Assembly (NCBI GenBank): GCA_001661245.1
Contig: KV454018.1
Coordinates: forward strand, 245,944-309,943
DNA length: 64,000 bases
Reading direction: 5' to 3'
From: Pachysolen tannophilus NRRL Y-2460
Taxonomy: Eukaryota
The position numbers and the translations under genes are program-made. Positions 1-64,000 of this stretch are shown piece after piece. The notes under the pieces are model-generated. The model worked only from the letters and a program-made list of their open reading frames with translations, was not told the DNA's origin and did not search any database. Each line of letters opens with the position of its first letter. Position 1 is the stretch's first letter.

Positions 1-1205
1 CCATCAAACAGCCAATGTTCATCTGTTGAAACTTTAAATTCAAACCATTTAAGTACTAATTTTTCAATTTTATTTCTTAATTTAGTAAAATCTTCATCGT
101 TTATGGTAACAATTTCAGGTTTTTGTAATAAATGTATCAAGACTTTATTTAATTTTGTATTTTTTATCAGACTAATCTCTGCTGTTTTCATCTTTGATAA
201 TTCATCAATTAATTGAATAATACGATCAAAATCTGTATTTTTTTTAAAATTTTTTAAATAATTAATATATTCAGCAGAAGTAAAATTATTTTTCGGTATT
301 AAAAGTTTTTCTTGTAATAAAGTCCTAGTATTGAAAAAAATCTTTGTATGTTTGTTAATATTTTCAAATAATTGTTTTGATGGTGGTATGAATTTAGTAA
401 CAATATCAGTATTATTTTCATTTTCATCATCTAATCCCCAATCAGAATCAGAACTTTCTTCTTCTTCTTCTTCTTCTTCTTCAGATTCAAGGTAATCATC
501 TTCACCATCTATTTCATCACCTTCTATATCGTCATGACTCTTTGACTTGACAATTTTCTTTGTCTTTTTTTTCCCATTACTTTTATTCTTTGATAATGTA
601 GATTTCAGTTTCAGTTTCAATTTTGTTGATTTTTTTTTCTGTGACAGCAGCGGCAGAGATTTTTTCCTCTTTATACTTTTCCTTCTAGGAACAACAACCA
701 CTTCCCCATCATCATCATCTTCATCGTCAAACGCAGCATCATCAATATCTACATCTGCATCCAGGTCCAGATCCAGGTCCAGAACTGCATCGGCATCTAC
801 ATCTGCTTCAGCATCTTCATATTCACCATTGGCATCCGTTTCAAAACCTTGATTTTCAACAACTGATTCTGGTTCTGGTTCTGGTTCTGGTTGCTTTGGA
901 ATCACATCTTCCGATTTCGGGTTAGTTTTCGCAATTTCAAAAGCTTTTCTTAAATTTCCTTTACATTTCTTTGGATTTTCTAAGAATTTTTCAATATATT
1001 CAATATCAATTTTTGTTAAATTTTTAGCACTATTCCAAAAAAATGTATTATCACCCAAGAAAAATACCGGATATACAGCGTGTTTAACTTTTGGTTTTTG
1101 AGATAAAACATTCGCAGGTAAACGAGATTCGGGACATATAATTGCAGGCCAAGCAGCATATCCTGGAATCTTGGACAACACCAATTCCTCTTCGTTAAAT
1201 GACAT
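1..1205 (-). CDS. IOC4: PWWP-domain ISWI complex subunit Ioc4-like (3' end runs off the window; absent from ORF track)
   Basis: Manual translation from ATG at 1205: MSFNEEELVLSKIPGYAAWPAIICPE...VFFLGDNTFFW (PWWP variant), acidic/basic linker, SDSDWGLD. Lies tandem downstream of MCM1 like S. cerevisiae YMR043W/YMR044W. Confidence 0.8.
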   Translation of the reverse strand, partial: MSFNEEELVLSKIPGYAAWPAIICPESRLPANVLSQKPKVKHAVYPVFFLGDNTFFWNSAKNLTKIDIEYIEKFLENPKKCKGNLRKAFEIAKTNPKSEDVIPKQPEPEPEPESVVENQGFETDANGEYEDAEADVDADAVLDLDLDLDADVDIDDAAFDDEDDDDGEVVVVPRRKSIKRKKSLPLLSQKKKSTKLKLKLKSTLSKNKSNGKKKTKKIVKSKSHDDIEGDEIDGEDDYLESEEEEEEEEESSDSDWGLDDENENNTDIVTKFIPPSKQLFENINKHTKIFFNTRTLLQEKLLIPKNNFTSAEYINYLKNFKKNTDFDRIIQLIDELSKMKTAEISLIKNTKLNKVLIHLLQKPEIVTINDEDFTKLRNKIEKLVLKWFEFKVSTDEHWLFD

Positions 1206-1549
1206 TTCAATATAGATCAATTATTATAGATATCTATTATTATTATTTATATTATAATAAAATCTTTAAAAAAATACGAGTTTTTATACTTTTCATTAAC
1301 AAAATTGTAAAATCAAAAATTTTGAGTTGACTTCGCACTACTGCGTTAATCATTAATTGAAAAGAATTAAAGAATAAAGATAAAAGAGATATATCAAAAA
1401 CTTTTGATATTGAACCAACCAAATAATTGGATAATTGGAAAGGGAAATTGGGTTCTTCCCGTTATTTCTCTGGTTTTCTTTTATTGACCAAGACAAAAAA
1501 TTATTAAAACAACTAAGAGAATCTAAAAAAAAAAAAAAAAAAAAAAAAA

Positions 1550-2481
1550 TTGTTGTAAATAACAGAAAAACTAAAGGTACTCAAACCTAAAAAAAAATAT
1601 AACAAAAGATAATGGGAGGAAAATAAGAAAAAGAAATTTGAAATAGAAGGAAAGAAAAGAAACACAAAAAAAAAAAAAAATAAAAAAAAAGGTATATAAA
1701 AAAATAAAAAAAAGCTTGATTAAACTATCCATACCAATCAGAATTCAACAACTCACTATAAAAGAAAGAAAAATAAAAAAAAAGATATTTTCAACTTCAT
1801 TGATTGTATTTTTTGTAAATTTATTTTTTTTTTTATTTTTTTTTTTTTTTNNNNNNNNNNNNNNNNNNNNNNNNNNNNNNNNNNNNNNNNNNNNNNNNNN
1901 NNNNNNNNNNNNNNNNNNNNNNNNNNNNNNNNNNNNNNNNNNNNNNNNNNNNNNNNNNNNNNNNNNNNNNNNNNNNNNNNNNNNNNNNNNNNNNNNNNNN
2001 NNNNNNNNNNNNNNNNNNNNNNNNNNNNNNNNNNNNNNNNNNNNNNNNNNNNNNNNNNNNNNNNNNNNNNNNNNNNNNNNNNNNNNNNNNNNNNNNNNNN
2101 NNNNNNNNNNNNNNNNNNNNNNNNNNNNNNNNNNNNNNNNNNNNNNNNNNNNNNNNNNNNNNNNNNNNNNNNNNNNNNNNNNNNNNNNNNNNNNNTTGTT
2201 GTAAATAACAGAAAAACTAAAGGTACTCAAACCTAAAAAAAAATATAACAAAAGATAATGGGAGGAAAATAAGAAAAAGAAATTTGAAATAGAAGGAAAG
2301 AAAAGAAACACAAAAAAAAATAAAAAATATATAAAAAATAAAAAAAGCTTGATTAAACTATCCATACCAATCAGAATTCAACAACTCACTATAAAAGAAA
2401 GAAAAATAAAAAAAAGATATTTTCAACTTCATTGATTGTATTTTTTGTAAATTTATTTTTTATTTTTNTTTTTTTTTTTTT
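1550..2481. repeat. ~300 bp direct duplication flanking an N gap (1851-2195)
   Basis: 1550-1850 and 2196-2481 are near-identical, differing mainly at homopolymer runs. Confidence 0.9.
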
Positions 2482-3012
2482 TTAATTGAAATAAGATTCA
2501 GGCATATATGATGGATAAGCCCCTGATTGTTGTTGAGGTTGTGCTTGTTGAGGAGGTTGTTGAACAGGAGTTTGTGGTTGATGTTGCAGTGGGGACGATT
2601 GAACCGGCAGCTGATCGTCATCAGCTTCTGGTTCTTCTTCTGGAGCGTTAAGACAAGCTTGAATCAAATTTTTCCCCTCTGGTTTTGTAACTAAAGGTTG
2701 TAATTTTGGAGTTGTAAAAGTATAAACTAAACCAGTTTCACTAACAACTAATAATAAAACTTGTGTACCTGTTAATACAGATAATTCGTATGCTTTTTTC
2801 ATGATACCTGCTTTTCTTTTAGAAAAAGTGATATGACGTCTTGATTTATCTTGAATAAATCTAATTTCAATCTTTCTTCTTTCTCTTGCTTTACCTCCTG
2901 ATCCTTGTTCATCATCATCATCATCACCTGCTCCAGTTTGAATTTGGTTTTCAAGTGGTTCATGAGAAGCCCCACCAAGCTGATGTTCCATCTTTACTTG
3001 TTCTTCGGACAT
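2482..3012 (-). CDS. MCM1: MADS-box transcription factor Mcm1
   Basis: ERRKIEIRFIQDKSRRHITFSKRKAGIMKKAYELSVLTGTQVLLLVVSETGLVYTF MADS box; Q-rich tail. Confidence 0.97.
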   Translation of the reverse strand: MSEEQVKMEHQLGGASHEPLENQIQTGAGDDDDDEQGSGGKARERRKIEIRFIQDKSRRHITFSKRKAGIMKKAYELSVLTGTQVLLLVVSETGLVYTFTTPKLQPLVTKPEGKNLIQACLNAPEEEPEADDDQLPVQSSPLQHQPQTPVQQPPQQAQPQQQSGAYPSYMPESYFN

Positions 3013-3013
3013 C

Positions 3014-3310
3014 CTAAAAGAGACAAAAAATTAAAAAACAAAAACATATAGTTAGTATTTTTATACAAATTTTTTAAAATTTCTAATTTTTTTAAATTTT
3101 TTTTCCCGTAATTTTTTTTCCAATCCAATTTGTTTTTGTTTATTTGGCTCCCTTCCCACCCGCCTTGTTTTAATTACAACAACAAGAACAATAACAAAAT
3201 TGAATTTTTCAATAAACAATCTTTTAATTCATCATCATCTATTGATTGATTCATCACTCATCATGCAGTCGACCTATTCGAGTAATACGACTTGATAAAT
3301 TACAACTTAC
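3014..3310 (-). other. 5'-UTR intron of MCM1 (donor uncertain: 3310 or 3560)
   Basis: Minus strand: TACTAAC at 3051-3057, pyrimidine tract, TAG|G ATG; GTAAGT donors at 3305-3310 and 3555-3560. Confidence 0.75.
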
Positions 3311-3902
3311 CCAATGTAGTAAGAATCTTGATAATGATAAAGAAATTAAAAAAAAAATTTTTTTTTTATTTCCTCTTTTCTTTAATAATAAAAAAATCAA
3401 ATAGAGTATTAATTTCTAATTGTGTACAAATTAGTTTAAAAAATACCAAACAAATGGAAATAGAATTCCTAATAAATATAATAATCTCTTTTGGGGAAAT
3501 AGGTAAAAAAAAATTAAAATCAAAAAAGAAAAAAAATAAATAAACGATTAAGGAACTTACTTTTAAATTATACGATAACTAATTGATTGATCCAATAAAT
3601 CAATAATGATTTATATACATATATATATATATATATTTATAATAATATTATATTTTTTTATTTTATTGGAAAAAAGAATATAACTTGTTATGTTTATAAT
3701 AATAATATATAAACAAATTATAGAAATTACACTTTAGGAAGGCAAACATTTTATTTCTAAAAATGTAAAATTTGGAAACTTGGTGAACGACTTTTCAATG
3801 TTGAAACAGAAAATACGGAATGCGGTAATTCTTACTAAATTTTGTTTCTGTTTTGTTTTTTTTTGTTTTCTTTGTTTTTTTTGTTATTTCATGACTTTTG
3901 AG

Positions 3903-3939
3903 TTTCCCGATTGGGACAGCGGGTATCCCAATCCGGTAA
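3903..3939. promoter_or_regulatory. Inverted pair of Mcm1-type (CC-N6-GG) sites upstream of MCM1
   Basis: TTTCCCGATTGGGACA (3903-3918) and TATCCCAATCCGGTAA (3924-3939). Confidence 0.45.
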
Positions 3940-4623
3940 CCATAACAAAAATTCCTGCAGTATATTGACGGTTGTTTGCCGTGTACACTACTCATTAACT
4001 AACTAACTAATTAATTAACTAACTTGTTGTCCGCACTGTAATTTTTATTAAACCATGTTAAAGTAAGCAAATTAAGCAATTAAATAGCTACAATTAAAAT
4101 TATTTATTAGTATTATTCATAATGAAAATAATGATGGATGATTGATGAGAAATAGGGTATTGGTACATAAGATTGTAACTAAAAACAAAAAAAAAAAAAA
4201 AAAATAAATAAAAATAAAAAGGTTTGAGAGAATAATAAAAAAAAAAGAAGATAAAAATTTTTTTGGTTAATTGTTCAAATAAAAAAGTATAATTTAATAA
4301 AATAAAATTGGTAAAAAAAAAAAAAAATTAATGGGTAAATTATTATTATTATTATTGTTATTAGTAGTAGTAGTAGTAGTAGTATTATTATTATTATATT
4401 ATTATTGTTATTATTAAAAAAAAAGCAGCCAGCATCAACTAAACAAAGAAATTTTTCATCAATTTTTTTTTAATTTTTTATTTAAAACAATTTTTCTTTC
4501 TTTCTTTCTTTCTCTTTTGTTCTTCTCGTTTTTTTTTTTCTGTTCTTGGATAAAGTCTCATTGTAAATGATTGTAGCATTTTCTCATGGACACCTTGGTT
4601 AAAAAAAAGCAAAACAAGCCAAT

Positions 4624-4740
4624 TTATTTGTTGGCTAACTTCTTTCTGTTCTTGATGTATTTAGATAACCAAATAGCAAAGACAGCAACTGCGATAACGA
4701 ATATCAAGCAAAAGACTAAGATAACACCAGCTGGGAACAT
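4624..4740 (-). CDS. PMP1: Plasma-membrane H+-ATPase proteolipid, Pmp1/Pmp2 family, 38 aa (absent from ORF track)
   Basis: MFPAGVILVFCLIFVIAVAVFAIWLSKYIKNRKKLANK*: PxGVILVF start, one TM helix and basic tail as in Pmp1. Preceded by a 5'-UTR intron 4751-4903 (GTAAGT...AACTAAC...TAG). Confidence 0.85.
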   Translation of the reverse strand: MFPAGVILVFCLIFVIAVAVFAIWLSKYIKNRKKLANK

Positions 4741-6101
4741 TGTGAATAAACTATTTTAAAAAAAATAAAAAATAAAAAATTAGTTAGTTATTTATTAAAA
4801 TTAAAATTCATCAATTAATAGAATAATGGATAATTTTTTTTTTTTTTGAGTAATCAATTATAAAAATAATCAATCCATTAACCTAATAATAATAATCACT
4901 TACTTTGATTGTTTTTAATGATTTTTCTTTTTGCAATTAAATTAATTAAACCTTCAAAATTTTTTTCTTAAAAAAAAAAATGAAGAAATAAATAAAAAAT
5001 AAGTAGAAATTCCCAAAATTAAAAATGGAAAAGAAAAAACTAAAAAATAAAAAAAAAATTATTAAAAAAAAAAAAAAAAATTAAAATAAAATAAAATACC
5101 TTTTCCTTTTACTATCTAAAATGGAAATTGTTTATTATTTATGTCGAAGAATTAATTTATTGTGCTCATAATAAAAGAAAAAAGAGTTAATGAATTAGTG
5201 AGAGAAAAAAATGAAGAAAAAAAAAAAGAAAAAAAAGAATCCGGTTTTCTCGAAACCATAGAAACTCTATGTCATACATTATGAATTGTTAATATATTTT
5301 AATTTAACGACGGCTATTCAAGTATTAAACCCAGCCGTTTTTCATCTGTTTATGGACAGAATAGGGTAATAACAAGCTAGACATATACATTGGGTTTAAA
5401 AATTAAAAATAAAAAAATTTTCGCATGCGGATAGTACGGGAAACTAATGAAAAGATGAGGGTACGAATATCCCGAAATTAAAAGGCTGGTTTAGAATAAC
5501 GCTACTATTTTCCTAATAGTTTTTTAGTTTTAAAATTAAATTTTATTAGTTTGTTAAACTATGTTTCGGGTACTCGCATAATCCCATTGGTGCTGGTAGC
5601 CCCACCCACCCATCTTAATTACAACCTATCTTTTTTTATTCCTAATTTTTGTTTTACCGGTAAATATCAAAACATCTTTTCGGTTGCGGTATTTTTTTTT
5701 TTTTTTGGTTTTTCTTTGTTGTTGTTTTATTGTTTTGTTTTTATTTACTTTCTTCGAGTTTATTTCCCGATTGGTTTTTTAGGACCGAAATTTTTTTCTT
5801 CTTTTTCTTCTTTTGTATTAAAGGGGAAAGGAAAGGAAAGGAAAGGAAAGGTTAAAAGAAAAAATTGTACTCAAATTTACTCGAAATGATGTTAATTTTC
5901 ATAATTTAGTCTATCTCTATATCTCTCTATATATATATATATATATTATATATATATAATTACAATGGGTTGTTGTTGGTCTCTTGGTCTCTTGGTCTCT
6001 TGGTTTAATTTAAATTGATTGAAAGTCTCAGCCGGCCATTGCACGGCTGAGACTTTTCAAACAAACCAAAAAAAAAAAAAAAAAAAAACCTTTCTTTTCA
6101 G

Positions 6102-6849
6102 TTATTCATTCATAAGAAAATTAACAAATGATTCACCAATTAATGCACCTTCATTTTCACTATTTGCATTCAGTTCAAGAAATTTTTCACATAATTCAGG
6201 ATTAGTTTTACGGAAAACTAATTCAATAATTTTATTTGAAAATTGTTTTGAAAATTCTGGATGTCCTTGAACTGTTAATATTTTACATTTTAAACTATAA
6301 ATTCCTTGTATTTTACAATAAATTGTACTTCCAATATTTATAAAATCATATTTTTCATCTGGTAATGAATAAATATAATCTTTATGCATTTCTATTAAAT
6401 TAATATTTTTTTTAAAATAATTTTTAAAAAAAAAATTTTTTGATAAATTTTCATTTAATTTAATTTTTTGAATTCCTGCTTCCCATCCTTGTGGATTTCT
6501 ACAAACTTTACCACCAAATGCAATATTTATAATTTGCAGACCAAAACAAACACCAACTATAGGTTTATGATAAATTTTAACAATAGATCGAATAAATTCA
6601 ATTAATTTTAATATCCATCCATCATCACTAAAAGAATCACTTCTTGAACCTGTTATATAAAAACCTTTAATTTTTAAAATATCTTCTGATGAAGGTAATT
6701 CTTCAAGTATAGCATGATATTTTTTAAAATTTAATTTCATACCACCATTTTGTAATAATTTAATTCCTAAATCTCCAAAATCTCCAAATTCTTCAAATCC
6801 TGGAATTATAGTATCACAAACAATAACCGCTATATATTGATCCCCAGTC

Positions 6850-6851
<2 letters not shown>
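6102..6851 (-). CDS. Class I glutamine amidotransferase-like protein (YLR126C-like)
   Basis: ITGSRSD, GVCFGxQ nucleophile elbow, QGHPEF catalytic His-Glu. Confidence 0.88.
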
Positions 6852-6882
<31 letters not shown>

Positions 6883-7256
6883 CAATCTTATTATTAATTA
6901 TCTCATTATCTCATTATCTTATTCACCTATCAATGTTTATTATAACTTGTTTACTTTTTTCATCTATTTTTTACACTACTAGTATCACTACTACTATAAA
7001 AACTATACAAAGAAACAAAGAAAGACAAGAAAAGAAAAGAAAAGATAAATATTAATTATATATTTAAAAGTCATCTGTTATCCAGTAGTGATCACTTGAA
7101 TAATTAAACATAATTTTTTTTGGTTAATCTTTTTTCTAATATACAAACAAACAAACAAACAAACAAACAAAAAAAGATATTCCATAATTCCCTTGACCTA
7201 GTTGGTAATTTTTTTTTTTTCAAATCAATTCAGCAACTTTACCTTTTTCGCCCCAC

Positions 7257-7811
7257 TTAACGCATTTCATAGTCTTCATCATTATCATCATCAATATCAG
7301 AGTCACAATCATAACTCTGAACAGGCCCAAACCCGCCATTACTATAACCACTTGTCATATAACTTTCCACAGAATTACCACTATCCCTTGTATTTGAATT
7401 ATTTCCAAGATGTAATTTATAACCATCAATACCATGATGAGTATTTTGTAAATTAAATCTTGAATCTGAAGGTTTTTCTAATTGACTAATTCTAACATTA
7501 TCTTTGAAAAAAGTTCTAATATTACCTTCTGGAGTAAATTGAATATAACCACCTTCAGGATGTATAAATGTTGGATAATCAGATCTACAATTATCATTAT
7601 TTAAATTTAAATTTAAATTTTCAACTTCTTGTTCCGATCTAGTCTTTTTAGTAACTTCTTGATCATCAGAAAGTCTTCTCTTTGATCTTGTACTTGTTTT
7701 CAGTGGCATGGGCACTTGTACAGGAGAATTTCTACCATATTGATAAGATATTTTTGCATCTTGATTATGTGGTGAAACCCTCTGACCTTGATAATTAGTT
7801 TGATATATCAT
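7257..7811 (-). CDS. Hypothetical protein, 184 aa
   Basis: ATG-initiated ORF with protein-like composition and acidic tail; no family recognised. Confidence 0.6.
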   Translation of the reverse strand: MIYQTNYQGQRVSPHNQDAKISYQYGRNSPVQVPMPLKTSTRSKRRLSDDQEVTKKTRSEQEVENLNLNLNNDNCRSDYPTFIHPEGGYIQFTPEGNIRTFFKDNVRISQLEKPSDSRFNLQNTHHGIDGYKLHLGNNSNTRDSGNSVESYMTSGYSNGGFGPVQSYDCDSDIDDDNDEDYEMR

Positions 7812-8303
7812 GATTAACCAAAAACTAAAAAGAAAAACTAAAAAAACGCGTATTAATATACAAAAAACAAAATTTTTTTAAAAGAAAGAAAAAAAATTAT
7901 TTTACCCAACTTCTTATATTATTATATAATAGAAAATATCTTTTTTATCTATTATTTATCTTTATTTCTTTTCTTTCTCTTTTACTATTTAAACTTCTGT
8001 TATACTACTTAAGTTTATAGTCGTGCTGCTGTGCTGCACTTTAAATAATTTTTCACTTTCACTTTTTTTTCTGCATGGTGCAAAGCGAAGAAAATAAAAA
8101 AAAAATTTTTTTAATCAAGCCGAGAAAAAGGAAAAAGAAAGAAGAATAAGAAGAGGAAAAAAATTCTAGCCTTTTAATAAAACTTAATTGAATTTATATT
8201 GTTGATTTACAATTATTATAAAGTAGAAATTAACTAGACTATAAAAAAATTGTTACGTAATATATATATATAACTATATATATAACTATATATTTTATTT
8301 AAA

Positions 8304-9539
8304 TTAATTTAAATTTGAAGTTTCTAAATTTTTAGTTATTGTATTAATTTCTCCATTTATCTCTTGTGAATTTTGTGAATCTTGTGATTGATCAAGTTTA
8401 GCTCCAGGGTATTTACTACCTTTATTTTTCAATTTTTTAGTTTTCTTTAAATCTTTTGAATTTGATGTTCCTACAGGGTAAGCTTTTTCTTGAACTTGTT
8501 TAAATTCTGGAGTATTTTCAAATTCTTCTCTAATTGGTGCTAATAATTCATTAATTGCATCTGTTACACCAATTTTTAAATCTGGTGGTGATAATTTTTC
8601 ATTTTTAAAATCATTTTTTAAATTTTCAAATGAATTATAAGTTATAGGACCACCAAATTTTTCAGGTCTATTAATGAAAAATTCAAATTTTCCAACAATT
8701 TCAGTTTTTAAATGATAAATTGGTACTAAAACATATTCAATAAATGATAATAAACCATTTTCTTCAATATTACCTGGTGCACAAAATGCAGAATTAATTT
8801 TTTTTTTAACTTGTTTTGGATCTTCTAAAATATCAATCTTTGAATTTGGATCAGACAGTGACATCTTACCACCTTGAGCCAATCCTGGAACCATTGGATT
8901 CATTAAATGAGCTCTTTTTTTATAACCTAAACTTGGTAAATTTTCTTCAGCAAGAACAAAAATTTTTCTTTGATCAACTCCACCAAATTGAACATCACAT
9001 TCTAAATATTGTTCATCTAATGCTTGCATTATAGGATAAATCAACCCTGATAATAATGGATTCGAAACTTGTTTAACAACATCTGCACCTGCTCTTTTAG
9101 CATCATTTTGAGAAACTACATTGGACATTCTGAAAACATCCATAGTATAATCTGGTGTTAATTGATAAGATGAACCAGTAACAAATCTTAATTTTTCAAT
9201 TGGTACATTGATCGATTTTAAAATCGCTTTGATCACATATTCATAATATTTAGCTCTATATTTAACAGTTTCTAAAGGTGCTTTCATATTATCCAAATAA
9301 GCATGTAAATCTGCTAATAAAACTGTAACTTCACATCCAGCTTTTAAAAAATCAGCTAATTTTGTCATTGGAACAAAATAACCACAATGAGGTTTACCTG
9401 TTGGAGCAGTTCCTAAATAAATTTTTAAAGGTCTTTTTTCAACTTCTAAAACATTTTTAATAATTTGAGCATTTAAAACTTCTTGTAAATTTCTAGTTAT
9501 TAAGTTAAACTGTTCTTCCGGATCAGTTACTAATGACAT
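8304..9539 (-). CDS. TYS1: Cytoplasmic tyrosyl-tRNA synthetase
   Basis: [33 protein letters not shown](CTG)SDPNSKID, Lys-rich C-terminal segment. Confidence 0.98.
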
Positions 9540-10553
9540 TTTTCCAAATAACCAAATAACTATAAAAAAAAAATAAAAAATAAAAAAGAAAAAAAAAAAA
9601 CTACCCCAAATATATATATATATGCCTAAAGCAACTTATCAAAGATACAAATACTATCTATAGTCAACAAGATCAACAATTAATAATAAATCTATTGAAT
9701 TTATACTATATCTTTTGACTCATTTTTTAAAAATTTTTCATTATTTCGATTTCTTCAAAGATAGTCAAAGCCAAACAAGTCAAACAAGTCAAAATTACAC
9801 GACGTTTTATTCCACCAAAAGTCTTTACCAAAGAGATGATGAGTGATGGTTTGTTGGTGGGTTGGATCTTTGAGTCACCGATCAATGAAGGGGTAGGTGA
9901 TCATCTGTAGGAGTTTCCATGGGCGGTACTATAAGACCTGGATAAAACATGGGTTTTCCTTGGTTTTTTTTTTTAGAATGTTGATTTGATAGTTAAGGTG
10001 AAAAAGGTAATTAAGGTAAATCAGGAGTAATTGCAATTTGCTAATGATTTTTTATTGTAGATACCAAGAATTAATTAACTATAGAAGAATCTTAAAAAGC
10101 TTCCATTGGAAAGTAAAGTAAATCAAAGTGAGATTTCACAAGAACCTGATCATTCCAATAGACCAAAGAAGAACAAGAAGAAAAAAAAAAATTTTTTTGG
10201 ACGAGAAGAACTAAAGATAAGAATATGAAATTGTAATAAAATGGAGAATTACAATGTTCAAATTTGTAAATTAAGTGAAGTCTGATTATTGATATTATAA
10301 GATATCAAAGATCTAAAAGACCTGATTTTTTGCTCTTATAATGTTTTTAATTCGACGAAATTACTCTGGAGTTGTACTATAATCGTTAAAATAAACCTTT
10401 TATAGAGAAAAATACAATTTGAAAATTTTCCTTCGTAAATCTGAAAAACAAAACGTAACCATTAATTATTTATTTAATTAATTAATTAATCTTATTAATC
10501 CATTGATCTATTTATTGGGATATATAGTTTAATGAATTAGAGCAGTGCCAATT

Positions 10554-13133
10554 ATGAAGATTGTAGATCTTGTGGATCCAAGATTGATAAGTTTGGCGTA
10601 TGGTTCATTCTCTGTATCGAGCATAGATACTCCAATTGATAATTTAATAAATATTGATTCAAAGATCAATAAAAATGATTTAGATCAAAATTTCTCAGAA
10701 TTAATAGAACTTTCTTTAAAAAATTTAGAATTGATTGATAAAGAAAATGAAATAGAATATTATACTTATGGTGTTGTGGTGTTAGCGGATTTATTTTATA
10801 TGAATAAACAATTTGAAAAATCATTGGATTATTTAAAACAAGTGACATTGTCAATACAACAATTATCATCTGCGGATCAAGTTTCATTTTTCCATTTTTA
10901 TTTATCGTTAAGATCAATTTACTTAAAACTTTCAATTGATAATATGGAACTTGAAAATTGTTTAGTGGAATTAAATAATATTCAATTACCTTCCAAATCA
11001 AACGTCATGGGAAGATATTATCTTGATTTAGTTATTGCTCAAATAAGTATATTATTAAAGGAAAAGACATTTGATCAACTTGAAAAAATTTTTATTAAGA
11101 ATTATAATTTGTTCATATCATTTATCACTTATCATTATTATAATTTTAAAAAATTTAATTCAAAAGAATTATCATCATATTGTAATAATTTAATAAAAAA
11201 ATTTAATGAAACAATTAAATTCCCATCAGCAAAGCAAAATAATTTTGAATATGAATTTTTCTTGGATAATCTTTTTGAAAAAATTGAATTATATCCAAAT
11301 ATTATTACAATTGGCTCTTTAAAACAAGTTTTAATCAACTCTTTTGGTAAAACATTTCAAAGTATTTCAATTTTGAAAAATTTTATAATATTGTTAATTA
11401 ATGAATCTGATACAAATAATGATAACATTGATAATGAACAAGAAATTATATCCAGTTTCCGTGTTTATCTTGAATATAATGACAAGTTTAAGCTTTTGAA
11501 TAAAAATCAGTATAGAGATTTGTTAGAGATCATATATACTTTTACTAGAATTTTGAAATATTTAACAAATTTTAAAAATCATGATAATGAAAGAATTGAA
11601 TTAATTAATAGTTATTCTTTTCAATTATATGATTTATTAAAAATTTTAAACAGAGATTTAAAATTTGATTATTATCTTGAGAATGATATAGATATTGATA
11701 ATGGTAACCATTTATCATGCTTGGATAATAAGATTTATGCCAATGAATTATTATCATACGAATTATCTAAGAGCTGGTATACATTAGCAATGTCATTCAA
11801 ATACCTTGCTGAATATGATTCGCCATTATTAGAAGATGTTCATAAATATTTAAAATATGCAATTGCAAATTTTCAAAATGCGATCAAATTAACTTTAAAA
11901 TTGAATAATGAAAATCATGTTTTTTTTTATGATTATGCAATTGTCTTGACGAAATTAAATAAATTAAAACCTTCATTAAAATTAATTAAATTATGTCTAA
12001 CAGTAGACAATTTAAATTTTAAATATTGGAATTTTTTAATATTACTATATTCTTCAATTGATAATGAAAATTTTAAAAATTTGGAAAAATTAATCAATAA
12101 TTCTGTATTATTGTTAAACCAAGAATTAGAAGATGAACAATTTTTATCAAATTTATCAATTATAGAGAAATATAATATTTTGCAATTGAAAATGACACAT
12201 CTTTCTTTAATTGAGTTGATGAACAAAGATCTTTATCCAACTTTAGAATATCTTCCAGAACTCTTTAAGTTGTATAATAGATTGTTTGGAAATGTTGTTG
12301 AATCTTCTCATTTGGTGATAAACAAAAACGACGACAATGGCACTATTTTCAGTTCAACGGTAACGTCATCCCAGCAGTATTCTCATAGACCTAGCATTGC
12401 AAATCCTTTAAAAAGCGATCATCATCAGCAGCAGCAGCGACAACTGCAATTGCAGAATGGAAAATCAGAAGAAAAATTAAACGGGTCAACAGGTTTAAAC
12501 AAATCTTCAAAATCAATTAGAAAAAGAATTTTTTCTTCAAGTAACACTTCCAAAAACTCCAATCTGCCTCATGCTAGAATTATCACCAATGGTAAATCAC
12601 ATCCACCCGAAAAAAAAGTTGAACGACTGATATTACAAGAACTATGGTTATTTGCTTCAACCTTATACTTGAAAGCTTCATATTTACAAGACTCGGAAAA
12701 TTGTATAATCGAAGCAGAAAACTGTTACGAGATTAATTCTAAGACACATTCAAAATTGGGACTATTAACTTTGATAACTAATAGGTTGAAGCTTTCATTT
12801 CAAGAGTTTGAAATATCAATAGATTTGGATGATAAAAATCTAGAAAGTATCTTAGGATTGGCAAAACTTTTTTTAGAAACTGAGAACAATGAAGAAATTT
12901 TCATAAATTTAAAAGATAGACAAGCTGCTGAAATTCGTATCAAATTTTTTTTGGAAAATATACTGAATGATTATAAATTTTTAAACTATGGTGAAATTTA
13001 TTATTTCTTATCGATAATATATGAGAAATACCAAGATTTCACACAGTTGAATAAATCTCTTTGGAAATGTATTGAATTGGAAGAAATCAGACCAGTTAGA
13101 GATTTTGGGTGTATTGAAAAATTCCCTTACTAA
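10554..13133 (+). CDS. YPP1: Ypp1-like TPR scaffold (PI4-kinase complex / cargo transport)
   Basis: Long helical ORF; C-terminal LQELWL...EAE...LWKCIELEEIRPVRDF typical of Ypp1/TTC7; first ATG at 10554. Confidence 0.8.
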   Translation: MKIVDLVDPRLISLAYGSFSVSSIDTPIDNLINIDSKINKNDLDQNFSELIELSLKNLELIDKENEIEYYTYGVVVLADLFYMNKQFEKSLDYLKQVTLSIQQLSSADQVSFFHFYLSLRSIYLKLSIDNMELENCLVELNNIQLPSKSNVMGRYYLDLVIAQISILLKEKTFDQLEKIFIKNYNLFISFITYHYYNFKKFNSKELSSYCNNLIKKFNETIKFPSAKQNNFEYEFFLDNLFEKIELYPNIITIGSLKQVLINSFGKTFQSISILKNFIILLINESDTNNDNIDNEQEIISSFRVYLEYNDKFKLLNKNQYRDLLEIIYTFTRILKYLTNFKNHDNERIELINSYSFQLYDLLKILNRDLKFDYYLENDIDIDNGNHLSCLDNKIYANELLSYELSKSWYTLAMSFKYLAEYDSPLLEDVHKYLKYAIANFQNAIKLTLKLNNENHVFFYDYAIVLTKLNKLKPSLKLIKLCLTVDNLNFKYWNFLILLYSSIDNENFKNLEKLINNSVLLLNQELEDEQFLSNLSIIEKYNILQLKMTHLSLIELMNKDLYPTLEYLPELFKLYNRLFGNVVESSHLVINKNDDNGTIFSSTVTSSQQYSHRPSIANPLKSDHHQQQQRQLQLQNGKSEEKLNGSTGLNKSSKSIRKRIFSSSNTSKNSNLPHARIITNGKSHPPEKKVERLILQELWLFASTLYLKASYLQDSENCIIEAENCYEINSKTHSKLGLLTLITNRLKLSFQEFEISIDLDDKNLESILGLAKLFLETENNEEIFINLKDRQAAEIRIKFFLENILNDYKFLNYGEIYYFLSIIYEKYQDFTQLNKSLWKCIELEEIRPVRDFGCIEKFPY

Positions 13134-13467
13134 CTTTTCTGTCCTTCTTCTTGTTCTCTTGGTTTGATATAGTATTAGAAAATTAATAGATAGATTTATG
13201 TACTGCAGTGAAAAAAAAAAAATTGAAAATTGAAAAAAAAAATGCGGCTCCAAATGTATGTGGAAATCGTTATCAGTAGTCGTATCTTAAATCTATCTAA
13301 TTTTTTTTTTTTTTTATAAAGTTCAAGTTTTTTCTAATTTTTGGTTTATATATAATAGCTTTCATTCAAAGATATTGATATTTAAAGCAAGTATTTATCA
13401 AATTTTTTTTTTTTGATTTTCAGTATTTGTTCAAATCAAATTATCAGCTACGTATTATTCCAAAAAA

Positions 13468-13803
13468 ATGAATCGTCACACTGAACAAACATCAGGAAAT
13501 TTAAGACAAAGATCGGCATATTCTGAACCAATCTCAACAACAAAAGATTTTGATCCAGATGTTTCACCAAACCAACTTTCAGAGGAAGAGATTAAGAAAG
13601 AAATGGAAACACCTTTAAGTTTCAAAGATGCGTTAGGACTCTTGTGCATTCTCGTACCTTTAGGGTTATTTGTGTGGTTCCAAGGTTATTTGTATTCTAA
13701 ACAATCAAGTGGAAAGGCCCCAGAACGCAACCTTTTCATGGACTTCTTGGGTTCTCTAGTAAATGACAACAATGAGAATAATGTTGAAAATACAAATAGT
13801 TGA
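13468..13803 (+). CDS. Hypothetical single-TM membrane protein, 111 aa
   Basis: AAAAAAATG context, N-terminal LRQR, one hydrophobic segment (ALGLLCILVPLGLFVWF). Confidence 0.65.
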   Translation: MNRHTEQTSGNLRQRSAYSEPISTTKDFDPDVSPNQLSEEEIKKEMETPLSFKDALGLLCILVPLGLFVWFQGYLYSKQSSGKAPERNLFMDFLGSLVNDNNENNVENTNS

Positions 13804-14204
13804 GCCAAGAGAGTACCGCTGCGGTTTATAGACGTATTTTTTAATTTTTTTTTGTCACTCACTTTATATAACGTTCTACTTGTTTCATTTCCGAGAGAAT
13901 AAAGAAAACTAACTTATTTTTTGAATAAACTGATTATCGATATGTATATGACATATCCAGCTTATTGAAGAAGTGATTCTATATAAAAGAGTACTAGGTA
14001 ACATTTAGACTCGTTGGTTTTTGTAGTTTACAATAATTAAGGTTTATTTGGGCTTCTGGGCTGCTGGACTGCTGGGTTTGAACTTGAGCGGTACTAAAGA
14101 AGAAACAGTCAGAAAACCACAGTAGTGCGCCGATAGCAAAATATTTTTCTTTAGGGAAAAAAGTGAAAAATGAAAAAAAAAAAAAAAAAAAAGAACGCCG
14201 ATAT

Positions 14205-14297
14205 TGACATGGACAGGAATTGAACCTGCAACCTTTCGATGACACTGCTAGAAGTTTTCAATTGGAGTCGAAAGCTCTACCATTGAGCCACCACATC
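14205..14297 (-). tRNA. tRNA-Trp(CCA) with 21-nt intron
   Basis: GATGTGGTGGCTCAATGGTAGAGCTTTCGACT-CCA-A[TTGAAAACTTCTAGCAGTGTC]ATCGAAAGGTTGCAGGTTCAATTCCTGTCCATGTCA; cloverleaf stems, A/B boxes, downstream T-run. Confidence 0.95.
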
Positions 14298-14741
14298 ATT
14301 CGGTAGGCAAGTCTCTAAATTTTTCATTTTTATTCTAATTACATAAATACTTAAAACATAAGGCTGTAATATAAATTCTTCAGTTGTATTATTTATTACT
14401 CAGAGAACTCAAGTAACTAGGATACAAGGACAAAAAGCAAAAAAAGAAAAATCAAACACTTATTAACTACTGTAAACTACTTTTAAGAGTCTTTGTAAAG
14501 AATCGGTATAAAGATTTTCATGGAATTAAAAAAAAGCAAGAAATTTACCTCACCTCATCCTATTGAATAATGATGATATGTTTTAAAACTTAAGTTTCTA
14601 CAATTCGGATTTATGAACAGATATATGAAATACGTATATAAACAACTTTATTTACAATAAGTGAAACCAGTGAATAAAAATAAAATGGAATAAAATAAAT
14701 TAAAATAAATTAAATTAAATTAAAATAAAATAAAATAACCC

Positions 14742-15077
14742 TTAGATTAATTCTCCCGAGCTACTAGCTTGTTGGATTCTAGTGATATAAGCTTTTGAAA
14801 TGACATTCCAAGCCCTCATGTATTTTTCCGAACATTGGTTGACACATAAATCATCGACTGATGTCAAGGAAGCTGCTGGCTGTTGGATACATTTAGCAAA
14901 ACAATTTTCCGTCAATTTATTAACCAATTCAGTAGCATTAACAACTGCCAATTCTTGAGTAATTTGATTTTGTAATTTCTCCTTCAACTGCTGCGAACTC
15001 AGAGAGGAAGTTGATGTTGACAAAGGCGCAGATGGAGCAGACGCTGATGAGCCGCCAAAAAGAGATCCTAAAGCCAT
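14742..15077 (-). CDS. TIM13: Mitochondrial intermembrane-space small Tim chaperone Tim13
   Basis: ELAVVNATELVNKLTENCFAKC...CVNQCSEKYMRAWNVIS twin CX3C motif. Confidence 0.95.
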   Translation of the reverse strand: MALGSLFGGSSASAPSAPLSTSTSSLSSQQLKEKLQNQITQELAVVNATELVNKLTENCFAKCIQQPAASLTSVDDLCVNQCSEKYMRAWNVISKAYITRIQQASSSGELI

Positions 15078-15455
15078 TTTTTCTATTTGATACTTGTAGT
15101 CTTATAAAACTATTCAACTTGGTACCATATTATAAATATATATGTCCTCAAAATTTTTTTAATTTTGTCCATTTTTCCATTTTCTACTTGATGGGAAGAG
15201 CGTTGAGTATATGCACACGACCATTTGATGACAAAGTTTTTTTACACAAAAAGATGCATAATGCATACGAGTATATAGCTAACCGGAATCGATTAGATGA
15301 TTCAAAATAGTTGAAGAAGTGGTAGTGGTGGTGGTGGTATCTTGAGTTAGTTGAGTTTTACTATATTGTTTGTTTGGATGGAAAAAAGCAATAAGCAATT
15401 TTTTTTTTTTTTTTTTTCTTTTTAGAGCTGGAATTGTCTGTTTTGTTTTTAAAAA

Positions 15456-18050
15456 ATGGAGTCTAGGAATGTATCATTGTCAAGCCATGAAGCTCATATT
15501 TTTGATTTTTTAAATACTTCTCAGTCAGGCTCTGCTCATAAATCGTCAGGTATTTCTCTTCGGACATTTTTATCTTCACTAATTTTTTCCATATTGTGGT
15601 TTTTTGCAGAGATTGGGTTGTTTTCTTATCTTAGACCCAAGTTACAAGAGATTTATCAGCCAAAATGTAAGACGATAGTTACTGAAAGTAAAAAAATTGA
15701 GAGTTTACAAGATGATTTTTTTGCATGGGTAAAACCCACTATTAATGAATTTTCAATAGAAGATTACTTATCATATGGTCTAGATGCTTATTTGTTTTTA
15801 AGGTACTTGATGGTATTATTAACAATGTTTATTTGTTCTGCAGTATTAAATATTGTAATATTGTTACCGATTAATTATACTGGTAATGTTGAAAATTCCA
15901 ACGTACATGGTTTAGATACTCTTTCAATGTCAAATATTTCTCCCGAGAAAAATGAAAGATATGTGGCTCATTTTATAATGTCATTGCTAACCATTATTTG
16001 GTTTCATTATCTTTTGCTATATGAATTGAATTATTATTATTCTACAAAGGGGAAATTTATTTCAAGAATTAATACCTTGTCAACAGTGTTAATAAATAAT
16101 GTCCCGAAAAATCTTCAAAATAAAAATATTATTGAAGGTATATTTAATAGATTACCAGGAGATATAGAACATATTTGGTTTATCTATGATGCTCAAAAAT
16201 TGAACAAGTTAAGCGATCTTACAACAAATTTTATCAATGAATTGGAATGGGCCGAATGCAGACTTATTGCAGAAAGACTAAATAGTATAAGATTGAGTAA
16301 TTATAATAGAAATACTAAAAAAAAAGAAATTGTCAATCCAAATAATGATCATATTATTCCTTTGAACTACAGACTTTATCAATATAATGAGGTAACACCT
16401 ACTTTAAATTTACCAATTAAAATTTGGAAATCTGAGATTGTTATACCTGGTTTAAGTAAAAGGGTAGATGCAATAGAGTATTCTAGCACCCAACTATTGA
16501 AAAATCTAATGATAATTGAAGATTTAAAAGATAAGTTATTAACGGATACGAAACAACGTACAGACAAGATATTAATTGAGTTTAGTGATGCAGTTAGTGC
16601 CCATATAACAAATCAAATCCTACTTTCGGAAAATAGATCTGAAATGAATTGTACTATTAGTGATGTAAATATTAAAGACATAATCTGGGCTAATGTCACA
16701 AATGATTCAACGTGGATGTCCTTGATAAGAAAAATCAGTGCTAGAACTTTGACAATAATTGTTATAATTGGATGGGTTGTTCCTGTTGCTGCTGTCGGTT
16801 TGGTATCACAACTACCGTATTTGACTGTTTTGTTCCCAGTTTTACAATGGCTAAATGATTTACCAGATTATGCAAAAGGTTTAATCTCAGGTATTTTACC
16901 TACTTTAGCATTGACACTTTTAACGGAAATTGTGTTGATAATTTTTAGGTTTTTATCCTGGTGGAAGGGTAAATTTACAGGCGCAGAATTGGAATTAAAT
17001 TTACAAATATGGTTATTTATTTTCTTGTTCATCCATCTATTTCTAGTGGTGACTATTTCTTCAGGGTTCACCGTTATTTTCCAAAATCTAATAAATAATC
17101 CAGTTTCAATCCCAACTTTATTAGCCACTAATTTACCAAAAGCTTCAAATTTTTTCTTTTCTTATTTTGTTGTTAGAGGTTTGGCTTATTCTGGGAACAT
17201 GCTTTTACAAATCAATATGTTATATTGGAAATATATTTATTACCCATTGGTTGATAAGACACCAAGACAAAAATATCAAAGACAAATAGAGTTACCAAAA
17301 CTTCAGTGGGGGTCGATTTATCCGTATTTCTCAGTATTGGGATGCATAAGCATAGTTTATTCAATTATTTCACCTTTGATTTTGATTATTTGTACCATAA
17401 CTTTTTTCTTAGTATTGAGCAGTTATAAATACTGTCTTAGATACATCTATGACAGTAATAATGAAAGAGAAACTTATGGTAAATTTTACCCAATAGCACT
17501 TTTGCAATTATATGCCGGCGTATATTGTTTAGAATTGTCGCTAATAGGATTATTTATGTTGCAAAATTGTGTTAGATTAGCATTGCTTATGAGTATAGTG
17601 TTAGTCTTCACAATTTATGCTAATATAAAGATTAAAAAAAAATATAGCCACTCATTGCCCTTTGTAACAGCCAAAGATATTGAGAACTTGACAACATTTC
17701 CCAAAAATTATGAACGCACTAATGAAAAATGTAGTGCTAACGAAAATAATGTTGAATTGCAAGATTTAGAAACTAATAATGGGCTTTCTAATCAACAACG
17801 ACAACAACAACAAATTCTTACAGAAGATTCAAAAGTAAAAAATAAAGGAAGCTGCAAAGAGGACATTTTATACTCTAGCTCAGATTTAATCAAACCAGTG
17901 ATATGGATTCCTAGAGATAATTATGGGATTAGCGACAAAGAGATTCTGAGGCTAAGACTGAAAGGGTTGGAAGTTACTAATCAAGGTTGCAGTATAACAG
18001 ATAAGGGAACAATGAAACTAACACAGTTTCCCTTTGAGCCAATGCACTGA
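15456..18050 (+). CDS. SPO75: OSCA/TMEM63 (Csc1/Rsn1 family) multi-TM protein, Spo75-like
   Basis: GLDAYLFLRYL, LATNLPKASNFF, YSIISPLIL, IWIPRD motifs; near MMM1 as in S. cerevisiae YLL005C/YLL006W. Confidence 0.75.
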   Translation: MESRNVSLSSHEAHIFDFLNTSQSGSAHKSSGISLRTFLSSLIFSILWFFAEIGLFSYLRPKLQEIYQPKCKTIVTESKKIESLQDDFFAWVKPTINEFSIEDYLSYGLDAYLFLRYLMVLLTMFICSAVLNIVILLPINYTGNVENSNVHGLDTLSMSNISPEKNERYVAHFIMSLLTIIWFHYLLLYELNYYYSTKGKFISRINTLSTVLINNVPKNLQNKNIIEGIFNRLPGDIEHIWFIYDAQKLNKLSDLTTNFINELEWAECRLIAERLNSIRLSNYNRNTKKKEIVNPNNDHIIPLNYRLYQYNEVTPTLNLPIKIWKSEIVIPGLSKRVDAIEYSSTQLLKNLMIIEDLKDKLLTDTKQRTDKILIEFSDAVSAHITNQILLSENRSEMNCTISDVNIKDIIWANVTNDSTWMSLIRKISARTLTIIVIIGWVVPVAAVGLVSQLPYLTVLFPVLQWLNDLPDYAKGLISGILPTLALTLLTEIVLIIFRFLSWWKGKFTGAELELNLQIWLFIFLFIHLFLVVTISSGFTVIFQNLINNPVSIPTLLATNLPKASNFFFSYFVVRGLAYSGNMLLQINMLYWKYIYYPLVDKTPRQKYQRQIELPKLQWGSIYPYFSVLGCISIVYSIISPLILIICTITFFLVLSSYKYCLRYIYDSNNERETYGKFYPIALLQLYAGVYCLELSLIGLFMLQNCVRLALLMSIVLVFTIYANIKIKKKYSHSLPFVTAKDIENLTTFPKNYERTNEKCSANENNVELQDLETNNGLSNQQRQQQQILTEDSKVKNKGSCKEDILYSSSDLIKPVIWIPRDNYGISDKEILRLRLKGLEVTNQGCSITDKGTMKLTQFPFEPMH

Positions 18051-18408
18051 ATGCTCTAGCTTTACTAGTTTGTGTTGATTATAGAATCAGTAATAAAAAG
18101 AATGTATATATATATATGAATTGATCCAAAAACCTATTTTGTAATGAATGAGCCGCAGCTCAAACTTATGCATGCAAGTTACTTTTAAAAGATCTCTCTG
18201 CAAACACAAACACAATGTTCATGAATACAAGTTTGGTACTTAACATCTTCAGACAACAATTGTAAGCTGAATTGTTTTTTGTTATTGATTTATTTAACCT
18301 TACTAAATGATAATTTAGTTTTGGCTATTTTTCTTAACTGTTGCTAGCTTTTCCGTTTTATTTACTTATTTTTTTTTTTTTTTTATCTTTTTATTGAATA
18401 AGAAAGGC

Positions 18409-19584
18409 ATGCATCTCAAGATAATACTTTTGTTTTTCTTAGCTTTTCTAATTTTCGGGGAAGATTGCGATGATGGAGGCGATGAAGGTGAGGAAGAAGT
18501 TGAAGAAGCTCAAGACATGCCATGTAATCCTTTAAGATCCTCTGAATGCTCCCCAGTTCCGGCGTTAGCGAGTTCCTTTATAGAAGATTTCAAGAAAGAG
18601 CCTTCGCTTTTCAGTCTGTCTTCTACTCCAAGTGGAGTATCATTTAGTGAAGAAGGTTTAAAGTTAACAATAAATGAGAGGTACGATAATCCAGGTTTGA
18701 AGTCAAATTTTTATATCATGTTTGGTAAAGTTGAAGTTGTATTAAAAGCAGCACCTGGAAGAGGAGTCATTTCTTCTTTTTATTTACAATCTGATAGTTT
18801 AGATGAGATTGATTGGGAATGGTTTGGTGGTGATCCATATGAAGCACAGACAAATTTTTTCTCAAAGGGAAACACAACAACTTATGATCGTGGTGGTTAT
18901 CATTCTGTTTCTGAACCTCAACATCTATTTCATCGTTATACAATTGATTGGACGGAATCAAGTTTAACATGGTATATTGATGGAATACCAATTAGAACTT
19001 TATTGAATACTTCATCAGAAGGTTATCCTCAAACACCAATGGCCATTTTTCTGAGTCTTTGGTCAGGTGGTGATGAAGAGAATTCCCCAGGTACGATTGA
19101 CTGGGCTGGTGGAATAACTGACTATAATAACCTGCCATTTTCAATGATGATTTCCAAAGTAATTGTTATCGATTATTCTAGCGGTACAGAATATCATTAC
19201 TCTGATAATAGCGGCAGTTGGTCTTCAATCGAAGCAACAGGTGGTAAAATAAACGACAGAGTGGTTGAAGCTAATAGGGAATTTGCATCTTTAGTTGGAT
19301 GTTTACCAGACGAGAATGATGTTACACCACCACAATTTATAAATCACCCTGAAGACGGTGCTGAAAATAGAAAAGAATATTCTGGACCTAGAGTAAGTGA
19401 CAATTTTGTTAATCGAAACACACAGGAATGGCCGTTTCAAACGGTCATAGACAATTCAAAATCAAGTTCAAATTTAACTAATTCTAAGAATTTTACTACA
19501 GAACAAAGTGGAGCTGCTAAATCATTCTCCAATAGTTACTTATTTGCATTAACTTTAATGAGTTTTATTGCCATTATAAATTGA
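18409..19584 (+). CDS. CRH1: GH16 chitin transglycosylase, Crh family, probably GPI-anchored
   Basis: Signal peptide from ATG 18409, CNPL, catalytic DEIDWE, TTYDRGGYH, GTIDWAGG, hydrophobic C-terminus. Family is certain, exact paralog less so. Confidence 0.8.
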   Translation: MHLKIILLFFLAFLIFGEDCDDGGDEGEEEVEEAQDMPCNPLRSSECSPVPALASSFIEDFKKEPSLFSLSSTPSGVSFSEEGLKLTINERYDNPGLKSNFYIMFGKVEVVLKAAPGRGVISSFYLQSDSLDEIDWEWFGGDPYEAQTNFFSKGNTTTYDRGGYHSVSEPQHLFHRYTIDWTESSLTWYIDGIPIRTLLNTSSEGYPQTPMAIFLSLWSGGDEENSPGTIDWAGGITDYNNLPFSMMISKVIVIDYSSGTEYHYSDNSGSWSSIEATGGKINDRVVEANREFASLVGCLPDENDVTPPQFINHPEDGAENRKEYSGPRVSDNFVNRNTQEWPFQTVIDNSKSSSNLTNSKNFTTEQSGAAKSFSNSYLFALTLMSFIAIIN

Positions 19585-19899
19585 CAATGCTTTTTTATTT
19601 TATTTTAATTTTTTTTCTTTTTAATTTTATTTTTTTTATTAATTTAGATATACTCAGCACTTGGAAGATCAAGATAATACATAAACAATTCAATTGGAAA
19701 TCCAATCACTTTGTATTTGTAGTTGAATCGTATTAAATTTTATTATTTGAAGTTTATCTCTTTTTGCTTACTTTTTGTATATGTATAAAAAAAAAAATGA
19801 AAAATTGCAAAAATGAAAACAATCCGTTTTTTAACCAGATTGTGATACTATTAAATTAATTGGAAATTTACATAACAGCTAGATCTGATTGGTTTAATC

Positions 19900-21153
19900 A
19901 TGGTTATTTCTGAAAAGCATGGGGCTTCTAGGGACCAGGGTAATGATCAACTGGCTACTTCTGTGGATTCGTTTGTACACCAACCGGATAATAATATCGT
20001 TTCAGATGGTACTTTGTTGACTCTGCAGCAATTAGAACAATTACAGAATCAATATTTACAACAGTTGATACCTCAAATAAGTAAGCAACAACCTCTGGCT
20101 AATTGGAGTTTTACTCAAGGTTTATTATTGGGACAGTTTAGTGTAATTTTCATAATAGCTATTTTCATTAAATTTTTTGTATTTAGTGAAGGTACAAGTA
20201 CAAGATTAACCACTTCTAATATTCCTCCAATCATCAACAAGAAATCAAAGACAAAGACTTTTATAACAAGTAATGAGTTAGATGCAAATTTAGCAGCTAT
20301 AGATGGTAATAGGGATTCTGAATTTGATAGTTTAACATCTTCAATTTTAGAAAAAACTTATTATAATGTTGAAACTCATCAACCAGAATCTTTGGATTGG
20401 TTTAACGTTTTAATAGCCCAAACTATTTCACAGTTTAGAGAGGAAGCTTTGAATAATGATAATATTTATCATTCTTTAACAGAATCTTTATCAAAAGCTC
20501 CATTACCTGATTATTTAGACAAGATAAGAGTTACTGAAATTGATATTGGTAATGATTTCCCAATTTTCAGTAATTGTCGTATAAAGCGTTCACCGGATCA
20601 TGGCGGTAGATTAGAGGCTAAGATTGATGTTGATTTATCGGATACTTTAACATTAGGAATTGAAACTAAATTATTATTAAATCATCCTAAGCCATTGACA
20701 GCAGTCTTACCTGTTTCACTTTCGGTTTCTATTGTTAGATTTTCAGGGTGTCTTTCAGTTTCATTAATATCAACTTCTGATGAAGTGCTAGAAGATACAA
20801 CACTTGCAAATATTCCATCTTCAAGCACATCTACACTAGATGAAGGCGAAAAGGGGAAATTATCGAATGGAACGGCATTAATGTTTTCATTTGCTTCAGA
20901 TTACAGATTAGAATTTGAAGTTAGATCTTTGATAGGTGCTAGATCAAAATTACAAGATGTTCCCAAAATTGGGAATCTAGTTGAATCAAAATTGAGAGAA
21001 TGGTTTGTAGAGAGATGTATCGAACCTAGATTTCAATTGATAAAATTACCTAGTATATGGCCAAGAAAGAAGAATACCAGAGAACCTTTAAATAATCCAT
21101 CTTCTAATGTTGATGATAATACTAGCACTTTGAATGCTGAAGAAGATTCATAA
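19900..21153 (+). CDS. MMM1: ERMES subunit Mmm1 (SMP domain)
   Basis: WSFTQGLLLGQ, ESLDWFNVLIAQ, DIGNDFPIFSNC, SLIGARSKLQDVPK, LPSIWPR. Confidence 0.97.
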   Translation: MVISEKHGASRDQGNDQLATSVDSFVHQPDNNIVSDGTLLTLQQLEQLQNQYLQQLIPQISKQQPLANWSFTQGLLLGQFSVIFIIAIFIKFFVFSEGTSTRLTTSNIPPIINKKSKTKTFITSNELDANLAAIDGNRDSEFDSLTSSILEKTYYNVETHQPESLDWFNVLIAQTISQFREEALNNDNIYHSLTESLSKAPLPDYLDKIRVTEIDIGNDFPIFSNCRIKRSPDHGGRLEAKIDVDLSDTLTLGIETKLLLNHPKPLTAVLPVSLSVSIVRFSGCLSVSLISTSDEVLEDTTLANIPSSSTSTLDEGEKGKLSNGTALMFSFASDYRLEFEVRSLIGARSKLQDVPKIGNLVESKLREWFVERCIEPRFQLIKLPSIWPRKKNTREPLNNPSSNVDDNTSTLNAEEDS

Positions 21154-21252
21154 AAAATCAATTTTTATTATAGACATTTATATAAAACTGTATGTAGATA
21201 TTTTAATGACATGTGTTTTTGTGATTTTGGTTTATTTTTTTTTTTTTTTATA

Positions 21253-22155
21253 TCAAAAAGGATCTTCATAAGGATCTTCTTCATCGTAATCATCATCTTT
21301 TTCAAATTCATAAACTATAGCTCCACCAGAACCAAACTTTTGGGCCTCCAAAAAGGGAAGATCTACTTGTTCTCTGGCCAATCTTTGCTTTGAAGATGTT
21401 GTTAAATTGAAAGTTGTTAAATGTTTTAAAAGTTCTTGTTCGTTATTAGACTCTTCATTACCATGATCTTCATTGTGGAAAATTTCATAAGTATGCAATG
21501 TTGAATCAATTTTAAAATTATATATTAATGATCTTCCTGATTTCCTTCTATTTGTCAATATTAGCTTGAATTTTTTATTATTACACCTATTCATTGGGAA
21601 TTGTAGCAATGAAATAGAATTTTCTAAAAATTCATCATCATTTTCATTTTTAACTATTGGAAATAATTCAAATATTGAAGATGCTAAAAATTGTAACAAC
21701 TGAAGTGGTTGTGGATAACTTAAATTTCTCTTATCTAAAGCTACAGGTATATTACTATGATAAGTTGCAAAAATTGTAACTAAAGGATCAACTAACGATG
21801 ATATAAAATTGGCCAAATTTTCTGAACTTATATAGTTTAATGAATCAATTATTAAAACCAATTTTTTTTCATTTTTATCTTTTAAAGTTAAATAACATCC
21901 TTGAACAGTTTTTACAATATCCGAAACTTTCAAATCTTGACAATTTATAAACTCTGAAGCATACTTTGGTTTTATCAAGGTCTCAAAAGACAAATAAATC
22001 ACTTTAGTTTCTCTTGGTAATTTGTATACAAATTCTTGTTGAAAATTATATGATGACTGTAACAACGAATCTACACATAATAAAAAAGGAGCATTTTCCT
22101 TTAATAATAAAAGCCTTGTTAATAGCACCAATGAGTTCTGCAAAGTTGAAGCCAT
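21253..22155 (-). CDS. IKI1: Elongator subunit Elp5/Iki1
   Basis: LIIDSLNYI, RRKSGR, TTFNLTTSSKQRLAREQVDLPF, GGAIVYEFEKDDDYDEEDPYEDPF; ATG at 22155. Confidence 0.95.
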   Translation of the reverse strand: MASTLQNSLVLLTRLLLLKENAPFLLCVDSLLQSSYNFQQEFVYKLPRETKVIYLSFETLIKPKYASEFINCQDLKVSDIVKTVQGCYLTLKDKNEKKLVLIIDSLNYISSENLANFISSLVDPLVTIFATYHSNIPVALDKRNLSYPQPLQLLQFLASSIFELFPIVKNENDDEFLENSISLLQFPMNRCNNKKFKLILTNRRKSGRSLIYNFKIDSTLHTYEIFHNEDHGNEESNNEQELLKHLTTFNLTTSSKQRLAREQVDLPFLEAQKFGSGGAIVYEFEKDDDYDEEDPYEDPF

Positions 22156-22491
22156 AACCAATCTGAATCTTATAGAGACACTAATACCAAGTTAAAAAGA
22201 ACAATCAATCAACCATCTCATTTAACTCATTTAAAAAATTTTTTTTTATTTTTTTTCTATTTTTCAAGTACAAATGAAAAATCGCTTCAAATTATAACGA
22301 AAATACTTTTAAAAGTTTTAAGTCATTTATTATTAATGACAATCTATAAATATAAATATATAAATAAATATATATAGCAAAGGAAGAAATTATTCGTATT
22401 AATGAAAATTCAAGAGACTAAATTAAAATACAAAATGTTTTTAAAAAAAAAAAAAAANAAAAAAAAAATAAGAAAAACAAACAGTTAATTT

Positions 22492-23671
22492 TCAAAAATC
22501 TTCTTCTTCTTCTTCTTCTTCTTCTTCATCTTCTTCATCTCCAAGATCGCCTTCAAAAGTACATATTTCTTCTCTTTCCATTGAATCTTCACTCAAGATG
22601 TTACGATATTTTGCAACTTTTTCACCATCGAGAGCATATAATTTATTAGCATACAAGGTGATTCTTCTAGCTTGAAGTTCTAATAAATCATCTGCTTCTG
22701 TTAATTCGAGATTTTCTTCTAAAGAAGCATCTTCATCTGAAGAAGCAATTACTGCTGGGTAACAATAATTTGTCCAAAGATCCTGACCAATAAGATAAAC
22801 GGGGACATTTTTCATCCAATTAATGACTTTTTCATTATGGCCCATATTTTTAGCAGTACGTGGATTAAATTCTTTTGGAAATTGACTAGAAGCTGTAGTT
22901 AAATTATTATTAAGAGAACCATTTTCAAATAAATCATTTGGATAAAACCCAAAATTCATAGTTGGTTGAACATTTTGTAATTCAGCAGCATTAGTAGCTA
23001 ATAAAGCAATTGCAGAAGAATTATTATTATTGTTATTATTATTATTATTATTATTATTGGCAAATAGTTGCTCTTGATCAAAACTCTTGTTGTTATACAG
23101 ATTAGTGTTATTAAAATTGATATGTCCACCAGTGTATGATGGTAAACATGGAAGACTAATATCTGTAGTTTCTTGAAACTTCCCAGAAACATAATTATTC
23201 TGAGGTCCCATTGATTTGTTAGTTGCTATGGTAATTGGCTGTAAATGTGTAGTTCTTTGTTGTTGCAGTTGTTGTTGTTGTTGTTGTTGTTGTGATTGTG
23301 ATTGAGGTTGTGGTTGTGGTTGTGGTTGTAGTTGTAATTGTAGTTGAGGCTGCAGCTGCAGCTGCAGCTGCGGCTGAACTTGTTGTTGCTGTTGTTGTTG
23401 AACTTGTTGTTGTTGATTTCTAGCAAAGCCCAAGTTAGCTGGAGTAATAGGTGAGCCAAAATTTCTTGCTGATTGATTCGTACCATCAGGAGAGATCATA
23501 ACAACATAACTTGAACTCAAATCATTATGAAACTTATTTTGAATAGGTGTAATTGCATGCTGAGAATATATAATTGGTTAATAAATCAAAACTTTTCCTT
23601 ACTTTGATTTAAAAGCTTTTGGTAATAATTACTGGTGCATATTGAAGTTCTTGGTAAACATTATCACCCAT
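22492..23671 (-). CDS. Unknown Q/N-rich protein, two exons (23633-23671, 22492-23559)
   Basis: ATG at 23671 (MGDNVYQELQYAP), phase-0 73-nt intron GTAATT...TATTAAC...CAG joins in frame to the long ORF; polyQ/polyN tracts and a compact C-terminal domain. Confidence 0.65.
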
Positions 23672-24321
23672 TTTTTTTTTTTTTTTTTTATTTTATTTTA
23701 TTTTATTTTGCGCTTCAAATATTGAAAAACAATTAAAATGACTTTATTTATTGTGAAATAATATCAGTTATCTTTGAATACAAGTAAAAATGGCCAAAAA
23801 AAAAAAAAATTTTAAAAAAAGGTTGACAAATTTTTCTTTTCAAGCATTCTAAGATCAAGAAAAAAAAAATTGAAAGATTAAAAGCTTTTAAAATTAAATT
23901 TTTAGACTATAGAACATATTCCTCAATTTAGGATTTCAAAAGTTTCAATTTCTCTTATCTACTGTGCTCTACTGTGCTTTTGCTCTTCTTTGCTCTGCTC
24001 TTCTCTTGCTTGCTAAAAACTGATACAATCTTTAATACCACAAAAACCATTCTCCGAAAAAAAAAGATCACAAAACTCCGAAACTCCGACTAAATCCGAA
24101 CTTTAGGGGAAAAAAAAGCAAAAAATCCGAAAACGGAATTTTGTTAATTTGGAACACTACTTTTGTTCAATTTAGTGATGAGATATTTTTCAGTTTATTT
24201 ATGGGCAGGAAGGAATGTATATCTATAGCGGTATTAATGATTCTTTTAATAGGTATTAATTTGATTTGGATATTTAATTTTTTTTTTTTTTTGTCTTTAA
24301 ATTTTGTCCTGATTACTTGTG

Positions 24322-27300
24322 ATGGGTGTTCATTCATTATGGGATATTTTGGGTCCAACTGCGAGACCAGTTAGGTTAGAATCTTTAAGTAGGAGGAAGC
24401 TAGCTGTAGATGCATCAATATGGGTATATCAATTTTTAAAAGCTGTTAGAGATAAAGAAGGTAATTCTTTGAAAAATTCACATATAGTTGGTTTTTTCAG
24501 AAGAATTTGTAAATTATTATATTTTGGTATATTACCTGTATTTGTATTTGATGGTGGGGCACCTATTTTGAAAAAAGAAACTATTAGAAAGAGGCAAGAG
24601 AGAAGACAGGGGAAAAAGGATACTTTACAACAAACTGCTCAAAAATTATTAACTTTTCAACTTCAAAAATTGGCTGATGAAGAATATATGAAAGAAACTT
24701 CACCAAGAAAAATTAATAAAAATGATAATCATCAAGAAAAGAAGAAAAGGCAAATAAATGATGATGAATTAGAATTTGAAAATTATTTTGAAGATTTTGA
24801 TTATTTGAATTCAAATAATAGCAATAGCAATAATAATGAAGATCAACAAATATCAACATTATCAACAAAAACAATACAAAAACAAGAAAACGATAAAAAA
24901 TTTAAAAGACAGGATGAATATCATTTACCAATGATGGAAGGTTTTGAAACTTCTGAAAATGATGATAGGATGATTACAGATTATGAGTTCAAAAGATTAA
25001 CTGAAGGATTAGAAGATGAATTAGAAGGTGTAGATTTAGAAAAAATTGACCCTGCATCACCAGAATTCCTGGAATTGCCCCTATCAACTCAATACACTGT
25101 TCTTTCTCATTTAAGGTTGAGATCAAGATTAAGAATGGGTTATACTAAAGAACAATTAGAAGCTTTGTTTCCAAAAAGTATTGATTTTAGTAAATTTCAA
25201 ATATCAATGGTTCAAAAAAGAAATTATTTGACACAAAGATTAATGAATATAACAGGTATGGACAATAGTGATATTGTAACCACTAGAAGAGTTGCAGGTG
25301 AAAGAGGAAGAGAATATCAATTAGTTAAAAATGAAGATGGGTATACTTTATCCTTGAATGATGCTGGTCAATCTTCAAATAAACCTATTGAGTTGGATGA
25401 AAATGGAGATGTTAAAGAACCTGAGCATAATGAAGATGAAGATCAAGATCAAGATGAAGAAGTCGAATGGGAAGATGTACCAATAGAAAATTCTAATTCA
25501 AACTCAAAAGAAGAAAATACAATTGATATAGATGCTCTTTTTAAACAAGCTGAAGCTATGGGAATAACTAAATCTAATAATAAAACAAATATAATTGATT
25601 CACTTGACTCATATTTAGGTGTTGACTCTCAACTTAAACGACAAGCTATATATGATAGCCGCATGGATGAAAATCCCAATGAAAATGAAGGAGATGATGA
25701 TACAAATGATGAAGATTATCAGCAAGCTTTATTTCAATCTTTACAAAGTAAAAACAAGAATCTAAATGAAAATGGTAAAGATCATCAAATGAAAAAAGCA
25801 ATTGAAGATTCAAAACAGAAATATTTTGAAATGAAAGAAAAAGAAAAACTATTGAATAATAATAATAATAATAATAATAAATTAGGATCAAATGATGAAA
25901 AATTGAAATCGGATGAGCATAATATTGAAATCCAAGTTCCACACTTTTCTTTAAAAAGCTCAATGCTTTTCAATAATGAAGCTAATAAATCATCTGAAAA
26001 GAAAAAAGATCATCAGAGAATTGAACTGGAAGAGAAACGGAAGCCAGCAAGGGAAGAACAAGAGAGAGAAGAGCCTGATCTGACCAAAAAAATGAACTCA
26101 CCACCGATTAAAAATAAACCAATGCCATCCTGGTTTAATGTTTCGCAAGTTGAGACAGGCAAGAAGAATCCTTATAATACTGATTATTCAATATATAATC
26201 AAAATTCTCTTTCTACTGAAGATGAACAGGCCGGTTTGATTTCTCTGGAGGCTGCACAACAATATTTGCAAGAAGAAGAGCTGGAGGAAATGGAAGAAGA
26301 TAGAGAGCTGGAACAAGATGGAAGCGACTTGGAGATTATTGAAGGAGACCAAATACCTGTTACTGCTAATGAAAAAAATAATTTGGAAAGCAAGAAACTA
26401 GATACAAACGCAAATGGTAAAGCAATAAAAGATATTTTAAAACCTAAACCTACTAAAAGTCAAGATCAAGAATCTGAGAAGCAGGATAAAGTTTTTTTGG
26501 ATTATGATTTTTCAGAATCAGAAGAAGAAGGTTTGAAGGAACAGCTTGAGCAAGAAGAACTGGAACATCAAAGGTTTACTTCTTCTTTAAACCATACTCA
26601 ATCAACAACTACGACAAGCTCGTGGTCGTTGGAAGATGAGGCAAAACTACAAGAGCAAAGAAGAAACCAAAGAAGGGATGCAGATGAAGTAACACAAGGT
26701 ATGATTGATGATATAAAAGATTTATTGAAAAGATTCGGTATACCTTATACCACTGCACCTATGGAGGCAGAGGCCCAATGTGCAGAGTTATTGTCACTAA
26801 AATTAGTTGATGGAATCATTACAGATGATAGTGATTGTTTCTTATTTGGAGGTGATATTATTTATAAAAATATGTTTAATGAAAAAAATTATGTTGAATG
26901 TTATATGGTAGATGACATTGAAAGAGATTTAGGTTTAAATAGAGAAAAGTTAATTGAGTTAGCAATTCTTTTAGGAAGTGATTATACAGAAGGTATTAAT
27001 GGTGTCGGTAAGGTTACAGCAATGGAAATATTAGCCGAGTTTGACAATGGTGAAAACAATGGCGAAAACAATGATGAGAAAGAATTTGGTTCAGCATTAA
27101 TAAACTTCAGAAATTGGTGGATGGATTATCAAAGAGGTGTTAAGATTGATCCAAATGAGTCTTCCATAAGGAAGAAATTAAGGAAATTATTATTTTCTAA
27201 AAAACTATACTTGGACAATTTTTTCCCTAATCAATTGATATTCGAAGCTTACTTAAAACCTGAAGTCGATCATGATAAAACCAAATTCCAATGGGGGAAA

Positions 27301-27540
27301 CCAGATTTAGATAAATTAAGAGTTTTCTTGATGTATAATGTTGGTTGGTCCCAAGAAAAAATTGATCAAATCTTGGTTCCTGTAATCAAAGATTTAAATA
27401 AGAAACAACAAACTACAATTAATGAATTCTTCCCAAGAGATGTCATGCAAAAGAGAAGGGAATTAAATTTAGGAAAAAGATTGAAAAATGCAACTCTGAA
27501 ATTGAGTAATAACAGTAATAAAAGACAAAAAACAAGTTAA
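24322..27540 (+). CDS. RAD2: XPG-family NER endonuclease Rad2
   Basis: MGVHSLW, AVDASIW, FVFDGG N-domain; APMEAEAQCA, ITDDSD, LLGSDYTEG I-domain; PIP-like QTTINEFF. Confidence 0.98.
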   Translation: MGVHSLWDILGPTARPVRLESLSRRKLAVDASIWVYQFLKAVRDKEGNSLKNSHIVGFFRRICKLLYFGILPVFVFDGGAPILKKETIRKRQERRQGKKDTLQQTAQKLLTFQLQKLADEEYMKETSPRKINKNDNHQEKKKRQINDDELEFENYFEDFDYLNSNNSNSNNNEDQQISTLSTKTIQKQENDKKFKRQDEYHLPMMEGFETSENDDRMITDYEFKRLTEGLEDELEGVDLEKIDPASPEFLELPLSTQYTVLSHLRLRSRLRMGYTKEQLEALFPKSIDFSKFQISMVQKRNYLTQRLMNITGMDNSDIVTTRRVAGERGREYQLVKNEDGYTLSLNDAGQSSNKPIELDENGDVKEPEHNEDEDQDQDEEVEWEDVPIENSNSNSKEENTIDIDALFKQAEAMGITKSNNKTNIIDSLDSYLGVDSQLKRQAIYDSRMDENPNENEGDDDTNDEDYQQALFQSLQSKNKNLNENGKDHQMKKAIEDSKQKYFEMKEKEKLLNNNNNNNNKLGSNDEKLKSDEHNIEIQVPHFSLKSSMLFNNEANKSSEKKKDHQRIELEEKRKPAREEQEREEPDLTKKMNSPPIKNKPMPSWFNVSQVETGKKNPYNTDYSIYNQNSLSTEDEQAGLISLEAAQQYLQEEELEEMEEDRELEQDGSDLEIIEGDQIPVTANEKNNLESKKLDTNANGKAIKDILKPKPTKSQDQESEKQDKVFLDYDFSESEEEGLKEQLEQEELEHQRFTSSLNHTQSTTTTSSWSLEDEAKLQEQRRNQRRDADEVTQGMIDDIKDLLKRFGIPYTTAPMEAEAQCAELLSLKLVDGIITDDSDCFLFGGDIIYKNMFNEKNYVECYMVDDIERDLGLNREKLIELAILLGSDYTEGINGVGKVTAMEILAEFDNGENNGENNDEKEFGSALINFRNWWMDYQRGVKIDPNESSIRKKLRKLLFSKKLYLDNFFPNQLIFEAYLKPEVDHDKTKFQWGKPDLDKLRVFLMYNVGWSQEKIDQILVPVIKDLNKKQQTTINEFFPRDVMQKRRELNLGKRLKNATLKLSNNSNKRQKTS

Positions 27541-27773
27541 AAAAGCAGAGAGGGATAAATCAGGCATATTTAGTATATTTATTTTTTTATAGGTTCTTAG
27601 GTTTATAATGGGAATAAAAATGAATTGAAATTATAGCTTTATTGTATCATATATATTTCTCTCTATATGAGAACAAAAAAAAAAAGAAAAAGGATTAATT
27701 GAAAAAGACTCAACTATTATTAAATTTCTCTAGGAAAAGAAGTTGTTGTTTTTAATTTTTATCAAATATTCTC

Positions 27774-28279
27774 TCAAGATGTCTCTAAAACATAATTATC
27801 AATGCCAAATTCAGTGACAAATCGACCGATTCCACCTACTAGATACCAGACTTTAACATCAATATCTTCAAAGCTATCAGGGTCGGAATTTTTCAAATCC
27901 TGCAAATAAGAAAGAAATAATTGCAGTGCAGATGGACTTCTCATTTCACCATACATACATATGAAAACGATATCGTTGAATTTTTTCGATTTAATTTCAT
28001 CCAGAAACTTCTCTAAGTTCAGTTCAAAGTCATCCACCGAATAATGAAGAGATCCTTTTATATGTCCCTGTATAATCATAAATTAGTAAAATTCCGACTA
28101 TATATTCTTTTTATTCAAATAAATTCATTTCAACTTACAAAATCGGCGAAATCATCATCTCTAACATCAACTAAACCTAAATTTCCCTCACCAGTTGAAG
28201 ATCCCCCACCATCTAACCATTCCATCAAATCAAAATTTTGGATACCCTCAGGTTCGTCTTCTTCGTTTAGTATAGGCAT
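27774..28279 (-). CDS. YCH1: Cdc25-like rhodanese-fold phosphatase Ych1/Ibp1, two exons (28139-28279, 27774-28067)
   Basis: 71-nt intron GTAAGT...TACTAAT...CAG gives VDVRDDDFADF|GHIKGS; CX5R loop CMYGEMR; adjacent to PCT1 as YGR202C/YGR203W. Confidence 0.88.
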
Positions 28280-28745
28280 AATGACTATAGTTATTACACT
28301 ATAATTAAAATTAAAAATATTATTTGAATATAAAATAATTAGATCAGGGACAAGAGCAACAACTATTCGAGTTTTTATATTAAAATTGTAAAAAGGTGAA
28401 ATTCTACAACTTGCACGTGATTGCATTAAAACCTTTATAAAATTAGTTGATTCCTTTTCTTTTTTTGAAACTAAAAGTAATGCTGCGCCTATATAGAACT
28501 ATCAGAAATGTAAGATAAAGGAGATAAAAAAGAATAGGTTATTTGAATTATACAATTGTGGTAAAATCTCCAGCATATAATGATGACTAGCATGAAACCC
28601 TTTTTTTTTTTTTTTTTTTTTTTCTCTTTTTTTGTATAAATCAAGATAGATATTAAAAAGAAAAGAATTGTTTTCAAGTGAAAATATGAATTTTTGAAAA
28701 ACCAAGAGAAAAGAAAGGAAAAAAAAAAATTTTTGATTCTTGTAT

Positions 28746-30236
28746 CTATTTGTGTTTATTATTTGTCTTTCTCTTTTTATGTTCCGATTCTTCTCCTTTT
28801 TTTTGCTCTTGAGCTTCATGCGCACTAGCTAATGTGCGCTCATCTTCTGATGAATGATAGCCATATAAATTGTCTTCTTCTTCTTCTTCTTCTTCTTCAT
28901 CATCATTTGCGTCGTTGTGATCATCCTGTTCTTTATGATCCTCGTTACTTTCTTCTCCACTAGCAAAACTTGAAGAATTTTCCAGGTCATCATTTTTCTT
29001 CATCCAATCTTTAAAATTATCAATAAAAGATCTACCAGAATCACTACGTCTCAAATTTCCATTATATTTAGAAGCAAAATCTGTTGCTGGTGATCTTGTT
29101 CTTTTCAAAGCAGTAAAAGTGGATGTTGATGAAGGTGATAGTAATTTATTACTACCTCTCAAGTATTCTCTAACTTCAAAATACAAATCTTTTGATGCAT
29201 TATTTAAATTTTCATTTGTCTTTTTCCAATAACCTCTAAAATCGTTAATATGTTTTTTAAATTCCAATTCATTTTTTTTTAACCAACTAACGTTTAATTC
29301 TTTCCTAGTAGCACCTCTAGCAAAATTTCTCATTAAATATTTATCATAATCTCTAATGATTTTGGTAATAATATCTGATGTTGAGATACCTCCTGTTCTC
29401 TGTGTTGTTAAAAACATTCCTTTCATCTTCATTGGTCTATATATATCATCTGAATCTGTAGATGCATAAGGTAAATCATCATGAGCAACATAATCAATCT
29501 TATGTTCTTGTAAAAATTCAGGGGTTACACACCATGGAGCATTAGGTATTACTTCATCAACCCATCTACAATGCTTTAAAGTCTCACAACGTTGAACATC
29601 TGTTAAAACAGTTAAACCTTTACGTTTATGAGTTTCTACATCACTGGGAACACCACAAACTAAAGTAACATTTGGGAAAGCTTTTTTACATTGTTCTAAT
29701 TGTCTCATATGACCAAGATGAAATAAATCAAAAACACCATCTGCATAAATTCTAATAGGACGATTTTTTGGAGGTAAATTAAATTTAAAACCTTTTGGTC
29801 TATATTTTCTAAGATCTTCTGGAAGTAATTCATCCAATTTTTTTTCATTTTCTAAAAATTTCATCTCTTCACTTGATTTCGTCTTTTGCTTCTTATTCGA
29901 TTTAGGACGAATACCATCATCACCATCCGAACCATCACTCTCACTTATCACTCTGTTATTATCTGTAGCATTATCATTATCCAGCAGTTCCAAATCAGCC
30001 CTAGTTCTCTTCTTAAATAATGAGGTAAAAGAACCATTCTTTAATAAACCTCTTGAATTAGGCAGCTCAATTGATTTAGCTCTTTCAACTGAACGTCCAG
30101 TTTTTGGACTTGTCTTCAAAGAATCTGAATTTTTATCAACATTATTATTCTTATTCTTGGACCCAGAAGTACCGGAAATACCAGAGGTGGTAGTAGCAGC
30201 AGTAGTAGTCCTACTTCTAGTTCTAGCAGTACCCAT
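28746..30236 (-). CDS. PCT1: Choline-phosphate cytidylyltransferase
   Basis: RIYADGVFDLFHLGHM, YVAHDDLPY, RTGGISTSDIITKIIRDYDKYLMRNFARG. Confidence 0.98.
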   Translation of the reverse strand: MGTARTRSRTTTAATTTSGISGTSGSKNKNNNVDKNSDSLKTSPKTGRSVERAKSIELPNSRGLLKNGSFTSLFKKRTRADLELLDNDNATDNNRVISESDGSDGDDGIRPKSNKKQKTKSSEEMKFLENEKKLDELLPEDLRKYRPKGFKFNLPPKNRPIRIYADGVFDLFHLGHMRQLEQCKKAFPNVTLVCGVPSDVETHKRKGLTVLTDVQRCETLKHCRWVDEVIPNAPWCVTPEFLQEHKIDYVAHDDLPYASTDSDDIYRPMKMKGMFLTTQRTGGISTSDIITKIIRDYDKYLMRNFARGATRKELNVSWLKKNELEFKKHINDFRGYWKKTNENLNNASKDLYFEVREYLRGSNKLLSPSSTSTFTALKRTRSPATDFASKYNGNLRRSDSGRSFIDNFKDWMKKNDDLENSSSFASGEESNEDHKEQDDHNDANDDEEEEEEEEDNLYGYHSSEDERTLASAHEAQEQKKGEESEHKKRKTNNKHK

Positions 30237-31127
30237 TTTCTTTTCCCCCCTCTTATTTCCACCTTAACTCTTAATTAAAGTCAATCTCTGTTTAGTTAAG
30301 TCAATGATAGACTACTATATCCAAATAGCATCAACAGAAGTTAAGCGCCGTGTATTTTGTATATCTTTTAATCAATATTTAACAGATCATTTGATTTTTT
30401 CTGCTCTTTTTTTTTTTACTGCTTTTTTTTTTGTTGAAATTTTTTAGTTTTTTTTTTTGTTTTTTTCAATTGCTCGAATAGCATGTGCTTTAAGAGAAAC
30501 AACAAGACTTACAACAACAACAATCTATCATCAACATAGTAGAATGAAACAGCAGGTATGTAGGGCTACACTTTTGGTGGTGAATTAGTTTTCATCTTTA
30601 AGAGAATGTCCAAGCTATGAAAATTTGAATTGTAGAAGGGGAGTGTTCAATTGGTCTTTGTATATGGTTTTGAATTACATCTGCACGTAATTCCGGTATT
30701 GCTTATTAAATTTATGCCTATCATTTCAACTTAAGTTTCGAGGATTTAATAATTGTAATCATCACTTTGCATTTGCATTTGCATTTACATTTGCTATTGT
30801 CATTGCAATTGTGATTTTTAGGAGTGATTGTGTTCCATGTACTCGAGTGGTTACGAGTTCCCGAGAAAGGTATTGTGTAATATTTTCAAAAATTTAATAG
30901 TTGTTACTACAATTCTGTTTAAATTTCAAGAAATTAAAGATGGCAATATAATGATTTGTTAAATATAGCATAAATTTACTTGATATTTGTCAATTATTAC
31001 TATATTATATGATTTAATCTATTTTGTAAATTGTGTAAAGGCCTGGGTGCAATGGATTTAAGTGCATGGATTTAAGTGCGATGGATTGATAGTTTAGTAG
31101 TATTGGTGTTTTCGTAAAATATGGTTT

Positions 31128-31200
31128 GCCTTTATGGCCAAGTTGGTAAGGCACCTCACTAGTAATGAGGAGATCGTCAGTTCGAATCTGGCTGAAGGCA
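31128..31200 (+). tRNA. tRNA-Thr(AGT)
   Basis: GCCTTTATGGCCAAGTTGGTAAGGCACCTCACT-AGT-AATGAGGAGATCGTCAGTTCGAATCTGGCTGAAGGCA followed by a T-run. Confidence 0.96.
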
Positions 31201-31375
31201 ATTTTTTTTTATTTTTCAAAAAAAAATTTTTTTTTCTTCTTTTAATGCCTGAAAAGACAGATAGATGGATAGATAGATAAATAAATGTTTGGATAATTCT
31301 ACAATTATAAATTACGCTAATACATTGATTCTGATTTCGATTCTAAATATATATATATATATATGGGAAAGTTTG

Positions 31376-32001
31376 TTATACAAGTTGTTTTCTTGAATCT
31401 TTGAAAAACAATTGAACAACGGCAATTTGTAAACCAGCCATACCTGCCATTAACAAAACGTCAAATAAAGAAAATTGAAAGATTCTTCTTTCTGTAGATT
31501 TAACGGTGGATTGGTTTCTATTATTTCTTGTTTTATAATATTGTAAAGATTTAATTAAATCATTCAACTTTGCTTCAATTCTATCTACTGAATGTTGCAT
31601 ACCTTCCACAGCAATTGGTTGATCTGGCGCCTTTGGTAATTCAGCTTTAAAATCATCATCCAATTTAATTTCAAAATCAACTACTTTTTCTGCAAATGTA
31701 GACATTCCATTTGCAAAACAAAATTCATATTCACCAACTTTTTCAGCAATAAATACCCAATCACCTTGTCTCTGTTTCAGTTCATTAACTATAATAGAAC
31801 CATCAGGTGCCTTTATCGTATAATCAATATCAAATGATCCCCCTGATTGAACTGCAAAATAATAACCTACATTCGAATTAGGTTTATCTGCAAATATATA
31901 ATAACATGTCTTCTCTTGAGCTCCTAATACAAATGTTAAAGCAGATCCTCTAACAACTGAAACTAAAAATAAAATAAAAAAAATTTATCCTGATACTTCA
32001 T
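31376..32001 (-). CDS. ERP3: p24/GOLD cargo receptor Erp3-like (apparent 1-nt frameshift in T8 run, 31976-31983)
   Basis: Upstream of the ORF-track start the frame reads ALTFVLGAQEKTCYY...YYFAVQSGGSFDIDY...GEYEFCF. ATG 32001 becomes in frame if one T is added. Divergent from CDC7 as YDL018C/YDL017W. Confidence 0.85.
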
Positions 32002-32341
32002 CACGCCTATAAAAATCAATCTTTTCAAATTATTCTCTTGATTGCAATTTCTTTTTAATATTAGATTTAGATTCTTTTTTTATTATTATATTATATTACA
32101 CGTAGATAACTTTTTGTTAAATTTATTTATTTTCAAAATGAACTTTTTTTTTTCTTTGGATTTTTTTTCTCTGTTTTTTTTTTTTGGTTGATTAAAAAAA
32201 GAAAAACTTTATGAAAATTAGACGCGCTTACAAAAATACAAACAAAACAAAAAGAAAACAAAAGAAAAGAAAATTAAAAGAAAATAAGATAGTACAACTG
32301 GAAGGTTGAAGTGATTGGGATTTGATGGTTAGAATTGGAGG

Positions 32342-34564
32342 ATGCTCAAGAGTATAATTAGTTATTTTTCATCATCTTCACCTACTAAGAAATCTCCTGG
32401 GGATGGTATGAATAGAGAAGATGAATCAAGACCTGCAACGGCACCTGTTTCTACATTGGGTACTTTTAAACTTCACAGTGATGGTAATGACGATGATGAT
32501 GATGACGATGATGATGATGATGATGATGGGGAGAAGAAGAATAGGAATGATGGGTTGTACCGCTCAAGGACAGGAGCACATCGGCTGTCACTGAGGCTTC
32601 TGAAGGCTGGTGCTGGTGCTGGTGTAGGTACTGGTACTGGTACTAGTACTGGCAATGTAGGGCCGGCAATAACGATAACGCCTTTAAACTCCAAAAAGAG
32701 AAATTTGAGTTTAAGGAATAGTAATGGTAATGGTAATGGAGTTGGTGTTGGAGATTGTGATGATGAGCGTGATGATCCATTCACAGATCGAAACTGTACT
32801 GTTAAACATGATGGGAATACTTTTTTACACCTGTCATCGTTGTTTAATAAAAGGCAAAAAACTGATAGTACGAGTAGTGATAGGTTAAAGTTTTCTCTAT
32901 CTACAACCAGATCAAAGTTGGGGAATACTTCTTTTACAAATCATGATGTGGCTGATAGGGATGATGACCAGAACCGTACTGTCTTGGTTGATGCTTCAAA
33001 TAAAGTTAATAAAGAGGCGGAAAATCATCAGCAACAAAAACAACAAAAACATCAACAAATGGAGACTGGAAAATATAAGAGCCTCAATGAAAAAGCAGCT
33101 CAGGAAAGGGACGAGGAAGAAGAAGAAATAGATCTGGACATTGGCAATGGCAATGGCAATGGCACTGGAGACCGTGACGATGAAACAATACAACTAGATG
33201 ATCAGAAGGGCAATGATGAAGAAAAAGAGAACGATAATGAGACTGTAGATGAAGAAGAACATGACGAGGAAGAAGAAGTTGATCAAAATAGTCTGCAAGA
33301 TGTTCCATATGAAATCAGGCATGAAATGCAATTATTAACAAAATCTTTTAAAGATTTAGATAAAAAATATAAATTGCTAGATAAAATTGGTGAAGGAACT
33401 TTTTCAACTGTTTATAAAGCAGAAACTTTAACTCAAAATAATTGGAATAATTCTTTAATTAAAGATTCAAATCAAAATAAGAAACATCAAAATAATAATA
33501 AAAAAAATAGGAAAAATAGAATAGTTGCATTGAAAAGAATTTATGTTACTTCTTCACCTCATAGAATTTATAACGAATTAAACTTATTATATAAACTAAC
33601 TGGATGTCGTAAAGTTGCTCCTTTAATAGATGCTATTAGATATCAAGATCAAGTTATAGCTGTCCTACCTTATTATCGTCATTCAGATTTTAGAGATTTT
33701 TACAGAGATTTACCTATAGATGGTATTAAGATTTACATGTATGAGTTATTATCAGCCTTAAGCTTTGTTCATTCTCATCATATTATTCATAGAGATGTTA
33801 AACCAACAAATTTTTTATATGATCCTTTTAAAGGTAGAGGAGTATTAGTTGATTTTGGTTTAGCTGAGAAAGATTTAATATTAGATAAAAAAAATACAAG
33901 TGGTTGTTCATGTTATGCAAATCATCTTAACCCTGAACGTCAAAAACAACAACCTCTGTCTTCTAGTTTCCCAATTAAATCTTATCCTAAAGATGATCAA
34001 AGACCTGCAAGAAGAGCCAATCGTGCTGGAACAAGAGGATTTAGAGCTCCAGAAGTTTTATTTAAGTGTTCTAATCAATCTACAAAGATAGATATTTGGT
34101 CTTGTGGAGTTATGCTTTTAACTTTATTAACTAGAAGATTTCCATTTTTCCATTCACCAGATGATATTGATGCAATGGTAGAATTAACAACTATATTTGG
34201 TTATAATGAGATAAAGAAATGTGCAAGATTACATGGATTAGGATTAGATACAACTATTCCAACTATTAAAGATAATCTGGGATTCCCATTAGGTCAAATT
34301 ATTCAATGGGCAGTTCAATTAGATAAAAAGGCAGAAACTTTTGCAGATGATTCTCCTGCTTTGGAAACTTTAGAAGCATTTAATGAAGATGGAGAAATAA
34401 ATATGGACAAACCAATAGGTTTAAAATTTAAAGATGCTATTGATTTAATGGAGCGCTGCTTTGACTTGAATCCACACAAGAGAATTACCGCTGATGACGC
34501 TTTAAGAATGCCTTTTTTCAAAGAATTGAATGGTGACATGGATGAAGATGTTAAATTGGATTGA
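32342..34564 (+). CDS. CDC7: DDK catalytic kinase Cdc7 with long low-complexity N-terminus
   Basis: KIGEGTFSTVYKA, ALKRIYVTSSP, HRDVKPTNFL, DFGLA, RRANRAGTRGFRAPEVLFKC. Confidence 0.97.
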   Translation: MLKSIISYFSSSSPTKKSPGDGMNREDESRPATAPVSTLGTFKLHSDGNDDDDDDDDDDDDDGEKKNRNDGLYRSRTGAHRLSLRLLKAGAGAGVGTGTGTSTGNVGPAITITPLNSKKRNLSLRNSNGNGNGVGVGDCDDERDDPFTDRNCTVKHDGNTFLHLSSLFNKRQKTDSTSSDRLKFSLSTTRSKLGNTSFTNHDVADRDDDQNRTVLVDASNKVNKEAENHQQQKQQKHQQMETGKYKSLNEKAAQERDEEEEEIDLDIGNGNGNGTGDRDDETIQLDDQKGNDEEKENDNETVDEEEHDEEEEVDQNSLQDVPYEIRHEMQLLTKSFKDLDKKYKLLDKIGEGTFSTVYKAETLTQNNWNNSLIKDSNQNKKHQNNNKKNRKNRIVALKRIYVTSSPHRIYNELNLLYKLTGCRKVAPLIDAIRYQDQVIAVLPYYRHSDFRDFYRDLPIDGIKIYMYELLSALSFVHSHHIIHRDVKPTNFLYDPFKGRGVLVDFGLAEKDLILDKKNTSGCSCYANHLNPERQKQQPLSSSFPIKSYPKDDQRPARRANRAGTRGFRAPEVLFKCSNQSTKIDIWSCGVMLLTLLTRRFPFFHSPDDIDAMVELTTIFGYNEIKKCARLHGLGLDTTIPTIKDNLGFPLGQIIQWAVQLDKKAETFADDSPALETLEAFNEDGEINMDKPIGLKFKDAIDLMERCFDLNPHKRITADDALRMPFFKELNGDMDEDVKLD

Positions 34565-34647
34565 AATTGCATATATATAAATAAAAGAAAAAAATAAAAT
34601 AAAAACTATTTCTTGCTAAAGTGTTTTTTTTTTTCCTTTTTTGAACC

Positions 34648-35610
34648 TTACGACCAAGCTCTTACCACTGCAAATGAAAAATTCACAATTACACCTGCTA
34701 CAATTGCCATCTTTGTCCTTTTTGTAAAATAATTCCAGCTATCTAATTTCAATAAAAATAAGGCCAATACACCCAATAGACTTCCAACTAATATCCCAAC
34801 CAATAAATCTGTATTTGTATCTATATTACCTCCACCAGCGCGTGTATTATTAATTCCACCTGTCATGGTGTTAAAATCATCGATTTCGTTATTCACAGTA
34901 CTATCTATCCAACGATCTTCCAATTGTCTAATATCCTCACTATTTCCCGAATGTAGGACATCTCCATACAACTGTGCAAACTGTCTTCTTAGTTCTGAAA
35001 TATCCTGTTGTGAAAATCCTTGGGATAATAATCTATCAAACCCCATTGGTGCAGGAGTTGTAGTTTGACGTTGTTGTTGTTGTGAAGAATCCAAAGCTTC
35101 TTCATTAGCTAATTCCTCTGCAGTAAGCTGTTCTCCAACCAAACAGTGAATGTATATTTTCTCTGGTCCCAGGTGTTGTTCATTTTCTAGTTCAGATTCT
35201 AGTACTGGTGCTCGTGCTGATTTATCAGCACGAGCACTAGAATCAGCACTAGCACTAGCACTAGCACTAGAACCAGAACCAACACCGGTATTATCCAAGG
35301 GCACTCTTTTCTTCAACCGTAAAATCTGTTCTCCAAAATCCTTATTGTTTGTCAAGACTTTACCCCCATATATAAACCTCAACCGCCTTGTCTTTGTTTC
35401 CTCTGGTCTCAAATTTCTTATCGTCTTCCTTAACCATACCGCCGTCAAATGGCTAGCATCTGTAATCGGAACACTTAAATCCCGACTATTATCAGAAAAC
35501 TTTATTATAAACTGATAATTACTATTACCACTCATACTCATACTCGAATTAAGATTCGAATTAAGATTCGCATTAGAATTGGAATTAGAACCAGCACTCG
35601 ACATGATCAT
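34648..35610 (-). CDS. DSC3: Dsc E3 ligase complex subunit Dsc3
   Basis: Ubiquitin-like RLRFIYGGK, YIHCLVG, GFDRLLSQGFS, LEDRWIDS, two C-terminal TM segments. Confidence 0.9.
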   Translation of the reverse strand: MIMSSAGSNSNSNANLNSNLNSSMSMSGNSNYQFIIKFSDNSRDLSVPITDASHLTAVWLRKTIRNLRPEETKTRRLRFIYGGKVLTNNKDFGEQILRLKKRVPLDNTGVGSGSSASASASADSSARADKSARAPVLESELENEQHLGPEKIYIHCLVGEQLTAEELANEEALDSSQQQQRQTTTPAPMGFDRLLSQGFSQQDISELRRQFAQLYGDVLHSGNSEDIRQLEDRWIDSTVNNEIDDFNTMTGGINNTRAGGGNIDTNTDLLVGILVGSLLGVLALFLLKLDSWNYFTKRTKMAIVAGVIVNFSFAVVRAWS

Positions 35611-35905
35611 TAATCTCCAATAAAAGTTGATAAGATACAGGGTGTTATCAACTTCTTAGGACAGCTTTGCACACTAAAATAAAAAAAATACAGTGGTCGT
35701 GTTTGAAAACACAAACAAATCAAATCTGCCAAAAAAATTTAAAAAAATTAAAACAATCGACGTGTCAGTAGCAACAGCAGTGAAAAATTTAAAAAAAATT
35801 TTTTTTATTTTTTTCGTCTTTTCTATATAAAAGAATGAGATCTTTCTACTCATCTCATAATTTATTATTTTTATTTTTTTTTTTTTTTCTTTTCTCTTTG
35901 TGCGG

Positions 35906-36125
35906 AAAACCAGTACTAAATATACCGTGTTGCTTTTTAATATAATATAAGAATTGGTATGTCAACTTTTTCTTTTGAATTAAAAGGCGTCAAGTACTTG
36001 GAGAGATAAACCTTCTTTTTTAAGAGACCATCTTAATGCCCTTTCGTATTATTATATGTCGCGTTTAATTTCTTTTATGAGATTAAACGTGTTGGATTTT
36101 GCGAGGGATGGTAGGTCAAACATTT
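35906..36125 (+). ncRNA. SNR35: H/ACA box snoRNA, snR35 orthologue (guide for 18S U1191 pseudouridylation); ends approximate
   Basis: Hairpin 1 with pocket CCGTGTT (35925-35931) / GTCAA (35989-35993), complementary to 18S UUGAC-U-C-AACACGG; upper stem GCTTTTTAAT/ATTAAAAGGC; H box AGATAA 36004-36009; hairpin 2; ACA at 36120-36122. RRPE-like, TATA and PAC-like motifs upstream; divergent from DSC3 as in S. cerevisiae. Confidence 0.88.
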
Positions 36126-36200
36126 TATTTTTTATTTAGTAGGAAAAACAAAACTAAAAAAAACAAAAAAAACTAAAGTCTATATGTAGTAGCTACTTGA

Positions 36201-37198
36201 TTATTTTCTTCTTCTGCCTCCGTTCTTTTGGGCCCCATAGAGGACTTTTCCATTGGGTAACTCTAATTTTTTATCATTTTTCCTTTTTTTCAATTTTTTC
36301 AGATCAGTATTTGTAGTATAATCTTCCAGTGTTGAAGATTGTTGTTGTTGTTGTTCTTCAATTGGGGTAATCTTCCAAGAAGGAATTGTTTTAGCCATGA
36401 GAAGATTCCAAATATAAACCGGTAATCTATAAATAAGACTATCTTTAAAAGTAGGATCTTTAATTTCATCACTAGTAACTTTATGTAAATTAATTCTTGT
36501 ACCCTTTTCATCTTCTTCAATAAGGTAAACTCCATCATTTCTAATTAAAAATTTTGAATCTTTTTTTTCATCAGAACTAGTTATAATTTTTTCTTGTTCA
36601 TTATTTAAATTTCCAGTTGTTACTTGTGCTGCTTTTTGTAAATCATTTAAAAGTAATTCAATTCTTTTTTTATCCAGTTTTCTTTGTAATATTATTGAAC
36701 AAAAATGTAAAATACTTATAATTAAAAATAAAATAATTAAAGTTAAAATTAAACCAGGTTTAAATTTTGTATAAAAATAATCTGAACCATTATATTTTGG
36801 AAATCCATTTTTTAAAAAAAAATCATAACGATCTTTTTTATCACTTCTTAAAATATCTCCTATAATTGATAACCTTTCAAATCTTTCATTATTTAATTTT
36901 TTTAATTTTTTATATGATCCTTTAATTACTTGATTTTTTTTTGTTTATTAAAATTTTGAGTAAATTTATCTGGATGTAAAGTTCTTGAAATTTTTTTAAA
37001 TGCTCTATTAATCTCTTCAAATGATGATTTTGGTCCATTGGATAAATTAAGCCATTTATAAAAATCATAATTTTCACCTAAATCTTTTTTTAATTCATAA
37101 TTTATTCTAAAAATTTCTCGATCAGTAGATGACCAACCACAGGCTATAAACCCAACAAAGAATAACAAGATCAACACTATATGACTTGTCAATTTCAT
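36201..37198 (-). CDS. ERJ5: ER J-domain protein Erj5 (apparent 1-nt frameshift in A9 run, 36934-36942)
   Basis: Signal peptide and J-domain LHPDK. Shifted frame continues ERFERLSIIGDILR...RYDFFLKNGFPKYNGSDYFYTKFKPG, a TM helix, then joins ORF 36201-36398 (LELPNGKV). Confidence 0.88.
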
Positions 37199-37394
37199 GG
37201 TTTCAAATAAGTTTTATAACCTAAAATAAAATAAAAATATAAAAAAAAAACACTTTAAAAATTTTTTTTGTTATTTTATTTTTAATTTTTTCTTTGGTGT
37301 ATTTTTATAGTAATTTTTTAATATAAAATTATTATTTTTATTATTTTTATTTTTATTATTATTATTATTAAAACAACAAAAATTGTTTAATCAA

Positions 37395-38027
37395 ATGGCG
37401 TTTGGTTTCACCAAGGAGAGTTATCTCTTAAACTATAACCGGTTGTTTGCATTGTTATGGATTTCTGTGATTGCTAGGTTTTCTATATTATTACCATTAG
37501 TTGGTAATAAATTTTTACCTGGTGGGATTGCAGATTATTTTTTATCTGTACAGCTGTTAACATGTCTTTTTGATTTATTTAATGTTATTACAAAAATCAT
37601 TGAAATTAAAAATTCAAATTTATTTATATTGAATTTTATATCTAAACTGTTAATTTCATCAATACTTTTACAATATCCAAAGATTGCTAGAAATGAAAGT
37701 TTTAGTACATTAATTATTTCATGGAGTTTACAAGAATTTTTTAAAAATTTATACATGATTTTTAAAATTAGAAATAAAGGTATTTATAAAGTTCCTTATT
37801 TAATATATTGGTTTTATTCAAATAATTTCATTTTAGTTTATCCATTAAGAGTATTAAGTGAAATTGCTATTATTTTCTTATCCCTTAGATATGCTCAAGC
37901 ATATAAAAAATCATTAGGTTTAATAATAATACTGTACCTTTTCATATTTGTTAAAATTTATTCAACTATGTTTTCAAGAAGAAATTCTAAAAAATATGAA
38001 TATTACTACCACAAGAAACACGATTAG
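37395..38027 (+). CDS. KEG1: ER membrane protein Keg1 (Kre6-binding), PTPLA-like
   Basis: LLPLVGNKFLPGGIADY motif; multi-TM; C-terminal KKHD; divergent from ERJ5 as YFR041C/YFR042W. Confidence 0.8.
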   Translation: MAFGFTKESYLLNYNRLFALLWISVIARFSILLPLVGNKFLPGGIADYFLSVQLLTCLFDLFNVITKIIEIKNSNLFILNFISKLLISSILLQYPKIARNESFSTLIISWSLQEFFKNLYMIFKIRNKGIYKVPYLIYWFYSNNFILVYPLRVLSEIAIIFLSLRYAQAYKKSLGLIIILYLFIFVKIYSTMFSRRNSKKYEYYYHKKHD

Positions 38028-38119
38028 ATAAAATTTTCATTTCCATCTATTCATATATATAAATAACTATATATAATTATATATATATATATATATATAA
38101 TAATATCCCTTTATTTCAT

Positions 38120-38502
38120 TTAAACATAAATACCTAAAGAATTACTTAAAAATAAGAAACCAAAACCAAGTGCAAAACTAGATATAATACTTAAAATTAT
38201 CAATCTAAATAAATTAGATATACAACCACTCAGCTTTGATTCAGATGAAGGATAAAGAATATACATCATAAGAATTGAAATTCCTCCAATTATTAATAAT
38301 AATATCGATAATAATTTTTGATTATCAAGTGAAATCATTTCCTTATACTCAGTAGCATCTTTAAATTCATTCTAATTTTTTTTTAAAAAATATGATATTA
38401 TTTAGTTAGTTCAATTTCATTCTCTGTACTTACGAGAACCATAATTCTTATATACTTTATATTTATAATTATACTCACTAGAAGTTCCATAAATAAACTC
38501 AT
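38120..38502 (-). CDS. OST5: Oligosaccharyltransferase subunit Ost5/TMEM258, two exons (38479-38502, 38120-38371)
   Basis: MSLFMELL|NEFKDATEYKEMISLDNQ via GTGAGT...AACTAAC...TAG; two TM helices; ends SNSLGIYV; next to MTC3. Confidence 0.85.
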
Positions 38503-38718
38503 CTTGATTCAACCTATTAATTGATTTTAAACGTGTTCTTATTATTGAGAAAGGACAAATAATTAAATTAAATATTAAAGAAAAAATGGAAAAAAATTAA
38601 AAAAATCAAAAAGAAAAAAAGAAAAATTGAACGAGAAAACAAACAAAGAAACAAAGAAATTTAAAATATAAAAATCAATTGATTAATTAAATTGATTATA
38701 GAACCATTTAAATTGGAT

Positions 38719-39177
38719 ATGATTCGACTGATTGGTGGGCGTCAAGGTTCTTTATTTGTATATAATAAAACTTTTAGTATTATTAGAGGTGTTTATGGTA
38801 TTAATGGTATAAGATTTCAAACAACAGTGGTTGAAGTTGAAGAAAATGATGAATTTCAACCTCCAGATTTGACAAAATTACCACAACGTTGGATGAAATT
38901 AAAACAAGATGATCAAAATGATATAGTGGATTATTTAAATGATCAACAGGAAAAAAATTGGAAAACACAATTATCAATACAAGAAAAAAAAGCTCTTTAT
39001 TATTTGGCTTATGGTAATTGGGGGCCGAGAGATAAAAATGGTCTGAATTTTATGGAATTTCTGTTTAGACTCTTTACCAGTTCTGTTCTTTTCACGGTGT
39101 TGGGGTTTAGCTACTTGAACTACAGGAAAGATAAGGAAACCATTGCTAAGATAGAGAGACAACAAGAAGTTGAGTAA
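38719..39177 (+). CDS. MTC3: Mitochondrial COX4-family paralog Mtc3-like
   Basis: PPDLTKLPQRW...EKKALYYLAYGNWGPR plus TM; presequence-like start; divergent from OST5 as YGL226C-A/YGL226W. Confidence 0.75.
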   Translation: MIRLIGGRQGSLFVYNKTFSIIRGVYGINGIRFQTTVVEVEENDEFQPPDLTKLPQRWMKLKQDDQNDIVDYLNDQQEKNWKTQLSIQEKKALYYLAYGNWGPRDKNGLNFMEFLFRLFTSSVLFTVLGFSYLNYRKDKETIAKIERQQEVE

Positions 39178-39411
39178 GAACTTGTATTTAGTTAAATAGT
39201 TATTCATCGTCGTCGTCGTCGTCATCGTCGTCATCGTCGTTGTTAAATAAAATTAATGATCAAAATTTGTATACACGACCTTGATATTTTAGATTAAAAT
39301 TAAATTTAAATTAATTATTAATATAAATTATAATTAATATAACTATAATTAATTAATTAATTGATTGATTGATTAGTAGGAGTGGCGTGTAGAGCATTTA
39401 ATTTATTGTTC

Positions 39412-41964
39412 ATGTCTCGTCGTGTGAGTAGCCGCGTTAACTATAGAGAATTAAATACTCCAGATGAATTATTAGAAAATGATGATGATGAAAAAGTATA
39501 TTCTTCAGATTCTTCAAATACAAGTATAGCTTCAGATTATGGAGATTTACCAACAGCAAGTGGGGCTTTAAAGAAGAAGAATAAACTTGAAAGATCCATG
39601 GATGATTTGAAATCAAGACATAAAGATATAGAGTTTAGGGATGATGAGTTGATAAGTGCGCTGTCTTTGGAAAAACCTTTAGATTATATTCCTGATTCAG
39701 TTTCACATTTATTTGGTGGTAGTGATTTTTCATATTTAAAATTAAAACCTGATCATGCATCAAGACCTTTATGGATTTCCCCCAATAATGGTGTTGTAAT
39801 TTTGGAAAAATCTTCTCCATTATTTGCTCAAGCAGAAGATTTTTTAACTACTATTTCAGAACCAGTAAGTCGTCCAACTTTTATTCATGAATATAGAATT
39901 ACAGCTTATTCTTTATATGCTGCTGTTTCAGTTGGTTTAGAAACTGATGATATTATTAGTGTATTGAGTAGGTTATCAAAAGTGCCTGTTGCTCCTTCAA
40001 TTATAAATTTTATTAAAAGTGCTACAATTTCATATGGTAAAGTTAAATTAGTTTTAAAAAATACAAGATATTATTTAGAAAGTAATCAAAAAGATATTTT
40101 AAAAATCTTATTGAATGATGAAGTTATTGGCCCATTAAGAATCCAACGTGATTTAAATGATGAAGAACAAATAGTACAAGAAAAGGCTTCAACCATGAAT
40201 GGACTTGTGATTCCAGGAACTTTAAAACCAGATGGTACAAGAGTTAATGAAGAAGAAAAACTTTTAACATCTCAAGGTAATGAAGATGAAATTGAACAAA
40301 TTTTTTCCTCTGTTATCGGTGATGGGAAAGATGATGATGATGAAGATGATGTTGTACATAGCTTTGAAATTTCACATGAATCAGTAGAAGTTGTAAAGAA
40401 AAGATGTCAAGAAATTGATTACCCTGTATTAGAAGAATATGATTTTAAAAATGATTTAAGAAATCCAAACTTGGAAATCGATTTAAAACCTTCTACTCAA
40501 ATTAGACCATACCAAGAAAAATCTTTGAGTAAAATGTTTGGTAATGGACGTGCTAGATCAGGTATCATTGTATTACCTTGTGGTGCTGGTAAAACATTAG
40601 TTGGAATAACTGCTGCATGTACAATAAAAAAATCTTGTATTGTATTATGTACTTCTTCAGTATCAGTACTGCAATGGAGACAACAATTTTTACAATGGTC
40701 AACTCTACAACCAGAACAAGTTGCAGTTTTCACTTCAGATAATAAAGAAATGTTTTCTACAGAATCAGGTTTGGTAGTTTCTACTTATTCAATGGTTGCT
40801 AATACAAGAAATAGATCTCATGATTCTCAAAAAGTTATGGATTTTTTAACTAGTAGAGAATGGGGGTTTTTAATATTGGATGAAGTTCATGTTGTACCAG
40901 CTGCAATGTTTAGAAGGGTTGTTACTACTATAGCTGCACATTCTAAATTAGGATTAACAGCAACTTTAGTTCGAGAAGATGATAAAATTGGAGATTTGAA
41001 TTTTCTTATTGGACCAAAATTATATGAAGCAAATTGGATGGATTTAGCTGAAAAGGGACATATTGCAAATGTTCAATGTGCTGAAGTATGGTGTCCAATG
41101 ACATCTGAATTTTATCAAGAATATTTAAAACAAAGTGCAAGAAAGAGAATGTTATTATATATAATGAATCCAACAAAATTTCAAGCTTGTCAATTTCTTA
41201 TACAATTTCATGAACAAAGAGGTGATAAAATTATTGTATTTTCAGATAATGTTTATGCTTTGAGAGAATATGCATTGAAATTAGGTAAACCTTTTATTTA
41301 TGGATCAACTTCTCAACAAGAACGTATGAAAATTTTACAAAATTTTCAATATAATGATGAAATTAATACAATTTTTCTTTCAAAAGTTGGAGATACATCT
41401 ATTGATTTACCTGAAGCTACATGTTTAATTCAAATATCTTCACATTATGGTTCAAGACGTCAAGAAGCTCAAAGATTAGGTAGAATCTTGAGAGCTAAAA
41501 GAAGAAATGATGAAGGTTTTAATGCTTTTTTCTATTCTTTGGTATCTAAGGATACACAAGAAATGTATTATTCTACTAAAAGACAAGCTTTTTTGGTTGA
41601 TCAAGGTTATGCATTCAAAGTAATAACACATTTGCACGGTATGGAAAACTTACCAAATTTGGCATATGCATCTGCAAGAGAAAGAAGAGAATTATTACAA
41701 GAGGTATTATTGAAGAATGAAGATGCAGCAGGAATTGAAGTTGGTGATGATGCAGAAAATTTCATTCGTGGAGGAGTAAGTAAAAGAGTTAGAGGAAATA
41801 ATAACAACGCTCAAAGATCACTGGCATCTAGAAGTGCAGGTTCTTTAGCAAGTTTGGCCGGTGGTGAAGATATGGCATATATTGAATACAGTAAAAACAA
41901 GAATAGGGAATTAAAAGAACATCATCCTTTGATTCAAAAGATGTATTACAAAAAGAAAAAATAA
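39412..41964 (+). CDS. SSL2: TFIIH helicase/translocase XPB (Ssl2/Rad25)
   Basis: [42 protein letters not shown] at 39412. Confidence 0.98.
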
Positions 41965-43960
41965 AGAGTAATACATAAATTTATTATGGGTGCTGAATTT
42001 TTTTTTTCTTTTTTTTTTGCTTTTATCATCATTATGAATTTTTTATCTTGTGTTTCTTTTTTTTCTTGTTTTCTAGTTTATCTCACTAAACTATATGATT
42101 TATGTAACAGTAGTAACTTATTATTATTATTATTTTATTTTTTTTTTTCCATGCATTTATTCTCTTCTGTTGTCTTTAAAGCATAATCGAAAACCAGCAA
42201 CAAAGTAATATTTAAATTATTCAATTATTTTAAAGTTAGGTAGAAACCTGCACCTGCTTCAATATTATAATTTAGAAGCTACAAGTGAATACATGAATAT
42301 GTTTGAACTAACTATCTTTTATTACAAAGAAAACAGTAATATAAAAAGAAGGTATTCTTTCCCCACCTTTTTTATTTTTTTTTTTTTTTTTGTGGTTCAA
42401 TAAAGGTTTTAAATCTTGATCTATAATATCTTTGCGTAGTTTTCACTTTAATAACTGGAAAGTTTTAATTTTCCTTTATCCATTAGATAATTTAGCAATC
42501 ATCCAAAAAACCAAAAAAAAACATGAAGCAAACATGTTTCACTTAGGGTTATTCCAGGGAAAAAGAACGACTAGCTAATCTAGACTTTTCTTTACAAGTT
42601 TTCCATCTAGAATCTTCGATCAAACCCCCCGTTAGATGCAAGATATTAATGCTAATATTCAAAGGTTTTATTACTTTTTTGAAAAGATATAAGATCATTT
42701 TAATTTTTTTTGTAAATAAAAATGTGAAAAAAGGGCTCAAAATAAATGATATTTCTTCTTATTCGTGAAATATTCAAAACTGTGTATCTTTTTCTTTTTT
42801 TTTCTTGTTTTTTTGGAATGATTATAATTTTGTTTTAGCGGACATTATCTCATCGCATGAGATGCAAAAATTGACTCACAATGCCTTTATCTTGATGTAC
42901 TGTAATGCAATTTGTAAAAAATTACACACAGAGACAATAATAAGTTGAAAATCAGGAGAAAAAAGGGACAACAACGAGCCTAACTATCTCAAAAATTTGC
43001 TATGGTATTTTATGAAATAAGTTTCCTGTTTAACTCATATATATTTATGTCCGTTGATGGCAATCAAATCAAGCATAAAATTAGAGAACTTAAACTTTAA
43101 TTTTTAAGCGAAACTTTAAATTTATTAGGGGTTTTTAACTGCAAGTACAACCAATATCATTGAATAGATAATATACAATTAAGATCAATGTGATTATCAA
43201 AGTTGAAGTATATAATTATTCTAATTACAATTACAATTACAATTTATGAAAAATTTTTATTTTGATTATTATATCCTGTTTTTAACTTGAATATCCAGGT
43301 AAATTTTTAAAGAAATAAGAGCTTGAAAATTTTAAACTTTCCATTTGCTCCTTCGACTTACTTCTTTCGTAAAACATTTGCTCTTATAATACATAAAAGT
43401 TTATATTACTTTTGTCAAAAAAAAAAACCATCTTGAGAAGAAGAAAATAGACTTTAAACTTCTACAATCTTTTTCTGTTCTTTTTTTGCTTTAATACCTT
43501 GATTCAGCATAAGGAATTCAAGAAAATCTTTTTATGGCGCATAAAATAGATTGATGCCTTTAAGTAAAACGTAGATTCTTAATCTTATAACTACCTTTTT
43601 TCTGATTGTTGGTAAAAGATTTATTACTTGGCTTGCCATGTAAATGCCGTTTCCCAGATAATTAGTTTACAGCATAAATTCAAATCTTCAAGTCATTCAT
43701 CCTTAAAAAAAGCAAACATCCCAATGGTTTACAAAAAAAGTTTCTTTTAAGTTTCAAAATCAAATTATTGCAAAAAAAAAAATCTAAACTGCTTAAGTTT
43801 TCAATTTTTAGTATACTTATATTTGATTTTAAAATATTCAAAAAGCAGGGCCATAGTTAGAAAATTGATTTTATTTCAAGCTTTTTTTTTTTTCAAGTAG
43901 AGTTTTATACCCCCTTTGTAATATATATCAATAAAAAAAAAAAAAAACTAACTACCAATA

Positions 43961-45631
43961 ATGATGCTGCAAGGAAATCAACAAAAGCGGGATCACCCCA
44001 AACACACAAAACTTCCGTCATTTACAGAGTTAACAGCAAGTTTTGATGCATTCAAATTTAACCCAAGAACAGAGCCACCAAAGACTGGAGATGAGAGTGA
44101 GGGTGATTATGATGTGTCTCCATTAAAAATTGAGTCAAGTGAACGAAGCTTAAGTAGTGGTCCCGCTTCAACAGTGGGGTCGTCATATGGTAGTAACAGT
44201 TATTTTCCGCCTCCACCAAGCAGTGAAGTTCCACAATTTCATTCAACAACACCGTTTCTAGCTGCACACAGACATTCTATTTCTGTTGGCAGTAATATGC
44301 ATGATTCAAGGTTTTTAAACTATACTTTCCCACCTAGGCCATCTGTTCAACAACAACATCAACAACATCCGTCTCGGCAACTTCTTCCAGTATCTCATCA
44401 AAATCATCAGCAGCAATACCAACAACCATTGCCACCACCCCCACCACCACATTATGGTCCACCCCACCCAAATGTTGTACCGCATCATCACCGTCTTTCT
44501 ATTGCTAATAGACCACCTTCTTTTTCAACAGAATCGATAAATACAGTTGAAACTATGAAAAGGTCTCAAAGTTTATCAAACAATTCGTTGGCTTCAATAT
44601 CATCACCAAATAAAAGACCACCAGCGTCAGGAAACTATACAGTACTACCTCGTCATAGTCGACAGGTTAGTACACCTTCTAATGGAAGTTTGAATGCTTT
44701 GGCACAAGTTTCTAGCTCAATGGTTGCCAAGGGAAATAATAACGATGCAAATCATACTTCTCTATTGCACGATATAGAAAATTTCATTTATTCTACTGAA
44801 ACATTGGCAAATGTTGTTAATGAGATAAAAAATGATTTAATTAGACATATACTGGGGAATACAGAACTATTAAACACTCCAGAATCGGAATTAATTCGAC
44901 TTCTTTTCCATTATAGTAAAGACAACACCAACTTATTACAAGGTTCCAAAATCTTGAAAGAATCGTTGAAAAATTTCTTGTGGAACATCCCAATGGATGT
45001 TTTAGAAAATTGCATTGGTTACTCCGAAAAGGCTGCATCTGTCTTGCATGAATGGAGAATCATGAGAATTGAAGAAGACAGAAAGATTCAATTGAGAGAA
45101 CAGAATAAGTCAAAACTGAAACTGCCTCAAAAGAGAAGAAAATCTTCAGAAGAAAATTATACAAAGAGAAAAAGAGACTCCATAAATTTAAAAGTTAATC
45201 CCACCATGGGTGAAGCTCTTTTATCTGTAAGTGGTCCTGGAACTAGCAGTAGTACCAGTGCCAGAACCAGTACCAGTACCAATACTAGCGTAAATACAGG
45301 CACAAATACTGGTACCAATGCCGGTACAAATACCGGTTCTGGAACAAGTTCCAACACTCTTAGGCATGAAATCGAACCTCCACTACTGGGAGGCCTAAAT
45401 GAAGACTTGAGCCCCAAGAAAAAACTTGTATGTTTGCAATGTGATGAAACAGATACACCAGAATGGAGAAGAGGCCCATATGGTTCCAGAACATTGTGCA
45501 ATGCCTGTGGATTGTTCCATTCGAAATTGGTCAAGAAAATGGGGGTTAGAGCAGCTGCTGAATTGATGTTGGAGAGAAGGAGAGCAGGCCAGGGAACTGA
45601 CAGGAAAGTCCCCAGTGAAGACGAGGAATAA
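43961..45631 (+). CDS. GAT2: GATA zinc-finger transcription factor (CX2CX18CX2C), Gat2-like
   Basis: [29 protein letters not shown] at the C-terminus followed by KKxG...RR...DRKV. Confidence 0.75.
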   Translation: MMLQGNQQKRDHPKHTKLPSFTELTASFDAFKFNPRTEPPKTGDESEGDYDVSPLKIESSERSLSSGPASTVGSSYGSNSYFPPPPSSEVPQFHSTTPFLAAHRHSISVGSNMHDSRFLNYTFPPRPSVQQQHQQHPSRQLLPVSHQNHQQQYQQPLPPPPPPHYGPPHPNVVPHHHRLSIANRPPSFSTESINTVETMKRSQSLSNNSLASISSPNKRPPASGNYTVLPRHSRQVSTPSNGSLNALAQVSSSMVAKGNNNDANHTSLLHDIENFIYSTETLANVVNEIKNDLIRHILGNTELLNTPESELIRLLFHYSKDNTNLLQGSKILKESLKNFLWNIPMDVLENCIGYSEKAASVLHEWRIMRIEEDRKIQLREQNKSKLKLPQKRRKSSEENYTKRKRDSINLKVNPTMGEALLSVSGPGTSSSTSARTSTSTNTSVNTGTNTGTNAGTNTGSGTSSNTLRHEIEPPLLGGLNEDLSPKKKLVCLQCDETDTPEWRRGPYGSRTLCNACGLFHSKLVKKMGVRAAAELMLERRRAGQGTDRKVPSEDEE

Positions 45632-45644
45632 TCGAAGATTAAAC

Positions 45645-45684
45645 GGGCGGGACATGGGCGGGACATGGGCGGGACATGGGAGGG
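45645..45684 (+). repeat. (GGGCGGGACAT)x3 + GGGAGGG tandem repeat
   Basis: Read directly; eight GGG tracts with 1- and 4-nt spacers. Confidence 0.95.
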
Positions 45685-45995
45685 AACGAATGAGGGGGGG
45701 CTAGAGAGGGAGCCCGCCGCCTTTCCAACACTTCTGCAGCAGCTTTTTCCTGCTGCTTTTAGGAAGCTTTTAGGCAGAGCCTCTGCCCATCACCGCCAAT
45801 CACCGCCCAAAACTGCCCGGGTCCCGCCTAAAAAGAGGGAAAAAAAAGTTTTTTTTTCTTTTAAAAATTTTTTTTTTTTTGGTTTTTTTTTTTGTTTATT
45901 TTGAGCGCGCGCGTTTGCTATTGACATTTTTATTTATACGGTGATAACAAAAACAATTTAATATAATATAATATAATAATCTTTGTAATCGTAAA

Positions 45996-47381
45996 ATGGA
46001 GTCGCGTAGAGCAAAGATAGAGTCAAGGAGAAGGGGAGCTGCTAATAGAAATGTTGATGTGAATGATATAGTGATTGGTACCCCTCCTTCTCAAGGAAGA
46101 AGGACTAGAAGAAGTAGTGCTAGTGCTGGTGCTAATGCTGGTGCTAATGCTAGTGCTAGTGTTCCATCTAGTGTTGGATCTGGAGCTGGAGCTGGCACTC
46201 CATTAAAGACACCAGTTAGAAGGAATAATAAAAAGAGTAGTAGCAGAGTCTTGACTACTCCACATAGTGTGCTGGCTTTACAGAAAGTTATGAGTAAAGA
46301 GCCACTGAGTAATAGACGGCGAACAAAGTCTCCTAAGCAAAGCGGTAATGGAAGTGAAATTAAAGGGAATGATAAGAAACGGACACCAAAGAAAAGGGAA
46401 TCTGCTATAGCAACTCCAGAGAGACAAGTTGTTGGTGGTAAGGTGCAAAAGGTAACAAAGACACCGAGATCTCGTGGTGATAGGAAGACACCAAAGTCTG
46501 GAGTTAAAAAAGTAAAAACGCCAAAATTGTTACGAAAATCTACAATTGATCGGAAAGCTGTTCCCAATTTTCAACAATTTTCAGATGTGGAAGAAGAACC
46601 TGATTTATCTGATTTAGATTCTAATTATGAAGTAGAAGAAGATATTGAAGAAGTTGGAATACCCGAGCGGAAAAAAAAATTTATAAAGAACAAAATAACA
46701 AAGAAGATAAAAACTAATTTGAAAGATGATACAGGTAAAGGACGAAAGAATAAGAAAATGATTGAAATTAAAATGGACCGTTTAAATCAATCGAGTTTAA
46801 CCAAGACAAACCATCAAATAATGGCATTGGATGTTTTGAAACAAATTTTATTTGAATATTTATCAAGTATATTAGTTGAAAAATCATCAACAAGTTTGGA
46901 TTTTAAACTTTTAAAAAATTATCAACAAAATATTCAACAACATTTTGAACAATTAATAGATTTAAATTTAAATAATAAAGAATTGATTAAAAATTTAATG
47001 AAAATCAATAAAGAAAAAAATTTTAAAAGATTAGAAATTTACAATTTGAAAAAAAAACATAATGAATTAGCTGTAAATTTAGAAAAATTAAGAAATGATT
47101 ATAAAGATAAAAAAAATAATCATGAATTGAATTTAAAAATTGATAAAAATTTAGAAAAATTACGATTAGACAGTAAAGATCAAATCGCAAATAATAAAAA
47201 AAATAATGATGATGAACAAGAACAAGAAGATGAAAATAAGATATCTTATAGCAATGGACTTGATAAAGTAGAATTGGAATTGTTAAAATTGGATAAAGTC
47301 ATAAACCCCAATCATGGAATCTTGACAAAATTAAAAACATTAAATGATTCTTTAAACAAATTGGATCGTAATTTATCATAA
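45996..47381 (+). CDS. AME1: Inner kinetochore CENP-U/Ame1-like protein
   Basis: Basic N-terminus rich in TP/SP CDK-type sites, ALDVLKQI motif, C-terminal coiled coil; convergent with the cornichon gene as YBR211C/YBR210W. Confidence 0.65.
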   Translation: MESRRAKIESRRRGAANRNVDVNDIVIGTPPSQGRRTRRSSASAGANAGANASASVPSSVGSGAGAGTPLKTPVRRNNKKSSSRVLTTPHSVLALQKVMSKEPLSNRRRTKSPKQSGNGSEIKGNDKKRTPKKRESAIATPERQVVGGKVQKVTKTPRSRGDRKTPKSGVKKVKTPKLLRKSTIDRKAVPNFQQFSDVEEEPDLSDLDSNYEVEEDIEEVGIPERKKKFIKNKITKKIKTNLKDDTGKGRKNKKMIEIKMDRLNQSSLTKTNHQIMALDVLKQILFEYLSSILVEKSSTSLDFKLLKNYQQNIQQHFEQLIDLNLNNKELIKNLMKINKEKNFKRLEIYNLKKKHNELAVNLEKLRNDYKDKKNNHELNLKIDKNLEKLRLDSKDQIANNKKNNDDEQEQEDENKISYSNGLDKVELELLKLDKVINPNHGILTKLKTLNDSLNKLDRNLS

Positions 47382-47417
47382 TATGATTTATATATTTAAT
47401 TTTCTTTTTTTAAAATT

Positions 47418-47918
47418 TTAAACATCTTCAGTTATTAATGAAAAAACCATACGGTATAAGTAATAGAAAAACATAATAAAATGAAAGAAAAGTTTAACAA
47501 ATGATTCAATCTTATGACTAGATAAAGTTCTAAAAATATCTGTAGCATCTAACAAATATTTTTTTTTATAAAACTTATTTGCATTATAAGCTAATAATGG
47601 TAAATTAATTAAAAATGTAATCCAATGACCTTTAATCAACAATAATACCGATAAAAACAAATGTACACAACCTTCTGGAACAATATACTGGTTCAACTTA
47701 TTACAAAGTTCCATTGGATTGATATAATCACTTTCCAAGTCATTATACATAATAGAAAAGAAAACTTGTCCAAAAAGGTTAATACTGTTCAAAATAACAG
47801 CCAAGATGAAAAATCTAACCATATATTAGTTAGTTAGTAAAATCTAAAATCCAATCAAAAAAAAAAAAAAAAAACAACATTAATCAAAAAGTTTCACTTA
47901 CAAGTAACCTCCAAACAT
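47418..47918 (-). CDS. ERV14: Cornichon-family COPII cargo receptor Erv14/Erv15, two exons (47902-47918, 47418-47814)
   Basis: [25 protein letters not shown] via GTAAGT...TACTAAC...[26 protein letters not shown]. Confidence 0.93.
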
Positions 47919-48401
47919 GTTCCTTAAGTTCCTTGGCTTTAAATTTTGTTTTAATAAACTTTGAAAATATATTTAAAAACTTCAATTTTTGGAAAACGTC
48001 GAATATGCTTTTTTACTTCTTCTTCTTCTTCTTCAAAAAAAAAATAAAGAAAAAAAAAATTAAAACTTTCCTCTCAAACACAACAAAACAAATTCAATAC
48101 AAAATGAATCTTCAATACCTTTGCTATAAATAATCAACTAACAACTATTAATTAACTAATTAAAATAATCATCATTAATACAACATTCATTCATTTACTT
48201 TCGTCGTTCTGGGCGATGAGCGACCCTTTTTGGGTCACATACAACAAAAGTAGTGCGCGAATTGCACAAAAACACTCATTTTAAAAAATGGGTCATTTCG
48301 TGAACCAAAAATATAAAAATTAATAATACCGTTTTAAAATAATATAACAAGAGGTTTAATTGAATTGATTGATTTGTATAAATTATTTGGAAAAAGTTGG
48401 T

Positions 48402-49730
48402 ATGACCACTTATGAGAACTTGCCTCCTCGTGAGAAGTCGCAAAGAATCATGAATAAGACGAGGAAAGCTGCTAATACGGTTGATTCTGTTCCAAAATCC
48501 AAGAGTTCATCTAAAGTTCGTCATGTTAATTCTAGTGGAGTTATAAATTCTGGTACCGCTGTTGGTCAAATTCAAAAAAATGTATATCCTGGTCTTAACG
48601 ATATTGCTGATGCATTTGAAGCTTTTCCTCAAGAATTAATACGTTATTTTACGTTATTAAAAGAAATTGATGCGAAATGTGTTTATACTGTTCCTTATTT
48701 AAAATGTTATATAACAAGATTTTTAGAAATGGATAAAAATCATCCTAAAAGAGAATTATTGTTATTTAAAATTAGACAGTTGATAAAAGAGTTGATGCCA
48801 TGCTTAGAAGAGAAAATGCATGTTGCATCTATAGCGGTAGATACAGTTTTGAAAAATGTTGGTAGAATTGAAGATGATTATAATGAAATTGTTAAAAATG
48901 AAATTCCAGAAAGTATAAGAATTGGCCCTTTGAATCATCCTGCAATGATTCTGGATAATAAAATACCAGATAATAAATCTGCTCAAAGTCAAAGAAGTGA
49001 ATCTAGAAGAGAAGCCTTGGCTGCAAGAAAGGCAGCAGCAGCACAACAGGCATCAGCTTTGGGTGCTGGTGGCGGTAGTGGAGGATCAGGAGTATCGGGA
49101 AGTACTGGTGGAAGTGGAAATGCTTTTGCTAATGCCAATGATGAAAATAGTGGAACCGATACAAATAATAACCTGTCTTCTGTATCAAACAAGAAATCAA
49201 AAAATAATAAAAGAGATCAACAACAACAACAACAACAACAACTGCAGCTGCAACAACAACATTCAAGTGGTAGTCATCAAGGAGGTTCAAGAAAAAGAAA
49301 AACAAATCATAACGATGGTTCGGAAGTTTCAAGACCTGGAACTCCAGCTAACCCAACTACAATAGTGAAAAGGAGACAACCAAGTAAACCTAAGAAATCT
49401 CCAATGCCAATTCCTACAAGTCAAGTTAGTGTAAATTCTTTTAAAGTAAATATACCTACTAATCACCATATTAATGATGTTGATAGAGGTGATAACGATG
49501 AGCATATAGTCGAACCAATCACTCCAACTAAGACTGAAAGTGGCGGAAACATGGTCGAACCGGTATATTGTTATTGCCAACAAGTTTCATTTGGCGAAAT
49601 GGTTGGATGTGATGGTGATGATTGTAAAAGAGAATGGTTTCATTTGCCCTGTATTGGATTAACAGATCCTCCAAAGGGAAAATGGTATTGCAGTGACTGC
49701 TTAGCAAGAATGAAAAAAAACAGAAAATAG
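48402..49730 (+). CDS. PHO23: ING-family PHD protein Pho23 (Rpd3L)
   Basis: [15 protein letters not shown]...[12 protein letters not shown] domain; [16 protein letters not shown]...WFHLPC...WYC PHD finger. Confidence 0.88.
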
Positions 49731-49945
49731 AAATTTAAGAATCTATGTAGATGTTCAATTGACTTATATTTTAACTTAAAATTGTAAAAAAAAATTCCAT
49801 CTTGTAATTTATATATATTTTTATTGTATTGAACTAAGTCTATTCGTACAAGAAAATTAAGTAATAATATTTTTTAATAATAAATTATTTCTATTATATA
49901 TTAAATGAACGTGAACTGGTGGATTTATTTAGACGTACAACGTCA

Positions 49946-51849
49946 ATGTCATTTACTCCATTAAGCGAGTCAAAATCTCCAGGTGGTTCATCTTTAAAGG
50001 ATGTTGAAGAAGCTTCAACACCTTTGAAAACAGGTTCTAGTGGAAAAATATTAAATTTGTCAGATTCAGATTCAGATATTGATATTGATATTGATGATGA
50101 TCAATCTAGTATTTTCAATGATAAGAAAAATGATATGCTATCTTTTATCACGAATACCAAAGCAGGAAACTCGTCTCTGAAAAGAAAAATTAGTAGCTTT
50201 TCAGATAATGAAGATGAAGATTTAGGTTTAGGATTTTCTTTAAAAGTTCAAAAAGCAGATATTCCTCAATCATTCAAAAGAGAAGTTGAATTATACAAGA
50301 AATCAAAAGAATTGTCTAATTTGATTAAAAGAGATGAAGAAGAAGCAGTTAGACAATTGCGGGAAAAAGAAACTTTCCAGGAATCAATTCGATTAATGTT
50401 GAGTGCTCAAGCTTTAAATAATGAAGGATATATCAAGTATGTCATTCGTAATGTAAACAATGATATTTATAGATTGAAAGATATTTTTTTTTCAATGAAA
50501 TACCTTCAGAAATAATAAAAAAAAACTCGTATAAGAAGAGTAAGAGATCATTACTCGATTTTGATGAAATATTTGCTCCGGTTGATCTGGAATTGGCTCA
50601 ACAGAATATAGCTTTTTTTGCAAAAATTTCTGACTCTACAAAATTGTCTAAAATACTGGGCTCCAGAAATATTAAAAAAGTTCAGAGTTTCAACTTTTTT
50701 TCTAGGAATTTACCAATTGATGATAATAAGAAAGATTTTTTGAAAATGAAAGATATTGAAAGCTATTTAAAAAATATTGGATGTGATTTAAAATTGTTGG
50801 ATATTGGTAATTTAACAAACAGCAGAAAAATTAATGATCAAAAAGTAATACCTTCATACATTTTAACTATAAATAAATTGGAGATTTTGGTAAATTTAGT
50901 AATAAATGAAACTCAAAGGAAATTCAACAGATTTGATAACAGGGCTTTGAAAACCACCATGATGATTGCTTTTGAGAAAGTGTTCTTCAAAATTTTAAAA
51001 ATTCTCATATTAGCAATGATTGATAGTAGGATTAATTCTAGTAATATTATTGACGATTTCAATTTCCAAAGTCCGAGTTATCAATTATGCGAAATTTTTG
51101 ACAGGTTTCTCAAATATTATATTACTGTAAATTTAGATATAAATGATGATGATATCCATTGTATTTTTAAGACACTTTGTCAGAAATTTAGAACTAAATT
51201 AATTGTTGAATTAACGGACTCTAAAGAATTAATATCAAGATATTTGTCAAGGCTTTTATACTATAATAGGATGAGTTATATATCTAAAGTCTTGACATAT
51301 TGGATGGTATTATCGGTGATAGTGGAAGATGATGAGATAACCAGTTCCAAAGAGATTTTAACCTATGAATTTATTGAGTACCATGCATCGACTCCTTTGA
51401 AATTTAATGAAATGATAATGAAAAAATTACTTAAATACTTGAATGGACTTCAAGAGATAAACTTTGAACCGGGAGAGAAAAGGCAAAATTATAGAGAAAA
51501 TTTACAATTTTACTTGAATTTGAAGTATAAATTTAAATTTATAAATGATTTAATCTTGATCAATGTATCATATTTCAGAACTTTCAATAACTTAAATGAA
51601 GAATTAGAAAATTCACAAAATAACATTGAAGAGAAAGAATTGTATTCAATTTATGAGGAATCAAAACGAGATGAGAAACTACTGCTAACTTTCAAAAAAG
51701 TTATAAACTCAATTGAAAAAAATTATTTCAAAAAAATAGATATGAATAATAATCCAATACTTGGTTGGATTTTAAACTTATTAAATAATTTAGCAATTAG
51801 AATTTCAAAAGAGTTGACATTAATAACACTTGAATTTGGGAATCAGTAA
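49946..51849 (+). CDS. Unknown ~634-aa protein (two ORF-track pieces joined across a 1-nt frameshift in T9, 50484-50492); possibly Nse6/Kre29-like
   Basis: Adding one T gives DIFFFNEIPSEIIKKNSYKKSKRSLLDFDEIFAPVD... in frame with 50593-51849; disordered acidic N-terminus and helical C-terminus. The family guess is weak. Confidence 0.65.
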
Positions 51850-51965
51850 ATAATATAATAATTAGGGGGTAATGATCAAGGTAATAGTTATAAAAATATG
51901 TATATAATTAATTGTATATCCAAAAGTTTCGAAAAAAGAATAAAAAAAAAAATTAATTAATTAAA

Positions 51966-53516
51966 TTATTTTTCACCTGCGCCATAGTAATGTAAATAAG
52001 AAGCTAAAGTCTTAACACCATTCACATAGTTTGAAGTGTTTAATTTCTCATTAATGGAATGAGCACCATCATCACCCATACCCATTGGCAATAACAAGAC
52101 ACTTGTGTGTAATTCATCTTGGAAAGTTAAAGTAATTGGAATTGATCCACCTTCTCTAGTTAAATCAGGTTCTACTCCCCAAACTAATTTAGTAGCTTTC
52201 TTAGCTGCTGTAAAATTTTCATTGAAAGGATCCGAAATCCAATAATTTCCATCATGAATCAATTCTACTTTAAAAGTATTTGGAGATTTTAATTTTGCAA
52301 ATTGTTCCTCAATATATTTGAAAACTAATTTATCAAGTTTAGCACTATCCATATCAGGAACAGTTCTGATTGAAAACTTACCAGTAACTTTTGCAGGAAT
52401 TACAGTCTTTGCACCACCACCACTAAAAGCACCTTCTATTCCATGCAATGAAAGAGATGGGAATCTCCATCTATGCATTAAGATTTGCTTCTTATCTTGA
52501 TAAATAGCAGTATCGGATCCAGCAGCTGAGTTTAATTCATCAACGTCAAATTCAATCTTTTCATATATTTCATCTTCTTTATCAGTTACAGGAGCAACCA
52601 TTTCACTAACACCTGGGATAAGTATTTTACCCTTTGAATCGACTAATTTACCCATAACAGAAATCAAATCAGTCATTGGCTCATGGATGATACCACCAAA
52701 TACACCGGAATGAAGATCTGCACCTGGGCCTTGAACTTTAATTTGATAATAGTTACAGCCCCTAAGACCATAGGTTAATACTGGTTTTTTTGTTCCTAAC
52801 CAATAATTATCGGAGATACATACAGCATCAACACCATTAAAATATTTTTTTGCTTCTTTTTGAATTAATTCTTCTAATCCTAAAGAACCACTTTCTTCCA
52901 TACCTTCAAAACACATGACTAAATTTACCGGGAACTCTACTCCTGATTGTCTATGAGCTTCAATTGCATTTAACCATCCCATTACTGGACCTTTATCATC
53001 AGTAGAACCTCTACCATAAAGCTTACCATCAATTTCTTTCAAGGTAAAAGGATCAGTTGACCACCCATCTTCTTTTAAAGCTGGCTGAACATCATAATGT
53101 CCATAAACTAAAACCGTTTTCTTGGATGAATCATCTCCATATCTAGCCAAGACAATCGGAGGTAATTTTAAAGAAGGATCATTAACCGGTGGAGGTTGAA
53201 TACCTAAATCTCTCAATTGAATATCATGAGCACCCAATTTTGTCAATTCTCTTTTCAAAAAATCCGCCATCTCAAAAACCCTTGGTCTCAAAGATTCATC
53301 TCCAGATACAGAAGGAATGGAAACAGCAGTTTTCAACCTTTCAATAAAATTTGGTTTTAAAGTTTCAATCTCTTTAAATAATGGCTTTAAAGTTTCTTCA
53401 ACTGACATCTTAATTGATTTGGAATTAGAATAAAATCTCAATTTATTATCAACTACAACTCGGTTTTGATAACTCAAATATCTCAATGCACCTCCACGAA
53501 TCGACCTCGTAAGCAT
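51966..53516 (-). CDS. DUG1: Cys-Gly metallodipeptidase Dug1 (M20), with N-terminal extension
   Basis: YGHYDVQPA, GRGSTDDKGP, FEGMEESGS, DLHSG, REGGSIP, DGAHSINEK. Confidence 0.97.
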   Translation of the reverse strand: MLTRSIRGGALRYLSYQNRVVVDNKLRFYSNSKSIKMSVEETLKPLFKEIETLKPNFIERLKTAVSIPSVSGDESLRPRVFEMADFLKRELTKLGAHDIQLRDLGIQPPPVNDPSLKLPPIVLARYGDDSSKKTVLVYGHYDVQPALKEDGWSTDPFTLKEIDGKLYGRGSTDDKGPVMGWLNAIEAHRQSGVEFPVNLVMCFEGMEESGSLGLEELIQKEAKKYFNGVDAVCISDNYWLGTKKPVLTYGLRGCNYYQIKVQGPGADLHSGVFGGIIHEPMTDLISVMGKLVDSKGKILIPGVSEMVAPVTDKEDEIYEKIEFDVDELNSAAGSDTAIYQDKKQILMHRWRFPSLSLHGIEGAFSGGGAKTVIPAKVTGKFSIRTVPDMDSAKLDKLVFKYIEEQFAKLKSPNTFKVELIHDGNYWISDPFNENFTAAKKATKLVWGVEPDLTREGGSIPITLTFQDELHTSVLLLPMGMGDDGAHSINEKLNTSNYVNGVKTLASYLHYYGAGEK

Positions 53517-53885
53517 CAAATAAATACAATAAATTAAATATATATATATATATATTATATATATTATTAACCTACAACTTCAATGTCTTTTCTTTGGGTT
53601 CGCTTTTGATGCCTCTTTTCACCTTCATTGAACGGCTAACAAAATGTTTTGGTACAATTAGACACGACTTTTAATTTTTCATTTGGAGAAGATTTCAAAT
53701 GACAATCAACGACGACGATAAGACAACGATGGGGTGAGATGATCAAGTGGTTAGTGGATTGTATTAGTTGAGAGATAAATAAAGAAACGCAAAAAAAGAG
53801 GAGAAAGCAAAAAAAAAAAAAAAGAAAGAAAGAAAAAGAAAAAGAATAGAAAGAAATCTATTTAAATTAACTAGTTTGACTAGTT

Positions 53886-55502
53886 TTATTTTTCCAGTTC
53901 TGCCTGTTGTTGCATCACTTTTCTTCTAGCTGCAAATGATAACATTCCACTTGGCTCACCACCTTCAACGCTGTTTTCGATGCCTCTTCTTCTGCGTCCG
54001 AGATTTGCAAACAAGGATTTGGAGTCGTCTTCCGTGCTGTCTTGCTTGCTGGCATGGGTCCCGTTATTCTTGGATGAAAAATCTTTTTCTTCTTTATTGT
54101 ACTTGTTGTGCTTGCCACTTGTATTGCTATTGCTGTTGCCGTTACTGCTGATGTTATTGCCATTATGGTTAGTATGATTGCTGCTACTCAAAGCATTACT
54201 ATTATTATTGTTATTGTTATTGTTATTATTGTATCTCCTATTGTAGGTTCTATTATTGCCGTGTGAGTTCACTTTGCTGTTCCCACTATGATGATGGTGA
54301 TGATTATGTGGATAATGGCCATTACTATTGTAATGTGAGTTATGGTTGTTGTTATTGTTATTGTTGTTGTTGCCATTACCACCACTGCGCTGAGAGTTAT
54401 TGTTCAAATAGTTATTGGTTGAAGTGGTTGAATTGGTGTTAGTGGATTTTGTTATATCTTTACCGTTGAGATTATTCGTAGTAGGATTGACACTTTCACT
54501 ATGTAATCTATAGTCAAATGAAACATCCGGTACTCGATCAATAGGATATGCATCAACTACCGTGGTGATTACATCTGATCCTGAATTTAAAATTGAATCA
54601 CATTCTCTAACAACACGTAATAAAGAATCACAAATTGCACGCTTAACAGAGAAGGGAATTAATTTTTCTGTTTTATTCTCTTTACTGTTACTACTTTCTT
54701 CAGCATCATCTTCAGTAACATTTTCTTTAAATTCAAAATCATTTTCATCCAGTGAAGAATTTGTCTTTTCTTTTGATTCGTTTTCTCTTTCTTGTTTTTG
54801 AAATTTATCAAAATATAAATTAGAATTCCAAACACTAATAACAATTTCTCTTTGCTTAATACTTAAAGTCATCCCAGTAATATCATCATATAAATAATCA
54901 CAAAATTTATTTTCCAGAGAAAATAAAGAACCACCACAAGTTCTTAAAACCAATCTTTCCCAAATTAATCCAACTCTTTTCTTATAATCGGTATCATTCA
55001 TCGAATTTGACAACCCAACACGAGAAAATCTTAAGATCCATCTTCCACCTTTAGAATTTATAGGATCTTCCCATATTGGTTTAACTCCAGTTTTAAAAAT
55101 TAAAAATTGTGTACCATTTTTTAAATTTGGAATTTTTTCTAAATTACTCATTGATATCCATAATTGTTCAACAGTATCAATATTTGAAATTAATTCATTT
55201 GAATTTCCCAATTTAGGAAATTTAATTTCATCTATCGATTGTAAATATTGATCTGAATCATTAGATAATTGATTAAAAGTGTTATCACCTTCTACACTTC
55301 CAATATTAGATTCCAGAGTTTTAAAATGTCGTCTCGCTTCCTTTTTCGCAAATACCACTTTGGCCTTTGCCTTTGATTTGGAGTGATGCCATATTGTCCA
55401 TGAATAAGGCAACTTATGTACCGATGTCGAAACAGCTGAAGTAGCTGGAGATGCTGATGATGATATTGGTGATTGATCAAAAAATTTGGATCTAACCGAC
55501 AT
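53886..55502 (-). CDS. eIF4E-family cap-binding protein, class II (4EHP)-like, with Asn/His-rich tail
   Basis: HKLPYSWTIW, DTVEQLW, FKTGVKPIWEDPINSKGGRW, IWERLVL, ISVWN; ATG at 55502. Confidence 0.85.
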   Translation of the reverse strand: MSVRSKFFDQSPISSSASPATSAVSTSVHKLPYSWTIWHHSKSKAKAKVVFAKKEARRHFKTLESNIGSVEGDNTFNQLSNDSDQYLQSIDEIKFPKLGNSNELISNIDTVEQLWISMSNLEKIPNLKNGTQFLIFKTGVKPIWEDPINSKGGRWILRFSRVGLSNSMNDTDYKKRVGLIWERLVLRTCGGSLFSLENKFCDYLYDDITGMTLSIKQREIVISVWNSNLYFDKFQKQERENESKEKTNSSLDENDFEFKENVTEDDAEESSNSKENKTEKLIPFSVKRAICDSLLRVVRECDSILNSGSDVITTVVDAYPIDRVPDVSFDYRLHSESVNPTTNNLNGKDITKSTNTNSTTSTNNYLNNNSQRSGGNGNNNNNNNNNHNSHYNSNGHYPHNHHHHHSGNSKVNSHGNNRTYNRRYNNNNNNNNNNSNALSSSNHTNHNGNNISSNGNSNSNTSGKHNKYNKEEKDFSSKNNGTHASKQDSTEDDSKSLFANLGRRRRGIENSVEGGEPSGMLSFAARRKVMQQQAELEK

Positions 55503-56341
55503 TATAAAAACATAAAATAAATACAAGAAATTAGGAAATTAAATATTTATAATTGAAAATAATAATTCTTAAAACAACCCTTTCTTGTTTGAATTTGTTA
55601 TAAACCTAGTAAACTCAACTATATGATTCTTTCACTATTATTATTATTTAAAAATTATATTTATTAAAGATAAATATTAATCACACACACACAAAAAGTT
55701 TCTTCTTTCCTTAACTCCATATACAAAATGCACTGAATATCTAGCAAATAAAATAAAAAATTTCCCTTATTCCTTAGAAAACTCTTATACCAACCTAATA
55801 CAATTTCTTATTATCATACCATTAACAATATAACTGATAAATTTATTGTTTTATTTCGTTCAATTCCTATACTTTTAATGTTCCCAAAAAAAAAAAATTT
55901 TACAACAAAAAAAATAAAAAATAAAAACAAAAAGTCGTCCACAAAAAATCAAACTGTCATGCTCCATTTGCTCCATTTCTATCATTTGTATCAGTTACTG
56001 GATATCAATTGTTATTAATTTTATTAAAAGATAAGCTCGTAAATTGTGGAAATTAAAAGAAGGAGGGAAAGATAAAGAAAGTTAAAGAGAACTGAATAAA
56101 GTGAAAGAATCAAAGAACGACATCAAACGACATCAAACGACATCAAACGGCAACAACAACATAAAAAAAAAAAAAAACACAACAATAACCGGGCATGTAT
56201 ATATAAATGAAACTCTACCATCCAAAATATTAAAAAATCAAAAAAAACATAAAAAAAATAAATATTAAATAAACAACTTTTAAATTTAACCTACCATCGT
56301 ATATTCCTTATAGTATTTTAGTGTTTGTTTGTTATTTTCCC

Positions 56342-58429
56342 CTAAATATCAAACCTTAACCAATCCAAATCCATTTCTTTATCTAGACTCATTACTTTAT
56401 TTCCATCTTCAGTTGAACTCTTGGAAATAGGTGTTTTAAAATTACCCATAGTGTTATGACCATTTGGCATGCTATTACTAAAATTTGATAACCCAATATA
56501 CAGGTTTTGTGGTTGTAATGAAGTTGAAGAATTTCTGCTTTTTGATAATAATATACCTCTTTTCATATTAAATTCCTTGTATAAATTAGTTGATGAAAGG
56601 CTTGATGAAAATTGGTCTTGCATGTAAAGTGGAGAAGGAGAATTATAATCATTGTATAAAGGTGATGCAGCAGCTGGTGAACTTGTTGTTGCTGCACCTG
56701 AACTCATTGTTTTTGTAGGTACATTAGAACCTTGACTTTGGTTTCGAAATTGACGTGATAATTGAGAAGGATGTAAAGGATAAGAAGAGTCTCCCCCTGA
56801 CCCAGCTCCATTATTACTACTACTATTATTATTATTGTTGTTGTTGAAATTGGATAACGAAGACATCGCCACAGGCGATGATGTTGTCAGTGGTCTAAAT
56901 TCAATATTTGCAGCACTTTTCTTTCTCTTAAAGCTTGGGAATCTTTGCAGTGGCTGTTGAAAATGTTGTTCTGAATCAGGTAAAGACGTAGAAACAAATT
57001 CACCACTTGAATTTGGCTTTGGTAAAATTGGTACATTTTTGTAACTTCTTTGATTATTGGAAACTGCTGCACTGTTTTGAGATTGAGGTTGCAGCTGCAG
57101 CTGCAACTGTTTCTGCAGCTGTTGCAATTGTTGATGCTGTAGCTGTGATTGTTGTGGTTGTGGTTGTGGTTGTGACTGTGACTGTGACTGTGACTGTGGT
57201 TGCTGTTGTGAATCAGCTGGAGTTAGCGCAATATTAGTGCTTGAGGTATAACTGTTTAATTTCTTTTCATTATAACTACTACTGCTATTATTAGAGGCCA
57301 CTGAAGATCTTCTAGAGTTTCTCTTTTTGATAACATCTGTTTTCAAAGATAGAGGTCTCATTGTACCATGTAATTTTTGGAATAAACCACAGGCGTTACA
57401 AAGAGTATTTCCATTGGCATCTTTCCTCCATAAAGGTGTCTTTGTAGTTTGACAATTTGAACATTCAATCAATTGCTTTGGTCTTGAAATAGTTGGCATA
57501 CTAGAACTGAAAACTTGTTTTTTGGAACCATCCAAAATATCTGTTGAAATTGATGGTGATCTTTTGGAAATTTTATTATTATTGCCAATACCATTGCCAA
57601 TGCCATTATTAATATTATAATTAAAATTGCTTATTATTATTTTTCTTCCAATATTTTCCTTTTCATTTTTCGATCTCGTTAAAGAATTTGTTGTTAATGA
57701 AGAAGGTTGAATTGTTTGATGCAGTTGTTGTTGCTGCTGTTGCAGCAGTTGTTGCAGTTGTTCCAACTGTGAAATCTCATTTAAAAAGAAATCATCATCT
57801 TTTCCAAAATTATTAGGGTCATTTGGAGATACTAAATAATCTCCATCCACAGTATTCTTCCCAGGATTGAAGTTCCAGAAACTATTACTATTACTAATGC
57901 CAGCAGCTGCAATGGGACTAACTGACATCGACAACGGAGTTATAGTTGAAAACGCCTGGGTACCATTGCTATTACCATTATTGGTGCCGTTATTGCTGCT
58001 ACTACCGTTACCACTACCACTACCGGTTTGGCCAATAAAGGCAACAGAGTCCGAGTTGTGTCTCGAAGTAAAGCCACTTGTTGGAGTCAACCCATCGACA
58101 TTACCATTACCACTACCATTGGTATTGTGTCCGTTTTTCGCCGACGGCATCGATCCCGATCCCGATCCCGACACCGACCCCGAAACAAAATGCTGGTGCC
58201 CTTTTTTATTGATATTATTATTATTATTCTTGCCCTCTATACTTTCTGGAGACAATAACCCAAATTCATTTTTCACTGTTTTGGCAAAATTTCCATTAAT
58301 ATCATGATGTAATCTTTTCTGAGTCAGATTACAACTTTCTCTAGAAGTTCTATTTTCAATTCTTGGATATAAAGCCAATAATTTTTTAGCAGAAGAATAT
58401 ATATCCCAAATCGATGGAGCCTGTTCCAT
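56342..58429 (-). CDS. GLN3: Nitrogen-regulatory GATA factor Gln3-like
   Basis: [49 protein letters not shown]-terminal IWDIY...PRIEN; C-terminal LDWLRFDI. Confidence 0.85.
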
Positions 58430-59042
58430 ATTCTATTCTTATTATACTATTCTTTTTATTATTTTTAACAACTTGAAAATCAATTATAAAAACAAAACAA
58501 TAAATACTTTTATAGCAAAGAAAAGAAAAGAAAAGTATAAAAAAAAAAAAAATTTTTTTTTTTTCTTTTTCTTTTTTTCTTTTGGTCAATTAGTAGTATG
58601 AAATCTCTCTATAAGCGTAAAAAGTTAAGCGCGGTTAGCCATTAAACTACTAAATAATATATATATACATTTATATATATATATATATATAAAAGTAGAA
58701 TTGTAACAAAAAAAATTGATAAATTACAAGTTCAAATAGCAAATAACTTGTTATATAATTCTTAAATCAATACTTTTTTCTAATTATAATTATAATTATA
58801 TATATATATAATTATTATAATTATGACCAAGAAAAACCGTTTTGTCATGTTATTTTTTTGACGTTTCAGGCCTAACAAAGAAAGATTTAGAATACCCGAT
58901 TGGGAAGAAAAATAGATTTTTTTTTCTTTGTTAATTTGTTATTTCTATTGAGGAAAAAATTTTTTATTTTTTTTTTTAACTGTATTCTCAGGTTGGAATT
59001 ACTAATTTTGGTTCTGCACTTACTCTATTAGTCTTTTTCTAT

Positions 59043-60761
59043 TTAATGATTATTAGTGGTGATGGTATCCAGTGGGTCAGTTTTAAAGATTTTATCAGGG
59101 TTTAAGATTCTTAATGGATCTAGTGCCAACTTTAATCTTCTCATCACGTTTATTGTTGGTAATCCCAACTCTTGTTCCAAGTACTTGCGTTTACCATAAC
59201 CTACTCCATGTTCTCCAGTACAAGTTCCATCATATTTGGAAACTGCTCTTTCAACAAGTCTATCAGCCGCAGATTGAACTTTTTCCTTTGTTTGTGGGGT
59301 GTAAATTAATAATGCGTGGAAATTACCATCACCTACATGGCCTAATATAGTGGCCAATATATTTGAATTATCAAGGTCTTGTTGTGTATCTTTTATAATT
59401 TGTGGTAAATCTGAGATTGGGACAGCAACATCAGTAACTATTACTTGAGCTTCTGGACCTAATTTTTTCTTACCATATTCAATTGTTGACCATAAAATTA
59501 ATCTTCTTGCATCCCAAATTTGTTCTTTTTCGAGCAGATCTGTAGCAAATGTATAAGATATAGCATTATTTTTCTCAGTAATTTCTTTAACTTGTTTTAA
59601 AATTTCTTTTGCTATATTTGGTGAAGCACCAGAAATTTTTAAAAATAAAGTTGGTTTAATATCATAAATTTTTGTCAATTGTTTTGAATCATTAAGACAT
59701 TTCATCAGTTCATCGTTTAATAATTCAACAGCGTTTAATTTAATTCCACGTTGAATCAATTTACTTACTGCATTTGAAGCATCTTCAATACTATTAAATG
59801 AAACAGCAGCAATACTTTCATTTTCTGGTTTAACATGTAATTTCATAGTGACTTTGGTAACAAGTCCTAAAGTTCCTTCAGATCCAATAAATAATCCTGT
59901 TAAATTGTAACCTGCAGAAGTTTTCCTTGGACGTTGCCTAGTGGTAATAATTGTACCATCTGCAAGTACAACTTCTAAAGCAATAACATTTTCTTTCATT
60001 GTACCAAATTGAAATGCATTCGTACCACTACAACTACATGCAGTCATTCCTCCAAATTGTGCCCCAGGACCAGGATCAACACCAATCATTAAATTATAAG
60101 GAGATAAAAATTCGTTTAAATCTTGCCAACCAACTCCAGCTTCAACAACAATATCTAAATCATCTTTATTAAATTTTATAATTTTATCCATCTTGGAAAA
60201 ATTAATAGTTATACCTTGACGAGTTTGAATATAATGACCTTCTAATGAAGTACCACCAGAATATGGTATAATTGGTACTTTATATTTATGAGCAATTTTC
60301 AGAATTTCAGAAACTTGTTCAGTACTTGTAGGATATAAAATATATCTTGGTTTTTCATTAGGTAATGCTTTATGAGTATTAAAAAATGAATCTGAATGTA
60401 ATTCTAAATCTTGTTCATTATCAGAAATACCATTTTCACCCAAGATTTTTTTAAACTCATTTATAGCTTCTTTTAATTCAGATTCTGAAGCATATTTTGG
60501 AGATGATAAATCATCAAACAGAGTAGATGATGTTAAGGGAAATACGTCCAAAGGAGGATTTTTCTTATAATACCAACCTGTAATTAAAGAACCAATAACT
60601 AAACTCGTTCCAGAAATTAAAAAACTCGATTTAAAAAAACCAGAACGGGCACCAGTACGAGAATTCGAATCAATACGATAATTGGAATAAAATCTGGTAA
60701 AACTCTTTAAATTTCTTGACCGCAGTAATAATAATAAACGTCTATTAACTATTTGAAACAT
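59043..60761 (-). CDS. DLD1: Mitochondrial D-lactate dehydrogenase (FAD, cytochrome c)
   Basis: SGGTSLEGH, DPGPGA, GSEGTLG, GHVGDGNFH, GTCTGEHGVG, DPLRILNPDK; presequence from ATG 60761. Confidence 0.92.
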   Translation of the reverse strand: MFQIVNRRLLLLLRSRNLKSFTRFYSNYRIDSNSRTGARSGFFKSSFLISGTSLVIGSLITGWYYKKNPPLDVFPLTSSTLFDDLSSPKYASESELKEAINEFKKILGENGISDNEQDLELHSDSFFNTHKALPNEKPRYILYPTSTEQVSEILKIAHKYKVPIIPYSGGTSLEGHYIQTRQGITINFSKMDKIIKFNKDDLDIVVEAGVGWQDLNEFLSPYNLMIGVDPGPGAQFGGMTACSCSGTNAFQFGTMKENVIALEVVLADGTIITTRQRPRKTSAGYNLTGLFIGSEGTLGLVTKVTMKLHVKPENESIAAVSFNSIEDASNAVSKLIQRGIKLNAVELLNDELMKCLNDSKQLTKIYDIKPTLFLKISGASPNIAKEILKQVKEITEKNNAISYTFATDLLEKEQIWDARRLILWSTIEYGKKKLGPEAQVIVTDVAVPISDLPQIIKDTQQDLDNSNILATILGHVGDGNFHALLIYTPQTKEKVQSAADRLVERAVSKYDGTCTGEHGVGYGKRKYLEQELGLPTINVMRRLKLALDPLRILNPDKIFKTDPLDTITTNNH

Positions 60762-61119
60762 TTTCAACTTCAAACACCAATTTTTTGGAAAAAATACCAA
60801 TATATTTTAAAGAAAAACCACTCTATTAAACCAACAGCTACTTTAAACATCTTTTTATTTTTATAATCAACGTTACGTCGACTCACACTTTCCATCTTTT
60901 CTCTTTTGCTACTAAATAAATTGATGAAAAGTGTGGCTCAAATTCTTCTTTTTCACCTTTAAAAGAAGAAATAAAAAAAAAAAAAAAAAAAATTTAATTA
61001 AAAATGTCGGCCAAAAAAAATAAAGTAAAAAGAAATTAAACGTAATAGAATAGGTGTGGGTTGAATTATTATTGAATTAAATTATATATAAAAGATTTTA
61101 TCTTAGAGAATATATTAGG

Positions 61120-62073
61120 ATGAGATTTTTCCATTCAATTTTTATTATTTCAATTTTTTTATCAATTGTTAATTGTAAAGGTTTTTATCAAGATGTACCA
61201 GATATTTTTGAATTAGATTCATCAAATTTTGATGAAATTATATTGAATACAAATTATACATCAATAGTTGAATTTTATGCACCATGGTGTGGACAATGTC
61301 AAAAATTGAAATCAACTTATAAAAAAGTTGGTAAAGCTTCACAAGATTTATATCAAGTTGCAGCAGTTAATTGTGATGATCTGATTAATAAACCAATATG
61401 TTCCAAATATAGAATTGATAGTTATCCAACAATGATTATTTTTAGACCTCCAAAATATGATGCAATTGATCATGAAAAAAATCTTAAAGAAAGTGATGGA
61501 TTAAAATTTGCAACAGAAATTTATAAAGGTCAAAGAAGTTTATCACTGATTGTTGAATTTGTATTATCAAGAATTAAAAATTATGTTAAAAAATTACATA
61601 ATTTTGATCAAATTAATAAATATATTCAAGGTAGAACAAAGACAAATAAATCCAAAATATTATTATTAACAGATAAAAATAAACCAACTCCTCTTATTAA
61701 ATCAATTGCAATTGATTATTTATCATCTTTTGAAACTGCATATATTACAATTAAAAAAAATGAAAAAGATGAAATTTTTGATTTTTTCAAAATAGATAAA
61801 GATATTGCAAAATTACCACAAATTATAATAATAGATACTAAAGATAATCCAAATGAAAAAGAAGAAATAATTGTTTATGATGGTGATTTAAATAAAGTTG
61901 CTTTAAGTCATTATTTATCCAATTTTGCAACACCTTTAGAAGGACCTGCAAGTAAAAGAATGGATTTATTAAATAAACATAAAAATATTAATAATTCTCA
62001 AAATAATAAAAAGGACAAGAACAAAAAGAAAAAAAATTCAAAAAATACAGCTAATGCTCATGATGAACTATAA
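61120..62073 (+). CDS. MPD1: ER protein disulfide isomerase Mpd1-like
   Basis: Signal peptide, VEFYAPWCGQC, AAVNCD, FRPPK, C-terminal HDEL; near RRP36 as YOR288C/YOR287C. Confidence 0.9.
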   Translation: MRFFHSIFIISIFLSIVNCKGFYQDVPDIFELDSSNFDEIILNTNYTSIVEFYAPWCGQCQKLKSTYKKVGKASQDLYQVAAVNCDDLINKPICSKYRIDSYPTMIIFRPPKYDAIDHEKNLKESDGLKFATEIYKGQRSLSLIVEFVLSRIKNYVKKLHNFDQINKYIQGRTKTNKSKILLLTDKNKPTPLIKSIAIDYLSSFETAYITIKKNEKDEIFDFFKIDKDIAKLPQIIIIDTKDNPNEKEEIIVYDGDLNKVALSHYLSNFATPLEGPASKRMDLLNKHKNINNSQNNKKDKNKKKKNSKNTANAHDEL

Positions 62074-62150
62074 TTCTAATGATTGCGCAAAATGATCCTC
62101 CATTATTATCATTAGCAGAACAAAAATGCTCTTTAGCACACATTTTGCAA

Positions 62151-62268
62151 ACTTCCTATTTCGGAAGTCGTAAAGTGCTTAATTCTTATTTCCATTTTAG
62201 GTAATTTTGTTTTTTTTTTGTTCTTTTCAAAGAAAAAAAAAGGTGGATAGATTACCTCATTAGGTAAT
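62151..62268. promoter_or_regulatory. Cluster of three Mcm1/CArG-type sites
   Basis: ACTTCC-TATTTC-GGAAGT (62151-62168), ATTTCC-ATTTTA-GGTAAT (62188-62205), ATTACC-TCATTA-GGTAAT (62251-62268). Confidence 0.55.
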
Positions 62269-62466
62269 TATTACCCAAATGTAATGGATAATTTCCATTT
62301 TTAGTAATTTTTTGGTTGAAATTTTTTTTTTTTTGCTTTTTTTTGGCCTTTAAAAAAAGGTAAAAAAAATTGTATAGAAATAATGAATGGAAATTGGCTT
62401 TCTTTTATAACAAGATAAATAGTAAAGATTAATTCAATTGTTAGGTGATTACGTAGTTGTTTGATA

Positions 62467-62870
62467 ATGATCACAAAGTATTTCACAAAAGTTGTTGTAA
62501 AGTTTAACCCATTTGGTAAAGAAGGTTAGTTAAAAAAAAAATAAAAAAAATTTGTTTCTGGGTTGTTGAATTACCAGCAGCTTATTGTTCATTTATGCTC
62601 ATTTACTAACTATACGTTTTTCATTTTTTAAATATAGGTAAATCTTCTAGGTTATTTCTTGCTGCTATTCCACCAGCACTTAGAGGACAGTGTCAGATAG
62701 ATTATGAGGTTTTAACTAAAACATCAAAGAATAAACCAATTATAAAAGTTTCATATAAAGATAAAAAGACATTAGAAGCTGATCCTGTACATTCAAATTT
62801 TGAAGAGTTACTGGCTTATTTTGATAGACATTCAAGAAAATTGAAGTTAGATGAAGCTATAAAAAGTTGA
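62467..62870 (+). CDS. MRPL44: Mitochondrial ribosomal protein Mrpl44, two exons (62467-62524, 62638-62870); absent from ORF track
   Basis: MITKYFTKVVVKFNPFGKEG|KSSRLFLAAIPP...FDRHSRKL; intron GTTAGT...TACTAAC...TAG. Confidence 0.95.
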
Positions 62871-63261
62871 AAAAAATAATCAATTTTAAAGATACAATTT
62901 TATTGATTTACCAAATAGATTTCCTTGCTCAATCTTTCCCCCACCACCACCACTACTACTACGCAGATAATTATAACCTTGTACATATACTTTTATACAT
63001 ATATTTTTAGATATTACAATTTAATGGAATATATAAACTACTCAGAACATCTTATTCTTTTATTGTAGCGTCTCGGTTAGTAAGTTAGTAAGTTAGTTAG
63101 TTAGTTGTAAAAATATTGATTTTATTTTACTCTTTTACTGAAAGAAGGTGAAAAAAAAAAATTTTTTATTTTTTTATTTTTATATATTTTTTATTATTTT
63201 ATTATAAAAGATAAAACTTATTTAAATCTTTTAATATCTAAAATTATTTGTATTAGTGGCC

Positions 63262-64000
63262 ATGTCGTTGTTGTCAAGAGTGCCTAGGTTTTCGAAAAAA
63301 GATGTGGTCCAGTCAGAGTCAGAAGATGAAGGGTGGCTGAACGAGTACTCCAATCGTGAAAAGTCTCAAGGTAGTGATGATGATGAAGATGAAGAAGAAG
63401 AAAAAGATGATGAGATGTCTAGAATATCGTTTGGAGCTTTACGTAAGGCGCAACAAAGAATGGAGGAACAAGGAAATAGTAGTAGTGATGAGGATGATTT
63501 TTTTGAAACTGAAACTCCTAGTTCTTTATCAAGGATTGAAGAGAAGAAGTTTAAAAATAAAAAAAATATACAAAATAATAAAAAAAAATCTAAACATGCT
63601 CCAAGTGAAACATCTTCTAAAAAACCAGTTCGTAAGATAAGGGATATACCAGGGTTAAAGAGTATAAAAGATTCAACATTATATACGGATATAAGGTTTG
63701 ATCCTGCTTATGGGAAATCAGATTTAGCAAAGACAAGACAAAATTATAAATTTTTAGATGAATATAGACAAAAAGAATTAAAAGATATGGAAATTTTATT
63801 AAAAGAAAATAATAAAAAAAATTTTTTATCAGGACAAGAATTTGAAGATTTACAATATAAAGTACAATCTTTAAGATCAAGAATAGATACTTTGAAAAAT
63901 AGAGATTTAGAAAATCAAGTTATTAAAGATTTTAAAAATACACATGGTAATTCTAAAGGTAAACCAATTTTTTTGAAAAATAGTGATAAGAGAAAATTAA
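63262..64000 (+). CDS. RRP36: rRNA biogenesis protein Rrp36 (3' end runs off the window)
   Basis: Manual translation: ISFGALRKAQ, KSKHAPSETSSKKPVRKIRDIPGL, LYTDIRFDPAYG, NYKFLDEYRQKE. Confidence 0.92.
   Translation, partial: MSLLSRVPRFSKKDVVQSESEDEGWLNEYSNREKSQGSDDDEDEEEEKDDEMSRISFGALRKAQQRMEEQGNSSSDEDDFFETETPSSLSRIEEKKFKNKKNIQNNKKKSKHAPSETSSKKPVRKIRDIPGLKSIKDSTLYTDIRFDPAYGKSDLAKTRQNYKFLDEYRQKELKDMEILLKENNKKNFLSGQEFEDLQYKVQSLRSRIDTLKNRDLENQVIKDFKNTHGNSKGKPIFLKNSDKRKL

What the first reader, a model, noticed from the sequence alone, without database searches (positions are those of the whole stretch)
8856..62813. Non-standard genetic code: CUG appears to be read as alanine
Seen: CTG at Crh1 TDYNN[CTG]PF (19132) and AIF[CTG]SLW (19051), Ych1 PSA[CTG] (27924-27926), Mrpl44 FEEL[CTG]AYFDRHS (62811), Tys1 KMS[CTG]SDPNSK (8856-8858), Mpd1 RSLS[CTG]IVEF (61546). 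From recalled homologs these positions are Ala (xAPF, IYAGIW, GPSAA, FQELANHF, KMSASD, KAIVD), fitting Ala better than Leu or Ser. Established: CUG-Ala decoding is known in Pachysolen, Nakazawaea and Peterozyma, so this is rare but not new. Less supportive sites: Ssl2 SVSV[CTG]QW (40669; Met in S. cerevisiae) and Dld1 EI[CTG]KI (Leu). Consequence: ORF-track proteins need retranslation with table 26, and some QLQLQ runs become QAQAQ.
Basis: partly seen in the sequence, partly recalled or inferred. Interest (0 to 1): 0.75.

Follow-up and report, generated by a model that had tools for sequence, protein, structure and literature searches.

The report
Known CUG-to-alanine yeast genetic code
This yeast DNA reads the codon CTG as alanine instead of leucine, a rare change of the genetic code that was already proven for this very species group in 2016, so the finding is correct but not new.

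Summary
All eight cited CTG codons are in frame at the stated coordinates. I scored 14 CTG codons of four genes (Dld1, Crh1, Ych1, Phs1-like) against 4 to 120 homologues each. Alanine was the best residue (+3.4 nats; Leu -11.5, Ser -16.3). It stayed best in 12 of 12 pseudocount settings and 4 of 4 leave-one-gene-out runs.

- Two CTG codons lie in near-invariant Ala columns (A 107/120, A 27/30). None lies in a column with Leu or Ser at 85% or more.
- Real Leu codons of the same genes sit in such Leu columns at 27/110 sites, and real Ser codons in such Ser columns at 15/115.
- Resampled real Leu or Ser codons never reach the observed scores (0 of 5000 each).

The Ala signal is weaker than for GCN codons. 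CTG sites are mostly variable, and some are Met- or Leu-rich.

The window's own public protein records carry A at 10 of 10 covered CTG codons. They lie on a 947,628-bp contig, the same length as the contig of a protein named Pachysolen tannophilus. CUG-Ala in that species was shown by mass spectrometry and by the tRNA (PMC4937558). The tRNA could not be checked here. Verdict: interpretation supported, already known.

The parts
19132..19134 (+). CTG codon, Crh1 residue 242 (ITDYNN-X-PF)
   Evidence: Column is A in 107 of 120 homologues. This is the strongest Ala site.
19051..19053 (+). CTG codon, Crh1 residue 215 (MAIF-X-SLW)
   Evidence: Column is M 50, A 28, F 26, T 9, L 3 of 120. Ala is second and Leu is rare.
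18616..18618 (+). CTG codon, Crh1 residue 70
   Evidence: Column is P 23, D 20, V 16, A 16, S 15, with no L, of 120.
27924..27926 (-). CTG codon, Ych1 (rhodanese-like) residue 52 of exon 2 (RSPSA-X-QLF)
   Evidence: Column is A in 27 of 30 aligned rows. The own record P0246 has A here.
28002..28004 (-). CTG codon, Ych1 residue 26 of exon 2
   Evidence: Column is V 8, L 6, Q 3, C 3, A 3 of 30 rows. Uninformative, leaning slightly to Leu.
28020..28022 (-). CTG codon, Ych1 residue 20 of exon 2
   Evidence: Column is E 6, S 6, T 5 and others, with no A and no L.
8856..8858 (-). CTG codon, Tys1 residue 228 (KMS-X-SDPNSK)
   Evidence: Aligned with A in S. cerevisiae TyrRS (2dlc) and with S in the three human sequences shown.
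40669..40671 (+). CTG codon, Ssl2/XPB residue 420 (SVSV-X-QWRQQF)
   Evidence: Aligned with M in S. cerevisiae and E in human XPB. The column is variable, neither Leu nor Ala.
60300..60302 (-). CTG codon, Dld1 residue 154 (QVSEI-X-KIAHK)
   Evidence: Column is L 59, M 44, V 9, A 6, I 1 of 119. This is the best Leu-like site in the window. The own record has A.
59706..59708 (-). CTG codon, Dld1 residue 352 (LLNDE-X-MKCLN)
   Evidence: Column is M 108, Q 6, T 3, L 1, V 1 of 119, with no A. This counts against both Ala and Leu.
59535..59537 (-). CTG codon, Dld1 residue 409
   Evidence: Column is E 57, D 20, A 15, with no L, of 119.
61546..61548 (+). CTG codon, Mpd1 residue 143 (RSLS-X-IVEF)
Evidence: Aligned with P in S. 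cerevisiae Mpd1 (3ed3).
62811..62813 (+). CTG codon in Mrpl44 second exon (frame 62610-62870)
   Evidence: The frame is open with no ATG. The only solved homologue, a Neurospora chain (6ywe), has V at this position.
6537..6539 (-). CTG codon in a class-I glutamine amidotransferase motif (VGVCFG-X-QII)
   Evidence: Aligned with H in 5 of 5 alignments shown. Uninformative for Leu, Ala or Ser.

Best explanation
The window is nuclear DNA of a budding yeast of the CUG-Ala clade, most likely Pachysolen tannophilus. In that clade CTG/CUG is decoded as alanine (NCBI table 26) by a tRNA with anticodon CAG that is an alanine tRNA.

Shown here:
- CTG codons avoid conserved Leu and Ser columns.
- CTG codons occupy conserved Ala columns at a rate compatible with ordinary GCN codons.
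- The contig's own public protein records already carry Ala at CTG.

Inferred from the literature, not tested here:
- The mechanism: a tRNA-Ala(CAG) with G3:U70 and A73, charged by AlaRS, which ignores the anticodon.
- The peptide-level proof.

Inferred from my tally: CTG-Ala codons look evolutionarily young. No GCN codon is one mutation away from CTG, so each new CTG must arise from a Leu, Met, Val, Pro, Gln or Arg codon. That would explain why many CTG sites fall in variable or Met/Leu-rich columns.
For: - Codetta-like score over the 14 usable CTG sites of Dld1, Crh1, Ych1 and the Phs1-like gene: A +3.4, Q -10.8, L -11.5, M -11.5, S -16.3 nats. In the same run, 22 of the 25 codon rows tested had their standard residue as top score. 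The exceptions were CTT (I first, L second, n=14), CTC (n=1) and TCG (P first, S second, n=5).
- Ala is best in 12/12 pseudocount settings and 4/4 leave-one-gene-out runs.
- Sets of 14 real Leu codons give A-minus-L of -33.5 +/- 7.6 against the observed +14.9 (0/5000 reach it). Sets of real Ser codons give A-minus-S of -16.5 +/- 7.0 against +19.7 (0/5000).
- Columns with 85% Ala or more: CTG 2/14, GCN 15/54, other Leu codons 0/110, Ser codons 1/115.
- Columns with 85% Leu or more: CTG 0/14, other Leu codons 27/110.
- Tys1 CTG aligns with Ala in S. cerevisiae.
- Own records P0001, P0241 and P0246 have A at 10/10 covered CTG codons and no other mismatch.
- P0001 and P0241 lie on a 947,628-bp contig, the same length as the contig of PACTADRAFT_82648 of Pachysolen tannophilus.
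- Literature (PMC4937558, sections 4-6 and passages read): 97.2% of 907 fully supported CUG positions were Ala by LC-MS/MS, and the tRNA-CAG has G3:U70 and A73.
- Literature (PMC4986446, passages read): Pachysolen has no CUG at highly conserved Leu positions and shares no CUG positions with other yeasts.
Against: - By simple majority the window is ambiguous: the column majority is A at 2/14, L at 2/14 and M at 2/14 CTG sites.
- CTG sites are much less Ala-like than GCN sites. Majority-A is 2/14 against 27/54 (Fisher p=0.018). The observed A-minus-L lies at the 0.08th percentile of resampled real Ala codons.
- Three columns have no Ala at all, including Dld1 352 (M 108/119).
- Dld1 154 is L 59 / M 44 / A 6.
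- The deep tally covers only 14 sites in four genes, one of them with only 4 homologues.
- No tRNA-CAG and no peptide could be examined: no genome is held, and the window has only tRNA-Trp and tRNA-Thr.
- The species name rests on a contig-length match, not on a marker gene.
Confidence: 0.95

Rival explanations
1. Standard code: CTG is an ordinary but rare leucine codon of an AT-rich yeast, and the Ala-looking sites are chance.
For: - Dld1 154 sits in an L 59 / M 44 column, and Phs1-like 54 has L in 2 of 4 homologues.
- Met-rich columns (Dld1 352, Crh1 215, Ssl2 420 in S. cerevisiae) would suit a conservative Met-to-Leu change.
- (CTG CAG)x3 lies next to (CTA CAA)(TTA CAA)(CTA CAA) in a Q-rich repeat.
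Against: - 0/14 CTG sites are in columns with 85% Leu or more, against 27/110 for other Leu codons.
- 6/14 CTG columns contain no Leu at all, against 10/110 (p=0.003).
- 2/14 CTG sites are in columns with 85% Ala or more, against 0/110 (p=0.012).
- 0 of 5000 resamples of real Leu codons reach the observed score.
- At the 12 further sites seen only in alignments to solved structures, none has Leu in the closest homologue.
- The own records read A.
Confidence: 0.02
2. CUG-Ser code (table 12), as in the Candida/Debaryomyces clade or the Saccharomycopsis/Ascoidea clade.
For: - Human TyrRS has Ser at the Tys1 site.
- Some variable columns contain Ser (Dld1 81: S 19/119; Ych1 20: S 6/30).
Against: - Ser scores worst of the three candidates (-16.3).
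- The column majority is Ser at 0/14 CTG sites, against 63/115 for real Ser codons.
- 0 of 5000 resamples of Ser codons reach the observed A-minus-S.
- The best named relatives of Dld1 and Crh1 are Pachysolen, Kuraishia, Ogataea and Wickerhamomyces, not the Ser clades.
Confidence: 0.01
3. Mixed or context-dependent decoding: CUG is mainly Ala, but a minority is read as Leu (or another residue) at some sites, as in the stochastic Ser/Leu decoding of Ascoidea asiatica.
For: - CTG sites are significantly less Ala-like than GCN sites.
- CTG sites are over-represented in Met-majority columns: 2/14 against 0/54 for GCN (p=0.04).
- The 2016 paper mentions a few fully supported CUG positions with ambiguous translation (PMC4937558, passage read).
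Against: - The same paper reports 97.2% Ala among 907 fully supported positions.
- It argues that the lack of a long variable arm prevents mischarging (PMC4937558, sections 4-5).
- The excess of non-Ala columns is explained more simply by the mutational origin of CTG from Leu, Met, Val, Pro, Gln or Arg codons.
- The p-values are weak and the sample is 14 sites.
Confidence: 0.02

Closest known systems
Pachysolen tannophilus nuclear code (NCBI table 26, CUG = Ala); Ala clade with Nakazawaea and Peterozyma
   Same: - CTG lies in conserved Ala columns and avoids conserved Leu and Ser columns.
- The own public records read A at CTG.
- The contig matches that of a named P. tannophilus protein.
- CTG density is about 3.5 per ORF (109 in 31 ORFs), against 16,824 in 5,288 proteins in the paper (PMC4937558).
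   Different: Nothing found that differs. The tRNA-Ala(CAG) itself could not be inspected, because it is not in the window and no genome is held.
CUG-Ser1 code of Candida/Debaryomyces (table 12)
   Same: The same codon is reassigned in a related budding-yeast lineage, by capture with a non-Leu tRNA carrying anticodon CAG (PMC4937558, PMC5951914).
   Different: The residue is Ser there. In this window Ser is the worst of the three candidates, and 0/14 CTG columns are Ser-majority.
Stochastic CUG Ser/Leu decoding in Ascoidea asiatica (CUG-Ser2 clade)
   Same: It concerns CUG in a budding yeast. It also shows the possibility of two competing tRNAs (PMC6041473, abstract in the search listing only).
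   Different: There is no evidence here of two meanings. The published proteomics for Pachysolen gives 97.2% Ala (PMC4937558).

Membership tests
CUG-Ala nuclear code (table 26, Pachysolen clade) | CTG codons fall in conserved Ala columns of homologue alignments, and Ala is the best-scoring residue | tested here: met
   A +3.4 against L -11.5 and S -16.3 over 14 sites. Ala is best in 12/12 settings and 4/4 leave-one-gene-out runs. 2/14 sites lie in columns with 85% Ala or more, against 15/54 for GCN. The signal is weaker than for GCN codons.
CUG-Ala nuclear code (table 26, Pachysolen clade) | A tRNA with anticodon CAG bearing alanine identity elements (G3:U70, A73) and no long variable arm | not testable with these tools
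   No genome is held. ARAGORN and Rfam find only tRNA-Trp(CCA) and tRNA-Thr(AGU) in the window. The feature is documented for P. tannophilus in PMC4937558, section 4.
CUG-Ala nuclear code (table 26, Pachysolen clade) | Peptides with Ala at CUG-encoded positions | not testable with these tools
   Literature only: 97.2% of 907 fully supported CUG positions were Ala (PMC4937558, section 5).
CUG-Ala nuclear code (table 26, Pachysolen clade) | The organism belongs to the Ala clade (Pachysolen, Nakazawaea, Peterozyma) | tested here: met
   This is indirect. Own records P0001 and P0241 lie on a 947,628-bp contig, the same length as the contig of PACTADRAFT_82648 of Pachysolen tannophilus. Own records are translated with A at CTG. 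No rRNA or marker-gene phylogeny was done.
Standard code (CUG = Leu) | CTG codons share conserved Leu columns with the other Leu codons | tested here: not met
   Columns with 85% Leu or more: 0/14 for CTG against 27/110. Leu-majority columns: 2/14 against 65/110 (p=0.003). 0/5000 resamples reach the observed score.
CUG-Ser code (table 12) | CTG codons fall in conserved Ser columns | tested here: not met
   Ser-majority columns: 0/14 for CTG against 63/115 for Ser codons. The Ser score is -16.3. 0/5000 resamples reach the observed score.

The most novel reading that the evidence does not exclude
CTG-Ala codons of this yeast may be a distinct, young class. They are seeded by single mutations from Met, Leu, Val, Pro or Gln codons, and they are over-represented in Met- and Leu-rich columns (Dld1 352 M 108/119, Dld1 154 L/M, Crh1 215 M 50/120, Ssl2 420 Met in S. 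cerevisiae). At such sites a minor non-Ala reading of CUG, or selection for Ala at former Met positions, could be at work. That would make the code change still incomplete at the level of individual sites.
Probability: 0.04. Interest if true: 0.5.

Novelty: already known. Interest (0 to 1): 0.1.

Why it matters
The point is practical. Any protein predicted from this window with the standard code carries Leu where the cell puts Ala, at about 100 positions in about 30 genes. The window should therefore be translated with table 26. The biology (sense-codon reassignment by tRNA loss and capture) is important, but it was published in 2016-2018 for this clade, and the public annotation of this contig already applies it. 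The only small addition is a window-scale illustration. CTG-Ala codons sit mostly at variable, non-Ala columns, so a tally of a few dozen sites gives a correct but weak call.

Tried and rejected
- Whole genome and tRNA-CAG search: no genome is held for this window, so the decisive tRNA check was impossible.
- Earlier notes of the scan: nothing on this genome.
- Sequencing runs: 5 runs from 2 studies hold 97% of the sampled words, but organism names are coded and no RNA holder is listed. This gave no species name and no expression evidence.
- Deep search with the Phs1-like protein returned only 4 homologues plus the own record, so its three sites carry little weight.
- The representative search with Ych1 gave only 21 distant homologues, 30 aligned rows.
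- Solved-structure alignments were uninformative at several sites:
  - Cox5: poorly aligned.
  - Cdc7: I and N in weakly aligned stretches, and one site opposite a gap.
  - eIF4E-like protein: the CTG falls in an insertion.
  - Amidotransferase: His in 5/5 alignments shown.
- Q-rich repeats: (CTG CAG)x3 next to CTA/TTA-CAA units does not discriminate between Leu and Ala.
- Literature search for 'Codetta' together with 'Pachysolen' found no paper in the library.
The same alignment was then made from the window file.
- CTG = Met was considered because of the Met-rich columns. It is rejected: M scores -11.5 against A +3.4.

Full report
**What is in the window.** The window is AT-rich yeast nuclear DNA, with 24-34% G+C in 4-kb bins. 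It holds 31 ORFs of 150 aa or more, most with clear Pfam identities: TyrRS, RSN1, GH16/Crh, Mmm1, Iki1, Rad2, a cytidylyltransferase, a Cdc7-like kinase, Dsc3, PTPLA, Cox4/5, XPB/Ssl2, GATA factors, CENPU/Ame1, ING, an M20 peptidase, an eIF4E domain, D-lactate dehydrogenase, a thioredoxin/Mpd1 protein and Rrp36.

These ORFs contain 109 CTG codons among 13,730 codons. That compares with 723 TTA, 320 TTG, 139 CTT, 72 CTA and 18 CTC. Eight of the 109 lie in an ORF antisense to a GATA-factor gene (45157-45666), which is probably not a gene.

**Check of the observation.** The Mrpl44 codon lies in an open frame, 62610-62870, that has no ATG, so it is a second exon.

**Which organism.**
- No genome is held.
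- In the homologue search with Dld1, the window's own record (P0001, name masked) lies on a contig of 947,628 bp. A 63%-identical paralogue, named PACTADRAFT_82648 of Pachysolen tannophilus NRRL Y-2460, lies on a contig of the same length.
- The window's own PTPLA record (P0241) is on a contig of that length too.
- The three own records that I recovered (P0001, P0241, P0246) are identical to the window translation except at CTG codons. There they carry A at all 10 covered sites.
- So the public annotation of this contig already uses CUG = Ala, and the species is most likely P. tannophilus. This is an inference from contig length and a paralogue's name, not a marker-gene phylogeny.
- The sequencing-run look-up returned coded organism names only.

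**Tally at CTG codons.** I aligned four genes with their homologues and dropped the own records (95% identity or more):
- Dld1: 119 homologues
- Crh1: 120 homologues
- Ych1: 30 aligned rows from 21 proteins
- the PTPLA/Phs1-like gene: 4 homologues

Fourteen CTG sites had usable columns:

| Gene | Site | Column |
|---|---|---|
| Crh1 | 242 | A 107/120 |
| Ych1 | 52 | A 27/30 |
| Crh1 | 215 | M 50, A 28, F 26 |
| Crh1 | 70 | P 23, D 20, V 16, A 16, S 15 |
| Dld1 | 409 | E 57, D 20, A 15 |
| Dld1 | 564 | N 46, E 16, T 15, ..., L 6, A 5 |
| Dld1 | 81 | K 50, P 24, S 19, ..., A 6 |
| Dld1 | 154 | L 59, M 44, V 9, A 6 |
| Dld1 | 352 | M 108, Q 6, T 3, L 1, V 1 |
| Ych1 | 26 | V 8, L 6, A 3 |
| Ych1 | 20 | E 6, S 6, T 5 |
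| Phs1-like | 54 | L 2, A 1, C 1 |
| Phs1-like | 85 | W 2, L 1, R 1 |
| Phs1-like | 180 | C 2, A 1 |

I summed the log-odds of each amino acid over these columns, in the manner of Codetta. The result was A +3.4, Q -10.8, L -11.5, M -11.5 and S -16.3 nats. In the same run, 22 of the 25 codon rows tested had their standard residue as top score. The exceptions were CTT (I first, L second, n=14), CTC (n=1) and TCG (P first, S second, n=5). Ala stays the top residue in 12 of 12 combinations of pseudocount and effective sequence number, and in 4 of 4 leave-one-gene-out runs.

**Controls.**
- Sets of 14 real Leu codons drawn from the same genes give A-minus-L of -33.5 +/- 7.6. The observed value is +14.9, reached by 0 of 5000 draws.
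- Sets of real Ser codons give A-minus-S of -16.5 +/- 7.0. The observed value is +19.7, reached by 0 of 5000 draws.
- Columns with 85% Ala or more hold 2/14 CTG sites, 15/54 GCN sites, 0/110 other Leu codons and 1/115 Ser codons.
- Columns with 85% Leu or more hold 0/14 CTG sites and 27/110 other Leu codons.
- Columns with no Leu at all hold 6/14 CTG sites and 10/110 Leu codons (p=0.003).

**Results against the reading.**
- By plain majority the window is ambiguous: A, L and M each lead 2 of the 14 columns.
- CTG sites are clearly less Ala-like than GCN sites. Majority-A is 2/14 against 27/54 (p=0.018). The observed A-minus-L lies at the 0.08th percentile of resampled real Ala codons.
- Three CTG columns contain no Ala.
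- Alignments to solved structures added 12 more sites:
  - Tys1 228: A in yeast, S in human.
  - Ssl2 420: M in yeast, E in human. Ssl2 84 and 804: T and K.
  - Mpd1 88 and 143: N and P.
  - Mrpl44: V in Neurospora.
  - Cdc7 318 and 646: I and N.
  - Amidotransferase 105: H in 5 of 5 alignments shown.
  - Cox5 109 and 115: poorly aligned.
- At these 12 sites the closest homologue has Ala once, Leu never and Ser never.

**Explanation.** The simplest account of both the Ala signal and its weakness is the published one. Mühlhausen et al. 2016 (PMC4937558; sections 4, 5 and 6 and further passages read) showed the following for P. tannophilus:
- There is a single tRNA(CAG) that is an alanine tRNA, with G3:U70, A73 and no long variable arm.
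- 97.2% of 907 fully supported CUG positions are Ala by LC-MS/MS.
- There are 16,824 CUG codons in 5,288 predicted proteins.

Their 2014 paper (PMC4986446, passages read) found that Pachysolen has no CUG at highly conserved Leu positions and shares no CUG position with any other yeast. Krassowski et al. 2018 (PMC5951914, passages read) extend the Ala clade to Nakazawaea and Peterozyma.

CTG is not one mutation away from any GCN codon. After the reassignment, every new CTG must come from a Leu, Met, Val, Pro, Gln or Arg codon. This is my inference. It fits the many CTG sites in variable or Met/Leu-rich columns: Met-majority columns hold 2/14 CTG sites against 0/54 GCN sites (p=0.04).

**What could not be tested.** The tRNA(CAG) is not in the window. 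ARAGORN and Rfam find only tRNA-Trp(CCA), tRNA-Thr(AGU) and an snR35 snoRNA, and no genome is available. Peptide evidence comes from the literature only. I did not see the supplements of the 2016 paper.

**Verdict.** The CTG codons are real, and the CUG = Ala reading is supported by the window and firmly established for the probable source species. The public records of this contig already apply it. This is a correct recognition of a known, rare genetic code, with practical value only: translate with table 26. Novelty: already known. Interest: low.

Noticed in passing
window 28068-28138 (-): The Ych1 (rhodanese-like) gene has a 71-nt intron (GTAAGT ... TACTAAT ... CAG) between '...DDDFADF' and 'GHIKGS...'. 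The own public record P0246 joins exactly these two exons.
   Followed up: yes
window 62610-62870 (+): The Mrpl44 coding frame is open for 86 codons without an ATG. The gene must have an upstream exon, which I did not locate.
   Followed up: partly
window 35886-36125 (+): An H/ACA snoRNA snR35 match lies just above Rfam's gathering score (44.4 against 40 bits), in an intergenic stretch.
   Followed up: no
window 14205-14297 (-) and 31127-31201 (+): These are the only tRNA genes of the window. tRNA-Trp(CCA) is 93 nt long and so presumably carries an intron. The other is tRNA-Thr(AGU).
   Followed up: partly
window 37395-38027 (+): This PTPLA/Phs1-like membrane protein is unusually divergent. 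Only 4 homologues at E<=1e-5 (30-38% identity) turned up in the 5.8-billion-protein search, apart from its own record.
   Followed up: partly
window 53886-55502 (-): This is a 538-aa protein with an eIF4E domain interrupted by insertions, followed by a long Asn/His/Ser-rich tail. It is far longer than canonical eIF4E (about 190-240 aa in the solved chains).
   Followed up: no
window 59706-59708, 60300-60302, 19051-19053, 40669-40671: CTG codons are over-represented in Met-rich columns: Dld1 352 (M 108/119), Dld1 154 (M 44/119), Crh1 215 (M 50/120) and Ssl2 420 (Met in S. cerevisiae). Met-majority columns hold 2/14 CTG sites against 0/54 GCN sites (p=0.04). ATG to CTG is a single change.
   Followed up: partly
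window 45157-45666 (-): A 169-codon ORF antisense to the GATA-factor gene (43961-45631) holds 8 CTG codons. It is probably spurious and inflates the CTG count from 101 to 109.
   Followed up: no
window 1851-2195, 2468, 22458: There is a run of 345 N and two single N. The 'ORF' 1745-2365 runs through the masked stretch and is not interpretable.
   Followed up: no
window 59043-60761 (-): The own public Dld1 record (P0001, 483 aa) starts at residue 90 of the 572-codon ORF, without a Met. The public gene model is therefore shorter or partial, and it omits two CTG codons of the N-terminal presequence region.
   Followed up: partly
window 23290-23400 (-): A Q-rich dipeptide repeat is built of blocks with different codon units: (CTG CAG)x3, then CTA CAA / TTA CAA / CTA CAA, then (CCA CAA)n and (TCA CAA)n.
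   Followed up: yes
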